A stretch of DNA of 64,000 nucleotides, taken from NCBI GenBank assembly GCA_002269645.1, contig NIVC01002974.1, forward strand, positions 62,001-126,000, in the 5' to 3' direction. Source of the stretch: Macrostomum lignano. Taxonomy: Eukaryota. Position 1 is the stretch's first letter. Every line of letters starts with the position of its first letter. Shown here one piece after another: positions 1-64,000 of the stretch. Under the pieces are notes generated by a model. The model did no database searches and was not told the origin of the DNA. It saw nothing but the letters and a program-made list of their open reading frames with translations. Made by a program: the position numbers and the translations under genes.

Positions 1-933
1 GCTATTTATCTAATTGCCTTTTTATCACACTCCTTCGTCGGGGCATTCACTTTGCCACTCTCTCGCTCCTCGTTCGGGACATCGTTCATTTGATGTCCAT
101 ATCCTATATATCTATCCACTACTTAGAAGCATTTTTAAGGAAAAATACATTTTCCTTCTGTAAAGTTCTAGACCCTCCTAAAGACACTTTAAAAAAAATT
201 TTGTATTTTAGTCTGCGTCAAGTGAGTCAGAGTCAGTGGCTCAAACCAAAAGGGTACCTATATATATTTTGCACTACTCAATGCTACTATTTAGTATCTT
301 TCTTAGACGTACCCCTCTAGAGATATTTTAACACTCTTATTAATTACTCCATAATTTTGCAGTATAACTTTGTTTTTACCACTGACTCATGAATCTGACT
401 CACCTTTAAAAAAATTTAAATATAACTTATTATTATAAAACCCCCCCTCTTAAGATAATTTTTAACCCTAAATAAAAACTTAATTTTAAGTGTCCCAAGT
501 AGAGTAAAACTTTTTCAGGATTTTGTAAAACTAATTTTAAGTTAGTACTCTCTCAAAGAGTCTATTGTACTCTAAAGGAGGAACTACGTTGCCTATACGT
601 AAATCCAACATCAGTAATAGTACATTTTGGATGAAGGGAGAACTTACAGTCCTCTGTACAGCTTCTATTGTTCTCAAAAAGGGGAACTTCCCCGCAGCTT
701 CTATTGTACTCAGGAAAGGGGAACTATGTTTGCCTATATACGGGGATCCAACAGTACTCAAAATCTCTTACCCAATCTAGTTGCTATTGAAAACAATTTC
801 ATTCTCTCCATAGTGTCTATTGTATAATACACTGAGAAAAATTTCTAGAGCTTTTTAGGCAATTTCTAGGCAAGAGACTAACATGGAGAAATACGAAGAA
901 CTTTTTCATATGTTATTTAGAAGCACAGATATA

Positions 934-1123
934 TGATGTGTTTGGAAATGAAATCGTAGTGTTAATTCGTAAAGTAATTTGTATATTTATTTTCACTCCG
1001 AAGAGTGGAATCGTAAGCAAGCGCAGTTCTGAGAAAACAAAGTTCGTCTGGGCCGTCTCTCTTTCAAGAGAGCAAACGTTAGGAGGTTAGGCCATAGATG
1101 TGCTTCGACTAAACCACACATCA
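934..1123 (-). repeat. 3' LTR of Gypsy element
   Basis: TGATGTGT...ACACATCA; matches 5171-5360 at 189/190 by eye. Confidence 0.97.
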
Positions 1124-1136
1124 TCTTCCCCCTCCT
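1124..1136 (-). promoter_or_regulatory. Polypurine tract
   Basis: AGGAGGGGGAAGA on the minus strand, immediately before the 3' LTR. Confidence 0.9.
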
Positions 1137-1152
1137 CAAGAGAGTCTCATTC

Positions 1153-4100
1153 TTATAGTTCTTCGATTAGCCGTCTTGGGGGTATGCCTTTATTCATTCG
1201 ACCAGATCGCCGGGCTTGCGGGTGCTGGACCCTTGTGGTGGGCTCCAGGTCAATGTTGACCGTCGACGCCTGGGCCGGCCTGAAGGGAACCAGGTTCCGT
1301 GCAGTCCAAACTTTTCCATTGTCGAGGCGATAGGTGAATCTGCCCAAAACTTCTTGAATGAGGAAGGGTGACGTAAATGGTGATTTGCCTTTCGGCACAT
1401 GTGGGAGTCGGATGCGCACCATGTCGCCCAGTTTGAAATGTTGCCGAGTACTCGTTCCCGCTCCAGTTGCTTTCGGGTCGCTAGAATCGCAGCTCTTTAG
1501 CTCCTCCGCAATTGGCTTCTCAATTTCTAGTTTACGGGGCTGAAACTTTGTTCGGATATCCCGCCCTAGCAGCAGTCGTGCTGGTGAGTCGCCGTCTTCG
1601 TTAGGCGTCGTCCGATAGCTGCAGATGACTTGCTGCATTCCCTCTTCGAAGCTTCTCTTATCCGCTTCAAAGGTTTGCGCAGCATGCTTAAGTGTCCGGT
1701 TAAAAACTTCTACTTTACCATTTCTTCTTGGCTCATATAGCGGAACGCAGTCATGCCTGATGTCGCGCGAAGCGAGGAAGTTTTTCATTTCAGTGGAGAC
1801 GAAGCTGCTTCCATTGTCGGACACCAGGACATCCGGGTTTCCAAAACGGTCGAATGTTTCCGTCAGCCACTTGATAATCTTCGCCGATCTGATGTCTCCA
1901 GTCAGGAGAATTTCTGGGTAAGACGAGTAGTAGTCTATCAAGGCAACAATAAATCGCTGAGTTTGAGGAGCTATCGCGAATGGGCCAGAGATGTCGATTG
2001 CCAGCTTTGACCACGGGCGCTCAGGCTTTTGTATAGAATTCCCGTCTGGTACAATGACTCTATGGGACTTTGCGCTGTCCTGACAAGCTAGGCAATGCTT
2101 GACGTAGTTATTGATCGCTCTGTCCATACCTGGCCACCAGTAAGCAGATCGCAGGAGACGCTTCATCCTCACAATGCCGGGGTGTCCTTCATGCGCGCGT
2201 TTTAGTATTTGCGGTTGTAGTTTAGAAGGCGGCACAATTTGTTCGCCACGAAATAAAATGTTCTTGTCAATTGTCAGTTCATCCTGGACTTGTCGAAAGG
2301 CACTAGCTTCCGATCGTTTGTCGATAGGTCTGGAGAGTCGCGTAGCTTCCATTACAATCTGCAATAGCTCATCGGTCTTCGTCAGTTCTTGCAAGTTCTG
2401 CATATTTATGTTAATTGCACTGCTGACTGCAAGGATGCTCTTGACCGTATTTTCGTTGTCCATATCGACATCTCTTATTCCGTCGTTAATGGGGAGCCGC
2501 GAAAGGGCATCAGCCACCTTGTTGGTGCTTCCTGGCTTGTAGATAATATCGTAACTGAATTCGGACAGTCTTACAAGCCAGCGAGTGAATTTAGCTGATT
2601 TTGTCTTATTAGTGTGGTGTCGAAGAAGACTTGTGAGCGCTGAATGATCGGTCTGCAGGGTGAACTGCCGTCCAAGCAGATATTTGGCAAAATGCTCACA
2701 TGCCCAGACGCAAGCGAGGGCTTCGTGCTCGTTCACTGCGTAGTTTCGTTCCCTATCAGACAGTGTGTGTGACGCGAAAGAGATAGGTACTTCGTTACCA
2801 TTCGGCTGTCGTTGCGAAAGGACCGCTCCTATTCCAACATCTGATGCGTCTGTTGTCAGGATCGTCGGCAAGTTTGGGTCAAAAATAGCCAGTTCAAGGC
2901 GTTCGTGGAGCAGCGACTTCACTCGTTCGAAGGCTTTTTGCTGCTTTTCTCCCCAGATAAACCTCTGGTGCTTTCTTGTCAACATTCGTAGGGGCTCTGT
3001 AACGTTAGCCAAGCCTGGCAGGAAGTTCGAATGGTAGTTGATCAATCCAAGGAAGGATCGAAGTTCTTCGGAATTCTTCGGTGCCGGTGTATTCTTGATA
3101 GCCTCTAGCTTCGCGGGGTCGGACTCGACGTTCCCAAGTTCGTTGATAATGTAGCCAAGGAAAGGCACTCGTTCTTTTCGGAGTATTGACTTGGCGGTGT
3201 TGATTCGGAAGTCTTTTTCGTGCAGCAACTTCAGAACCTTCCTTAGTTCTTCGTCGTGCTCCGCGATGGTCTTTCCGAAAACGAGAATATCGTCAATGTA
3301 TGCAATCGTGTGATCACAACCAACTAGTGTGTTGCTAACGCATCGTTGAAATACGGATGTGGAGTCCACCAAGCCCATTGGCAGTCTATTGTAGGCATAA
3401 AGTCCGATCGGGGTTGCAGTTGTGGTTAAATGCTTGCTTTCTTCGTCCAGCTCAATGTGGAAGTAGGCGCGCTTTAAATCAATCTTAGACTTGTAGCGGG
3501 CGCCTCGGAGCTTCAGAAAGAGGTCGTTGATGTTTGGTACGGGGTACCGGTCAGGGACTACAAACTTGTTCAGGTGCGACAGGTCAGTTGTAATCCGTAC
3601 GCTTCCGTCGGCTTTCCACACGGTAACCAAACCGTTGACCCACGAACTTTTCTCGATTGGGCTCCAGATTCCGCATTCCTCCATTTGTTTGATCTCTGTG
3701 ATGGCAGCCTCTTGGCGGGCAAACGGAATTGTCCTAGTGGGGATGCACTTGGGAATTGCATCAGAGCGAATTGTAATTTTATGTGTGTGGTCCGGGAAGG
3801 TTCCCAGTGACTCCTCGGACAACTTAGGAAATTGTTTTTTGACCTCGCTGAATTGGTCAGAAATGGCTGAAACCTGCATCGATGATCCGTCGAACTTCAG
3901 TCCCAGGAAGTTGATGAGATCCAGGCCGACAATTGCTTTCAGGCGATCCTGCGTGACGAACAAATTCGCTTCGACTGAACGATCTAGGACCCTCACATTT
4001 GCTGTGATACAACCAAGGACGTCCGATATGCTAGAGTTGTCGTAATTCACAAGAGAAGAGGATGTCGGCTTGATTTTGCACTCTGGCCAAATGCGCTTGA

Positions 4101-5145
4101 GGTCGGACTTTCGGATAGTCGATACTTCGGCAGCCGTGTCGAGGAGAGCGCTGTAGCTGCCTCTCTTGCCTACAAGGGTGACTTCGACGGACGGCGTCTC
4201 GTGTCTGCTGACCAGTCCCACCTTCTCGCGGACATGGTTGACGCTCTTCTTCTGGGTTCTCCTCTGGGATATTATACACTGCGCTGCAAAATGGTTAGGT
4301 TTTCCACATCCTTTGCACAATTTTCCAAGGGCTGGACACTTTGGGTCACGATAGAGATGAGTGTTGGATCCGCAACCCATGCACTGCTTATTATGTTGTT
4401 TTCCCTTGTCAAAGCGTGCGGGTGGGGCACCGGCATCTGCTTTCCGTCGACGTGGCGGCCCACTTTTAGAGCTCGGCTGGCTTTGCACTTGCTGAACTGG
4501 GGCTGGAGCGCCGCTTCGGATTATCTGGCCGGTCTCGGTGGCTGCTTCATCGGCCCGCATAGCGGTCAGAAACGTCTGCAGATCGATGGCTTGCTCAGTT
4601 AATAGCTTCTCCTGGGTGCTCTTTGACGCGCAGCCGATGACAAGCTGCATTGCCAGTTGGCGGTCTTCGCCGGCTCCGTACTCGCAGTCCGTGATTAGCG
4701 TGCGAAGGGCAGTAAAGTAGTCATTTACCGACTCGCCCGTTTCTTGCTTGCGGCGTCGAAACTCATGTTCGGCTCGGACGGGGTTTTTCGCCGTTGAAAA
4801 TATTGGCTTCAGCTCATCGACATACTCTGTGAAGCTGGAGTTCTCTTTGTCCGTCACGCAGTGTGCGTAGAGAATTCGTCTTCCTTCAGACCCCAAAGAC
4901 GTACGCAGAAATGCTTTCTTAAAAGCCTCCGAGAGCTGTGTGCCTGTTGTCGTCTCTGTAAGGTAGTAGAAATCCGATACCTCTCTTTGCCAGATGTCCC
5001 ACTTGGTTGTCGGATCGCCAGGTAGCTCCAGAAACTTGGACGGTTGGGGTATTGAGACGCGGATTGCTTGGTGATTCGTCGTCGAGGCCAATGGTTCTTG
5101 GCTCGTATTCGGCTTTCCTACCGGCGGTGGCGTCTTTGGCGGCAT
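1153..5145 (-). CDS. Gag-Pol polyprotein (two zinc knuckles, protease, RT, RNase H, integrase)
   Basis: Uninterrupted ~1330-aa ORF from the ATG at 5145. Motifs in order: CMGCGSNTH and CKGCGKPNHFAAQC, LLDTAA, YIDDILV, TDASDVGIGAVL, HEGHPG...CLAC, IDISG/VSDNG/GKVEVFN. The PR-RT-RH-IN order is Ty3/Gypsy. Confidence 0.96.
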   Translation of the reverse strand: MPPKTPPPVGKPNTSQEPLASTTNHQAIRVSIPQPSKFLELPGDPTTKWDIWQREVSDFYYLTETTTGTQLSEAFKKAFLRTSLGSEGRRILYAHCVTDKENSSFTEYVDELKPIFSTAKNPVRAEHEFRRRKQETGESVNDYFTALRTLITDCEYGAGEDRQLAMQLVIGCASKSTQEKLLTEQAIDLQTFLTAMRADEAATETGQIIRSGAPAPVQQVQSQPSSKSGPPRRRKADAGAPPARFDKGKQHNKQCMGCGSNTHLYRDPKCPALGKLCKGCGKPNHFAAQCIISQRRTQKKSVNHVREKVGLVSRHETPSVEVTLVGKRGSYSALLDTAAEVSTIRKSDLKRIWPECKIKPTSSSLVNYDNSSISDVLGCITANVRVLDRSVEANLFVTQDRLKAIVGLDLINFLGLKFDGSSMQVSAISDQFSEVKKQFPKLSEESLGTFPDHTHKITIRSDAIPKCIPTRTIPFARQEAAITEIKQMEECGIWSPIEKSSWVNGLVTVWKADGSVRITTDLSHLNKFVVPDRYPVPNINDLFLKLRGARYKSKIDLKRAYFHIELDEESKHLTTTATPIGLYAYNRLPMGLVDSTSVFQRCVSNTLVGCDHTIAYIDDILVFGKTIAEHDEELRKVLKLLHEKDFRINTAKSILRKERVPFLGYIINELGNVESDPAKLEAIKNTPAPKNSEELRSFLGLINYHSNFLPGLANVTEPLRMLTRKHQRFIWGEKQQKAFERVKSLLHERLELAIFDPNLPTILTTDASDVGIGAVLSQRQPNGNEVPISFASHTLSDRERNYAVNEHEALACVWACEHFAKYLLGRQFTLQTDHSALTSLLRHHTNKTKSAKFTRWLVRLSEFSYDIIYKPGSTNKVADALSRLPINDGIRDVDMDNENTVKSILAVSSAININMQNLQELTKTDELLQIVMEATRLSRPIDKRSEASAFRQVQDELTIDKNILFRGEQIVPPSKLQPQILKRAHEGHPGIVRMKRLLRSAYWWPGMDRAINNYVKHCLACQDSAKSHRVIVPDGNSIQKPERPWSKLAIDISGPFAIAPQTQRFIVALIDYYSSYPEILLTGDIRSAKIIKWLTETFDRFGNPDVLVSDNGSSFVSTEMKNFLASRDIRHDCVPLYEPRRNGKVEVFNRTLKHAAQTFEADKRSFEEGMQQVICSYRTTPNEDGDSPARLLLGRDIRTKFQPRKLEIEKPIAEELKSCDSSDPKATGAGTSTRQHFKLGDMVRIRLPHVPKGKSPFTSPFLIQEVLGRFTYRLDNGKVWTARNLVPFRPAQASTVNIDLEPTTRVQHPQARRSGRMNKGIPPRRLIEEL

Positions 5146-5155
5146 CGGTTCGCAA

Positions 5156-5168
5156 ATCCTCGTCGCCA
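5156..5168 (-). promoter_or_regulatory. Primer-binding site, tRNA-Ser(GCU)-complementary
   Basis: Minus strand TGGCGACGAGGAT, 2 nt from the 5' LTR. It complements the 3' end AUCCUCGUCGCCA of metazoan tRNA-Ser(GCU), recalled from memory. Confidence 0.8.
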
Positions 5169-5170
5169 AT

Positions 5171-5360
5171 TGATGTGTTTGGAAATGAAATCGTAGTGTT
5201 AATTCGTAAAGTAATTTGTATATTTATTTTCACTCCGAAGAGTGGAATCGTAAGCAAGCGCAGTTCTGAGAAAACAAAGTTCGTCTGGGCCGTCTCTCTT
5301 TCAAGAGAGCAAGCGTTAGGAGGTTAGGCCATAGATGTGCTTCGACTAAACCACACATCA
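5171..5360 (-). repeat. 5' LTR of Gypsy element
   Basis: Direct repeat of 934-1123; adjacent to the PBS. Confidence 0.97.
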
Positions 5361-6672
5361 ATATACAGAACCGTAACAAATGGGTAAAAAGATACAACGC
5401 TATAGGCAATAAGAAGTTTAATTTACCACGGATTACTGGAAGCATTCAAGATAAGGACACAAAAAAAAGAAGCTCGACAGATACAAAAAAATTGTTGAAG
5501 AACTAAAGAATTCCATCAGGAGAATCGACACAAACGGACCTTCGATTCAAGTCCTCGCTGGAACTACGACGATTCAAGTCTTCGCAGAAGGAAGTCATAA
5601 TATTGAAGATGTTACCAAACAACTTGAAGCCATTCAGGAGATGATCAAAAAGCAAGACAACGCAGCACTTCAATATGGAATTCAAGCCGGCAACATCTAT
5701 CTAAACATGGAGAGAGTCCTAACAAAATCGAAGTTTATGACTCTTAAGAAAAATACGGTGTTTACTCCTCAATGGATAGGATTTCTAATGAAGATCGCGG
5801 AGCTCGCCGATCAATTCGAGTTCTTCAAAAGATCGACTCTGTCTCTAAACAAGCTCTACTCTAACAGCAAATACCTGGACACTGCCTTGGAAGAATTGAA
5901 AGTGTTTGAAGACAGCGAGATGGAAGTGGATCCGCTGGAGTCGCAGCCTGAATGAAAGTGGTACTTTCAAAATTTGAGGTGGGCGTCTATCATAACAGCC
6001 AATGACATTTTAGCAAACTATTTTACTTATGCAAGTAGTAAATGTAACATCTTTAACACAATTTTTACTACAACAATTTTTTACTATTTTTAACACAACT
6101 TTGCAAAAATAATTTATAAAAGTTTATAAACTACAGGATTTTGCAAAACTAATTTTAAGTTTAAAAAGCTATTAATTTTTTTATATAAAAAATAGAAGTT
6201 AAAAATCCAAACATTACTGGAGAACTACCCCAAAGATATTACGATGATGTTGTGAATTTTTCTGGTACCAAAGATTCTATAAAACGAGATGAAATGATTG
6301 CCGAGATGCAATATATGTTCTTTCGATATAAGGAATTAGTAAAAAGATATGGAGCAAATAAATGTCCTCCACACCTTCAGCTCGTATACTTTTCGAGTAT
6401 ATCTTGCAAGTATTAATAAGTGGAATTTAGTTAATAGACAAAGAATAAGAAATGATGGATTTTTCGTTATGTTAACATTGAACATTTTCTGACTGCCCAT
6501 AACTCTTGAGAATTATATTGATTCGTCAAAATTATATGCTTCATTTTTTCAATAATAAAATGGAAGGAGATTTTGCCAATTCTGATGATATCTTTCTTGA
6601 AGCTTCTAATGGTAATGGAGAGAAGAAAAGAATCGAAGTACTTAGAGAACTTAATGATAATGATTATAATGA

Positions 6673-8298
6673 TTATGTCAATATATATATAACAATCGAA
6701 AATTTAGAATCGGCACTTGTAATATACTTTGGGATTCTGAAAATAATAAGAAGATTCCAGTAGATATGTCAACTAAAGAAGATAGAGAATCAGAAGAACC
6801 GCCAAGATATCCAGAAAAACATAACATGATTTGGATAGCAACCAAAGAATCTAACCTATCTGTTATAGATGTTGACGATGCCGAAAAGTGTCCAAAATTG
6901 AACGAGTTATGTCAAAAACTTTGTAAATGGAGTGTTAAAACAAGAAAAGGATATCATTATTACTTTAGAAAAGTTGAGGGACTGAAAACGACAATCCGAC
7001 AAGATTTGGGATTTGATATATTTGATAATTTGATTTGATTTGATTTGATTTGATAATATATGCTCCTCCTGGATTTTATTATGCTAATAATAAGGTTAAA
7101 TATTGGATTGTTCCAATAGACGAAGGTAAAGGTAGTAGAATAATTGATATGCCAAAGGAAATTTTAGATGAGGTTAATAGATTCTTAAAACCAAAAAATA
7201 TACAAAAGAAACGAACGAATCATAGAGTTATTGAAACTAATCAAGATTATGAAATGATTGTAGAATTACTTAAAATCATTCAAGATAAAAATCAAGAATA
7301 CGAGAGTTGGAGAAATACTGCCTTTGCCCTTCATAATTTTGATAATAGTGAAAATATGTTTAATGTCTTTGCTAATTGGTCGAAAGTCGATTATGCTAAT
7401 TATGATCTAAGTGTATGTGAAAATTTATGGAATTCTATTAAAGATAATACTAAAGATGGAATAACTATAGGAACTTTAAAGTCTTGGGCTAAAGAAAAAA
7501 TATTGAAGAATATGAAAATTGGCTTAATAAATATAATAAATATGCAGAAATCACTTTTCTCGATAATAACTTCTCTGATGACAACATTAATAAACGTTTA
7601 CGTAAATATATGGAAGGCCGTCTGATTTATAACAACGAAGGCATATACTATTTTACTAATGAGAGAAGATGGAAAAGAATTAATATAAAAGATAAATTAA
7701 CAGAGATTTTAAGCCCTATTACTAAACAACTTGAGGAAAGGAAAGAATATTTTGAGAAAATAATAAGAGAAGATGAAAAGATAAGCCTAAATAAAAAGTT
7801 AAAACAAACAAAGAAAAACCTTGAATATATACAGACTAATACAAATAAAGAAAATATTAGTAGTTCATTTGGGGAAAATTACGCAAATAATAAAATTGGA
7901 TTTGATATAAAACAATATATAATAGGTTTCGAGGATGGAGTTTTTGATTTAGAGAAAAATGAATTTAGAGAATATCGTCACGATGATTATGGGCCGTATG
8001 CAGAAAGCTCTGTCTAGGGTAGTCCGGTCTTGAAAAGCTAGTCTAGACTAGGATTTGGTATACAGAAACACAAAGTTAGACCGGTCTACTATAGACAGAA
8101 CTAGGGTAGCTAGACCATAGACTATAGACTGAACTACCCAAGTCCGGACTAGCTAGTCTGGACTAAGCTTTCTGCATACGGCCCTATGTATCTATGTCTG
8201 TTGGATATAATTACTCGGATGTTTTGAATGTAAGTGATGAGGATTATAATTTCATTAAACAACTACATGAAAAGATTCATCCAGATGAAGAGAATAGA
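6673..8298 (+). pseudogene. PrimPol + PriCT-2 + D5_N primase(-helicase), fragmented, SF3 helicase part missing
   Basis: VIDVDD and KTRKGYHYYF (PrimPol), IIYAPP, YESWRNTAFALH...WSK...TIGTLKSWAKE (PriCT-2), IGFEDGVFDL...REYRHDDY-VSMSVGY and KIHPDEENR (D5_N). Several frameshifts and a MITE insertion. Confidence 0.82.
7991..8184. mobile_element. 194-bp MITE, PIF/Harbinger-like
   Basis: 19-bp perfect TIR GGGCCGTATGCAGAAAGCT (7991-8009, 8166-8184) and a 3-bp TAT duplication. Excision restores the D5_N frame. Confidence 0.92.
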
Positions 8299-9553
8299 AA
8301 GAGTTGGCCAATTCCTACATCTTTCCAATTTCTAAGGGTCCGCCCCGGAGGGGCTGTGCCCATTACAAATACTAAACCCTATTCTTTTTTCTAACCAATA
8401 GAATTTCGGCCCTCGGCCTTGGTTTAGGGGGGGGGTGGTGCCCGGAGTGAGTAGGTTCTCTGGACTGCAGTGTGGCTAGGACGGGACTGAGCCCCCCCGG
8501 GCGTACCCGCCCTGCAGGAAAGAATGACCAATTCACAAAGGTGTACGGTAGACCCAGTAGACTGCCAGCCCTGAGGCTGTGCACCCGGGCTGCAGGTCGG
8601 CAAGCTGCCTGCTTTAGGGCTATGGTGCTCCTCCTTTCTGCCATTCTTTTTTTCTGGGCTGGCATCCCAGCGCTGTTTTATCCCTTTAGCTTTGTGCCTT
8701 TGTGGCTTTTATTATTTTATCTGGCCACTAGAAGCCTTCCAATATTCGGAGTTATGAGCTCTGCCCTTGCCCGGTCCACCTTGCCCTGTCCTCGGGTCCA
8801 TCTCCTGGCTCCTGCTGAAGGTCCCTGCTTGCGTGTCTCTGGCTCTCATCCTGACAGTGGATTGGTGTCCTGGGAAGGATGTTCGTCCCGAACCGGGGAC
8901 AACCGGCTGAGTCCGGAGTCCTCTTGCCCTGGGTGCCTCTTTTCCCGACCCCTTGGCCTGGCCCCCTAAATTGAGCTGGATAGGCGATGCCCTTGGGTTG
9001 GTAGCAATAGAGGCGTTGGAGTCCTGGCCTCGCCTGGAGTCTCCCCCTCGGATACAAGCCTTCCAGACTCACTCCAAAATAGAGCTGGGTAGTGAAAAGC
9101 CTTGAGGCTCGAGACCTTCAGGGCGCCCTGTAAGGATCGCACTTGGTAATTAGCTGCCCAGACTCGCTCCAATAGTTTACGCCATTTCCTAGGTTTAGGA
9201 GTAACTCCTCACTCGGACCGCTTTCTTAGTAGTATTCCAAGCATTTCGCTCTCCAATTTTTCTGCGCGCTCCCAAAGACTCGCTAGCTGGGGGGGGGGGG
9301 GTGGCCTGGGTGGACTCGGTCCTAGCACCGTCCCTGATTCCACTGTTGGTTTGGCGGTGTCTTGTACCGTAGGCTTGGGTCAACTCGCCCACCCGCGCTT
9401 TGAGCCGGGTCCAATCCCAATGCATCCATGGGGTATCTCGGGCCCTGGACTGCTAATGCCTTGGCCCCTGGTAGTGCCCCTCGCGGCAGAGCCCACCTCG
9501 GGCTGATCCGCGGGTAGCTAAGCTTCCCACCCTCGTTTAACAACAACAACAAC
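8299..9553. mobile_element. Unclassified GC-richer insert ending in (CAA)n, possibly a non-LTR retroelement remnant
   Basis: Abrupt composition shift. It truncates both the primase (left) and pPolB (right). TAACAACAACAACAACAA tail at ~9538-9553. No TSD or recognisable domain. Confidence 0.35.
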
Positions 9554-10006
9554 AAATTCTATAAATTCATGCAACCAATCACTTTCTTTAAATGAAATAA
9601 TTATATGTATCTTTGTAAATTTCATTCCAAGACTTTTATAAAATTCAAGAACTCGATGATGTAAAACATATTTCGTTTTATCATGAAATGTTAACATTAA
9701 CTTTGGGAGTTTACTTTTTCCTCTCTTCTCAATTTCTAGATATTGTTTCTGAATATCGGAAAATTCATTTACATTTATTGTTCTTTTTTTCAGGAGCTCT
9801 TTCTTCAGTATACTCAAGATCAACTTCTAAAATATACCCACGACCTTCAACTGGATTATAATTACTTTCGAATCTAAAATCACTAGTGGGAAGATTCATC
9901 ATCATCGCTTCACCATATAAATTATTCTTGCCTAAATATAACACATAAGAAGTCTCGAGATTTTTGTCATAATCTTCGAGATATTTATTATTAATTTTTT
10001 TATATA

Positions 10007-13000
10007 TCCTATATACTAAAAATGAAATGTCTGTGTGTATGTGTGAGATAGATTCCAGAAAAAACGGCTCAACCGATTTTCTTCAAACTTGCACCATTCG
10101 ATCAGAAATTTTCCTGGGACGGTACATGCATCTTGGCTAAGAAATTGCTCAATGTTAAAGGGATTAAATATTCGAAAAACATGCTTTTTTGCAAAGGTCA
10201 AGCAAACTTTTCGACTTGAAATGCATTGTAAGAATGCTAGAGAAAAAACTGACTGGCTCAATTCCGATTGTGATAAAGATTGCATCACAACAAGTTGAAA
10301 ACAGTGCCGAAAAAATGCACACACGACTTGATTTAAATTGCGTAACCAATATTGCTAACTTGAATTGAGACTGATACTGGCTGACTGAGAAATTGATTAT
10401 GTCATAACTTTCTACTCCAATTGACTTGCCGTAAGAATTGAATTATAAGGGCCACAATTCATGTTCTCCAATTGAAAAGAGATAGCCCTGATGCGAACAG
10501 ACTGGAATGCTAATGTAGTGACCTGGGTTCGAATCTTAGTAGTGCAAAGAGATTTTTTTATTAAAACACCTTAAAAACACAACAAAACTGCTAAACATCA
10601 AAGAAGCGCAATTTCAAACATAGAAGAGCCAACATATCGAACATAAGAGTTACCATGTCAAACATAGAAGAGCCACCATGTCGAACATTAAAGAGCCACC
10701 ATGTCAAACATAAAAGAGCCAGCATGTCAAACATAAAAGAGCCACCATGTCAAACATAAAAGAGCCACCATTTCGAACATTAAAGAGCCGCCATGTCAAA
10801 CATTTAAGAGCCACCATGTCGAACATAAAAGAGCCACCATTTCGAACATTAAAGAGCCACCATGTCAAACATTTAAGAGCCACCATGTCGAATATAAAAG
10901 AGCCACCATTTCGAACATTAAAGAGCCACCATGTCAAACATTTAAGAGCCACCATGTCAAACATTAAAGAGCCACTTTGTCGAACATTAAAGAGCCACCA
11001 TGTCAAACATAAAAAGCCAACATGTCAGACATTAAAAAGCCACCGTATCAAACATAAAAGAGTTACCATGTAGAACAAAAAAGATCCACCATGTCAAACA
11101 TAAAGAGCCACCATGTCAAACATAACGAGCCACCATGTCAAAAATTTAGGAGCCACCATGTAGAATATTAAAGAGCCACCATGTCGAACATAAAAAAGCC
11201 ACCATGTAAAATATTAAAGAGCCACCATGTCAAACATTCAAGAGCCACCATGTCAAACATATATGTGACTTTATGTCAAACATTAAAGAGCCACCATGTC
11301 GAACATTAAAGAGCCACCATGTCGAACATTAAAGAGCCACCATGTCAAACATTAAAGAGCCACCATGTCGAACATTAAAGAGCCACCATGTCCAACATAT
11401 ATGTGACTCCATGTCAAAAATGAAGGAGCCATCATGTCAAACATAAAAGAGCCGCCATGTCAAACATAAAAGGACCACCATGTCAAACATTAAAGAGCCA
11501 CCATGTCGAACATAAAAGAGCCACCATGTCTAACATTAAAGAGCCAACATGTCGAACATTAAAGAGCCACCATGTCGAACATTAAAGAGCCACCATGTCA
11601 AACATTAAAGAGCCACCATGTCAAACATTAAAGAGCCACCATGTCAAACATTAAAGAACCACCATGTCAAACATTAAAGAGCCACAATGTCCAACATATA
11701 CGTGACTCCATGTCAGACATTAAAGAGCCATCAAGTCAAACATTAAGGAGCCACCATTGCAGACAGTAAAGAGCCACCATGTCAAACATTAAAGAGCCAC
11801 CATGTCTAACATTACAGAGCCACCATTTCGAACATTAAAGAGCCACCATGTCTAACTTTAAGGAGCCACCATGTCAAACATTAAAGAGCCACCATGTCAA
11901 ACATTAAAGAGCCATCATGTAGAACATTAAAAAGCCACTATGTCAAACAATAAAGAGCCACCATGTCAAAAAATAAAGAGCCACCATGTCAAACATAAAA
12001 GAGCCACCATGTAGAATATTAAAGAGCCACCATGTAGAATTTTAAAGAGCCACCATGTTAAACAAAAAAGAGCCATTATGTCGAACATAAAAGAGCGACC
12101 ATGTAAAACATTAAAGAGCCACCATGCAAACATAAAAGAGCACCATGTCAAACATTTAAGAGCCACCATGTCAAACATAAAAGAGCCACTATGTAAAACA
12201 TTAATGAGCCACCATGTCAAACAATAAAGAGCCACCATGTCAAACATAGAAGAGCCACCATGTCAAACATAAAAGAGCCACCATGTCAGATATTAAAAAG
12301 CCACCGTATTAAACATAAAAGAGTTATCATGTAGAACAAAAAAGAGCTACCATGTCGAACATAAAAGAGCCACCATGTCGAACATTAAAGAGCCACCATG
12401 GTAAACATTTAAGAGCCACCATGTCAAAAAATAAAGAGCCACCATGTCAAACATAGAAGAGCCACCATGTCAAACATTAAAGAGCCACCATGTCAAAAAT
12501 AGAAGAGCCACCATGTCAAACATAGAAGAGCCACAACGTCAAACATAGAACAGCCACCATGTCAGACATTGAAAAGCCACCGTATCAAACATAAAAGAGC
12601 CACCATGTCAACATAAAAGAGCCACCATGTCAACATAAAAGAGCCACCATGTCAACATAAAAGAGCCACCATGTCAAACATTAAAGAGCCACCATGTCAA
12701 CATAAAAGAGCCACCATGTCAAACATTAAAGAGCCACTATGTCAAACATAAAAGATACACAATTTCAAACGTAAAAGTAAGCGAATTTTAAAGGAGCCAC
12801 TATAATGCTAAGGAAATTGTCGCACTAGCTACTTATTGTCCGGTGGATGCTTGCTATCTGGGGGATGCTTACTATTTGGGGGATGCTTGCTATCTGGGGA
12901 TGCTTGCAATCTGGGGAATGCTTGCTATCTGGGGGATGCTTGCTGTCTTGGGATGATTTCTTTTTGCATTGCACTTCATTTGAGTATTTTGTGTTTTCTT

Positions 13001-13090
13001 TGTGAAGGCTTTATTTGGCTATCTTTTTGTTACTTGTAGAGAACAGAGATTCTATACAGATGTCCCCCAACGGGGGGCGAAGATTGCTAG
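10007..13090 (+). mobile_element. Non-autonomous Helitron (unit A)
   Basis: 5' TCCTATATACTAAAAATG after a host A; 3' CCCCCAACGGGGG hairpin followed by CTAG at 13087-13090. No long genuine ORF. Confidence 0.88.
10610..12775. repeat. Minisatellite, ~20-21 bp unit (AAAGAGCCACCATGTCAAACAT[T/A]) inside Helitron A
   Basis: About 100 degenerate tandem copies visible. Confidence 0.95.
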
Positions 13091-13614
13091 TCTAATATAC
13101 TAAAAATCCTATATACTAAAAATGAAAATCTTGCTTGCTTGCTTGCTTGTAATCGATTAGAGAAAAAATGGCTTAACCGATTTTCATGAGACTTGCACTG
13201 TTCGATCAGAAATTTTCCCGTGACGGTACATGCATCGTGGCTAAGAAATTGCTCGATGCTAGAGGCATTAAATATTCGAAAAATATGCTTTTTTGCAAAG
13301 GTCAAGCAAACTTTTCGACTTGAAATGCATTGTAAGAATGCTAGAGAAAAAATTGACTGGTTTATTCTGATTCTGAAATAGATTGCATCATAACTGAATT
13401 GTAACTCCAACTTGAATTGCGTCACAGTATTGAAAATGCAGTGTGGAAGCGTAGCACCAGACTTGATTTAGATTGCGTAACCATATTGTCAACTTTAATT
13501 GAGACTGATACTGACTTGCCTAGGAAATTGATTGTCATAACTTTTTTGTGAGTGAGTGTGGAATTATATAAAAGCTACACACTTTTATATAATTCAACAC
13601 ACTACACAAAACTC

Positions 13615-14233
13615 ATAGAAGCGTCATGTAAAAGTCATAGAAGCGTCATGTAAACAATCATAGAAGCGTCATGTAAAAGTCATAGAAGCGTCATGTAAAC
13701 AATCATAGAAGCGTCATGTAAAAGTCATAGAAGCGTCATGTAAACAATCATAGAAGCGTCATGTAAACAATCATAGAAGCGTCATGTAAACAATCATAGA
13801 AGCGTCATACAAAAAATCATAGAAGCGTCATGTAAACAATCATAGAAGCGTCATGAAAAATCATAGAAGCGTCATGTAAAAGTCATAGAAGCGTCATGTA
13901 AACAATCATAGAAGCGTCATGTAAACAATCATGGAAGCGTCATGTAAACAATCATGAAAGCGTCATGTAAACAATCATAGAAGCATCATGTAAACCATCA
14001 TAGAAGCGTCATGTAAACAATCATAGAAGCGTCATGTAAACAATCATAGAAGCGTCATGAAAAATCATAGAAGCGTCATGTAAAAGTCATAGAAGCGTCA
14101 TGTAAACAATCATAGAAGCGTCATGTAAACAATCATAGAAGCGTCATGTAAACAATCGTAGAAGCGTCATGTAAACAATCATAGAAGCGTCATGTAAACA
14201 ATCGTAGAAGCGTCATGTAAAAATCATAGAAGC
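13615..14233. repeat. Minisatellite, 22-23 bp unit (CATAGAAGCGTCATGTAAACAAT)
   Basis: About 27 tandem copies; degenerate copies recur near 20230-20300. Confidence 0.95.
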
Positions 14234-14236
14234 AAG

Positions 14237-17200
14237 AAATTGACGCCAATGAAGTAATACGCGAGCGAAATCATGGTGCGAGCGGGCCAGTTCAGTGTGC
14301 TACACTATGGCCGAAGATTATTTCAGCAGTACTTAGTGGACATGTGTGCCAAGATTGAGGCAGAGAGGCTGCTGTATTTGCGGACCGATCAGCAGGACCT
14401 GCGCAGCGAGACGTATAGCGGTCTGCGGGACGCTCTCTTTGCAGCTGATGGCAGGTCTACCGACAGAGATCCGAGTGACATAGGCAAGCCCGCACATGTG
14501 CTTCTGTCCTCAAGCTTCGTTGGTAGGCCAAGGTACCTGATGGAGAGGCTGCAGGACGCTATGACCTATGTTCACAAGTTTGGTAAGCCGGACCTGTTTG
14601 TCACGGCAACATGCAATCCGAATTGGCCTGAGATCAGCGCCCAGCTGCTGCCTGGACAGCGGGCTGAACACCGGCCGGACATTGTTAGCCGAGTCTTTGA
14701 AATGAAGAAAAAAGCTCTGCTGGCCCAGCTAACGAAGCGCTATGGGAAAGAGGCCGCGCACGTCTGCTCGCTAGAGTACCAAAAGCGTGGTGAGTGCAAG
14801 TCTCAGTATTAAATTTTATGAAATTTAAATCGTTATAAAGATACTAAATATAGGTGGGTTTGTATGATGCAAATTCGATACAGATCGGATAATTGGACTG
14901 AAAGATGTCTTGATACTTTTTTTGATAATCCAGGTCTCCCCCATGTGCACTTTCTGCTGTGGCTCGCGAGCGGCCAGCGAGTGACTCCGGACCGATACGA
15001 TGACATCGTGTCTGCCGAGATTCCGGACCCACAGCAGCAGCCTGTGCTGTATGAGCTGGTGAAAACGCACATGATCCATGGTCCTTGTGGCAAGGACAAT
15101 CCAGCGTGCCCGTGCATGGAGAATGGCGAATGCAGCAAGGGCTTTCCGAAGGAGTTCCAGCAGGTGACGCTGATCAGCGATACTGGCTACCCACTGTACC
15201 GCAGACTGTCGCCTGAGATAGGTGGATTTACAGTGGACAAACTGTTCAAAGGCCGCAGCATTCGCATGGACAATAGGCGAGTCATGAGTATTAGATGCCT
15301 CTTGTATTTTATGTTGGAAACGTTTGACAATGTTTTTATCCTTAAACCACAGGTGGGTTGTGCCTTATAGCCCTGAACTGTTGCTCCAGTTTGCGTGCCA
15401 CATGAACGTTGAAGTTTGTGCCACTGTAAAGTCGGTCAAGTACGTGATCAAGTACTTGCTGAAGGGCGGCGACATGGCAACGTTCAAAGTCAATGCCAAT
15501 CAGAATTCTGCTGAAGCGACAGAGCAGAGTGCGGGTAGTCAGCAGCCGGCACAAACGGTAGCGGCAAACGATGGAGAGAGGCCGCGTGATGAAATCAAGG
15601 AGTATCTGTCTGCGCGCTACATTGGCCCAATGGAAGCTGTGAATACAATTTTGGGCTTTGAAGTAATAAATATTTTAAATTTTAAATATTGCAAAGCTAT
15701 GGCTTTTTGTATTCGGAAAAACTTAAAAGTGATTATTTCTCTCCCACCTTCTGATCAGGTGCACGACAGATTTCCGGCGGTCATCCGGCTCTGCGTTCAC
15801 AAGTCGGAGGAGCAGCTCGTGTATTTCAACGAGCAGACCGCAAGTGCTAGAGCCAGGACGCCGAGGGACTCTACGTTGACGGCATTTTTCAAGCTGTGCC
15901 GTACTGACGAGTTCGCTCGGTCCTTGCTCTACACGGAGGTGCCGTCCTACTTCGTGTTGCATGCCAGTGAAAGAGTGTGGCGGCGGGCGAAGCGAGGCGC
16001 GAAGCCGATGGCCACCCGGGTGTAGTGCGGAACACAAACGTTGCACGCATGTACACGGTGAGCCCAAGAACTGGTGATTTATTTTATGTTCGCATGCTCC
16101 TTTTGCGAGTCAAGGGACCAACCAGCTTCGAGGCGCTGCAGACCGTGGACGGCGTTGTGCATCCCAGCGCCAAGGCTGCTTGCATGGCACTTGGCCTGTT
16201 GCAGCGAGATGACCACTGGCGACGGTGCCTAGCTGAGGCCGTTCAGTCAAGAATGCCAAGAGCCCTGAGACACCTTCTGGCTGTCATTCTCGTATGGGGC
16301 GAGCCTGAGGATGGCAACGACCTCTGGTGCTCTTTTGCCGAAGATATGTGCGAGGACCTGCGGTTCCACCATCGAGATCTAAGTGCCGAGGAGATTACTG
16401 ACCTAGCGCTCCGCGAGCTGCAGAGCATGCTGACCTCCATGGGTGGGAGAAGCCTGCCAGAGTACGGCTTGCCTGCGGCCTCCGTGATGCCTCAAGATGG
16501 ACCGATGCAGTTCGATACGATTGAGCAAGCGCAGATTACTGAGGCACGCTTACCAATGCTAACAGACGAGCAGAAAGCCGTGTACGAGTCAGTGACTCAG
16601 GATCTTGTGAGCGGCAACGGCGGCTTGCACTTCCTGGACGCGCCCGCTGGCACTGGCAAAACCTTCCTGCTGGAGGTTTTGCTGGCCTTCGTGCCCAGCC
16701 GGGGTGAAGTCGCTCTCGCCGTTGCGGCTTCTGGAATCGCAGCGACTCTGTTGCCAGGTGGACAAACTGCGCATTCCACGTGAGTTGTTTATATTTAATT
16801 TGTAAATTATTGGTAACTTACGGATAATTAAACAAGTAAATATGTGAATACTTCCTCTGCTGTATGATACCCAAATTTTTCCATGTCAGGTTCAAGATAC
16901 CAATTCGGGTATTACGCTCAAACAAGGACGTGTGCGCTGTTGGAGTGCAGTCCAAACAAGCTGATGTATTTCGCACAGCGCGTCTAATTGTGTGGGACGA
17001 GATTTCTATGACAAACTGGAAGGATTTGGAGGCTGTCGACCGGTGCTTGCGAGATGTGCGGAAGCAGGACTCGCCATTTGGCGGACTGGTGTTTGTGTGC
17101 TCTGGTGACTTCCGGCAGCTTCTACCGGTTGTGGTGCATGGGACTCGTGCTAACAGCGTCATGGCGTGTGTGAGCCGATCCTCACTGTCGAAATACTTCC

Positions 17201-18209
17201 AACGGCATCGCCTGACGAGAAACATCCGGATGCTGAGCAGTTCCGATTCTGTAGCGTATCAGATGTACACTGAGCTACTCAAGCAGGTAAGTCTGATTTC
17301 ATCAGTTTATTAAATGATTGACAATGATACACTAGACGCGGATTTGTTTTTGAGCTCAATTTTTTAAGTTTGCGTCATTTAGGAATGCCTATGCTTAAAA
17401 GTGTGTATAGGTTATGAAATATTCGACATTTTAACCCTCCACAGATCGGATCCGGAACAATGGAGCAGGATGTGGAGGAGAAAGTGTCTCTGCCAGCCGA
17501 GATCGTGATTTCTGCGGAAGGGCCTCTCACTGACCTGATCAATTTTGTGTACCCATCGTTTGAAGAACCAGTGGAGAGAGACAGCTACTTTGCAAACCGA
17601 GCGATCCTGGCGCCTTACAATGACTCAGTGGATACCATCAATGAGACGTGTCTGGGCATGTTCCCCGGAAGCCTGCGAGAGTACCGCTCAATAGACAGTG
17701 AGGCCGATGAGGATGCCGCTACGCACTTCCCGCCTGAGTTGCTGAACCAGCTGGATGCCCCGAACTTTCCGATTCCCTTGTTGAGGCTGAAAGTGGGTAT
17801 GCCAGTAGTGCTTCTGAGGAATATCAACCCGCCACGGTTGTGCAATGGTACGCGGCTCATCATACTCGCGATGGGCGAGAACGTGATTCGGTGCAAGATT
17901 GCCGCTGGCCAGTTCACGGGAGATGAGATTCTTCTGCCGCGAATCCCGCTGATTCCTAGCAATGCGGACCTGCCCGTCAGTTTTAAACGATTACAGTTCC
18001 CTGTGAAGCCGAGTTTCTGCCTGACGATCCACAAGTCACAGGGACAGTCTCTGGACACAGTTGGCGTGGACCTCGCTGTCGGTTGCTTCACTCATGGCCA
18101 TCTGTATACGGCTCTGTCGCGAGCAAGGAACTCTGCTAATGTCCGTGTCCGTACTTCTGGAACTAAGACGAGGAACGTGGTGTACCCAGAGGTGCTGACT
18201 GGAGACTAA
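14237..18209 (+). pseudogene. Helitron Rep/Helicase (HUH endonuclease + PIF1-like SF1B helicase), 5 introns, apparently defective
   Basis: RLFQQYLVD, KFGKPDLFVT, EYQKRG|LPHVHFLL, YVIKYLLKG, DAPAGTGKT, DEISM, GDFRQLLPV, TIHKSQGQS. Introns 14790-14933, 15277-15352 (GC-AG), 15663-15758, 16780-16889, 17287-17444. TAA at 14255 and a frameshift near 16006. Confidence 0.92.
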
Positions 18210-18474
18210 GCGATTTCGGACGCTATTCGTGAGTTCAAGTCCAAGGGATGTGTTTGAGAAGTGTCTGGCGTCTGACTGTAGAGAATGAAATCAAAGTCGC
18301 GTGGAGTCTCAATGAACTGATAGCCCTGAGAGAGTACATTGAGTAAATCCTATTTACGAGGGATGTTTCATAAGTTCTTTCTTATACTCATCTATAACAG
18401 TTTTACATGAACATAATATACAGTCATTTAACAGACAAAAACTACAGCCACTGATCATACAGTCACTATGCAGA

Positions 18475-19225
18475 CAGTCTCTAAACAGAAAATAATACAG
18501 CCTCTAAACAGACAATACAGCCTCTAAACAGACAATACAGCCTCTTAACAGACAATACAGCCTCTAAACAGACAATACAGCCTCTTAACAGACAATACAG
18601 CCTCTAAACAGACAATACAGCCTTTAAACAGACAATACAGTCTCTAAACAGACAATACAGCCTCTAAGCAGGCAATACAGCCTCTAAACAGGCAATACAG
18701 TCTCTACAGACAATACGGTCTCTAAACAGACAATACAGTCCCTAAACAGACAAAACAGCCTCTAAACAGACAATACAGCCTCTAAACAGACAATACAGTC
18801 TCTAGACAGACAATACAGTCTCTAAACAGGCAATACAGCCTCTAAACAGACAATACAGTCTCTAAACAGACAATACAGCCTCTAAACAGACAATACAGCC
18901 TCTTAACAGACAATACAGCCTCTAAACAGACAATACAGCCTTTAAACAGACAATACAGTCTCTAAACAGACAATACAGCCTCTAAGCAGGCAATACAGCC
19001 TCTAAACAGGCAATACAGTCTCTACAGACAATACGGTCTCTAAACAGACAATACAGTCCCTAAACAGACAAAACAGCCTCTAAACAGACAATACAGCCTC
19101 TAAACAGACAATACAGTCTCTAGACAGACAATACAGTCTCTAAACAGGCAATACAGCCTCTAAACAGACAATACAGTCTCTAAACAGACAATACAGCCTC
19201 TAAACAGACAATACAGTCTCTAACA
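18475..19225. repeat. Minisatellite, 20-bp unit (CTCTAAACAGACAATACAG[C/T])
   Basis: About 37 tandem copies downstream of Rep/Hel. Confidence 0.95.
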
Positions 19226-22019
19226 GACAATAATACAGTCACTAATACAGTCGCTGAACAGACCATAAAATACAGTCAGTAAACAGATAATAGTACAGGT
19301 ATATATAAGCAGGTGAAACATGTATGTATAATTGGAATTTATAAAGCAGCCCTCATTGAGAGTAGGTTGACTGCATCTTAACTGGGCTAAAAGAGTTTGT
19401 GAATGGTGTATAGGAGCTGCTCTATATACCCTGTGGTTCCAGACTCTAAAAGGAGCATTTGCAGTCAAGCTCTGTAGCAGCCTTAAGCAGAGCGGAGCGA
19501 CTTAATGTTTGGTTTGAGAATGAATGTATCTACCTTTGCTTACACCCAATGCATGCAATTGAGCAGTGACGCGAGTCGGCAGGTAGTCAGGATGGCATAT
19601 ACATGTACATTTTTGTACTGCTAAAGCTATACTGGCTGCTTGTCGATGGCACCATCTGCTGAAGCGACAGTCTATCCTTTTGTTCATTAATTATTATTCA
19701 ATACATTATTTTAAATTTTCACCTGCTATTAGCAGCAGAAGATCATATTATATCATTTGAATAAATACATGCGTTTGTTTAACTATTGTTTCACTTTTGA
19801 ACGTCAATTTTCGGTTGTTTAAAATCTAATTAAAAGCTCGTACCGTTTGTTGTTTCTTTATTTGTTGTAGTTCGTAAAAGTACAGTTGAATAAAACTGTT
19901 AATTTTTACATTTACTGTGTATAATATTTTGTTAAACTAACAGAAATGTTTATTACTTCGGCGAATTTATTCACGCAGTTTCGTATCACCCTACACTCAA
20001 AGTATGCAAGTATTAAATTGTACGCGTATATGCACGTTCTTTGTATTGACGTTCTATGGCGAAAATAAATAAAGCTTAAAATATCTCACGTCATTAATTA
20101 AGAATATTCTGTTCACAAAAATTTGGTGCATAAGCGCTCACAAACTTATGCAAATGTCAGGCTGTAGGGTTAGTGTTAGGGTTGGTGTTAGCCAGGGTTT
20201 AGATTTAGTGTTTAGATTTAGATTTAGATAGAAATAATGGAAGCGTCGTGAAAAATAATGGAAGCATCATGCAAACAATCATAGAAGCACCATGCAAAAA
20301 CTCGTGAACAGAATATTAAATTAAGGGTTATGGTTAGGGTTAGAAGTTTGACAGGATATTTTTTCAGATTTCAAGGCTGAGCTACATGTAGCTTATTAAA
20401 AAACGTGTATTGCATTTCTTTTGCTCCCCAACGGGGGGCGTTGATTGCTAGTATCTCCTAAAATTCCAGAAAAACCTCCACGAATTCCAGACTCCATCAT
20501 TCTCAACATTTCTTCATTCTGTATCAATTCTAATTTAATTCCTGTAAATTTTAAAGCACAATTCCAAGCTAATCCAGAAAGCGAATAACAATATGCTGGG
20601 TCTATTCTGAAGTATTCTAACAACGTGGATCTAAACTTCTCGAATGCACTAACAAAATCAAATATAAATCTTTTATCTTCTTCAGATAATATAAATGGAG
20701 GTTTTAGAAATCTAGATCCGTCTAAAAATACAACTCGACTTGTATAATTCCCACAGGTTATTGCAACATGATCTTCGGATGATTTCGAAATAAAGTTAAC
20801 TTTATATATTTTTTTCTAATCTTGTTGAAGGTTCGACAAGATAGTTGAGATCGATTCAAGATTCATTAAGAAGAAATAATGGAATAGTTTGATTATTTTT
20901 ACCCTCTTTTGTATTACAAGATTGACATGCTGCTTCTCGATATTTTCCATTATAATGATTATGCTCTCTAACTTTTACACATTCGTCGAAAGATCTCGAA
21001 CATAAAAAACAATTTGTCGTTTCCCTATAAATATTTTCTTCCTCTTCTGACAGATTAGGGTTAGGGTAATTATTCATAAGTTTTTTCACATGCTCAAATC
21101 TATTTAACACAGTATTAACAAAATCATTAATTTCGTTCCCGTAGTATATTAGATTTTTTAAGAGTTTAGGGTAGTGTGAACGAATGTATAAAGTCCAATT
21201 TGATAATTTCTCCGTTGAATCATAATCTAATATTGCAGAAAATACTAAGGCCTTTCTAACACTCATGTAATGATTTTTAAATTCTATTGTGGTTTTCTTT
21301 TTTGGAATTTCTATTATCGTTTTAAAATCAGTACAAATATGATTATCGAGTGCTTTTTGAGAATATTTAATTTGAAGACATTTTCTACATAAATAAACTT
21401 TATTCTTAGTAGTAAGAAATGTTTCTAAATTAGTAATTAGACAATAATGCCCTTCAACAAGTAGTAGATCAATAACTTTGGGATTATTATATTCTTCTGT
21501 CAATCGAATTAAATAAAGTGTTTCATTCTTTGTTTTATCTCTCAATCCAAAAACATTTATGTGAAGATTTTTCAGCTTTTCAATCTTTAAAATATCTTTG
21601 ACATTTATTGGAAAGTTTAAATCACCAAATTTAATTTCATTTACAAATTCTACATATTTTCCAACTCTATATCGATGCTTTTTTACCGGATGAAGTTTTG
21701 CTAAAATTGACCATAGAAAACACCTAATATCTGTGTTCTTTACATTTAATATAGCATTTGTATTAATAGGAATTTTAATATATGTACCTCGTGATCTCAA
21801 TTGATTAACTCCAACAATTTTTAATTTTATCTTTTCTAATTCAAAAAACATATAACCAGAACCTTTTTCAATAAACTCATCCTTCCACGCTCCGAATTCA
21901 TCGAGAATATCATCGAAAGTACTTTCAATAGACTCTTCGATTCGGAGGAGGTTAAAAATAGTTCTATATTTAAAATGATATTCAAATTCTATAAAATTAT
22001 CATCGCATTGCATCGTGAG

Positions 22020-23273
22020 TCAGATGTTGCAATCGAACTCATTCAGATGCTTGTGCATCTCCTTTAGTTCGTCTTCAGTGCCGGCGAAGACCATAAAATG
22101 TCGTCAATGTAGCGCTTGAAGAAACGAGGGGTAAACGGAGCAGCTTCTGAAGCTTTGGATTCCCAGGCAGACATAAATATGTTGGCGTAGGATGGCGCAA
22201 AGGCCTTTCCCATGCTTGTGCCTTTGACTTGAAGGTAGCGCGTGTCGTTGAAAACAAAATCATTTTTGTTCAAGTTAATGTCCAGGAGCGCAAGAAGATG
22301 GTTATCTGGCCTTGAGGTTTGGGGAAATGTTTGAAAGGCATCTCTAATGGCGTCCATCCCCTTATCAGTGGAAATATTAGTGTACAGGGATTCAACACCA
22401 TTGTAACCAGAAAGACATTTTCGTCTTTTCAAAAATCAAATCATTAATAGCCGCTTGAAAGTGGTCCGTGTCTCGGATGAAGGAGTCTTGTTCCTTAGCG
22501 ATCGGCTGTAGGAAGAGATCGATAAATTTGGCGCCCATGTAGCTTTCCGAGCTGCAGTCCGAGACAATGGGTCTCCCAGGAGGCACTCCAGGAGTAGGCC
22601 ATTCTTCGGAATCCTTATGGATTTTTGGCAAAAGGTAAAAAATTCGATCTCTTGGAATAGTTGGCGGAATCAGTTGCAGGTATTGATGATTAGTAATTAT
22701 CTTTTCTTCTTTAAGATCATGAAAAATGGCTTTGATAATGGCACTGGTCTGGGCGCTCATTGCAGTGTCAAGGGGTTGGTAGAAGGTCCTGTTGGAGAGC
22801 TGCCTGTTAGCTTCCAGTATGTAATCAGTTCGATTCATAACGACCATATTGCTGCCCTTGTCGGCAGGTTTAATGACGATACTGCTATTGTCTCGAAGAG
22901 TCTTCAGTGCCATTCTCTGCTGCTCCTGAAGGTTTGGCTTGTTGTGTATGATTCTTGGAATCCTAATCCTGTTTAGGCTTTCAAAAAGGTCTCTGTGAGA
23001 GCGCCACTTGTCCAAGTTGATGTTGGGGATCGAAGCTCGGCCAGTATAAGGGATGCGCGGGGTGTAAGCACACGCACACGTGCGACGCTGAAGCAGGGAG
23101 TTAAGAACTATTCTCTGCTTTAAAACCTTGATGGGGTCAGAAAGGACGCTGGACCCCATAACAATTGGGGCTGGCACAAAGTTCTTCCCCACTCCTAAAA
23201 TTTCGGTTTCGCAGTCAGAAAGACGATAATTCGATAAGTTCAAGACTTGGTTGCTAGCCGCATTTCTAAAAAC
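22020..23273 (-). pseudogene. Penelope-type reverse transcriptase
   Basis: VLNLS, IVIKPADKG, FYLLPKIHK, PGRPIVS, VESLYTNI, GTSMGKAFAPSYANIFM, RYIDDI. Frameshifts near 22400-22430 and 22100. Confidence 0.9.
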
Positions 23274-24848
23274 CTACAAGTTTTTTTGCACTTTGCCGTA
23301 GACAAAACTGAAGACCTCCAAGGCCGATTGGTCAGATAGTGTGACCTTGTCTGACAGGAAGGTCAAACCCTGTCTGGGTAGTGACATGTGCCCCTTCTGG
23401 TTGAGATTCTGGGCATAGCGGTTCAATTTTTCCACGTTGCTTCGGACGCTGTCCGTTGCCTCGGCATCCACCACTGAGTCAAGTGTGTAGATATTTGCCT
23501 CTGGAAAGGCCTTGCGACAATGATTCACGATTGTCGTGAGCTGCTTGTCGAGGACACCTTCAAATTGTCTCGACAGGTCATGACCACAAGGGAAGAGAAT
23601 GACCGCTTTGACAGCTGAGCTAGGGTTTTTCAACTGCTCACGCAGCACCCTGATTAGGTTCTCAGCGCGTAGATTCGGAAAAATTTCAAATTGTACATCT
23701 GGGTGCGCTTGCCCGGGCTCAGAGAGACTCTCATCGCCGATTGCGATCGTTGACTTTTCGATAGGGGTCAGTTTCCAGTCTTTCTTAAGTCCCCTATGGA
23801 CGTTAATCTGGCTTGGTTGAGCAAGTGCCGATCGAGGAGGGGTCAGCTCAAGACTGTCCCTATTGTTGTCACTAGTAAGCCTGGGTGGCTCAGCGCAAGC
23901 AAATCTACTCTGTAGAACTGCATCGTTGTCGGTGAGTGTCGCAAAAGACACGGAAGAGTCAGCCTGGCTGGCATCGATGTTGTTGCTATTAGCAGCAGCT
24001 GGGGATGTCTGGTCACAGACCACCCCCGTGTCAAGCCCCTGGTCACAGGCGACTTGACTCTGCTATTGACGACTCGAAGTCAAGATGGCAGGTATCGGAA
24101 TAGCTGATTCGTTTTGATCAGCAGCAATGGAGTTTACAGGTGGAGGTGTCTGGTCACAGACCACCCCCGTGTCCAGCCCCTGGTCACAGGCAGCTGGACC
24201 CTGCATTTGCGTATTGAACCCTTCAGGCGGCTCTTCTGTCGGAAAAATCGGCGGGCAAGCTTGGTTGTCCTCGTCCGTATGGCTTAGCACGCTCGGTTCC
24301 TCGTTAAAGCCTCGCCAGTCGGGAGATTCTTCCATGCCCGTTGAAGGGCTGGAGGGACGATTCCCTGCTGGTTGCTCCCTCCCCTGCTCAGTTGTCACAG
24401 GGCTGGCGGCTTGGTGGGGTTGATTCGAACCCACCACCCCAGACAAGAGGTTTGACACGGGAACCCCCATAGAGTTGGTGGTTTGGTTACTTACAATCAC
24501 AGTATCAAAAGAAGAGATAGTCCTACCTTTGTTAGCATTAAATTCAGGTACCTTCAGCTCGATGGACATTTTTTTCAACCGGTATAGCAGCAGATCAGGG
24601 CTGTAGCTGAATCTTCTGCCGAGGTCCTTCGCCGCCCAGTGAAAACCGACTTGCCAGCCGGTTTCCCAATCAGAAGGGTCAGCGTCCTTCCTGGCTTCCA
24701 GAAGTTCAGCAGCTGGATGATGGATGCTGATCTCATAATGGCTCTGCATTGTGTCTAGCGTGCTGACTTCCCACTGCTCGGCGTTCTCAGCAATCCGCGA
24801 TTTTGTCGATAGATAGATAGATAGTAGATAGCTGAATGTATCTACCAA
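23274..24848 (-). CDS. PLE N-terminal region/ORF1 with an SGNH-hydrolase-like domain (internal TAG at 24063)
   Basis: The 24063-24848 and 23274-24023 ORFs share one frame. IAIGDESL, IFPNL, VILFPCGHD and LSDKVTL resemble SGNH blocks I, II, III and V. Duplicated ACDQGLDTGVVCDQT. Confidence 0.55.
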
Positions 24849-24996
24849 TCAAGCTGAAAGTACGCACACAAGATCACCGGAAACGATTAAGGCAGCTGGA
24901 AAGCCAATGGGCGCAGTAAGCGCTTTTATCCAGAGGAACTACCTGCTGGAACCAGCCATGCCGAACGAAAATCAGACTACTCAAGTAGTGCAAAAG

Positions 24997-25663
<667 letters not shown>

Positions 25664-25798
25664 GAATTATATCGATATGAAAAGTACTTCAAAACATTGA
25701 ATTACAAGGTAAGTGCGCGTGTATCAGAGAAAAAAAGATTTAGTTCTCAAGTCTGTCTTGGCTAAATAAACTTCACTGGTACAAACCACGAAATCAAA

Positions 25799-26278
25799 TT
25801 AAATTAAAAGGTGGCCACCAAAAATTGAACAAGTGGCCACCAGCAGCAGCAACTTACCGTTGGTGTAGCTCAGCCGGAGCACCCGGTTTCGCCACATACC
25901 TCCGCAGTTCTGGCCCCAGTTTCCACTGCAGGTATCGCTGCACTCCCAGTAAGGAGCAGCGCCCTGCGACCCGTAGGAGTTGCCGCAGTGGCACCAGTAC
26001 GCGGCCTGCAGAGCCGCGAACTGGAAGCCGCCCAGAGCGCAGGCGCTGCTGCACACCTCGCGAGTCATCTGACCGCAGTTGATAGAATCGTATATCTGAG
26101 ATACCTCGGAGCTGCCGATCCGTGTGAGGCCGATGTTCTTCATGCCACCGACGTCTCTCACGCCATTCGTGCCGTCAACGAAGCAGCCGAGGTCCGAGAT
26201 CTGGAACTCCCGGCAGAGAGCGGCGCAGATCAGGCAGCTCAGGATCGGAGCAGCGCAGAGGATCCGGCAGAGAGGCAT
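25799..26278 (-). pseudogene. WSC-domain exon only (truncated copy lacking the PAN exon)
   Basis: Near-identical to 28329-28749, GTAAGT donor. Downstream sequence jumps to a region homologous to ~27210-27295. Confidence 0.75.
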
Positions 26279-26489
26279 GGCCAGGCTGGGTTTGTCAGTT
26301 TGGCAGAAGATTGCCGAATCTCTGTGCGAGAGGCTAAATAACAGCAGCCTTATTGATGCGTTGCCATGGAGACTCTCAGCAGGCAGCGGGTTGGTCCGCT
26401 GCAGGTTCTCGTTGCTGATTAAGTCGAACTTTATGATGCGTATTCTATGTTAATATATATATTCTATTCTGACATTTTTGCTATTTTTA

Positions 26490-26764
<275 letters not shown>

Positions 26765-27923
26765 GCATTGCGCAGTGGTGGACTGTTTCTTACATTTGAC
26801 TAAATGAGTTCCCAATCCTGGCTGGAGTAAGTTGGCTCTCGCTACTCTAGCGAACGGCTGCTCTATCGAACGGCTACTCTAGCGAACGGCTGCTCTGGCG
26901 AACGGCTGCTCCATTTCATGACTCACTGTCGAGTACTTCTGTTACCTTCATCGCCACGTTGCATGCGGCACCCCAGCCTCAGCTCTTTTGTCCTCGCTGT
27001 CCTTATCGATTTACAGAATTTTTCTTCTAATAACTGTGTGAAGCTACTGTAGTTAGTAGCGCTTGCAAAGCTTGCAGGAGTAGAATTACCTGGTAGTTTA
27101 GTGATTGATGATTAGCGATTATGTTAAAATATCAACTCTCAGTGTCAGAAAAACAATAGGAGGAAGTCCGCAAATGACTAAAAACTTTCATTGCAATGAA
27201 CTGAGGAATTATATTGATACAAAAAGTACTTCAAATAATAAGTTCGCAATTCTGTCTTGACTAAATAAATTTCACCAGTACGAACCACTAAATTAAATTG
27301 AATCAAAAAGTGCATTGAAAGGTGAGTACTCGTAAGTTTCGGGCTTCAAAAAAGAAATGTAAAATCCTGTGTCCTTTGCAAAAAACTGAAGGTGTGCAGA
27401 ATTCGGCGGCCAGCCGCTTGTATCCGAGTAGCAGGAAAGTTGAGTCTTCAAAAGATTACAAAGCTGCTGTTTGAGAGGGAACCAAAGGCAATAAATAACT
27501 ATAACACGCCAATCAATTTCTCTGGTTTTGAATCCTGACAAAAATATCCGATTGCACGTAAAACTACTCTGTTCTAATCAACAATTAACAGAACAAAAGC
27601 AGAAATCGAATGCCTAACACACAGAAGTGCATTCGCAAAGATTATAAAGGAAAGTACATTAAAACATTTTGGTAAAAGTAAAAAAGGTTTAGCATTTTCG
27701 GATGAGAAGCAAAAATAGGTTCGCGTTCAATTTCGGCCAGTTGATTTCAGACGCAGACGTCTACAGCTGTTAGTACTTTGAGTACTTTTGAGTACTTTAA
27801 AGTCTTTGAGTAGGCTTAGGTATGCTTGCTAGTTGACACTGTTTGTTTTGATTTGCCTCTAAATTTCGGTTCTTACAGCTCGTCTGCTCTGCTCAGCTGC
27901 ACCAGCACCTGCTTCATTCGCAC

Positions 27924-28749
27924 TCAGCCACGGACAAAGAAGTCGCCGCTGCTTTCGCTGCTGAAGGCGGCCGGGACCGCAGCATACTCCAGCAGGTGGC
28001 ACAGGCGCTGCTGCTGGCTGAAGATCACCGCCTGGCAACCGGAACTTTTACTGGAGCACAGAGACACGCACTTGATCCGACTCGGAGCGCTCACAGTCGT
28101 AAAGTTCAGCGCATCAGGGATGTTGAGTTCGACGAAATTCCGGTTGCCGCGAACAAAGAAGTCATTACCTTCGATTTGCAATGAAATAATTTGAAGTTGA
28201 GTTGAGTTGAGCCACTGAAAGGCATCTGATTGTCTGCTTAAAAGTTTGTTTGTCTGGCGCCAAAATCCAATGCAGCAACATACGAAGAACAAAAATTAAA
28301 CAAGTGGCCACCAGCAGCAGCAACTCACCGTTCGTGTAGCTCAGCCGGAGCACCCGGTTTCGCCACATACCTCCGCAGTTCTGGCCCCAGTTTCCACTGC
28401 AGGTATCGCTGCACTCCCAGTAAGGAGCAGCGCCCTGCGACCCGTAGGAGTTGCCGCAGTGGCACCAGTACGCGGCCTGCAGAGCCGCGAACTGGAAGCC
28501 GCCCAGAGCGCAGGCGCTGCTGCACACCTCGCGAGTCATCTGACCGCAGTTGATAGAATCGTATATCTGAGATACCTCGGAGCTGCCGATCCGTGTGAGG
28601 CCGATGTTCTTCATGCCACCGACGTCTCTCACGCCATTCGTGCCGTCAACGAAGCAGCCGAGGTCCGAGATCTGGAACTCCCGGCAGAGAGCGGCGCAGA
28701 TCAGGCAGCTCAGGATCGGAGCAGCGCAGAGGATCCGGCAGAGAGGCAT
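27924..28749 (-). CDS. Secreted WSC-domain + PAN/apple-domain protein (copy A), 2 exons
   Basis: Signal peptide (ILSCLICAALC), WSC (LGCFVD...MTREVCSSAC...FAALQAAYWCHCGN...CSDTCSGN...CGG), donor at 28328, PAN-like exon (CVSLC...CQAVIFSQQQRLCHLL). Acceptor position uncertain. Confidence 0.82.
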
Positions 28750-29775
28750 GGCCAGGCTGGGTTTGTCAGTTTGGCAGAAGATTGCCGAATCTCTGTGCGA
28801 GAGAGAGGCTAAATAACAGCAGCCTTATTGATGCGTTGCCATGGAGACTCTCAGCAGGCAGCGGCTTGCATATCGGTAAACAGAGCTCTGTCAGATGATG
28901 CATTAGTCGGATTGAAATCCATCAGCTCCATACATTAACTCTGTGATTATTCAGAATCAGTGAGCTGTGAGATCATTCGGAGCCTCAAATTGCTTTTTCA
29001 CTGCAACATCAAGCTTGCAGCAGCTGCTCACAGATGCATGAGCTTTAGTCGAGATCTATTATCGGTTGCGCAGGTGTTGTCGAAGCCACAAGGCCCACCG
29101 TCAGTTTGCATCAATAAATGAATTTAATTCTACTGCAGCGCTCAGTTCGTGAGTTAGAGATGATAGAGCAGAGTGGCGATGCATGAATAGGACAGACTGA
29201 AGCTCTGAAGATTTTAAAATTTTTCGGAAGAAATAAATGAGAAAATTTTTTTTTATCAGCTAAAAAGCTTGGGACTCAGTTAGTCAAATGTAAGCAGCAT
29301 TCGCCCACTGCGCAATGGTGTTGCTTAACGGAATGTAGAACAAAGCAATTTTTTTTAATGAAACGTCCCGAAGAGTCAGGTGCATGCAACACTGGGAGTC
29401 GAGGGATGCCCAGTTGCACGAAGGAAACACAGGCTTACTGATCAATTTTGTTCAATAAAATATTCCAAACCCTGCTGTGCCGCATCAAAAGGCCCAGAGG
29501 CATCAAATACGCTTGTTACCGCCTGAGCGGAGAGCGGAGCCCGAGAGTGATCCTGGCGGCTCATCAGGCTGATGACAATTCTTCTCCAGCGTGTGTAACA
29601 TGACTTGAAGTTTTCTGTGATTTTTTAACCGAAATAAATTGAGGACTTTTTACAGGGCTTCCAGCTCTGCATCTTCCGGACCGAGTTTTGCTGCCCATCA
29701 GCAGAGCAGAGCAGGAGCTGCTGCAGCCACCGGGCGTGTCAGGCTCTCACACCACGAGCCTTGCTTCCATTCTGG

Positions 29776-30299
29776 GGGGTCTTTCTCGAAAGCAACTTAC
29801 GATCGACCATAGACGTAAGTTGGGTAAGCTACACTTACGGGTTGCTCGAAGGGCTCGCAAGTTAGCTATGCGTAAGATTGATCGCAACTTTACGAGTTCG
29901 TAACTTTGCGCAAAAGACTGTTTCTCGAAACGTTCGTATGTCTATGGTCTTTCGTAAGGTTGATCTTAACCCTACGACTGCTCGGTATCAGTCGTAAGAC
30001 GCACTTAAGCACTAATCGCATAGTACGTGAAGCTTTAGTCAAGCCAAGTCAAGTTAAACTTTATCGAAGGTGGGTCTTTCTCGAAAGCAACTTACGATAG
30101 ACAAAGTAAAGATATTTACAGATTTATGACCATAGACATGCAACTTTTCGTTTCAGATACGACTTACGAACAGCGTAAGCCACGCAAAGTCTAAGTGAGT
30201 TTTGAGAAAGCGTCTTACGAGCAAACTTACGCTACACGTAAATTTCTTTCTTACGATCTAACTTACCATAGAATTTACGTGAGTTTCGAGAAACACCCC
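29776..30299. mobile_element. ~520-bp TIR element (MITE), present only in copy A
   Basis: TIRs GGGGTCTTTCTCGAAA and TTTCGAGAAACACCCC, with an internal extra left-end copy near 30072. Absent at the paralogous site near 49050. Confidence 0.75.
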
Positions 30300-31559
30300 T
30301 TGTGCGCGGTCATATAAGGTTGAGGCTTGTGCGACAAAAGTTCACAGACGTTCCATTGGGACGCAACTCCGACTTTAATTTTTTGACTGACCGACACAAG
30401 AGACGGAAAATCAGGCCGAGACCATCTTTTTTATGGTCGGTATCGTCGGGTCGATTTTAAACGAAAAAATAGCACGAATCATGCACAAACTTTTCTCTCC
30501 GATTTTCATCGACATTCAACTGTATCAGTAGGACCGACTTCGGCACGAATTCCGGAGAACGAACAACGGAGAATGTGAAAAGCACTGAGGTAGAGGTATT
30601 TAAGATTTTTCAAGTCGCTGTAAGAAAAGCAACTAAAAGAATGGTGCAAAAATTCAAGAGATTTAAGAAATCGCAAGTTTGTCGAAAACATTATTTTGGT
30701 GGGGCATAGACTTGAGCCGCAATGGTCTTGGTGCTGCTGTTATGGGATAGCGGGGGAAACATAACATGCTGTGCTAGTGTTGCAGAGAATTTAATTTTTC
30801 AAATTTAAGGACAGACAGTCCCTCTGGAGGCAATCCCGATTGTTGGCAATGGTGTCATTCCACCATGCACTGTCAGTTGCGCTCTCTGCAAACTTATCTT
30901 TGCTACGATACTACGATACTAGTCACCCTTACGCCATTGGCCTGTCCCCAAATTCTTGAAATGATCCGAAAGTGCACCCTATTCTGATACTCATTCTATA
31001 CTTGGCATTGGTACAAATTGGTACAGATTGGTACAAAAGTCTCAGACAGCCAGCCGACTTTCTAGGGTGAAAATCATGTCCTAAACGGTTCAAAGTCGGA
31101 CCGAAAGTGCATTTCATGAATTTTGGCCCGAAATCGAACTAACAGCCCGCAAAATGTCGGAGTTGCGTCCAACGACGCAACTCGCCCAATTATTGTCGTG
31201 CGATTCGCCGAGTGTACAAGCCTGACGATCAGAAAGTCAGGGCCGCTGTACATCCTGTGTGTGCTTGCGTACAGTATTGGTGTGACCAAGGAGTCCGCGA
31301 AATGGGCAGGATTGACTCAAGAGAGCCTGAGGCATCGATCCAAGTCAACTGCTGGCAAACTGATCTGTAAACAGCGTGTAGAATAAGAGATTATTAAGCA
31401 AAATTAAATCAGCAATTCAGAATTCGCTGCGCTATGGTAAATATGGATGATTGGAATTGCACATTCGAGCTCGAACACTGCGATTCATAAGGCAATCAAT
31501 GGTGACAGACGACAGGCAATCGCTTGTCTTTGCAAAGCTGGCTGTGTTTCTGTTTGTGT

Positions 31560-32605
31560 CTGTCTGTCGCAGTGTCTGCCAGTCCCAGTGTCTGCCAGTC
31601 CCAGTGTCTGCCTGTCCCAGTCTCTGCCTGGCCCTGCCTGTCCCTGCCTGTCCCAGTGTCTGCCAGTCCCAGTGTCTGCCTGTCCCTGCCTGTCTCTGCC
31701 TGTCCCAGTGTCTGTCTGTCCCAGTGTCTGTCTGTCCCAGTGTCTGTCTGTCCCAGTGTCTGTTTGTCCCAGTGTCTGTCTGTCCCAGTGTCTGCCTGTC
31801 CCAGTGTCTGACTGTCCCTGCCTGTCCCAGTGTCTGCCTGTCCCTGCCTGTCCCAGTGTCAGCCTGTCCCAGTGTCTGTCTGTCCCAGTGTCTGTCTGTC
31901 CCAGTGTCTGTCTGTCACAGTGTCTGCCTGTCACAGTGTCTGCCTGTCCCTGCCTGTCCCAGTGTCTGCCTGTCCCAGTGTCTGCCTGTCCCAGTGTCTG
32001 TCTGTCCCAGTGTCTGTCTGTCCCAGTGTCTGTCTGTCCCAGTGTCTGTTTGTCCCAGTGTCTGTCTGTACCAGTGTCTGCCTGTCCCAGTGTCTGCCTG
32101 TCCCAGTGTCTGCCTGTCCCAGTGTCTGTCTGTCCCAGTGTCTGCCTGTCCCTGCCTGTCCCAGTGTCTGCCTGTCCCAGTGTCTGTCTGTCCCAGTGTC
32201 TGTCTGTCCCAGTGTCTGTCTGTCCCAGTGTCTGCCTGTCCCAGTGTCTGTCTGTCCCAGTGTCTGTCTGTCCCAGTGTCTGTCTGTCCCAGTGTCTGTT
32301 TGTCCCAGTGTCTGTCTGTCCCAGTGTCTGCCTGTCCCAGTGTCTGCCTGTCCCAGTATCTGTCTGTCCCAGTGTCTGCCTGTCCCTGCCTGTCCCAGTG
32401 TCTGCCTGTCCCAGTGTCTGTCTGTCCCAGTGTCTGCCTGTCCCAGTGTCTGTCTGTCCCAGTGTCTGTCTGTCACAGTGTCTGCCTGTCACAGTGTCTG
32501 CCTGTCCCTGCCTGTCCCAGTGTCTGCCAGTCCCAGTGTCTGCCTGTCCCAGTCTCTGCCTGGCCCTGCCTGTCCCTGCCTGTCCCAGTGTCTGCCTGTC
32601 TGTCT
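31560..32605. repeat. 16-bp minisatellite (CCCAGTGTCTG[C/T]CTGT)
   Basis: Tandem array; source of spurious Cys/Pro/Ser-rich ORFs. Confidence 0.97.
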
Positions 32606-33166
32606 TTCGGTCTGTCAGTCAGTGAGGCGGTTCATCCATATCTTATGTTTTCACTCTTAAAATCTCTTCTCGTCTCAATGAAGATAAAGGTTAGGAGTTG
32701 TAAATCAGGTGAACAATTAAGGTCATATAACCATTCGAAATCAGCATAAGAATCACACATCATAAAAAATGATTAGAAAATTTCAGCAGAAAATGGTTGA
32801 ACCTAAGAATCAAGCAGAATTCCGCATACCAGTTGGCCTGAAGATTCGCATTTATCATGCCAGTGAATCGTGATGAACTGCATGCAATTTTATTAGTACT
32901 CATAGAGCTAGCAGAAACGCGATGATACCTGCAGTGATTTGCCTAATTCAGCTAAATATTGCAGTTGTCAGAAAGTTTCTGTTTCAATCATCTCGTTCGT
33001 CACTTCTGCTCGTCCCCCAGCCACCGCCTGAAGGCAGCCACCTGCTGGCGAACGGACTCCAGGGCGGTGCCGCCGAAGGCGCCGTACTGCTCAACGCTCG
33101 TCTCAAAGTCCCACAGCTGGGTGACTTCTTCGCCGAATTTCTCGCTGCGGGATGATTGGGGACAGA

Positions 33167-33247
33167 GGTCAGTCAGTCAGTGGTCAGTCAGTCAGTCAGT
33201 CAGTCAGTCAGTCAGTCAGTCAGTCAGTCAGTCAGTCAGTCAGTCAG
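33167..33247. repeat. (GTCA)n in ASL-A last intron
   Basis: Tetranucleotide run. Confidence 0.97.
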
Positions 33248-33639
33248 CTGCTCACCTGACAGTCTGGAAGTCCTCAAAGGTCAGCTGGTGCAGCTGGCAG
33301 ACCTTGGCTTCGGCCAGCGCCACGCAACGCCCGGAGGCGGCGTGGGCCTCTCTGAACGGCACCCCGCGGCGCACCAAATAGTAGGCCAGATCCGTGGCCA
33401 GCATGTCGCAGCTGAGGGCGCCGGCGCAGGCCTCCGGGTGCACCGTCAGGGTGGCCACCACGCCGTCGGCGATTCGAACCACGGCTGACACGGTGTCAGC
33501 TGAGTCGAACAAGCCCTCCTTGTCCTCCTGCAGGTCCTTGTTGAAGGCGCTGGGCAGGGACTTCTGCACCATGAGCAGGGACACCAGGTGGCCGCACAGC
33601 CGTCCGGTTTTGCCGCGGATGAGCTCCAGACTGTCCGCG

Positions 33640-33671
<32 letters not shown>

Positions 33672-33879
33672 GCTGTACGCGTCCGACAGCGTGACGAAGC
33701 CGAACTCCTTGCTGCAGAAGAGGATCAGGTCCTCGGCGAGGCGGCTCAGGTGGTTGCCAATCATGGCGGCCGCGAACTGGAACTCCGAGGCGAAGTCGCG
33801 GTCCGCCACGGCGTCCAGACTGTTCCAGGTGACCCCAGAGGTGAAGCCGAGGGCGTCTGGGATTTTTGATGGGGCTGGT

Positions 33880-35235
33880 TAATACCTGTTAACGATTCTA
33901 AGAATACCTGTAGACCATTCTAAGAATACCTGTTGACAATTCTGAGAATACCTGTTCACGATTCTAAGAATACCTGTAGACCATTCTAAGAATACCTGTT
34001 GACAATTCTGAGAATACCTGTTCACGATTCTAGGAATACCTGTAGACCATTCTAAGAATACCTGTTGACAATTCTGAGAATACCTGTTCACGATTCTAAA
34101 AATACCTGCTCACGATTCTAAGAATACCTGTAGACCATTCTAAGAATACCTGTTAACGATTCTAAGAATACTTGTAGACCATTCTAAGAATACCTGTTAA
34201 CGATTCTAAGAATACCTGTAGACCATTCTAAGAATACCTGTTAACGATTCTGAGAATACCTGTTCGCGATTCTAAGAAGACCTGTTCACGATTCTAAGAA
34301 TACCTGTTAACGATTCTAAGAATACCTGTTAACGATTCTAAGAATACCTGTTTACGATTCTAAGAATACCAAACCCTAATTCCGCACACCCCAATTCCTA
34401 ACACCCAATACCCCACACCCCAATACCCCACACCCTAATTCTCCACACCCAAATACCCCACACCCAAATACCCCAACACCCCAATTCCCAACATCCAATA
34501 CTCCACAACCCTATTCCTCACACCCAAATACCTCACACCCCAATTCCCAACATCCAATACTCCACACCCCTATTCCTCACACCCTTATTCCCCACACTCC
34601 AATTTCCCCACACCCAATACCCCACACCCAAATTCCCCACACCCCATTTCTCCACACCCCAATACCCCACACCCCAACTCCCCACACCCCAATTCTCCAC
34701 ACCCCAATTCTCCACACTCCAATACCCCACACCCCAATACCCCACACCCGAATTCCCAACACCCAATTCCCTACACCCCGATTCCTAACACCCAAATACG
34801 CCACACTCCAATACCCCACACCCAAATTCCCCACACCCCATTTCTACACACCCCAACTCCCCACACCCAAAGTCCCCAATACCCCACACCCCAACTCCCC
34901 ACACCAAATTCCCCACACCCCAATTCTCCACACCCCAATTCTCCACACCCCAACTCCCCACACCAAATTCCCCACAACCCAATTCTCCACACCCCAATTC
35001 TCCACACCCCAATACCCCACACCCCAATACCCCACACCCGAATTCCCAACACCCAATTCCCAACACTCAATTCCCAACACCCAATTCCCCACACTCCGAT
35101 TCCCCACACCCAATTCCCAACACCCAATTCCCAACACCCAATTCCCCACACCCCGATTCCCCACGCCCAATTCCCCACACCCCGATTCCCCACACCCAAT
35201 TCTCCACATCCCGATTCCCCACACCCAATACCCCA
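33880..35235. repeat. Intronic satellites: 22-bp (AAGAATACCTGTTAACGATTCT), then ~15-bp C-rich (CCCCACACCCCAATT)
   Basis: Two adjacent arrays fill the ASL-A intron. Confidence 0.93.
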
Positions 35236-35486
35236 TCCCTCGCCCTACCGGCCAACGCCTGCCTGTCCACCTCGAAGACGTTGCCGGCCAGGGCGCCGCT
35301 GCCCAGCGGGCACACGGCGGTGCGGGCCCGGCAGTCGGCCAGTCTCTGGCAGTCCCTGCGCGGCATGGAGGCGTAGCTGAGCAGCCAATGGGACCAGCGC
35401 ACCGGCTGGGCCCGCTGCAGGTGGGTGTAGCCCGGCATGAGCACGCCGGTCTCCGACTCCGCCCGGCTCACCAGGGTGTTGATGAG

Positions 35487-36457
35487 ATAATGAGGGGTCA
35501 GTCCCCCCTAAGCTACCTGGATAATGAAGGGTCAGTCCCCCCTAAGCTACCTGGATAATGAGGGGTCAGTCCACCCTAAGCTACCTGGATAATGAGGGGT
35601 CAGTCCCCCCTAAGCTACCTGGATAATGAGGGGTCAGTCCCCAAGCTATCTAGATAATGAGGGGTCAGTCCCCAAGCTACCTGGATAATGAGGGGTCAGT
35701 CCCCCCTAAGCTACCTGGATAATGAGGGGTTAGGCCCCCCTAAGCTACCTGGATAATGAGGGGTTAGGCCCCCCTAAGCTACCTGGATAATGAGGGGTCA
35801 GTCCCCCCTAAGCTACCTGGATAATGAGGGGTCAGTCCCCCCTAAGCTACCTGGATAATGAGGGGTCAGTCCCCCCTAAGCTACATGGATAATGAGGGGT
35901 CAGTCCCCAAAGCTATCTAGATAATGAGGGGTCAGTCCCCCCTAAGCTATATGGATAATGAGGGGTCAGTCCCCCCTAAGCTACCTGGATAATGAGGGGT
36001 CAGTCCCCCCTAAGCTACCTGGATAATTAGGGGTCAGTCCCCCTAAGCTACCTGGATAATGAGGGGTCAGTCCCCCCTAAGCTACCTGGATAATGAGGGG
36101 TCAGTCCCCCCTAAGCTACCTGGATAATGAGGGGTCAGTCCCCCCTAAGCTACCTGGATAATGAGGGGTCAGTCCCCCCTAAGCTACATGGATAATGAGG
36201 GGTCAGTCCCCCCTAAGCTACCTGGATAATGAGGGGTCAGTCCCCCCTAAGCTACTTGGATAATGAGGGGTCAGTCCCCTAAGCTACATGGATAATGAGG
36301 GGTCAGTCCCCCCTAAGCTACCTGGATAATGAAGGGTCAGTCCCCCCTAAGCTACCTGGATAATGAGGGGTCAGTCCCCCCTACGCTACCTGGATAATGA
36401 GGGGTCAGTCCCCCCTAAGCTACCTGGATAATGAGGGGTCAGTCCCCAAGCTACCTG
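35487..36457. repeat. 34-bp minisatellite (GGATAATGAGGGGTCAGTCCCCCCTAAGCTACCT)
   Basis: About 28 copies, directly abutting the truncated ASL exon. Confidence 0.96.
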
Positions 36458-36871
36458 CACATCAAGAGCGCTAGCTCAGGCTGAGGTGCCGCATCCCTCT
36501 CCCCAGCCCCACCTGGTCATTCCTGCTCCGCCCGGTGTGCAGCTTGGCGGCCGGGGCGCCCACCAGCTCCTTGAGGCGGCGCTCATTGGCGGTGTGGATG
36601 TCCTCGTCAGACGGCGCCGGGACGAAGCTGCCGGACTGCCATTCGGCGGCCACCAGATCCAGGCCGCGGTGCAGCTCGGAGGCCTCCGCCTCGGTCAGGA
36701 GGCCCGCGCCAACCAGCGCCGTGGCGTAGGCGCGGCTGCCGCGCAGGTCCTGGCGCCACATCCGCTTGTCGAAGGACAGGGAATCGTTGAACGCCTGCAT
36801 GAGCGGGTCCAGGCCGCCTGTGAACCGGCCGCCCCACAGCTTGGACTCGGACACCTGCGAGGGTTCGGGAT

Positions 36872-37232
36872 TTTTTTTTAGAGGCAGGGGGGTTGTGTGC
36901 ACCCTGGCGCACTTTAAGCGACATAGCACACAACCGGCGAGAGGCATTACTGCCCATTCCGCCGACTCCCCTGAACAGGCATACAAGCGCGCGGATACGT
37001 ACGCAGGCACACACTCACACAGGAGTGTACAGCGGCCCTAACTTTATATTATCGTTAGGCATGTACACTTCACTGTGCCTTGGGGGGTTGGCTCTCAAGG
37101 CCGTTAATTGCACGAGCAGAGCCAAGCCGAGATTCCAAATCGGCCCTAAATTAATGTGACTGCACTTGGAATCGAGCCTGGGTCGCTGGCACACCAGAGC
37201 CTGCGCTAGACCGCTGGGCTACGGCTCCCCTT
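36872..37232 (-). mobile_element. tRNA-derived SINE with poly-A tail and 13-bp TSD
   Basis: Minus strand head TAGCCCAGCGG (A box) and GGCTCGATTCC (B box), A9 tail. TSD GAGGGTTCGGGAT at 36859-36871 and 37233-37245. Confidence 0.88.
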
Positions 37233-37756
37233 GAGGGTTCGGGATGGTCCGAGCCGTAATTATTGTTGTCAAAAACTTTACCGTGACAAGAATAGCTAGA
37301 GTCATTGAAAAAACTCTCTAGTGACTCTAGCGACTTCGAGGCAACTCGTGTGACTTTTAACGACTGTTAGGCGACTGTTGCGTCACAAGACTTGTAGAAT
37401 CATATAAGAGCCGTTCAAGAATCTTTGTGTTAGCGCTTAACTTTCGCTAGAGATGCTATTCTAATTCATCAAGCGACGCAATGCGCTTCAAACGCAACTC
37501 AGTGACTCTACAGCGACTCTGGCACGCCTCAGGTACGACTTTACCCCTCATTATCCTCAGGTACGACTAGAGTCAGTTCAGAGTCGCAGGCTAAAAAACG
37601 CTTCAAAGCGATTCTTAAACGACTCTTTAACGACTTTTTGGCGTCTTGCACCGTGACATCTCATCGTTTTAGAGTCGTTTAGAGTCACTTATTTCCAATT
37701 TTACCTGTGTCATCTGCAACGACTATGGGGCGACGCTAGTGACTCTTCTCGGGACG

Positions 37757-38453
37757 CTTCTTGGCCTGGATCCCTTTTTCATGGGGCTGTGAGCTTCTTG
37801 GCCTGGATCTCTTTTTCATGGGGCTGTGAGCTTCTTGGCCTGGATCCCTTTTTCATGGGGCTGTGAGCATCTTGGCGCAGCGCATCTTGGCCTGGATCCC
37901 TTTTTCATGGGGCTGTGAGCTTCTTGGCCTGGATCCCTTTTTCATGGGGCTGTGAGCATCTTGGCCTGGATCCCTTTTTCATGGGGCTGTGAGCATCTTG
38001 GCCTGGATCCCTTTTTCATGGGGCTGTGAGCTTCTTGGCCTGGATCCCTTTTTCATGGGGCTGTGAGCTTCTTGGCCTGGATCCCTTTTTCATGGGGCTG
38101 TGAGCATCTTGGCCTGGATCCCTTTTTCATGGGGCTGTGAGCATCTTGGCCTGGATCCATTTTTCATGGGGCTGTGAGCTTCTCGGCCTGGATCCCTTTT
38201 TCATGGGGCTGTGAGCATCTTGGCCTGGATCCCTTTTTCATGGGGCTGTGAGCATCTTGGCGCAGCGCATCTTGGCCTGGGTCCCTTTTTCATGGGGCTG
38301 TGAGCATCTTGGCCTGGATCCCTTTTTCATGGGGCTGTGAGCATCTTGGCCTGGATCCCTTTTTCATGGGGCTGTGAGCATCTTGGCCTGGATCCATTTT
38401 TCATGGGGCTGTGAGCATCTTGGCCTGGATCCCTTTTTCATGGGGCTGTGAGC
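37757..38453. repeat. 37-bp minisatellite (CTTGGCCTGGATCCCTTTTTCATGGGGCTGTGAGCAT)
   Basis: About 18 spacer-less copies. Confidence 0.96.
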
Positions 38454-38757
38454 TGCTGAACCAGTTTCCATTGTCAGAGAACAGGATTGTTAGATAAAAA
38501 ATCCAAAATTCAAAGAGAGAACTGTGTGGTTTGCCAAAACTTCAACTTGCGCAGCATAAGGCAAGCCGCTTAAATCTGGACAGCATGAAATTTGAGTCCC
38601 GGACAAATCATATAGCTGCTGTTTGGGGAGGAAAAAAAGAAGGGAATAAATAATTATGACGCATCGTGATGACTTCCGCTTAATACAGAGATTATGAAAA
38701 CATCCGATCGCACTCAAAACAGTTACTCTTTTCTTCTCAACGGCAATTAACAGCAGA

Positions 38758-39441
38758 AAGACCATGGGGGGCTGTATTTCAAATACACACATTTTCCTTT
38801 GTCTGGATCTCCAAAAATATTCAACCAATTGCCATGAAAATTTTCCGCTCTATTCGATGGAGCAACTTCGAAAATCAGGAAAAATCGGCATCGTCGAGAT
38901 ATTCAACGATTATCCTCGGGGTGCCTTGTGGCAAAAATCACCAACATTGGCAAAAAATTTTCCACGTCGGCTCTACAAACTAGTCGTGAGGCCTTTGTTC
39001 TCAGCATCTAAGGCACCAGGGTCCCCTTCAGCACCGTCTGGAGCATCGGCGGCGACCGTCGGCACCTTCAACAAAAGCACCCGTCGGTATCTCAGAGACG
39101 GCTGCGTTCCCAAAACTGAAGTGGAAGAATCCTCTTCTGCATGCAGCATTCAGTCAGTAGACACAATCGGTGAATAAAATGGACGATGGTGACCCTCTAG
39201 GCTGACCTGTAGACATAAAGGCGACCTTCGGGACCTTCAACGGAGTGCCACCACGCGGCCACCCCGAGGAGAATCGTTGAATATCTCGACGATGTTGACG
39301 TAGGATGACTTTGAAAGTCAGTTCGTCGGAAAGGGCGGAAAATTTTGATCCATACGGTGGACTTTTAAGAAAATCGGTAATTCGGTTTGCGAGAAATCGT
39401 GAAATGGGTTGTGTGCATTTGCAATATACCCCCGTGGTCTT
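38758..39441. mobile_element. Possible non-autonomous DNA transposon with imperfect ~30-bp TIRs
   Basis: AAGACCATGGGGGCTGTATTTCAAATACACACA versus reverse-complemented AAGACCACGGGGGTATATTGCAAATGCACACA. It interrupts a region homologous to 27540-27590. No TSD seen. Confidence 0.5.
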
Positions 39442-39703
39442 CCCCATGGGAAAAATAGCCTGGTCTTTCTATTGTTAACGGAACAAAAGCAGAAACCGAA
39501 TGTCTTGCACACAGAAGCGCATTCGCAAAGACTATCAAGGAAAGCAAATTGAAGCGTTGTGATAAAAATACAACGTTGTTAAATTTCGGGACAAAAAATG
39601 AAGCAAAAAAAGTTGAAATTATGTGACATGATCTACCTCTAAATTGCGGTTCGTAAAGTTCGTCTGCTCTGCACAGTCGCAGCAGCACCTGTCGCATTCG
39701 CAC

Positions 39704-40482
39704 TCAGCGGCGGACAAAGAAGTCGCCGCTGCTGGCGCTGCTGAGCGCGGCCGGGACCGCAGCAAACTCCAGCAGGTGGCACAGGCGCTGCTGCTGGCTG
39801 AAGATCACCGCCTGGCAACCGGAGCGGCACCGGTACAAGCACTCGGGCAGCCCGGCACACTGCAGTGTTCTGAAGGCGGGCGCATCCGGGACGCTCAGCT
39901 CAACGAAGGTCCGGTTACCGGGAACGAACACGTTCCGGTCTGCAGTTTAAAATGAGCGCCAGTTGCATTAATACCAAGCCTTTCTACATAGAAAGCAATT
40001 TGTACTTTTAACCTACTCATGCAAGCGTCTTCCGAACTGCCCGTGTAGCTCAGCCGGAGCACCCGGTTTCGGTAGTCGCCTCCGCAGTTCTGGCCCGAGT
40101 TTCCACTGCAAGCGAGATTGCATTCCGAGTCAGAAGCAGCGCCCAGCGACCCGTAGGACTTGCCGCAGTAGCACCAGAATGCCGACTGCAGAGCCGCGAA
40201 CTGGAAGCCGCCCAGAGCGCAGACGCTGCTGCACAGCTCGTGAGTCATTATCGAGTAGCTGCCGACAAAAGCGCCACTGGCATCGTTTATCGGAGATACC
40301 TCGGAGCTTCCGATCCGTATGAGGCCAATGTGCTTCATGTCATTGACGTCTCTCACGCCATTCGCGTCGTCAACGAAGCAGCCGAGGTCCGAGATCTGGA
40401 ACTGGCGGCAGAGAGCGGCGCAGATCAGGCAGCTCAGGATCGGCATGCCGGTCCTGTACAGAGCCGGCATGGTAGGCTGCAT
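39704..40482 (-). CDS. Secreted WSC + PAN/apple protein, diverged paralog C (exons 40482-40017, 39939-39704; ~233 aa)
   Basis: Same signal/WSC/PAN cysteine pattern. A 77-bp GTAGGT...CTGCAG intron gives an open spliced frame. Confidence 0.85.
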
Positions 40483-41099
40483 TTCAGAGAGATTGGCGGA
40501 GTTCGGACTCAGAGTAGAGAGAGAGAGAGAGCGGATTCGCAGCGAGAGGCCTTATCACAGCTGTGTGAAGCGCATTATATTTGCTAACACAGAGACAATG
40601 GGCCTTCAATACAGAACCCGTGACGGGTTTGCACAGTTGCATGATTCCCGATTGGAATCCGTTGGCTGCCGCCATTGCGTCAAAGCCAACAGGCCCCCGT
40701 CTGTTTGTGTAAATGCAAATTACACATCACGCCGCAGAAGTGAAGAGCGGCTCACCGTCTTGACCACCTGGAGGACGCGGCATTCACTTGCACGAAGTGC
40801 AAATAATTTAAATCTGCCAATAATAAGTTATTAATGTCAAATTCATTGCACGGCCGTCCCCAGACAGGGAGCAAGGAAATACAAGCCAGTTACTCTAAGG
40901 CAGACTTCACTTCGCAACTTAAGAAATCCTTCTCTACTCGGAAAGTTGTACAATTGTCCTCTTTAGAACAACTCATAAATTGAAACTTCTCGACTATTCT
41001 AAATGCAATTAATTGAAAATTCACTCCACATTCCCGAAAACCCTGCTATGTAGATAAGTAATTTCCAGAATTTACATACCTCAAAATGAAAACCTTTAA

Positions 41100-41800
41100 C
41101 GCAAACTTTCACTGTTAACACCAGTTTGAGTTGGTATAGAGGGCGATCTGACCGCCGTCCTTGTTGAACACTGCCACGGCAATGTCGTCCATGTACATGT
41201 ACATGTAGCAGCCAATGTTGCTGTAGCCCCGTCTTTGCAACATGCGCTTGATGGGCTGGCTGACACAGTGAAAAGCTTCCACGGAGATAGCGGCGCCGAA
41301 GGGGAGCCGCGTATCGCAGAGGAACACCAGGTTTCTGCGTGTGATGCTCTGCTGGCAACTCTAGTGCTTGATGAATAACGAAGCTCGTATCTTGCTTTGC
41401 TTGTTTATTTGGCTTTAGGACCACATTAATGCTAGCGGGGCTTGTAACAAGATTATGAAACTAGGACACTTATATACGTATTAGGAAGGGATGAGGGAGG
41501 CGGCATTTGGGCGCAGCGGCCATAGACTATTGCACGAGCGTATGTCACTGCGGTCACTGAATGTCCGCACTGATTCTGACGCTCCGGTAGTTGTTGGCGA
41601 GGTCGACTTTGATCATAAACCCATGAGTAGGATCTTGGAGTTAAACTGATTGACGGGCTCAAATTTAATTTAATAGTCGAACGAGAAGCGGCCATCCACT
41701 CAGACGCCAGTAGGGTTGCAGCAGACAAGGATTAGGCGGATTTTGTTGATCCCCTTAGGGATGGCGTCAAAGGAACTGATAACATCCAGGTTGTCGCTGA
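41100..41800 (-). pseudogene. Degenerate DIRS/Ngaro-like reverse transcriptase fragment
   Basis: KIRLI..., FMIKVDLANNYRSVRI, DTRLPFGAAIS, YMDDI, spread across frames with stops. Confidence 0.6.
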
Positions 41801-43104
41801 CTTGTACGTAGAGGCCCTTCAGCAACTGCTGCCGCACCTGATACTCAACCAGCTTTACGTTAGGTGTTCGCTGAGGAATAGTTATGAAATTCCGACGTTG
41901 CTGCAGCTGTGTCCAGCATATCAGGTTGCGGAGTCGGAAGTCGTAGCGGATGCTATTCAGCAGTCAGTTAATCTTTCTAAGTGGCTTTAGCGAGGTCAGT
42001 AGAAAAGGCGATGTACTCGAGGGGCATTGAAAAGGGCCAGTTCGAGAGTGGTGGGAGTTTGACTTTATCGTCAGCCAGCCGAGCTGCGCTGCGAGTTGAA
42101 AGCCTCAGTCAGCAACAATTTAGTTTTTGACGAGCAGATCTGGCGCTGGTGGGCTCGTAGCAGAAGGAGCAGACATGTCGGAACTTGCAGCCGCGCCAAA
42201 TGCAGCCGATGTGGCTGAAGCTCCCGCTCTTCCGTATCGATTGGGCCGACGAAGCTGGATGGCTGCTTTGGCCTGCTGGGCTTTGGGTTGGTCCGCTGCA
42301 GGTTCTCGTTGCTGATTAAGTCGAACTTTATGATGCGTATTCTGTGTTAATATATATATTCTATTCGGACATTTTTGCTATTTTGTTTGTGGGCTGGGCC
42401 TGTCAAGCTAGATGCTAAAGGGCTACAGCAAAAGAAAAAGGAAATAAAAAGGAAATACCTTGGCCGCTCGAATACGCGGGATTAAAATCGTCTGTGATAA
42501 TCTCATCATAAAAGTTTATACGTCAAAGGACTTTAGTATTATACTAGGATGTGCTTGCTTGGACACGCTCACAGGGATTTCTTTGTCCAGAGTGGCGATT
42601 TCTGGAATCGTGCCGCTTTTATTCTCATTGCCTTGTGGAATGTAAATAAAAATCAATCCTATTCTAGCGATTGAAACCAACAGCTTCATGGCAATTTAGA
42701 ATTCTCCATTGTGATAGATTTTGCTTTCAAAAATCAGATAGTGTATAAACTCTCTAATGGTAATCTGGCTCACAGCATCGCATTGTTCCCTGCTTCTTCA
42801 CGGTAAATCCATTAGAGACTTACGTAAAACAAAAGCCACATCTGAGCTCAACACTCAGCAGGCTGCACTCAAGTACATTTCTTAACATAGTAAGAAGTGC
42901 TGCTTGGATTGCTGCGAGCTGTGGAGACTTCGAGTTTTGACAGCGTCGCTCTGTCAGCGCCTTAGTGTCCTTGGTTAGTGAGTCACAGTTGAAACCCGTG
43001 CTCAGAGCAGCGTCTTGGAGCAGTCGGTCTCCTGGACTTCCGCCACTTGGTTTAAACTAAGAAAAAACAAAATCATTGGCTATGCTTTGAGAGAAGAGAA
43101 GAGA

Positions 43105-43607
<503 letters not shown>

Positions 43608-46600
43608 CATTGCGCAGTGGTGGACTGTTTCTTACATTTGACTAAATGAGTCCCCAATCCTGGCTGGAGTAAGTTGGCTCTCGCTACTCTAGCGAACGGC
43701 TACTCTAGCGAACGGCTACTCTAGCGAACGGCTGCTCTAGCGAACGGCTGCTCTAGCGAACGGCTGCTCTAGCGAACGGCTGCTCTAGCGAACGGCTGCT
43801 CTAGCGAACGGCTGCTCCATTTCATGACTCACTGTCGAGTACTTCTGTTACCTTCATCGCCATGTTGCATGCGGCACCCCAGTCTCAGTTTCTTTGTCCT
43901 CGCTGTCTCAATCGTTTTACAGAATTTTGCTTCTAATAACTAAATGTGTAAATAACTAAATAAATGTGAAGCTACCCATACTGTAGTTCCCAGTGGGACA
44001 ACTAAGTGGGGCGTACAGTGGGCGGTGTGCGCCCTCGCGACCGCCTGTGAGGGCAGTCAGTAAATATTTTTATTTTCACTTTACAATGAAGTATGATATG
44101 ATTTTTCAATGAGAAATTGTGATTTTGTAATCGTAATACTTTATTTCGCCTCAATAAGTACGATTTTTTAAATCCTAATCGAAGCTGACCGGTGATCGCC
44201 CGGCGGCCTATGAGGCGGCAACCTAAGTTTGGCATGTTTCATGTTCAAGGCAGCTTTATTTAATAGCACTGCCCTTTCAGCTTAGCGTTAGAACCGTTTT
44301 TCACAATAATAGGTGGCTACTCTTTACAATAACGTTAGGGCTATATTTGCTGTTGCCTAGTGCCAGCATTGTGAAATTATTTTTCCGGAAAGATGTGTAG
44401 AGTTTCATAATATTTAAATGCGCATCAGACTACTTTTAGTAGCGTAGAGCTGAAGCCCCCCCCCTCGAGAACAACTTTTTGTTTGCAGTCGAAAGAAGAT
44501 TAAAAGCATCAAATAGACGATAAATATTAAATATTTGCGCTTTTAGAAAGCGGGCTTGTCCTTGCTATCTATTTTAAATTGCTGCTAAACCTGCTGATCG
44601 AACATGCCGGCTTAAAATGCCCCTTAGCAGTAGAATTAAGGGCTCCTCACTGGGTGAAACTACAAGCAGTGTCTGCAATGCTTGACTTCATGCTGTTGGC
44701 CAGAAATCCATAATCAATGATCTGAAAAATGCTGCAGCAGCTGTTACAGCTTTGAGTAGTGCCCACTGAAATCGCAGATTTTTTATTCCAGGATGCCGTT
44801 GCGCAGCTTGGATATTTCTCTGCAGGCAAAACTAACTATTGATTGTTTAGATATTTTGTTTTGGTGAAAACACGCTGTTTTAACAGCTGGAATTTAAACC
44901 CACAGAATTTGGACCCTGTATCTCTTTTGCTTCTTTGATTTAAAATCTAACAAAAATATTTAAATAGCTAGTGCAACAGAAGTTAGGAAAAACCAAACAA
45001 GGTCTACCAGTTCGATTCCGTCGGTTTATTTCAGCAGGATTCTACTGTCTCTTTTTCTCTCCATCTGTCCTCTCCACCCTATTGCCCACAGTCCCTTCTA
45101 TCTGTCTACTCTCCCTCTCTCCCTTTGTTCACACTGATCTCCCTCCCCCCCTTCGATCTGTCTATACTCTCACTCTGTTATCCCTGTCTTCTCTTCCGCT
45201 GTACCCTTTTTTCATCCTCCCTCTCTTGCATCTGCCCTGCATCCCTTTCACCTGTCCTCTCTGCTGCTCTATCTGTCTTCTTGTGTACTGCTTTTTCATC
45301 TCTCCTCTCTCCCTGTTTTCTATAGCTTTCTCTGTTTCCCTGTTTTCTCTAACTGCTCTACTGCTCCACAAGCGAAAGAATAGATAAAAATCAGGCAAAC
45401 TTCACATGCTCATAGTTTCTGTCCTGTCCTGATTGAGTTATGAAGCTGAGACTCCATGTTAGGACAGAAAACATATCAAGGCGCAATCGACTCAAGTTTG
45501 AAATAAATATATTTATTTGGGGCAAAGTTACGGCAGTCTAAATTAGCCAGGGGAGTAAGAGCCAGGTAATCCGACCTATTGGCTCGCTGTGCTGCGCTGC
45601 GAGAAGCAAAGCTGACTTAAAGCTTTAACCCAGAGGCTGGCAAACTTTTTTCCTCAAGGGCCAGATGAAAAATCCAGCGCAAGCTCATGAAACATGAGAG
45701 ACAGCGAGAGATGAGATAAGAAAGAAGACAAGAGGAGAAAAGAGGGAAGAGACGAGAGAAGGAAGAGAAAAAGGAAGTAGGTAGAGAGGATAGAGGGTAG
45801 AGAGGATACAGGGTAGAGAGAATACAGGGTAGAGAGGATAGAGGGTAGAGAGGATAGAGGGTATAGAGGATGGTAGAGAGGACAGAGGAACTTCACATTG
45901 CCGAGCACGCTCTTCCATAAGGTTCGGCGTAGTGAAAGATGCTGCTAAAATGTTTTTTGGCAATGTGAAGTTTTGGCCTAGTGAAAGAGAGTGCTTTTCA
46001 GGAAAGTGAAATTTTTGCCTAATGAAAGCGCCCCGTGAATTTGTTGCGGTTGTAAACTTTTATTGAGTTTGTAATATTTGTACGTTTGTAACTCGCGCTA
46101 AAAATATCAACTCTTTCGTTTCAGACGACACACAAATCTCGAAGTATAGATAGTTACAAGCAGATACAGTTGTTCATTGTAGTAAATGAACAGGACAAGT
46201 ATGCAAAACAGATTAAGCGTTGTTGTTGAAAGGCTAAACTTTGTAATTAAAACGTAAAAAAATATAGTTACTGTAACATTCACATGGGTATTAACGGCTT
46301 AATAAGCCTTAAAAGAGTTAGTAACCAGTTAATGAAACAGCGCTTGCAAAGCTTGCAGGAGTAGAATTACCTGGTAGTTTAGTGATTGATGATTAGCGAT
46401 TATGTTAAAATATCAACTCTCAGTGTCAGAAAAACAATAGGAGGAAGTCCGCAAATGACTAAAAACTTTCATTGCAATGAACTGAGGAATTATATTGATA
46501 CAAAAAGTACTTCAAATAATAAGTTCGCAATTCTGTCTTGACTAAATAAATTTCACCAGTACGAACCACTAAATTAAATTGAATCAAAAAGTGCATTGAA

Positions 46601-47204
46601 AGGTGAGTACTCGTAAGTGTCGGGCTTCAAAAAAGAAACGTAAAATCCTGTGTCTTTGCAAAAAACTGAAAGTGTGCAGAATTCGGCGGCCAGCCGCTTG
46701 TATCCGAGTAGCAGGACAGTTGAGTCTTCAAAAGATTACAAAGCTGCTGTTTGAGAGGGAACCAAAGGCAATAAATAACTATAACACGCCAATCAATTTC
46801 TCTGGTTTTGAATCCTGACAAAAAGTATCCGATTGCACGCAAAACTACTCTTTTCTAATCAACAATTAACAGAACAAAAGCAGAAATCGAATGCCTAACA
46901 CACAGAAGTGCATTCGCAAAGATTATAAAGGAAAGTACATTAAAACATTTTGGTAAAAGTAAAAAAGGTTTAGCATTTTCGGATGAGAAGCAAAAATAGG
47001 TTCGCGTTCAATTTCGGCCAGTTGATTTCAGACGCAGACGTCTACAGCTGTTAGTACTTTGAGTACTTTTGAGTACTTTAAAGTCTTTGAGTAGGCTTAG
47101 GTATGCTTGCTAGTTGACACTGTTTGTTTTGATTTGCCTCTAAATTTCGGTTCTTACAGCTCGTCTGCTCTGCTCAGCTGCACCAGCACCTGCTTCATTC
47201 GCAC

Positions 47205-48030
47205 TCAGCCACGGACAAAGAAGTCGCCGCTGCTTTCGCTGCTGAAGGCGGCCGGGACCGCAGCATACTCCAGCAGGTGGCACAGGCGCTGCTGCTGGCT
47301 GAAGATCACCGCCTGGCAACCGGAGCCTTTACTGGAGCACAGAGACACGCACTGGATCCGACTCGGGGCGCTCACAGTCGTAAAGTTCAGCGCATCAGGG
47401 ATGTTGAGTTCGACGAAATTCCGGTTGCCGCGAACAAAGAAGTCGTTACCTTCGATTTGCAATGAAATAATTTGAAGTTGAGGTGAGTTGAGCCACTGAA
47501 AGGCATCTGATTGTCTGCTTAAAAGTTTGTTTGTCTGGCGCCAAAATCCAATGCAGCAACATACGAAGAACAAAAATTAAACAAGTGGCCACCAGCAGCA
47601 GCAACTCACCGTTCGTGTAGCTCAGCCGGAGCACCCGGTTTCGCCACATACCTCCGCAGTTCTGGCCCCAGTTTCCACTGCAGGTATCGCTGCACTCCCA
47701 GTAAGGAGCAGCGCCCTGCGACCCGTAGGAGTTGCCGCAGTGGCACCAGTACGCGGCCTGCAGAGCCGCGAACTGGAAGCCGCCCAGAGCGCAGGCGCTG
47801 CTGCACACCTCGCGAGTCATCTGACCGCAGTTGATAGAATCGTATATCTGAGATACCTCGGAGCTGCCGATCCGTGTGAGGCCGATGTTCTTCATGCCAC
47901 CGACGTCTCTCACGCCATTCGTGCCGTCAACGAAGCAGCCGAGGTCCGAGATCTGGAACTCCCGGCAGAGAGCGGCGCAGATCAGGCAGCTCAGGATCGG
48001 AGCAGCGCAGAGGATCCGGCAGAGAGGCAT
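47205..48030 (-). CDS. Secreted WSC + PAN/apple protein (copy B)
   Basis: WSC exon identical in translation to copy A; PAN exon differs at K/Q and S/G. Confidence 0.82.
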
Positions 48031-50084
48031 GGCCAGGCTGGGTTTGTCAGTTTGGCAGAAGATTGCCGAATCTCTGTGCGAGAGAGAGGCTAAATAACAG
48101 CAGCCTTATTGATGCGTTGCCATGGAGACTCTCAGCAGGCAGCGGCTTGCATATCGGTAAACAGAGCTCTGTCAGATGATGCATTAGTCGGATTGAAATC
48201 CATCAGCTCCATACATTAACTCTGTGATTATTCAGAATCAGTGAGCTGTGAGATCATTCGGAGCCTCAAATTGCTTTTTCACTGCAACATCAAGCTTGCA
48301 GCAGCTGCTCACAGATGCATGAGCTTTAGTCGAGATCTATTATCGGTTGCGCAGGTGTTGTCGAAGCCACAAGGCCCACCGTCAGTTTGCATCAATAAAT
48401 GAATTTAATTCTACTGCAGCGCTCAGTTCGTGAGTTAGAGATGATAGAGCAGAGTGGCGATGCATGAATAGGACAGACTGAAGCTCTGAAGATTTTAAAA
48501 TTTTTCGGAAGAAATAAATGAGAAAATTTTTTTTTATCAGCTAAAAAGCTTGGGACTCAGTTAGTCAAATGTAAGCAGCATTCGCCCACTGCGCAATGGT
48601 GTTGCTTAACGGAATGTAGAACAAAGCAATTTTTTTTAATGAAACGTCCCGAAGAGTCAGGTGCATGCAACACTGGGAGTCGAGGGATGCCCAGTTGCAC
48701 GAAGGAAACACAGGCTTACTGATCAATTTTGTTCAATAAAATATTCCAAACCCTGCTGTGCCGCATCAAAAGGCCCAGAGGCATCAAATACGCTTGTTAC
48801 CGCCTGAGCGGAGAGCGGAGCCCGAGAGTGATCCTGGCGGCTCATCAGGCTGATGACAATTCTTCTCCAGCGTGTGTAACATGACTTGAAGTTTTCTGTG
48901 ATTTTTTAACCGAAATAAATTGAGGACTTTTTACAGGGCTTCCAGCTCTGCATCTTCCGGACCGAGTTTTGCTGCCCACCAGCAGAGCAGAGCAGGAGCT
49001 GCTGCAGCCACCGGGCGTGTCAGGCTCTCACACCACGAGCCCTGCTTCCATTCCGTGCGCGGTCACATAAAGTAGGGGCTCCTGCAAGAAAAGCTCACTG
49101 ACAGTTGTCGTGCGATCCACAGCCATGAAGGCCAAAGGAAGGAAAGGAAATGAAGGAAAAGCACTGAGGTAGAGGTATTTAAGATTTTTCAAGTCGCTGT
49201 AAGAAAAGCAACTAAAAGAATAGTGCAAAAATTCAAGAGATTTAAGAAATCGCAAGTTTTAATTGTCGAAAACATTATTTTGGTGGTGCATAGACTTGAG
49301 CCGCAATGGTCTTGGTGCTGCTGTTATGGGATAGCGGGGGCAACATAACATGCTGTGCTAGTGTTGCAGAGAATTTAATTTTTCAAATTTAAGGACAGAC
49401 AGTTCCTCTGGAGGCAATCCCGATTGTTGGCAATGGTGTCATTCCACCATGCACTGTCAGTTGCGCTCTCTGCAAACTTGTCTTTGCTACGATACTACGA
49501 TACTAGTCACCCTTACGCCATTGGCGTCCAACGACGCAACTCGCCCAATTGTTGTCGTGCGATTCGCCGAGTGTACAAGCCTGACGATCAGAAAGTCAGG
49601 GCCGCAGTACATCCTGTGTGTGCTTGCGTACAGCATTGGTGTGACCAAGGAGTCCGCGAAATGGGCAGGATTGACTCAAGAGAGCCTGAGGCATCGATCC
49701 AAGTCAACTGCTGGCAAACTGAATAAAACGAAGCGAATGCATTCACAAGTTTTCATCATTCATTGACTAAAGAGCTACAAAATTCACATATTGATATTCG
49801 CCTGCACCAGCTGATAGGCATTGTGTATAATTTATTGTGCATAATTTAAGCTGACTGGATGCTCAGGCTTAAGTGGAAGCATGCAGGACATCGATTTGTA
49901 AACAGCGTGTAGAATAAGAGATTATTAAGCAAAATTAAATCAGCAATTCAGAATTCGCTGCGCTATGGTTAATATGGATGATTGGAATTGCACATTAGAG
50001 CTCGAACACTGCGATTCATAAGGCAATCAATGGTGACAGACAACAGGTAATCGCTTGTCTTTGCAAAGCTGGCTGTGTTTCTGT

Positions 50085-51205
50085 TTGTGTCTGCCTGTCC
50101 CAGGGTCTGTCTGTCCCAGTGTCTGCCTGTCCCAGTGTCTGCCTGTCCCAGTGTCTGCCTGTCCCAGTGTTTGCCTGTCCCAGTGTCTGCCTTTCCCTAC
50201 CTGTCCCAGTGTCTGTCTGTCCCAGTGTCTGCCAGTCCCAGTGTCTGCCTGTCCCAGTGTCTGCCAGTCCCAGTGTCTGCCTGTCCCAGTCTCTGCCTGT
50301 CCCTGCCTGTCCCAGTGTCTGCCTGTCCCAGGGTCTGTCTGTCCCAGTGTCTGCCTGTCCCAGTCTCTGCCTGTCCCTGCCTGTCCCAGTGTCTGCCTGT
50401 CCCAGGGTCTGTCTGTCCCAGTGTCTGCCTGTCCCTGCCTGTCCCAGTATCTGTCTGTCCCAGTGTCTGCCAGTCCCAGTGTCTGCCAGTCCCAGTGTCT
50501 GCCAGTCCCAGTGTCTGCCAGTCCCAGTGTCTGCCTGTCCCAGTGTCTGCCAGTCCCAGTGTCTGCCTGTCCCAGTCTCTGCCTGGCCCTGCCTGTCCCT
50601 GCCTGTCCCAGTGTCTGCCTGTCCCAGGGTCTGTCTGTCCCAGTGTCTGCCTGTCCCTGCCTGTCCAAGTGTCTGTCTGTCCTAGTGTCTGTCTGTCTTA
50701 GTGTCTGCCTGTCCCAGTCTCTGCCTGTCCTAGTGTCTGCCTGTCCCAGGGTCTGTCTGTCCCAGTGTCTGCCTGTCCCAGTGTCTGCCTGTCCCAGTCT
50801 CTGCCAGTCCCAATGTCTGCCAGTCCCAGTGTCTGCCTGTCCCAGTGTCTTTCTGTCCCAGTGTCTGCCTGTCCCAGTGTCTGCCTGTCCCTGCCTGTCC
50901 CAGTGTCTGCCTGTCCCTGCCTGTCCCAGTGTCTGCCTGTCCCAGTGTCTGCCTGTCCCAGTGTCTGCCTGTCCCAGTGTCTGTCTGTCCCAGTGTCTGC
51001 CTGTCCCAGTGTCTGCCTGTCCCTGCCTGTCCCAGTGTCTGCCTGTCCCTGCCTGTCCCATTGTTTGCCTGTCCCAGTGTCTGTCTGTCCCAGTGTCTGC
51101 CTGTCCCAGTGTCTGCCTGTCCCAGTGTCTGCCTGTCCCAGTGTCTGCCTGTCCCAGTGTCTGCCTGTCCCTGCCTGTCCCAGTGTCTGCCTGTCTGTCT
51201 TTCGG
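50085..51205. repeat. 16-bp minisatellite (copy B)
   Basis: Same unit as 31560-32605. Confidence 0.97.
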
Positions 51206-51591
51206 TCTGTCAGTCAGTGAGGCGGTTTATCCATATCTTATGTTTTCACTCTTAAAATCTCTTCTCGTCTCAATGAAGATAAAGGTTAGGAGTTGTAAAT
51301 CAGGTGAACAATTAAGGTCATATAACCATTCGAAATCAGCAATAAGAATCGCACACCATAAAAAATGATTAGAAAATTTCAGCAGAAAATGGTTGAACCT
51401 AAGAATAAAGCAGAATTCCGCATACCAGTTGGCCTGAAGATTCGCATTTATCATGCCAGTGAATCGTGATGAACTGCATGCAATTCTATTAGTACTCATA
51501 GAGCTAGCAGAAACGCGATGATACCTGCAGTGATTTGCCTAATTCAGCTAAATATTGCAGTTGTCAGAAAGTTTCTGTTTCAATCATCTCG

Positions 51592-52337
51592 TCACTTCTG
51601 CTCGTCCCCCAGCCACCGCCTGAAGGCAGCCACCTGCTGGCGAACGGACTCCAGGGCGGTGCCGCCGAAGGCGCCGTACTGCTCAACGCTCGTCTCAAAG
51701 TCCCACAGCTGGGTGACGTCTTCGCCGAATTTCTCGCTGCGGGATGATTGGGGACAGTCAGTCAGTCAGTCAGTCAGTCAGTCAGTCAGTCAGTCAGTCA
51801 GTCAGTCAGTCAGTCAGTCAGTCAGTCAGTCAGTCAGTCAGTCAGTCAGTCAGTCAGTCAGTCAGTCAGTCAGTCAGTCAGTCAGTCAGTCAGTCAGTCA
51901 GTCAGTCAGTCAGTCAGTCAGTCAGTCAGTCAGTCAGTCAGTCAGCTGCTCACCTGACAGTCCGGAAGTCCTCAAAGGTCAGCTGGTGCAGCTGACACGC
52001 CTTGGCTTCGGCCAGCGCCACGCAACGCCCGGAGGCGGCGTGGGCCTCCCTGAACGGCACCCCGCGGCGCACCAAATAGTAGGCCAGGTCGGTGGCCAAC
52101 ATGTCGCAGCTGAGGGCGCCGGCGCAGGCCTCTGGGTGCACCGTCAGGGTGGCCACCACGCCGTCGGCGATTCGAACCACGGCTGACACGGTGTCAGCTG
52201 AGTCGAACAAGCCCTCCTTGTCCTCCTGCAGGTCCTTGTTGAAGGCGCTGGGCAAGGACTTCTGCACCATGAGCAGGGACACCAGGTGGCCGCACAGCCG
52301 TCCGGTTTTGCCGCGGATGAGCTCCAGACTGTCCGCG

Positions 52338-52369
<32 letters not shown>

Positions 52370-54495
52370 GCTGTACGCGTCCGACAGCGTGACGAAGCCG
52401 AACTCCTTGCTGCAGAAGAGGATCAGGTCCTCGGCGAGGCGGCTCAGGTGGTTGCCAATCATGGCGGCCGCGAACTGGAACTCCGAGGCGAAGTCGCGGT
52501 CCGCCACGGCGTCCAGACTGTTCCAGGTGACCCCAGAGGTGAAGCCGAGGGCGTCTGGGGTTTTTGAATGGGGCTGGTTAATACCTGTTAAAGATTCTAA
52601 GAATACCTGTAGACCATTCTAAGAATACCTGTTGACAAGTCTGAGAATACCTGTTCACGATTCTAAGAATACCTGCTCACGATTCTAAGAATACCTGTTG
52701 ACGATTCTAAGAATACCAAACCCTAATGCCGCACACCCCAATTCCTAACACCCAATACCCCACACCCCAATACCCCACACCCTAATTCTCCACACCCAAA
52801 TACCCCAACACCCCAATTCCCAACATCCAATACTCCACAACCCTATTCCTCACACCCAAATACCTCACATCGCAATTCCCAACATCCAATACTCCACACC
52901 CCTATTCCTCACAACCTTATTCCCCACACCCAAATTCCTAACACCCAATACCCCACACCCCAATTCCTAACACCCAAATACCCCACACTCCAATACCCCA
53001 CACACCAATTCTCCACACCCCAACTCCCCACACCGAATTCCCACACCCCAACTCCCACACCCCAATTCTCCACACCCCAATACCCACACCCCAATTCTCC
53101 ACACCCCAATTCCCAACATCCAATTCTCCACATCCCAATTCTCCACACCCCAATTCTCCACATCTCAATTCTCCACACCCCAATTCTCCACATCCCAATT
53201 CTCCACACCCCAATTCTCCACACCCCAATTCTCCACACCCCAATTCTCCACATCCCAATTCTCCACAACCCAATTCTCCACACCCCAATTCTCCACACCC
53301 CAATTCTCCACACCCCAATACCCCACACCCCAATACCCCACACCCGAATTCCCAACACTCAATTCCCAACACCCAATTCCCCACACCCCGATTCCCCACA
53401 CCCAATTCCCAACACCCAATTCCCAACACCACGATTCCCCACACCCAATACCCCATCCCTCGCCCTACCGGCCAACGCCTGCCTGTCCACCCCGAAGGGG
53501 TTGCCGGCCAGGGCGCCGCTGCCCAGCGGGCACACGGCGGTGCGGGCCCGGCAGTCGGCCAGTCTCTGGCAGTCCCTGCGCAGCATGGAGGCGTAGCTGA
53601 GCAGCCAATGGGACCAGCGCACCGGCTGGGCCCGCTGCAGGTGGGTGTAGCCCGGCATGAGCACGCCGGTCTCCGACTCCGCCCGGCTCACCAGGGTGTT
53701 GATGAGGCGGCGCAGCTGGGGCAGCAGCTCGTCCGATAAGTAGTCCATGAGCCACAGGCGGATATCCGTGGCTACCTGAGCTCGGAGGTTTTTGGGTGAG
53801 ACTGGTTGTGACATGAGGGGTCAGTCCCCCCTAAGCTATATGGATAATGAGGGGTCAGTCCCACCTAAGCTACCTGGATAATGAGGGGTCAGTCCCCCCT
53901 AAGCTACCTGGATAATGAGGGGTCAGTCCCCAAGCTACCTGGATAATGAGGAGTCAGTCCCCCTAAGCTACATGAATAATGAGGGGTCAGTCCCCAAGCT
54001 ACATGGGTAATGAGGGGTCAGTCCCCAAGCTACATGGGTAATGAGGGGTCAGTCCCCAAGCTATATGGATAATGAGGGGTCAGTCCCCAAGCTACCTGCA
54101 CATCAAGAGCGCCAGCTCAGGCTGAGGTGCCGCACCCCTCTCCCCAGCCCCACCTGGTCATTCCTGCTCCGCCCGGTGTGCAGCTTGGCGGCCGGGGCGC
54201 CCACCAGCTCCTTGAGGCGGCGCTCATTGGCGGTGTGGATGTCCTCGTCAGACGGCGCCGGAACGAAGCTGCCGGACTGCCATTCAGCGGCCACCAGGTC
54301 TAGGCCGCGGTGCAGCTCAGAGGCCTCCGCCTCGGTCAGGAGGCCCGCGCCAACCAGCGCCGTGGCGTAGGCGCGGCTTCCTCGCAGGTCCTGGCGCCAC
54401 ATCCGCTTGTCGAAGGACAGGGAATCGTTGAACGCCTGCATGAGCGGGTCCAGGCCGCCTGTGAACCGGCCGCCCCACAGCTTGGACTCGGACAC
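51592..54495 (-). CDS. ASL: Argininosuccinate lyase, copy B (apparently intact; start exon not certain)
   Basis: Exons 54495-54154, 53775-53469, 52554-51954, 51736-51592 total 1395 nt, phases consistent (464 aa + stop). [49 protein letters not shown]. Confidence 0.95.
51757..51945. repeat. (GTCA)n in ASL-B last intron
   Basis: Tetranucleotide run, longer than in copy A. Confidence 0.97.
52580..53455. repeat. Intronic 22-bp and ~15-bp C-rich satellites (copy B)
   Basis: Same units as 33880-35235, shorter. Confidence 0.93.
53812..54097. repeat. 34-bp minisatellite (copy B, ~9 units)
   Basis: Same unit as 35487-36457. Confidence 0.95.
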
Positions 54496-54512
54496 CTGCG
54501 AGGGTTCGGGAT

Positions 54513-54874
54513 TTTTTTTTTTAGAGGCAGGGGGTTGTGTGCACCCTGGCGCACTTTAAGCGACATAGCACACAACCGGCGAGAGGCATTACTGCCCATT
54601 CCGCCGACTCCCCTGAACAGGCATACAAGCGCGCGGATACGTACGCAGGCACACACTCACACAGGAGTGTACAGCGGCCCTAACTTTATATTATCGTTAG
54701 GCATGTACACTTCACTGTGCCTTGGGGGGTTGGCTCTCAAGGCCGTTAATTGCACGAGCAGAGCCAAGCCGAGATTCCAATTCCGCCCTAAATTAATGTG
54801 ACTGCACTTGGAATCGAGCCTGGGTCGCTGGCACACCAGAGCCTGCGCTAGACCGCTGGGCTACGGCCCCCCTT
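54513..54874 (-). mobile_element. tRNA-derived SINE (copy B)
   Basis: Same head and tail; TSD GAGGGTTCGGGAT at 54500-54512 and 54875-54887. Confidence 0.88.
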
Positions 54875-55308
54875 GAGGGTTCGGGATGGTACGAGCCGTA
54901 ATTATTGTTGTCAAAAACTTTACCGTGACAAGAATAGCTAGAGTCATTGAAAAAACTCTCTAGTGACTCTAGCGACTTCGAGGCAACTCTTGTGACTTTT
55001 AACGACTGTTAGGCGACTGTTGCGTCACAAGACTTGTAGAATCATATAAGAGCCGTCCAAGAATCTTTGTGTTAGCGCTTAACTTTCGCTAGAGATGCTA
55101 TTCTAATTCATCAAGCGACGCAATGCGCTTCAAACGCAACTCAGTGACTCTACAGCGACTCTGGCGTAGAGACGACTTTACGGCCCCAGAGTCGTTTCAG
55201 AGTCGCAGGCTATAAAGCGATTCTTGAGCAACTCTTTGACGACTTTTTGGCGTCTTGTATCGTGACATCACGTCGTTTTAAAGTCGTTTATAGTCATTTA
55301 TAGTCATT

Positions 55309-55509
55309 GTGAGCATCTTGGCCTGGATCCCTTTTTCATGGGGCTGTGAGCATCTTGGCCTGGATCCCTTTTTCATGGGGCTGTGAGCATCTTGGCCTGG
55401 ATCCCTTTTTCATGGGGCTGTGAGCATCTTGGCCTGGATCCCTTTTTCATGGGGCTGTGAGCATCTTGGCCTGGATCCCTTTTTCATGGGGCTGTGAGCA
55501 TCTTGGCCT
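55309..55509. repeat. 37-bp minisatellite (copy B, ~5 units)
   Basis: Same unit as 37757-38453. Confidence 0.95.
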
Positions 55510-55519
55510 AGCGCATCGT

Positions 55520-55670
55520 CCACAAAAGGCGCCAATACTGTACGCAGGCACTCACACACGCTCACACAGGATGTACAGAGGCCCTTAACTTTCCAACCGT
55601 CAGGCATGTACAGTCTCGGTGCTTTGGGCTGAGTCGCACAACCCCCAAAATGAATGTGACCGCGCAGAGT
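55520..55670 (-). mobile_element. Diverged fragment of the same SINE family
   Basis: ACGCAGGCAC...CACACAGGA.TGTACAG.GGCCC.TAACTTT...AGGCATGTACA resembles 37000-37070. Confidence 0.55.
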
Positions 55671-55994
55671 GCAGGTGGGCCCATCCTAGATGCGTACTAA
55701 CCACCACCAAGTCTGCTTAACTTGGATCGCTTACGGTGAATGCTCTGATTGCTGAAGCCTCACCTTACTTTCACCAGTTGCAGGTTTGCTTTCCGACATG
55801 CTTTTCAAGTTATTTGATTGGTTTATTAACTGTTACGGACAGGTAGCCAAATCATGAAGGAGATAATTGAAAATACCATTCGACATATTTACCCGGACTT
55901 CGAACTCAGGATTTACAGTCACTATCATTTCATAAAACTGATTCTATATACCACTAACCATACATAAAGCTTGAAGCTCATGTTAAACTGAGTT

Positions 55995-56762
55995 ATTTAC
56001 ATTTACCCTACCTGATGCTTCAGGCTAAACAATTTGAGCTCCTCATATTTACCCTACCTGAAGCTTCAGGCTAAACAATTTGAGCACCTCATATTTACCC
56101 TACCTGAAGATTCAGGCTAAACAATTTAAGCACCTCATATTTACCCAACCTGAAGCCTCAGGTTGAACAATGAGCTCCTCATATTTACCCAACCTGAAGC
56201 CTCAGGTTGAACAATGAGCTCCTCATATTTACCCAACCTGAAGCCTCAGGTTGAACAATGAGCTCCTCATATTTACCCAACCTGAAGCCTCAGGTTGAAC
56301 AATGAGTTCCTCATATTTACCCTACCTGAAGCTTCAGGTTGAACAATGAGCTCCTCATATTTACCCTACCTGAAGATTCAGGTTGAACAATGAGTTCCTC
56401 ATATTTACCCTACCTGAAGATTCAGGTTGAACAATGAGTTCCTCATATTTACCCAACCTGAAGATTCAGGCTAAACAATTTGAGCTCCTCATATTTACCC
56501 TACCTGAAGCTTCAGGCTAAACAATTTGAGCACCTCATATTTACCCTACCTGAAGATTCAGGCTAAACAATTTGAGCACCTCATATTTACCCTACCTGAA
56601 GATTCAGGCTAAACAATTTGAGCACCTCATATTTACCCTACCTGAAGATTCAGGCTAAACAATTTGAGCACCTCATATTTACCCTACCTGAAGATTCAGG
56701 CTAAACAATTTGAGCACCTCATATTTACCCTACCTGAAGCCTCAGGTTGAAAAATGAGCTCC
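55995..56762. repeat. 44-46 bp satellite with an internal palindrome (CCTGAAG[C/A]TTCAGG)
   Basis: About 17 tandem units in two subtypes. Confidence 0.94.
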
Positions 56763-57349
56763 TTATATCTAAACTACCTAACATCAATAAAAATGATCAC
56801 TCTGAAGCATTCAGCTCCACCAGAAAAGTACAGAAACTAAACAAAGTAACAATTTACTTTAACAAAACAACTTAACTTGGCTAAGTGATTCATATATTTA
56901 TTTGACTGGTTTCTGGTATGCATAAATTGATCTAGATAAAAGGCAGTAACGCATATCGAAATATCCACAGAATAGACATCCAAAATAAAGCAATAAATCA
57001 AGTGAAATCACAACAGATAAGGTTAACTAAGAAAAGTCACAGCTCAATATAACGCCAGAAAGAGCCAGCGAGAGTGACGCGCACAGGCCGGTGACTGTGG
57101 CGGTGACACGTGAAGGACAAAATTTTAATAAAAATACATTTGCAGGAATAAAGGATAAACATGGGGACTCTGTGTCGTGAGAATGTCTGTCGCACTACTC
57201 ATCTATGCATGCTTGAAGTACAACCTGAACTGTTGAATAAAAATAAGCCTTCTGCAACATTGATTGAGGTAATTTTATACGATGGACAAGCACGTCTCGA
57301 AACTGGATCAGCCACTTGCTTCATGGTGCATTTTCGGCATTAACATGTC

Positions 57350-58215
57350 CTTCCACCTGTCTGTCTATCTAGCTGACTGTCTGTAACTATCTGCCCGGTT
57401 GTCTGTCCACCTGTATGTCTGGGCACCTGTCTGTTCACCTGTCTATCCACCTGTCTATCTGTCTGTCCACCTGTCCTTCAACCTGTATATCTACCTGTCT
57501 GTCCACCTGTCTGTCCTCCTGTCTGTTCACCTGTTTATCCACCTGTCTATCCACCTGTCTTTCTGTCTGTCCACCTGCTTATCTACCTGTCTGTCCACCT
57601 GTCTGTTCACCTGTCTATCCAACTGTCTATCTACCTGTCTATCCAACTGTCTATCTACCTGTCTATCCAACTGTCTATCTACCTGTCTATCCAACTGTCT
57701 ATCTACCTGTCTATCCAACTGTCTATCTACCTGTCTATCCAACTGTCTATCTACCTGTCTATCCAACTGTCTATCTATCTGTTTATCCAACTGTCTATCT
57801 ACCTGTCTATCCAACTGTCTATCTACCTGTCTATCCAACTGTCTATCTACCTGTCTATCCAACTGTCTATCTACCTGTCTATCCAACTGTCTATCTACCT
57901 GTCTATCCAACTGTCTATCTACCTGTCTATCCAACTGTCTATCTACCTGTCTATCCAACTGTCTATCTACCTGTCTATCCAACTGTCTATCTACCTGTCT
58001 ATCCAACTGTCTATCTACCTGTCTATCCAACTGTCTATCTACCTGTCTATCCAACTGTCTATCTACCTGTCTATCTACGTGTCTATCCACCCTGTCTATC
58101 TATATGTCTGTTCACCTGTACTTCAACCTGTGTCTGCCAAACTGTTCTCCCACCTGTCTATTCACCTGTCTATCCACCTGTCTATCCACCTGTCTATCTA
58201 CCTGTCTGTCCACTG
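57350..58215. repeat. GATA-related 12/24-bp repeat (CTATCTACCTGTCTATCCAACTGT)
   Basis: Homogeneous core with degenerate flanks. Confidence 0.94.
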
Positions 58216-58229
58216 TTTCCCCGCCTGTC

Positions 58230-61200
58230 CCCAGACGGTCTTCACGGCAGCAGGGGTTGCCAGGCGGCGTGCCGCAGGCAGCGGTAGTAGAGGCCAGGCG
58301 GGGCGAACCACAGCACAGTGGCCGGGTCGGCAGGGTGGCCGCAGCCAGGACTCGGACAGGCCACGGCGCCGGAGCGGGCCTCGGACACGCAGCGGGTCAC
58401 GTGACGAGTCCAGCAGGCGGCGCAGTGCCAGTGCCGGCAGGCGGTCAGCGCCGTCACCCAGTCGGCGGGGTCGCTGAGCCACGGCCTGGGCGACCGCACC
58501 CGCAGCTGCCGCAGGCGGCCGACGTCTGGGAGCGCCGGAACTCTTCGACATCTCGCCGCTGACCGGCTAGCAGCGGCGGCAGGCGTCGGGGCGTCCGAGA
58601 TGTCCGCCCGCCGGCCGACTCAATGCTAATGACGTCACTGGCTGGGACAGGCGCACTGGAGTACAGCCAGCTGTACAGCGGAGGGCATGTCAAGGCGGAG
58701 ATTCGAACTCCGGACGACAGGTCAGATTCGCTGACTGTCGAATCGATGCTTTCGTCATCAACAATTGGCTGGTCTTGGCCGGGTGTGGACAGCCGGGCCA
58801 GCAGCGCTGGGAGGGAGCTGAGGAGTGGCGGCGAAAGCGGGATCTTGTCACGGTGGGGAGATCTAGTCACGGTGGGGAGATCTAGTCACGGTGGGGAGAT
58901 CTTGTCACGGTGGGGAGATCTAGTCACGGTGGGGAGATCTTGTCACGGTGGGGAGATCTAGTCACGGTGGGGAGATCTAGTCACGGTGGGGAGATCTAGT
59001 CTCGGTGGGGAGATCTAGTCACGGTGGGGAGATCTAGTCACGGTGGGAAATCTGGTGGGGAGATCTAGTCTCGGTGGGGAGATCTAGTCACGGTGGGAAA
59101 TCAAATCACAGCGAGGAGATCGAGTCTCGGTGGGAAATCTAATCACGGTGAGATCTAGTCACGGTGGAGAGATCTAGTCACGGTGGAGAGATCTAGTCTC
59201 GGTGGGGAGATCTAGTCACGGTGGGGAGATCTAGTCTCGGTGGGGAGATCTAGTCTCGGTGGGGAGATCTAGTCACGGTGGGAAATCTAATCACGGTGAG
59301 ATCTAGTCACGGTGGGGAGATCTAGTCACGGTTGGGAGATCTAGTCACGGTGGGAAATCTAATCACGGTGAGATCTAGTCACGGTGGGGAGATCTAGTCA
59401 CGGTTGGGAGATCTAGTCACGGTTGGGAGATCTAGTCACGGTGAGGAGATCTAGTCTGGGTGGAGAGATCCAGTCAGGGCCTGGAGATCTAACAGTCCAG
59501 ATCTAGTCACGGTGGGGAGATCTACCCACACCAGCAGGGATCCAGTCACAACTCACCCGAACGGGTCCTGACAGGCCAGCAGGCGGGTCAGGACGTGTCG
59601 CCGATCAGCCGGAGAGCCGCAGCCCAGCAGGTGCAGGCGAACTCGGGTCGAGCCAAACCGGACAGCCCTGGACGCAGACGGCAGCTTGCCACCAGCTGCT
59701 GGCAGCTCCTCCATCAGCAGGGTGGGGCCGGGCCACCGCCAGCTCGTTGCCATTGACGACGGCCAAGGACGCAGCCAGATCTTGGTCGGCCAGCTGTCAC
59801 TGCGCCTGCCGCCACCGCCAGCGCCAGCCTCCAGCAATCGATTCAGCAGCTCCCTCTGCACAGTCAGCACCGGTCTGAAGTCATCCTCTCGATCCTCTTC
59901 ATTATCCTCTTTGAGCTGAGGCTGCTCAAAGCTGCCATCGGCTCGGCTCGACCGCTGCGTGGGCGGCTCGCCTTCGCTGGGCGAGAATTCAGCGAATCCC
60001 AGCTCGTCGGAGGCGAATTTGGCGAGCAGCTCGGAAATGCCGGCAGCCTCCGCCAGGGTTGATGAGGCGCGTCGGCTGAGCCTGAGAATGCCAGGGATAA
60101 ATTCAAAACTGCCCAATTTTCTAAATGTACTTTTATACTACTCATTGCAAGTAGCTTCGGAGTTAATCGGGTTTGAGACTTAGCTCAGCATCATTCTCAA
60201 TCAATCCAGCTCAGCATCGTTCCCCATCAGTCCAGCTCAGCATCATTCTCAATCAATCCAGCATAGCATCATTCTCCATCAGTCCAGCTCAGCATCATTC
60301 CCCATCAGTCCAGTTCAGCATCATTCTTAATCAATCCAGCATAGCATCATTCTCCATCAGTCCAGCTCAGCATCGTTCCCCATCAGTCCAGCTCAGCATC
60401 ATTCTCAATCAATCCAGCATAGCATCATTCTCCATCAATCCAGCTCAGCATCGTTCCCCATCAGTCCAGCTCAGCATCATTCTTAATCAATCCAGCATAG
60501 CATCATTCTCCATCAGTCCAGCTCAGCATCATTCCCCATCAGTCCAGTTCAGCATCATTCCCTATCAGTCCAGCCCAGCACCATTCCCCATCAGTCCAGC
60601 TCAGCATCATTCTCAATCAATCCAGCATAGCATCATTCTCAATCAATCCAGCTCAGCATCGTTCCCCATCAGTCCAGCTCAGCATCATTCTCAATCAATC
60701 CAGCATAGCATCATTCTCCATCAGTCCAGCTCAGCATCATTCCCCATCAGTCCAGTTCAGCATCATTCCCTATCAGTCCAGCCCAGCACCATTCCCCATC
60801 AGTCCAGCTCAGCATTGATCATTCTTAATCAATCCAGCATAGCATCATTCTCCATCAGTCCAGCTCAGCATCATTCCCCATCAGTCCAGTTCAGCATCAT
60901 TCCCTATCAGTCCAGCCCAGCACCATTCCCCATCAGTCCAGCTCAGCATCATTCTCCATCAGTACAGCTCAGCCAACTCACCGCAAGCCTCCAGCATCTT
61001 GAGCAGTGCTCAGATCCAGCCGCCGCTGCCAGTTGTCCTCCAGCCAGTCGGCCAGTTCGTCTTCCGCTTCCCGTCTCGCCACCCGCCGCATCCGCTTGCG
61101 ACGATGGCGCTTTTGCTTTTGGCGACCTAGACTGCTTCTGTTGGCACAAGAAGCTGCAGAATCTGCAGCGTCTGCATCAACAGAAGCAGCAGCAGGCGAA

Positions 61201-63940
61201 GCAGCAGCCCGAGCTCTGCAAGAGAACAGTTGGGCACAGAATGCTCGCAATAATGAGTTGTCCATGTTGCATACGGATAGCTAATGCTTGTATACTACTG
61301 CAAATACGAGGTTAACAAGTAGTTTGATGCGGGTTTTAACAAAGAATATCAAATGGATTGACCAAAGAAAAAAATGATAAAAAATATAATTACAGAAAAC
61401 CAGCAAGTGTGTCATTGACGAAAGAAAATGTTTAAAGGGTCAGAACGATGTTAACGAATAAGGCTAAATAGTTCGGTTTAGGGTTGAAGGATAGGGTTTT
61501 GTGTTTTATGATCAAAATGTTAGGTTAGAAGGGTTGAGAGATTAGGGTTGAAAGGTCAAGGTTGAAGGGATGAAGGGTTGAAGGGTTAGGGTTGAAGGGT
61601 TGAGGGATTTGGGTTGAAAGGCAAATGTTGAAGGGTTTAAAGGGTGGGGTTGAAGGGTCTAAAGGGTAGGGTTGAAGGGCCTAAAGAGTAGGGTTGAAGG
61701 GTTTAAATGGTAGGGTTGAAGGGTTTAAATGGTAGGGTTGAAGGGTTTAAATGGTAGGGTTGCAGGGTTAAAAGGGTAGAATTGAAGGGTTAGGGTTGTA
61801 GGGTTAGGGTTGAAGGGTGTTATGCTGGTTGCGAAGCTTCTGTTTTCGAATATTCTGGACAATAGTTTCAGATAAAATACCGCAAAGTGAGTTTAATAGT
61901 TACTTTACAGTTCTATAAACATAGAGAGTAAAAAAATTCATCAATCTTTTATCTGCTTTCAAATTTCTAAAAGAGAAACATGCTGAAAAAAAACTGAGGC
62001 TGTACCTGGCAAAGGTGCGGGTCAGCGGTCGGTGCCAGCGGTCGTCAATGATGAGCTCATGCGGGGGCATCAGGCTGTGCAACACCAGTTTGGGTGCCGA
62101 CGCCAGCGCGGACAGCGGCAGCGACACGGGCTCAGGGAGCTGCTGGCCGGCGCTGAGGCTCTCAACTGCCGATGGGCCACCCCGAGCAGCTCGTACAGAT
62201 TGAGCAGTCGGCTGCGCTCGGGTTGGAAGCGGACTGGCAGACGGACTTCGCAGCTGGCGTCTGAAGCATGGGCAGGTTGACGTAATTTGATTCCCATTGA
62301 GTTGCCATGACAACCCGCGTCAGTCGGCCGCAGCAATCAAATCTTATCTACATGTACCTGTTCTCATCTAATCTCAGCATATCTACCTGTTCTCATCTAA
62401 TCACACCATATCTACCTGTTCTCATCTAATCACACCATATCTACCTGTTCTCATCTAATCTCACCATATCTACCTGTTCTCATCTAATCACACCATATCT
62501 ACCTGTTCTCATCTAATCACACCATATCTACCTGTTCTCATCTAATCTCACCATATCTACCTGTTCTTATATAATCTCACCATATCTACCTGTTATAATT
62601 TAATCCCACCGTATCTACCTGTTCTTATCTAATCTCACCATATCTACCTGTTCTTATCTAATCTCACCATATCTACCTGTTCTTATCTAATCTCACCATA
62701 TCTACCTGTTCTTATCTAATCTCACCATATCTACCTGTTCTTATCTAATCTCACCATATCTACCTGTTATCATTTAATCTCACCATATCTACCTGTTATC
62801 ATTTAATCCACCATATCTACCTCTTATCATTTAATATCACCATATCTACCTGTTATCATGTAATCTCACCATATCTACCTGTTATCATGTAATCTCACCA
62901 TATTGATCTGCCCTCATCTAATCTCACTATATCTATCTTCTCTCACCTAATCTCACCATATCTACCAGTTTTCACCTAATTGCACCATATCTACATAATC
63001 CCATCTAATCTCACCATATCTACATCTTTTAATCTAATCTCACCATATATACCTGTTCTCATCTAATCTCACCATATATACCTGTTCTCATCTAATCTCA
63101 CCATATCTACATCTTTTCATCTAATCTTACTATATCTACATCTTTTCATCTAATCTCACCATATCTACATCTTTTCATCTAATCTTACTATATCTACATC
63201 TTTTCATCTAATCTCACTATATCTACATCTTTTCATCTAATCTTACTATATCTACATCTTTTCATCTAATCTTACTATATCTACATATTTTCATCTAATC
63301 TCACTATATCTACATCTTTTCATCTAATCTTACTATATCTACATCTTTTCATCTAATCTCACCATATATACCTCTTTTCATCCTACTTCGACTGTTTCCT
63401 AATCATTCCTCATATTTTCAGATTTCTGATATTTTTAAAGTATATAATAAGCCTTGAATAAGCTAGAAATAAAGACTCAAAAACGCACTAACCAAGATCG
63501 AGGATCTCTCTCTCTCACGCCATCCAGTCGCCCTGGTCAGTTCAGCCACCTGCCTCTGCACCTGCCTTTGCCTGGCCGTAACTCGAACTGCTCTCCGTCT
63601 CTGCGAACGCGAAGTCCCGCTAGCCACAGGGCGGATTTTATCAGCCCGAAGCCTCTTGAGGCTGCGCCGGTACCGGCTGAGCAGGGACTGCACCGCAGGC
63701 ATCCAGCCCAGGCTGCTGTCGCACTGGCTGACCCCAGGTGCCAGCAGACGGTTGCCTTGGATTGAGAAGTTCTCCTCGATCATGAATATCTGCAGGCTTC
63801 CAGCATCTCCTCCGACTCGGCGTATTTGATGAAGAAGCCCTCCATGAGCTCCAGCGGTTCTGCTTGCTCAGCGAGTACCGCACCGATGTGTCCACGCTGT
63901 GCCCGATGTTGATGGGGACGCGTTTGGGAGGTGATGTAAC
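58230..63940 (-). CDS. Multi-exon gene with RING1 of an RBR (Ariadne-like) E3 ligase; partial, frameshifted as assembled
   Basis: CGSC...(frameshift)...CRHWHCAACW...CPSPGC near 58250-58520. GC-rich exon-like blocks at ~58230-58810, 59553-60080, 60975-61265, 62008-62330 and 63510-63940. No IBR/RING2 seen in the window. Confidence 0.55.
58845..59525. repeat. 19-bp minisatellite (TCACGGTGGGGAGATCTAG)
   Basis: Intronic tandem array. Confidence 0.95.
60180..60972. repeat. ~26-bp composite minisatellite (TCAGCATCATTCTCCATCAGTCCAGC)
   Basis: Intronic tandem array with higher-order repeats. Confidence 0.94.
61590..61820. repeat. Degenerate (GGGTTGAA)/(GGGTTA)-like G-rich tract
   Basis: Repeated AGGGTTGA/AGGGTTA units. 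Confidence 0.75.
62340..63385. repeat. 29-bp minisatellite (CATCTAATCTCACCATATCTACCTGTTCT)
   Basis: About 36 copies with gradual drift of the unit along the array. Confidence 0.95.
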
Positions 63941-64000
63941 TTGTGAGAAATGGGGGATGGGGAATGGGAAGATAGGGAATCGGAGAGGGAATGCGAATGA

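Follow-up and report, generated by a model that had tools for sequence, protein, structure and literature searches.

An intact pPolB, the protein-primed polymerase, replicates a linear genome starting at the termini and has its terminal protein freed by a vOTU protease, and the AEP-SF3 protein combines unwinding with de novo priming (PMC11161782). According to two sources (PMC11296320; 10.64898/2026.06.19.733378), AEP-SF3 usually replaces pPolB; section 5 of the latter describes AEP-SF3 replicases as often used by group 2 animal Mavericks, and PMC11296320 models an intermediate with both PolB and a primase-helicase. Section 13 of a 2026 preprint (10.64898/2026.10.13.758929) reports second replicases within single elements and proposes deletion across tandem elements as a route to mosaics, and the same preprint describes double-replicase elements and tandem Polinton and PLV insertions in anemones.

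Here, we analysed a 64-kb stretch of DNA (the window), the surrounding genes and transposons of which indicate that the host is likely an animal. The region of interest is a dead, non-functional, transposon-riddled, single-copy remnant of Polinton-like virus DNA. Subtracting the inserts (gypsy retrotransposon, MITE, high-copy repeat, Helitron) leaves an AT-rich backbone with two converging genes, a primase and a pPolB. At a probability of roughly 45%, we favour the reading that both genes come from a single mosaic Polinton-like element that has lost its middle part by deletion. The features are as follows:

1..933: left backbone, AT-rich (GC 0.34), no gene recognised, extending past the window edge
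516-543: 28-bp repeat, copy 1, inside the left backbone
934..5360, - strand: gypsy LTR retrotransposon insertion with target duplication ATATA
5455..5955, + strand: 166-codon ORF, family unassigned
6134..6161, + strand: 28-bp repeat, copy 2, 27/28 identical to copy 1, upstream of the primase
6560..7990, + strand: first part of the primase (Prim-Pol, PriCT-2, most of D5_N)
7991..8184: MITE insertion with terminal inverted repeats and TAT target duplication, very high copy
8185..8307, + strand: D5_N end of the primase, homology ending at 8307
8308..9553: high-copy GC-rich repeat, left edge 8308-8325, ending in (AAC)n, no target duplication
9554..10006, - strand: palm piece of pPolB (homologue residues ~721-865)
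10007..20451, + strand: Helitron insertion with A/TC...CTAG/T ends, Rep/Pif1 helicase exons and minisatellites
20452..22013, - strand: N-terminal part of pPolB (homologue residues ~68-687), start cut by the next insertion
22014..24990, - strand: RT-bearing retroelement with a weak RVT_1 match, cutting the pPolB N-terminus

The gypsy insertion carries an intact polyprotein of 1356 aa between LTRs of 190 bp, which differ from each other at 1 of 190 positions. Domain matches to Helitron_like_N and PIF1 were obtained for the Helitron, and the retroelement starting at 22014 is presumably Penelope-like; beyond this retroelement (22014..24990) no further backbone was found. The 166-codon ORF has a GC3 of 0.48 versus 0.20 and 0.19 in the two replication genes, and because its codon use is unlike theirs, it may lie outside the viral backbone; its structure model, based on the single sequence, was too poor for use (pLDDT 38). 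The small frames located around 5363 and 6210 were not accepted as kin, their similarity not being significant, and a match of 18 bp linking 6170 to 9989 was discarded as a shared repeat, since it is low-complexity and was taken as chance. An Rfam scan of positions 1-25000 returned one sub-threshold match and nothing within the high-copy repeat.

Both pPolB pieces are colinear with residues 68-865 of a homologue of 1143 aa. The N-terminal part contains one in-frame stop and a frame change near 20810 and has lost ~100 residues, the palm piece has a frame change near 9810 and a motif A devoid of the invariant aspartate, and the gene is truncated ahead of motifs B and C, with the last ~280 residues missing. 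Cys (~21721) and His (~21448) of its vOTU domain both fit invariant columns of alignment A5. An EndoVII/HNH zinc domain lies in the exonuclease region (~20886-21044; Endonuclease_7, E 1.3e-6); such a domain inside the polymerase is a known feature and no novelty. PF03175 gave no match on the pPolB pieces of the window. The closest proteins are those of Mytilus edulis and an ENA clade (35-37% identity), and in a quick version of the tree, for which 59 of 64 rows were retained after dropping five short alignments, this clade is the sister group of the window pPolB (SH-aLRT 99), with a long branch. The C. briggsae protein CBG24022 was also matched (E 2e-25, 30% identity) and joins the window pPolB weakly in the quick tree, between long branches. 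From the definition in PMC8502044, and on a tree lacking a named reference, we infer that the window pPolB belongs to the 'Beta' class, made up of vOTU-bearing pPolBs not covered by PF03175. In the scans of viral contigs, profiles A5 and A6 worked and P0009, A1, A3 and A4 found nothing; the genome-contig scan contributed at least the matches listed.

The primase pieces are colinear with residues 113-630 of P0065. Matches above the curated cut-offs of Pfam were obtained for Prim-Pol (E 5.8e-6), PriCT_2 (E 6.7e-15) and D5_N (E 1e-11), in the order expected of a PLV-type AEP-SF3 replicase, and the identity to P0068 over 8185-8310 is 69%. Frame shifts lie near 6685, 7020-7044 (a GATTT array) and 7495, and the pieces are free of in-frame stops. 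As the contigs of three runs over 5331/5335-8014 show 0-2 differing letters and 0 gaps, the disruptions of the reading frame around the primase are genomic. The full-length relatives P0065, P0214 and P0215 run on into an SF3 helicase; this part (P0065 residues ~631-966) is absent here, and no helicase match was found elsewhere in the window. An exhaustive search found the primase family; its close part comprises seven listed proteins, five of them close, plus P0068 and P0070, all on short contigs. A diverged second copy of the primase (run X5, record 18, 7415-7849, 65 differing letters) indicates that the family is present elsewhere in the genome. A word-index search with the PriCT-2 piece against longer proteins gave 0 of 114 candidates, and the phage collection returned distant phage primases alone (~23-25% identity among the best 10 of 207). 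By scanning metagenomes at least one primase locus was obtained; the only close one among the matches listed is L001 (3.2 kb), in which the primase relative adjoins a 305-aa ORF that we take to carry tyrosine-recombinase-like motifs. Follow-up domain, search and model runs gave no confirmation of this tyrosine-recombinase candidate, and its single-sequence structure model was too poor for use (pLDDT 44). An identity with the NCLDV core D5 was rejected, since the window primase matches Prim-Pol and not AEP_C962R, which was matched by all four giant-virus-type D5 proteins tested (L066, L070, L077, L093). Judged by these domain matches, the primase is of the PLV-type Prim-Pol form and not a Nucleocytoviricota core D5.

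The original prediction of a backbone with a + strand primase and a convergent - strand pPolB bearing an EndoVII zinc motif is borne out by the Pfam matches and the colinear homologues, and domain content and colinearity likewise support the Polinton- or PLV-like origin proposed for both genes. D5-type primase-helicases had been called typical of NCLDVs, some PLVs and virophages; the window primase is of the PLV type and not the NCLDV core D5. The missing SF3 helicase and the loss of the last ~280 pPolB residues had not been mentioned. The primase segment from 8185 onward is real, and its end has to be moved from 8298 to 8307, up to which homology to P0068 reaches. Small ORFs had been placed on the AT-rich backbone; the 166-codon ORF exists and, by its GC3, is not as AT-rich as the two replication genes.

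Primase homology ends at 8307 and pPolB homology at 9554, i.e. at either edge of the repeat, and the 3' ends of both genes are lost. The longest exact match common to both flanks of the repeat is 5 nt, i.e. a target duplication is missing. Because homology stops at the repeat edges and there is no target duplication, the join of primase and pPolB can be regarded as the scar of a deletion or rearrangement; given that both are cut at the edges of one repeat, the genes were likely neighbours. The summed depth of the repeat is in the thousands versus 11-69 for the backbone, its other copies have loose ends at 8325 and 9549, and its left end folds no better than shuffled sequences. The left junction is covered with 0 differences by a contig of another study (X5 record 19, 8221-8354); none of the listed contigs crosses the whole repeat, and on the repeat side of the right junction only 15 letters are covered.

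If both genes belonged to one mosaic element, the repeat would mark a local deletion, caused either by recombination between two repeat copies or by insertion with loss of the target. At least ~1.8 kb would have been deleted, corresponding to the helicase and the last third of the polymerase, and the capsid, ATPase and integrase genes may have been lost with them, which would explain their absence. The two genes resemble each other in GC content (primase 0.279, pPolB 0.278), in GC3 (0.198 and 0.192) and in depth, a rough measure, in X1, which may be the source sample (69.1 for the primase contig, 61.3 for the pPolB piece 9619-10029). The primase has 0 stops in 509 codons and pPolB 1 in 666, fewer than the 4.5 and 6.1, respectively, that neutral substitution of 5% would produce, which argues for recent and equal decay of both genes. 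Their codon-use correlation of 0.932 was reached by 0 of 47 foreign pPolB ORFs; the match mostly reflects AT richness, since the two best AT-rich foreign pPolBs come to r 0.927 and 0.926. An element with both genes would have been able to start replication in two ways; it was probably a transient state during the exchange of replicases and not a stable lineage.

Searches of the window for further hallmarks agree with the earlier statement that no capsid, integrase (besides that of gypsy) or TIR is visible. The only RVE integrase is the one of gypsy itself, no jelly-roll capsid, A32 ATPase or maturation protease was found in the window, in which the element is truncated, and 411 ORFs from 64 related loci gave only low-complexity minisatellite matches in the 64 kb. 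No inverted pair bounds the backbone, the left end of which lies outside the window and the right end of which is cut by the retroelement, and neither a tyrosine recombinase nor inverted repeats were recognised beside the primase in the window. An integrase may have been located in the deleted portion or may sit beyond the left edge of the window.

Related loci keep the two genes apart, as would be expected if a Polinton with pPolB and an AEP-SF3 element of PLV type had integrated, in tandem or nested, into the same transposon-rich region and a later repeat-bounded deletion had set their replication genes face to face, an origin that we take as a serious contender, somewhat short of even odds. 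A primase-helicase of this kind occurred in 0 of the 64 loci fetched by the pPolB profile (29 of them at least 10 kb long), and pPolB in 0 of 29 primase loci; all pPolB loci are distant (best 28-29% identity to the window piece), and so are all but one of all loci. In a Pfam scan of 15 pPolB loci, rve integrase was found in nine and A32 ATPase in ten; Prim-Pol, PriCT-2 and D5_N in none. The candidate recombinase-like ORF beside the primase relative in L001 and the diverged second primase copy in run X5 point in the same direction, as do the anemone genomes with tandem Polinton and PLV integration reported in 10.64898/2026.10.13.758929. Independent integrations need not match in age or AT content, yet decay and composition match, and no element boundary survives between primase and pPolB. 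The original prediction of a single virus lineage that combined two replication modules may or may not hold; no examined relative pairs the genes. The scenario named at the outset as its refutation, separate elements joined only by the insert or a deletion, fits the locus, because the only link is a junction at which both genes have lost their 3' ends and which is filled by a high-copy repeat.

A join of distant loci by ectopic recombination between repeat copies, or an assembly error at the repeat, appears improbable. The depth of the repeat relative to the backbone, the missing target duplication and the lack of a listed contig across it would suit such a join, which however needs both flanks to be virus-like and to agree in age and composition purely by coincidence; long-range random joining via such a high-copy repeat should rarely put virus-like genes on both sides, and the left junction recurs in the contig of the other study.

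In the wider version of the preferred one-element reading, the locus would be the fossil remains of a Polinton-like virus that infected animals and whose pPolB and PLV-type primase-helicase lay at opposite ends, facing inward around a deleted capsid module, which we consider doubtful. It is equally doubtful, as part of this joint reading, that the element represents the intermediate expected under the model of replicase turnover and holds two little-described gene lineages, and unlikely to the same degree that it integrated recently enough for intact relatives to exist. If the pairing is native, it would record, in an animal, a small DNA virus in the act of swapping its replication module, and would show that a PLV-type primase family, here met solely on environmental contigs, has entered the germ line of an animal. 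Otherwise, the locus is an ordinary dead Polinton/PLV remnant and a clear case of a host repeat and a deletion faking a gene pairing.

Compared with Polintons/Mavericks (adintoviruses, Polintoviricetes), the window pPolB agrees in the vOTU Cys/His and in the order of exonuclease and palm, and its distant relatives adjoin rve, A32 ATPase and jelly-roll capsid genes. It differs as a divergent lineage, with integrase, capsid, ATPase, protease and TIRs not found in the window, and by facing a primase gene, seen in 0/64 related loci. The contrast to canonical animal Polintons drawn originally is weakened, as AEP-SF3 is reported to be frequent in group 2 animal Mavericks and multi-replicase elements are reported. 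The zinc EndoVII/HNH domain inside the polymerase is shared with pPolB2 carrying an inserted HNH (nematode, oomycete; 10.1101/2023.08.22.554363), whereas the identity to C. briggsae CBG24022 is merely 30%. The window primase shares the order Prim-Pol, PriCT-2 and D5_N with the AEP-SF3 replicases of PLVs and group 2 Mavericks, and also with a 15.4-kb PLV-like contig (L067) whose Prim-Pol match is weak; it differs from these replicases in that its helicase is gone and no tyrosine recombinase lies in the window. In the multi-replicase or tandem polisuvirus genomes (10.64898/2026.10.13.758929), compared by the text of section 13, the situation differs from the window, where only stumps of the two replicases are left and a host repeat forms the junction; as far as that section goes, those genomes likewise hold two replicase classes adjacent to each other in degraded endogenous elements.

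The first 22 kb of the window consist of AT-rich pieces (GC 0.27-0.34) interleaved with GC-richer inserts. The original prediction of an AT-rich backbone with insertions, carrying a primase and a protein-primed DNA polymerase (pPolB), proved real and far beyond chance. In a Pfam scan of 20 frames, the + strand gave matches to Prim-Pol, PriCT-2 and D5_N, and frame 20859-22010 of the - strand gave one to Endonuclease VII. The region is a real, recently decayed relic of the Polinton/Polinton-like virus (PLV) type with two divergent replication genes. Its host may be an invertebrate, possibly a free-living flatworm.

Features of the first 22 kb (window coordinates)
934-5360: gypsy element; LTRs with 1 of 190 bases different, ATATA duplication, single intact 1356-aa polyprotein frame
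6560-8307, + strand: broken primase gene
7991-8184: MITE, TAT duplication
8308-9553: GC-rich repeat with (AAC)n end
9554-22013, - strand: broken pPolB gene
10007-20451: Helitron
from 22014: RT-bearing retroelement

The gypsy element is young and apparently intact. A 28-bp direct repeat (516-543 and 6134-6161; 27 of 28 positions identical, two matches in 0 of 100 shuffles) flanks about 1.2 kb, gypsy excluded, containing a GC-richer ORF of 166 codons; the pair may be a shared promoter motif or else the ends of an inserted cassette. The ORF region (5455-6542) exactly matches a 1109-nt contig of sequencing run X13, whose RNA status is a guess. The first 21 letters of this contig are unmatched and the match starts at AG; a spliced transcript is weakly hinted at by this single presumed-RNA run. 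Elsewhere, within 25800-56000, about 19 kb with minisatellite-filled introns are duplicated, the copies bearing what we take to be exons of argininosuccinate-lyase-like type, at 33252-37037 and at 51950-54555, together with several genes that seem WSC-like.

An exhaustive primase search yielded 149 proteins, among which a small close family is distinct (P0065, P0066, P0068, P0070 and P0214-P0216); close relatives with recorded contig size lie on environmental contigs of 1-6 kb. The window gene is colinear with residues 113-630 of P0065 until homology ends at 8307, and in the relatives an SF3 helicase follows beyond this point. Its N-terminal domain is Prim-Pol, as in a 15.4-kb PLV-like contig (L067, where the Prim-Pol match is weak), and not AEP_C962R as in giant-virus-type D5 proteins (4 of 4 tested); it is therefore a PLV-type replicase. 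D5-type primase-helicases are typical of NCLDVs, some PLVs and virophages; here the domain type rules out identity with the NCLDV core gene. Run X5 contains a diverged second copy matching 7415-7849, which over 434 nt differs at 65 letters and has 13 gaps, and X13 a short diverged piece matching 7796-7962. Adjoining the close primase relative, ORF 1970-2884 of contig L001 presumably has tyrosine-recombinase-like motifs; it had no match in Pfam, PHROGs, NCBIfam or PDB.

For pPolB, 64 homologues were obtained from 3313 candidates, the best (35-37% identity) including three from Mytilus edulis. A 1143-residue homologue is colinear over residues 68-865 with four window pieces, which lack about 100 middle residues and everything beyond 865, motifs B and C included. 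Motif A is without its invariant aspartate; the vOTU cysteine and histidine are retained. The available text of PMC11161782, PMC8502044 and 10.1101/2023.08.22.554363 already describes vOTU and inserted nucleases in Polinton pPolBs. In a quick tree built from the unjoined N-terminal piece (59 of 64 rows kept), the window pPolB has a long branch and groups with a clade of 24 Mytilus and ENA rows as its sister (SH-aLRT 99). The locus has no capacity for a working polymerase or helicase. Polinton-type pPolB genes also occur in at least 38 contigs of prokaryotic metagenome-assembled genomes, part of them also with rve, ATPase or capsid genes; these are probably eukaryotic virus contigs binned with prokaryotes.

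The primase end (8307) and the pPolB end (9554) are the two edges of the GC-rich repeat. Summed repeat depth is in the thousands in four runs, and backbone depth is 11-69 in the three runs covering the backbone throughout. Further copies of the repeat show their loose ends at positions 8325 and 9549, and its flanks share no target duplication of more than 5 nt. It is very deep in the presumed-RNA run, where one contig links 9549 back to 8334, and the data suggest tandem or circular forms; no Rfam match was found for 8308-9553. The left junction (8221-8354) is present with zero differences in a contig of another study. At the right junction, the contigs listed reach only 15 letters into the repeat, and none among the matches listed spans it. 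Compared with the homologues, at least about 1.8 kb of coding sequence would have been lost here. Since both 3' ends are lost at the junction and no listed contig spans it, the pairing depends on the assembly, and on a scar left by deletion or rearrangement.

We tentatively assign both genes to one mosaic element (probability about 0.45), favoured over two neighbouring elements with one gene each because the genes are equally young, lie face-to-face and lost their 3' ends in one event. Stop codons are rare (primase 0 of 509 codons, pPolB 1 of 666), so both decayed recently; GC and GC3 also agree. The primase region is covered by single contigs in three runs (0-2 differences), and depth in run X1 is similar for this region (69.1) and a pPolB piece (61.3). 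Their codon-use correlation of 0.932 was reached by none of 47 foreign pPolB ORFs, but is weak support as two of these attain 0.927 and 0.926. Two neighbours are a serious possibility, somewhat short of even odds, in line with the lack of co-occurrence: none of 64 pPolB loci (35 below 10 kb) matched the primase and none of 29 primase loci matched pPolB, all being distant relatives except L001, and 22 of 28 viral primase loci matching in the PriCT-2 region only. Pfam analysis of 104 ORFs from 15 of the 64 pPolB loci (122 ORFs were listed for 16 loci; overlapping frames and one locus omitted) revealed ordinary Polinton, PLV or virophage content: 9 loci have rve, 10 an A32 ATPase and 5 a capsid domain, and none has a primase domain. 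With 411 ORFs from the 64 pPolB loci as queries, no capsid, ATPase or integrase was found in the window, in agreement with the original prediction, which saw no capsid or integrase here; the sole matches were low-complexity, to minisatellites.

A distant join or misassembly appears unlikely. The repeat, which no contig among the matches listed spans, leaves room for it. As the one-element and two-neighbour readings both place the genes side by side, they were very probably close neighbours before the deletion. Virus-like DNA probably integrated recently, after which several transposons would have entered it and its centre would have been lost at the repeat. As known for this family, an intact element would have used terminal-protein priming by pPolB or primase-helicase initiation.

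Literature searches retrieved no paper that deals with this locus or with the two genes as a pair; figures and preprint supplements may contain a closer case. A possible two-module virus lineage has precedent and is not readable from this single locus. In the available text, group 2 animal Mavericks often have pPolB replaced by AEP-SF3 (10.64898/2026.06.19.733378), and Polinton-related insertions are reported from flatworms (10.1101/2025.04.19.649669). The accessible part of 10.64898/2026.10.13.758929 records genomes with two replicase classes and anemones in which Polinton and PLV are inserted in tandem, and it names deletions that span tandem elements as one way for mosaics to arise. As far as the excerpts go, the combination of PolB and primase-helicase is termed uncommon (PMC3671162), and one model has a PolB element acquiring a primase-helicase end module (PMC11296320).

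Follow-up and report, generated by a model that had tools for sequence, protein, structure and literature searches.

How a Penelope-like element (PLE) gains access to its reverse transcriptase (RT), when a stop codon stands directly in front of it, is the question raised by a locus of Macrostomum lignano. The window analysed here, a stretch of 64,000 nucleotides (GCA_002269645.1, NIVC01002974.1:62001-126000), contains three minus-strand stop-to-stop ORFs in a single frame, namely 24848-24063 (261 aa), 24062-23274 (262 aa) and 23273-22392 (293 aa), which are closed by TAG (24065-24063), TAG (23276-23274) and TGA (22394-22392), respectively. The initial annotation had interpreted these as a PLE with a lipid-binding ORF1, an SGNH-like domain in frame with the RT and, possibly, programmed UAG readthrough between the two. 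The ORF list and translation bear out the common frame and both TAGs, the junction KVQKNL*VFRNAASNQVLNLS reads as quoted, and the assignment to PLEs is supported by the conserved N-terminal motifs of PLE-type RTs (sequence matches, RVT_1, atlas). The middle ORF had been started at 24023, which lies 39 nt inside the same ORF, whose true stop-to-stop start is 24062. Similarly, the statement that the frame is broken only by two TAGs holds for the ORFs down to 22392 but not for the whole RT, which has suffered three 1-nt deletions (at about 22427, 22398 and 22096, two of them in homopolymers) and thereby falls into four frame segments, with a further TGA at 22022-22020. The ORF end at 22392 is thus owed to a frameshift within the RT, and an RVT_1 match is found in the second RT piece.

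The features of the element and its immediate surroundings are compiled in Table 1. The element occurs once in the window and is a dead copy, truncated at both ends. Its match to the family ORF1 HMM sets in no earlier than position 112 (of 381), where a (CTAT)n patch lies at about 24800-24830; in the ORF1 N-part, a conserved helical domain (about 24810-24560) gives way to a Ser/Pro/Gln linker of low complexity. At the other end the sequence is cut at about 21985, where the open frame of an unrelated AT-rich broken ORF, presumably resembling the DNA polymerase B region of Maverick/Polinton elements, joins the last RT segment. A search with domain and RT as query, the stop being read as X, against longer proteins yielded 209 matches at E≤1e-3; PF28514 is present in the 120 listed of these, most of which also possess RT and GIY-YIG domains. 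Owing to the break at about 21985, the window lacks the C-terminal GIY-YIG endonuclease, which in such PLEs has a Cys pair between GIY and YIG (CCHH) and is present in 109 of the 120 lineage RTs listed; the region corresponding to the CX2-6CxxC pattern, found in 100 of the 109 lineage RTs with an endonuclease, is likewise missing. In the accessible text of one study, a CX2-5CxxC zinc-finger-like linker between RT and endonuclease is given as a feature of the Neptune clade, common to Nematis too (PMC8557442). Endonuclease-bearing PLEs also feature pseudo-LTRs and a hammerhead ribozyme; Rfam searches detected no hammerhead and nothing meaningful in 19500-27000 of the window, where both element ends are missing, and no hammerhead in five related loci.

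Table 1. Features of the Penelope-like element and adjoining sequence in the window.
Feature	Position	Strand	Evidence or remark
ORF1 N-terminal part, 5' truncated	24066..24848	(-)	BLASTP to family ORF1 N-parts, best E 9e-10; HMM E 2e-14
TAG inside ORF1 linker, context R-Q-stop-Q-S-Q	24063..24065	(-)	relatives continuous there
Direct repeat of a 73-nt unit (two units, 86% identity) coding for ACDQGLDTGVVCDQT; two hairpins per unit	23996..24209 (23996-24068, 24137-24209)	(-)	folding
Predicted SGNH-fold domain with degenerate catalytic residues, ORF1 C-terminus	23277..23780	(-)	profiles, AF2, Foldseek
Candidate slippery heptamer A_AAA_AAC in ORF1 register; -1 frame reads K-K-L	23280..23286	(-)	codon-level heptamer scan
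TAG ending ORF1, 3 nt after heptamer, at the usual family ORF1 end	23274..23276	(-)	family ORF1 ends
TAG closing the -1 frame four codons past heptamer, this copy	23266..23268	(-)	-1 frame open 6 codons
PLE RT N-terminal region: NLS..GxxFVP, IKPADKG, FYLLPKIHK, 12-aa insert, GRPIVSD	22430..23273	(-)	sequence matches, atlas
Remaining RT core, three further frame segments, YIDD near 22105	21985..22429	(-)	truncated before thumb and GIY-YIG
(CTAT)n microsatellite	24799..25660 (short patch about 24799-24830; long array about 24997-25660)		patch at ORF1 5' break; array upstream
Unrelated AT-rich broken ORF at RT break, endonuclease-VII-like motif	20396 to about 21989-22019	(-)	ORF search, domain matches

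Profile searches and structure prediction indicate that the middle ORF holds a real SGNH fold (alpha/beta/alpha). A profile built from six fused relatives, with the window excluded, finds this ORF at E 1e-15, and a nine-row family profile including the window has the ORF1 esterase of ZfL2-1 (PDB 4C1B) as the best of 11 PDB matches (E 1e-8), in agreement with the proposed kinship to the ORF1 esterases of LINEs. The AlphaFold2 model of the domain (pLDDT 84.6, pTM 0.81) retrieves PAF acetylhydrolase and other SGNH hydrolases as top Foldseek matches (TM 0.74-0.78, E 2e-7), and in the atlas the domain falls with GDSL clusters at 0.93-0.94. A direct Pfam scan of the domain reached Lipase_GDSL_2 at E 0.07-0.16 only, and a word-indexed search with the domain alone gave nothing among 46 candidates. 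The motifs GDES, FPN, CGHD and DKVT are present as quoted earlier, and the reported lack of the catalytic His is confirmed, its column being occupied by T; the loss is wider, with E at the nucleophile and H in the Asn column of block III. In the family alignment the catalytic columns of the window thus read E, H, D, T versus S, N, D, H, the Asn column being D if shifted by one. By its residues, the domain is best regarded as an SGNH-fold pseudo-enzyme and is not classed as an active esterase.

The position at which ORF1 ordinarily ends can be judged from its homologues. A profile of the domain matches 1,947 representatives (50%-identity clusters) at E≤1e-3, which indicates a very large lineage, the weaker matches possibly including LINE esterases. 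Among the best 150 of these 1,947, 142 end shortly after the domain, six continue into RT (three of them seeds of the profile) and two, left out of the analysis of end positions, end inside the domain. The anchored non-seed ORF1 ends (n=145, among the best 150 of 1,947) lie 5-34 aa after the last Trp, 115 of the 145 at 5-9 residues, and L-N occupies Trp+4,5 in 86 of 145; sharp modes at 5, 6 and 9 residues argue for real stops, though some could be contig ends. Judged by these ends, ORF1 of the family normally terminates where the window has its TAG at 23274, and a stop at this place is fixed in the family. As to the TAG at 24063, the first ORF of the window matches the N-domain of the same ORF1 proteins (91 long ORF1s compared). 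In relatives this domain and the SGNH domain belong to a single ORF, which the TAG interrupts here. It looks private and is most likely a nonsense change confined to this copy, probably derived from a Gln codon.

Strong hairpins follow the 24063 TAG (folding z -4.1 for 24065-24000). A role as readthrough signal was weighed and dropped, as relatives are continuous there and because the same 73-nt unit is also present 141 nt further upstream, where it follows no stop. Each of the two units forms two CUG-UGAC-CAG hairpins (z -4.1), and the duplicated unit could be an RNA signal.

DNA junctions between ORF1 and RT were found in relatives by a GTDB scan, which gave 13 loci with Penelope-like sequence (L001-L013), most likely eukaryotic contamination contigs in bacterial assemblies. 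Five of these have both the domain and the RT, one of them twice, and L002 holds a tandem partial second copy of the element. At all six DNA junctions, from five elements, the RT lies in the -1 frame, and at none is it in frame behind a stop. In-register heptamers occur 0-12 nt before the ORF1 stop: T_TTA_AAC (L002, L004), A_AAT_TTC (L005), G_TTA_AAT (L001) and G_GAT_TTA (L003). GTT and GGA are tolerated first triplets in slippery heptamers; perfect heptamers are present in three of the five relatives, and in all five if the GTT/GGA variants are counted. Against a background of 21 perfect heptamers in 3,546 codon positions, the probability of at least three perfect ones in five is about 2e-4. 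Past the heptamer, four elements show no stop in the -1 frame over 600-764 codons; in L004, where another shift follows, the open stretch is 48 codons long. No Met precedes the conserved RT N-terminus in four of the five (first Met at aa 189, 392 or 414, or none in the open stretch), while the RT frame of L003 has a Met at aa 16. In -1 frameshift signals a stimulatory hairpin or pseudoknot usually lies 5-9 nt downstream. A significant stimulator structure is found in one of the five, L002 (z about -2.1 in a 45-nt window, weaker at 65 nt), and a crude pseudoknot scan detected nothing above shuffles in the window or in the relatives.

Traces of the same layout are visible in proteins. The lineage RTs, defined for this comparison by a 12-14-aa insert between IHK and GRP and an N-extension of at least 16 aa, show F/K/G-K-L in 19 of 54 cases; among the 64 PLE RTs used as controls a single one does (p 6e-7 by Fisher's test, on rows that are not phylogenetically independent). 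The trace sits 10-32 residues before the NLS motif and equals XXX-AAA-C in the -1 frame. In a codon-level test for overlap, 14 of the 54 lineage RTs indicated the -1 frame, five frame 0 (fused), none +1 and 35 no frame, while all 64 controls indicated no frame. Among the FKL cases, eight of the 11 that could be scored have four preceding residues equal to the ORF1 Trp codon in the -1 frame, a pattern that start-codon calling favours. Read from sequence, the lineage therefore appears to make ORF1 and RT by means of a -1 frameshift layout, with ribosomes presumably slipping at the heptamers of the relatives; programmed readthrough does not hold up as the mechanism of the lineage.

The junction of the window copy carries both elements of this layout and a deviation from it. 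A_AAA_AAC is the only perfect in-register heptamer among the 803 codon positions of 22431-24848, and it is followed by one codon and the ORF1 stop; as in the family, K-K-L is encoded in the -1 frame. This frame closes after six open codons, so that it is not open downstream in the window copy, versus 6/6 junctions of the relatives, and the RT lies in frame 0. An in-frame UAG between ORF1 and RT is present in this copy only. The base after the UAG is G, and three windows behind it give no gain in structure over shuffles (z 0.54, -0.06 and -0.04); a stable structure about 8 nt after the UAG, as is typical of gammaretroviral readthrough, was not found in the window. A weak hairpin (-5.8 kcal/mol, z 0.4) starts inside the stop codon, 4-5 nt past the heptamer. 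The first Met of the RT frame is residue 39, after the conserved N-terminal motifs. The heptamer had gone unmentioned in the initial annotation.

Some relatives carry ORF1 and RT as one protein. The domain precedes the RT in nine of the 120 listed matches (of 209); six are continuous ORFs derived from contigs, and three are fish gene models, apparently spliced in this region. The fused proteins form clades, P0002/P0003/P0164 (support 100) and P0006/P0032/P0033 (97), with P0007 apart, which points to about three origins of fusion rather than nine. Among non-seed domain matches they are rare, amounting to three of 147 (among the best 150 of 1,947). The window RT belongs to the lineage with the 12-14-aa insert (support 100) and sits on a long branch outside the two supported fused clades, its identity to anything found being at most about 41-43%. 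A first tree grouped it weakly with P0007 (83, with long branches meeting) and a second gave no resolution; both trees were built by a quick method and show the window on a long branch, the second leaving out seven rows that did not match the motif cut. Both S and H are kept in 139 of the 142 terminating ORF1s (S, D and H in 136 of 142), in all five -1 loci and in two of the nine fused proteins, and are not kept in the window. A dead esterase is thus typical of frame-0 lineages, and its loss of catalysis upon permanent fusion to the RT is a possible rule. As an observation on the fused proteins themselves (P0002, P0003, P0164, P0006, P0032, P0033, P0007, P0171 and P0172), the catalytic S and/or H is lost in seven of nine versus three of 142 free ORF1s.

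In retroviruses and LTR elements, gag and pol are coupled by -1 frameshifting, in gammaretroviruses by UAG readthrough. We favour, as a probable if far from assured explanation, that the window holds a Neptune-like Penelope element with an esterase domain in ORF1, whose expression relies on -1 frameshifting and of which this particular copy has acquired an indel of its own. The element would be a Neptune-like, endonuclease-type PLE with two ORFs: in ORF1, a long linker of low complexity would join a helical N-domain to the SGNH esterase-fold domain at the C-terminus, and ORF2 would be the RT (with GIY-YIG in relatives). Most ribosomes would terminate right after the esterase domain and release free ORF1 protein, while a minority would slip back one nucleotide at a heptamer of the form X_XXY_YYZ, located a few codons ahead of the stop, and produce an ORF1-RT-endonuclease fusion, much as in retroviral gag-pol. 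The window copy would have retained the heptamer and the natural ORF1 stop, and a private indel within about 12 nt past the heptamer would have put the RT in frame 0 and so mimic a readthrough junction; we infer that frame 0 is a private lesion. The in-frame stop is thus more likely damage to a frameshift signal than a new readthrough mechanism. The three other 1-nt indels of the copy count in favour of a private junction indel, and the position of the window RT, nested in neither well-supported fused clade, counts for -1 frameshifting. Several points count against it: the window esterase lacks S, N and H like the fused relatives, which keeps the rivals in play; the RT indels of the copy are all 1-nt deletions versus a junction that needs a net +1 or -2; no significant stimulator follows the window heptamer (z 0.4 and -0.1), and only one of five relatives has one; and one quick tree groups the window RT weakly with the fused P0007.

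Programmed UAG readthrough in a sublineage is an unlikely but serious competitor. Here an indel fixed behind the ORF1 stop would have turned an ancestral -1 junction into one that is passed by leaky termination, as in gammaretroviral gag-pol. It places the stop at the natural ORF1 end with the RT directly in frame, needs no additional private lesion, agrees with the dead esterase that accompanies frame-0 lineages, and accounts for an RT frame that has no Met before its conserved N-terminal motifs and hence needs recoding. Given the long isolated branch of the window RT, the distant relatives may not speak for it. Against readthrough count the six junctions of relatives, none of which has this layout, and the signals of the copy itself, the context being UAG-G and the structure standing at shuffle level. 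A stimulator spaced 4-5 nt past a heptamer fits frameshifting rather than readthrough; accordingly, the hairpin that starts in the stop codon suits the former, and a perfect heptamer has been kept although slippage there ends the protein four codons on. A switch of the sublineage from -1 frameshifting to UAG readthrough, which we consider doubtful, would, within the reach of our searches, be without precedent among Penelope-like elements; the lineage would then possess three couplings of ORF1 to RT (frameshift, constitutive fusion and readthrough), and the esterase would become a non-catalytic module in frame-0 forms.

Somewhat less probable still is a single, constitutively fused ORF (ORF1-pseudoesterase-RT-endonuclease) that an ordinary nonsense mutation would have interrupted at 23274, as another did at 24063. 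Fused proteins do exist in supported clades, most of them lack S and H as the window does, and the copy has two other in-frame stops; yet a random nonsense mutation would have had to hit the usual ORF1 end, one codon past a perfect heptamer, fused forms are scarce among the domain matches, and the window RT stands outside both supported fused clades. We regard it as improbable that the RT is produced without ribosomal recoding, whether by splicing at the TAG/G of 23274, by re-initiation or, in relatives with the -1 layout, by slippage of the transcribing polymerase along the A/T run. By eye TTGTAG|G fits the 3' splice consensus, but A-rich bases instead of a pyrimidine tract precede the AG. 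The first Met comes after the conserved RT motifs, and the heptamers of the relatives keep in step with the ORF1 codons and follow the XXX-YYY-Z rule, two constraints that would be superfluous under splicing or polymerase slippage. In favour of this reading are the weak stimulator structures in four of the five relatives and the introns known in PLEs, according to a figure legend (PMC8557442, Fig. 1). The gradings of these four readings are rough judgements and were not computed. More solid than any of them are the lineage-wide -1 layout and the catalytic loss in fused forms, readthrough being a minority reading for this copy.

A lipid-related ORF1 with an SGNH domain has been reported from PLEs before. 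The available text of PMC3905857 reports an ORF1 esterase at S383-S538 of Neptune1_Ren, a Neptune-clade PLE of the sponge Amphimedon, which resembles the window element in being a PLE with a long ORF1 that ends in an SGNH esterase domain. Compared by description, the two differ in that conserved active sites are stressed there (PMC3905857), whereas S, N and H are lost in the window; the passages available give no account of the way in which ORF1 and RT of Neptune1_Ren are coupled. With the ORF1p esterases of ZfL2-1 and of CR1, L2 and RTEX (PDB 4C1B, the best solved-structure match of the family profile) the lineage shares the position of ORF1 upstream of the RT, but ORF2 is of LINE type there and a PLE RT here. 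The same source describes the ZfL2-1 enzyme as active and liposome-binding, its ORF1p binding liposomes regardless of active-site mutations (PMC3905857). By analogy, ORF1 may act in RNP assembly or membrane targeting even if catalytically dead.

The Athena PLEs of bdelloid rotifers have GDSL ORFs, some of which, as in Athena-L, are described in the accessible part of the report as lacking catalytic residues (PMC5408684), and a figure legend mentions a frameshift with pseudoknot as a way in which the ORF1 of a PLE may be set apart (PMC8557442, Fig. 1). Athena/Terminon elements thus share with the window lineage a PLE RT and GDSL ORFs that are partly non-catalytic, but they are telomeric and have no endonuclease, whereas GIY-YIG is present in 109 of the 120 RTs listed for the window lineage. 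It is reportedly Athena to which the separation by frameshift and pseudoknot refers; in the window lineage the esterase is the C-terminal domain of an ORF overlapping the RT, and no pseudoknot was detected. Retroviral -1 gag-pol resembles the relatives in the X_XXY_YYZ heptamer before the ORF1 stop and in the RT in the -1 frame, but the lineage is not an LTR element and lacks protease, RNase H and integrase; from gammaretroviral readthrough the window differs in that the signals of readthrough were not found. Endonuclease-bearing PLEs are described as single-ORF elements, with no mention of SGNH in the accessible text (PMC8557442), and the accessible part of a killifish Neptune preprint has two ORFs and mentions neither frameshift nor esterase; the passages available from PMC7998251 and PMC5718144 contribute nothing further. 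For esterase-bearing Neptune-like elements, titles and abstracts (a scope beyond which lie Repbase reports and subscription journals) gave no case of -1 frameshifting or readthrough.

The copy in the window is itself a dead fragment, and its significance lies in the lineage. A gag-pol-like layout seems likely, in which an esterase-tipped ORF1 would be made in excess and a -1 frameshift would lead into RT and endonuclease, versus the single-ORF view of endonuclease-bearing PLEs. The lineage also provides a set of natural eukaryotic candidate frameshift signals, seemingly without strong stimulators; repeat libraries and gene models may misread such elements, as the layout suggests, and the catalytic loss linked to fusion bears on what retroelement esterases do.

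Further observations concern the neighbouring sequence. The same 14-nt word was noticed by eye at about 24840 (-), just before the ORF1 5' break, and at about 19530 (-), about 5.3 kb downstream, probably by chance. An intact Ty3/gypsy-type LTR element at 934-5360 (-) has 190-nt terminal repeats that are 99.5% identical and a single gag-pol ORF of 1,356 aa; this intact ORF suggests that the lesions of the Penelope-like copy are not a general assembly fault. A coding segment for a WSC domain (Pfam E 5e-10 in the first copy) is repeated at 25819-26393, 28290-28868, 47571-48149 and 40043-40443, within a larger duplication in which about 27058-35900 occurs again at about 46339-54100.
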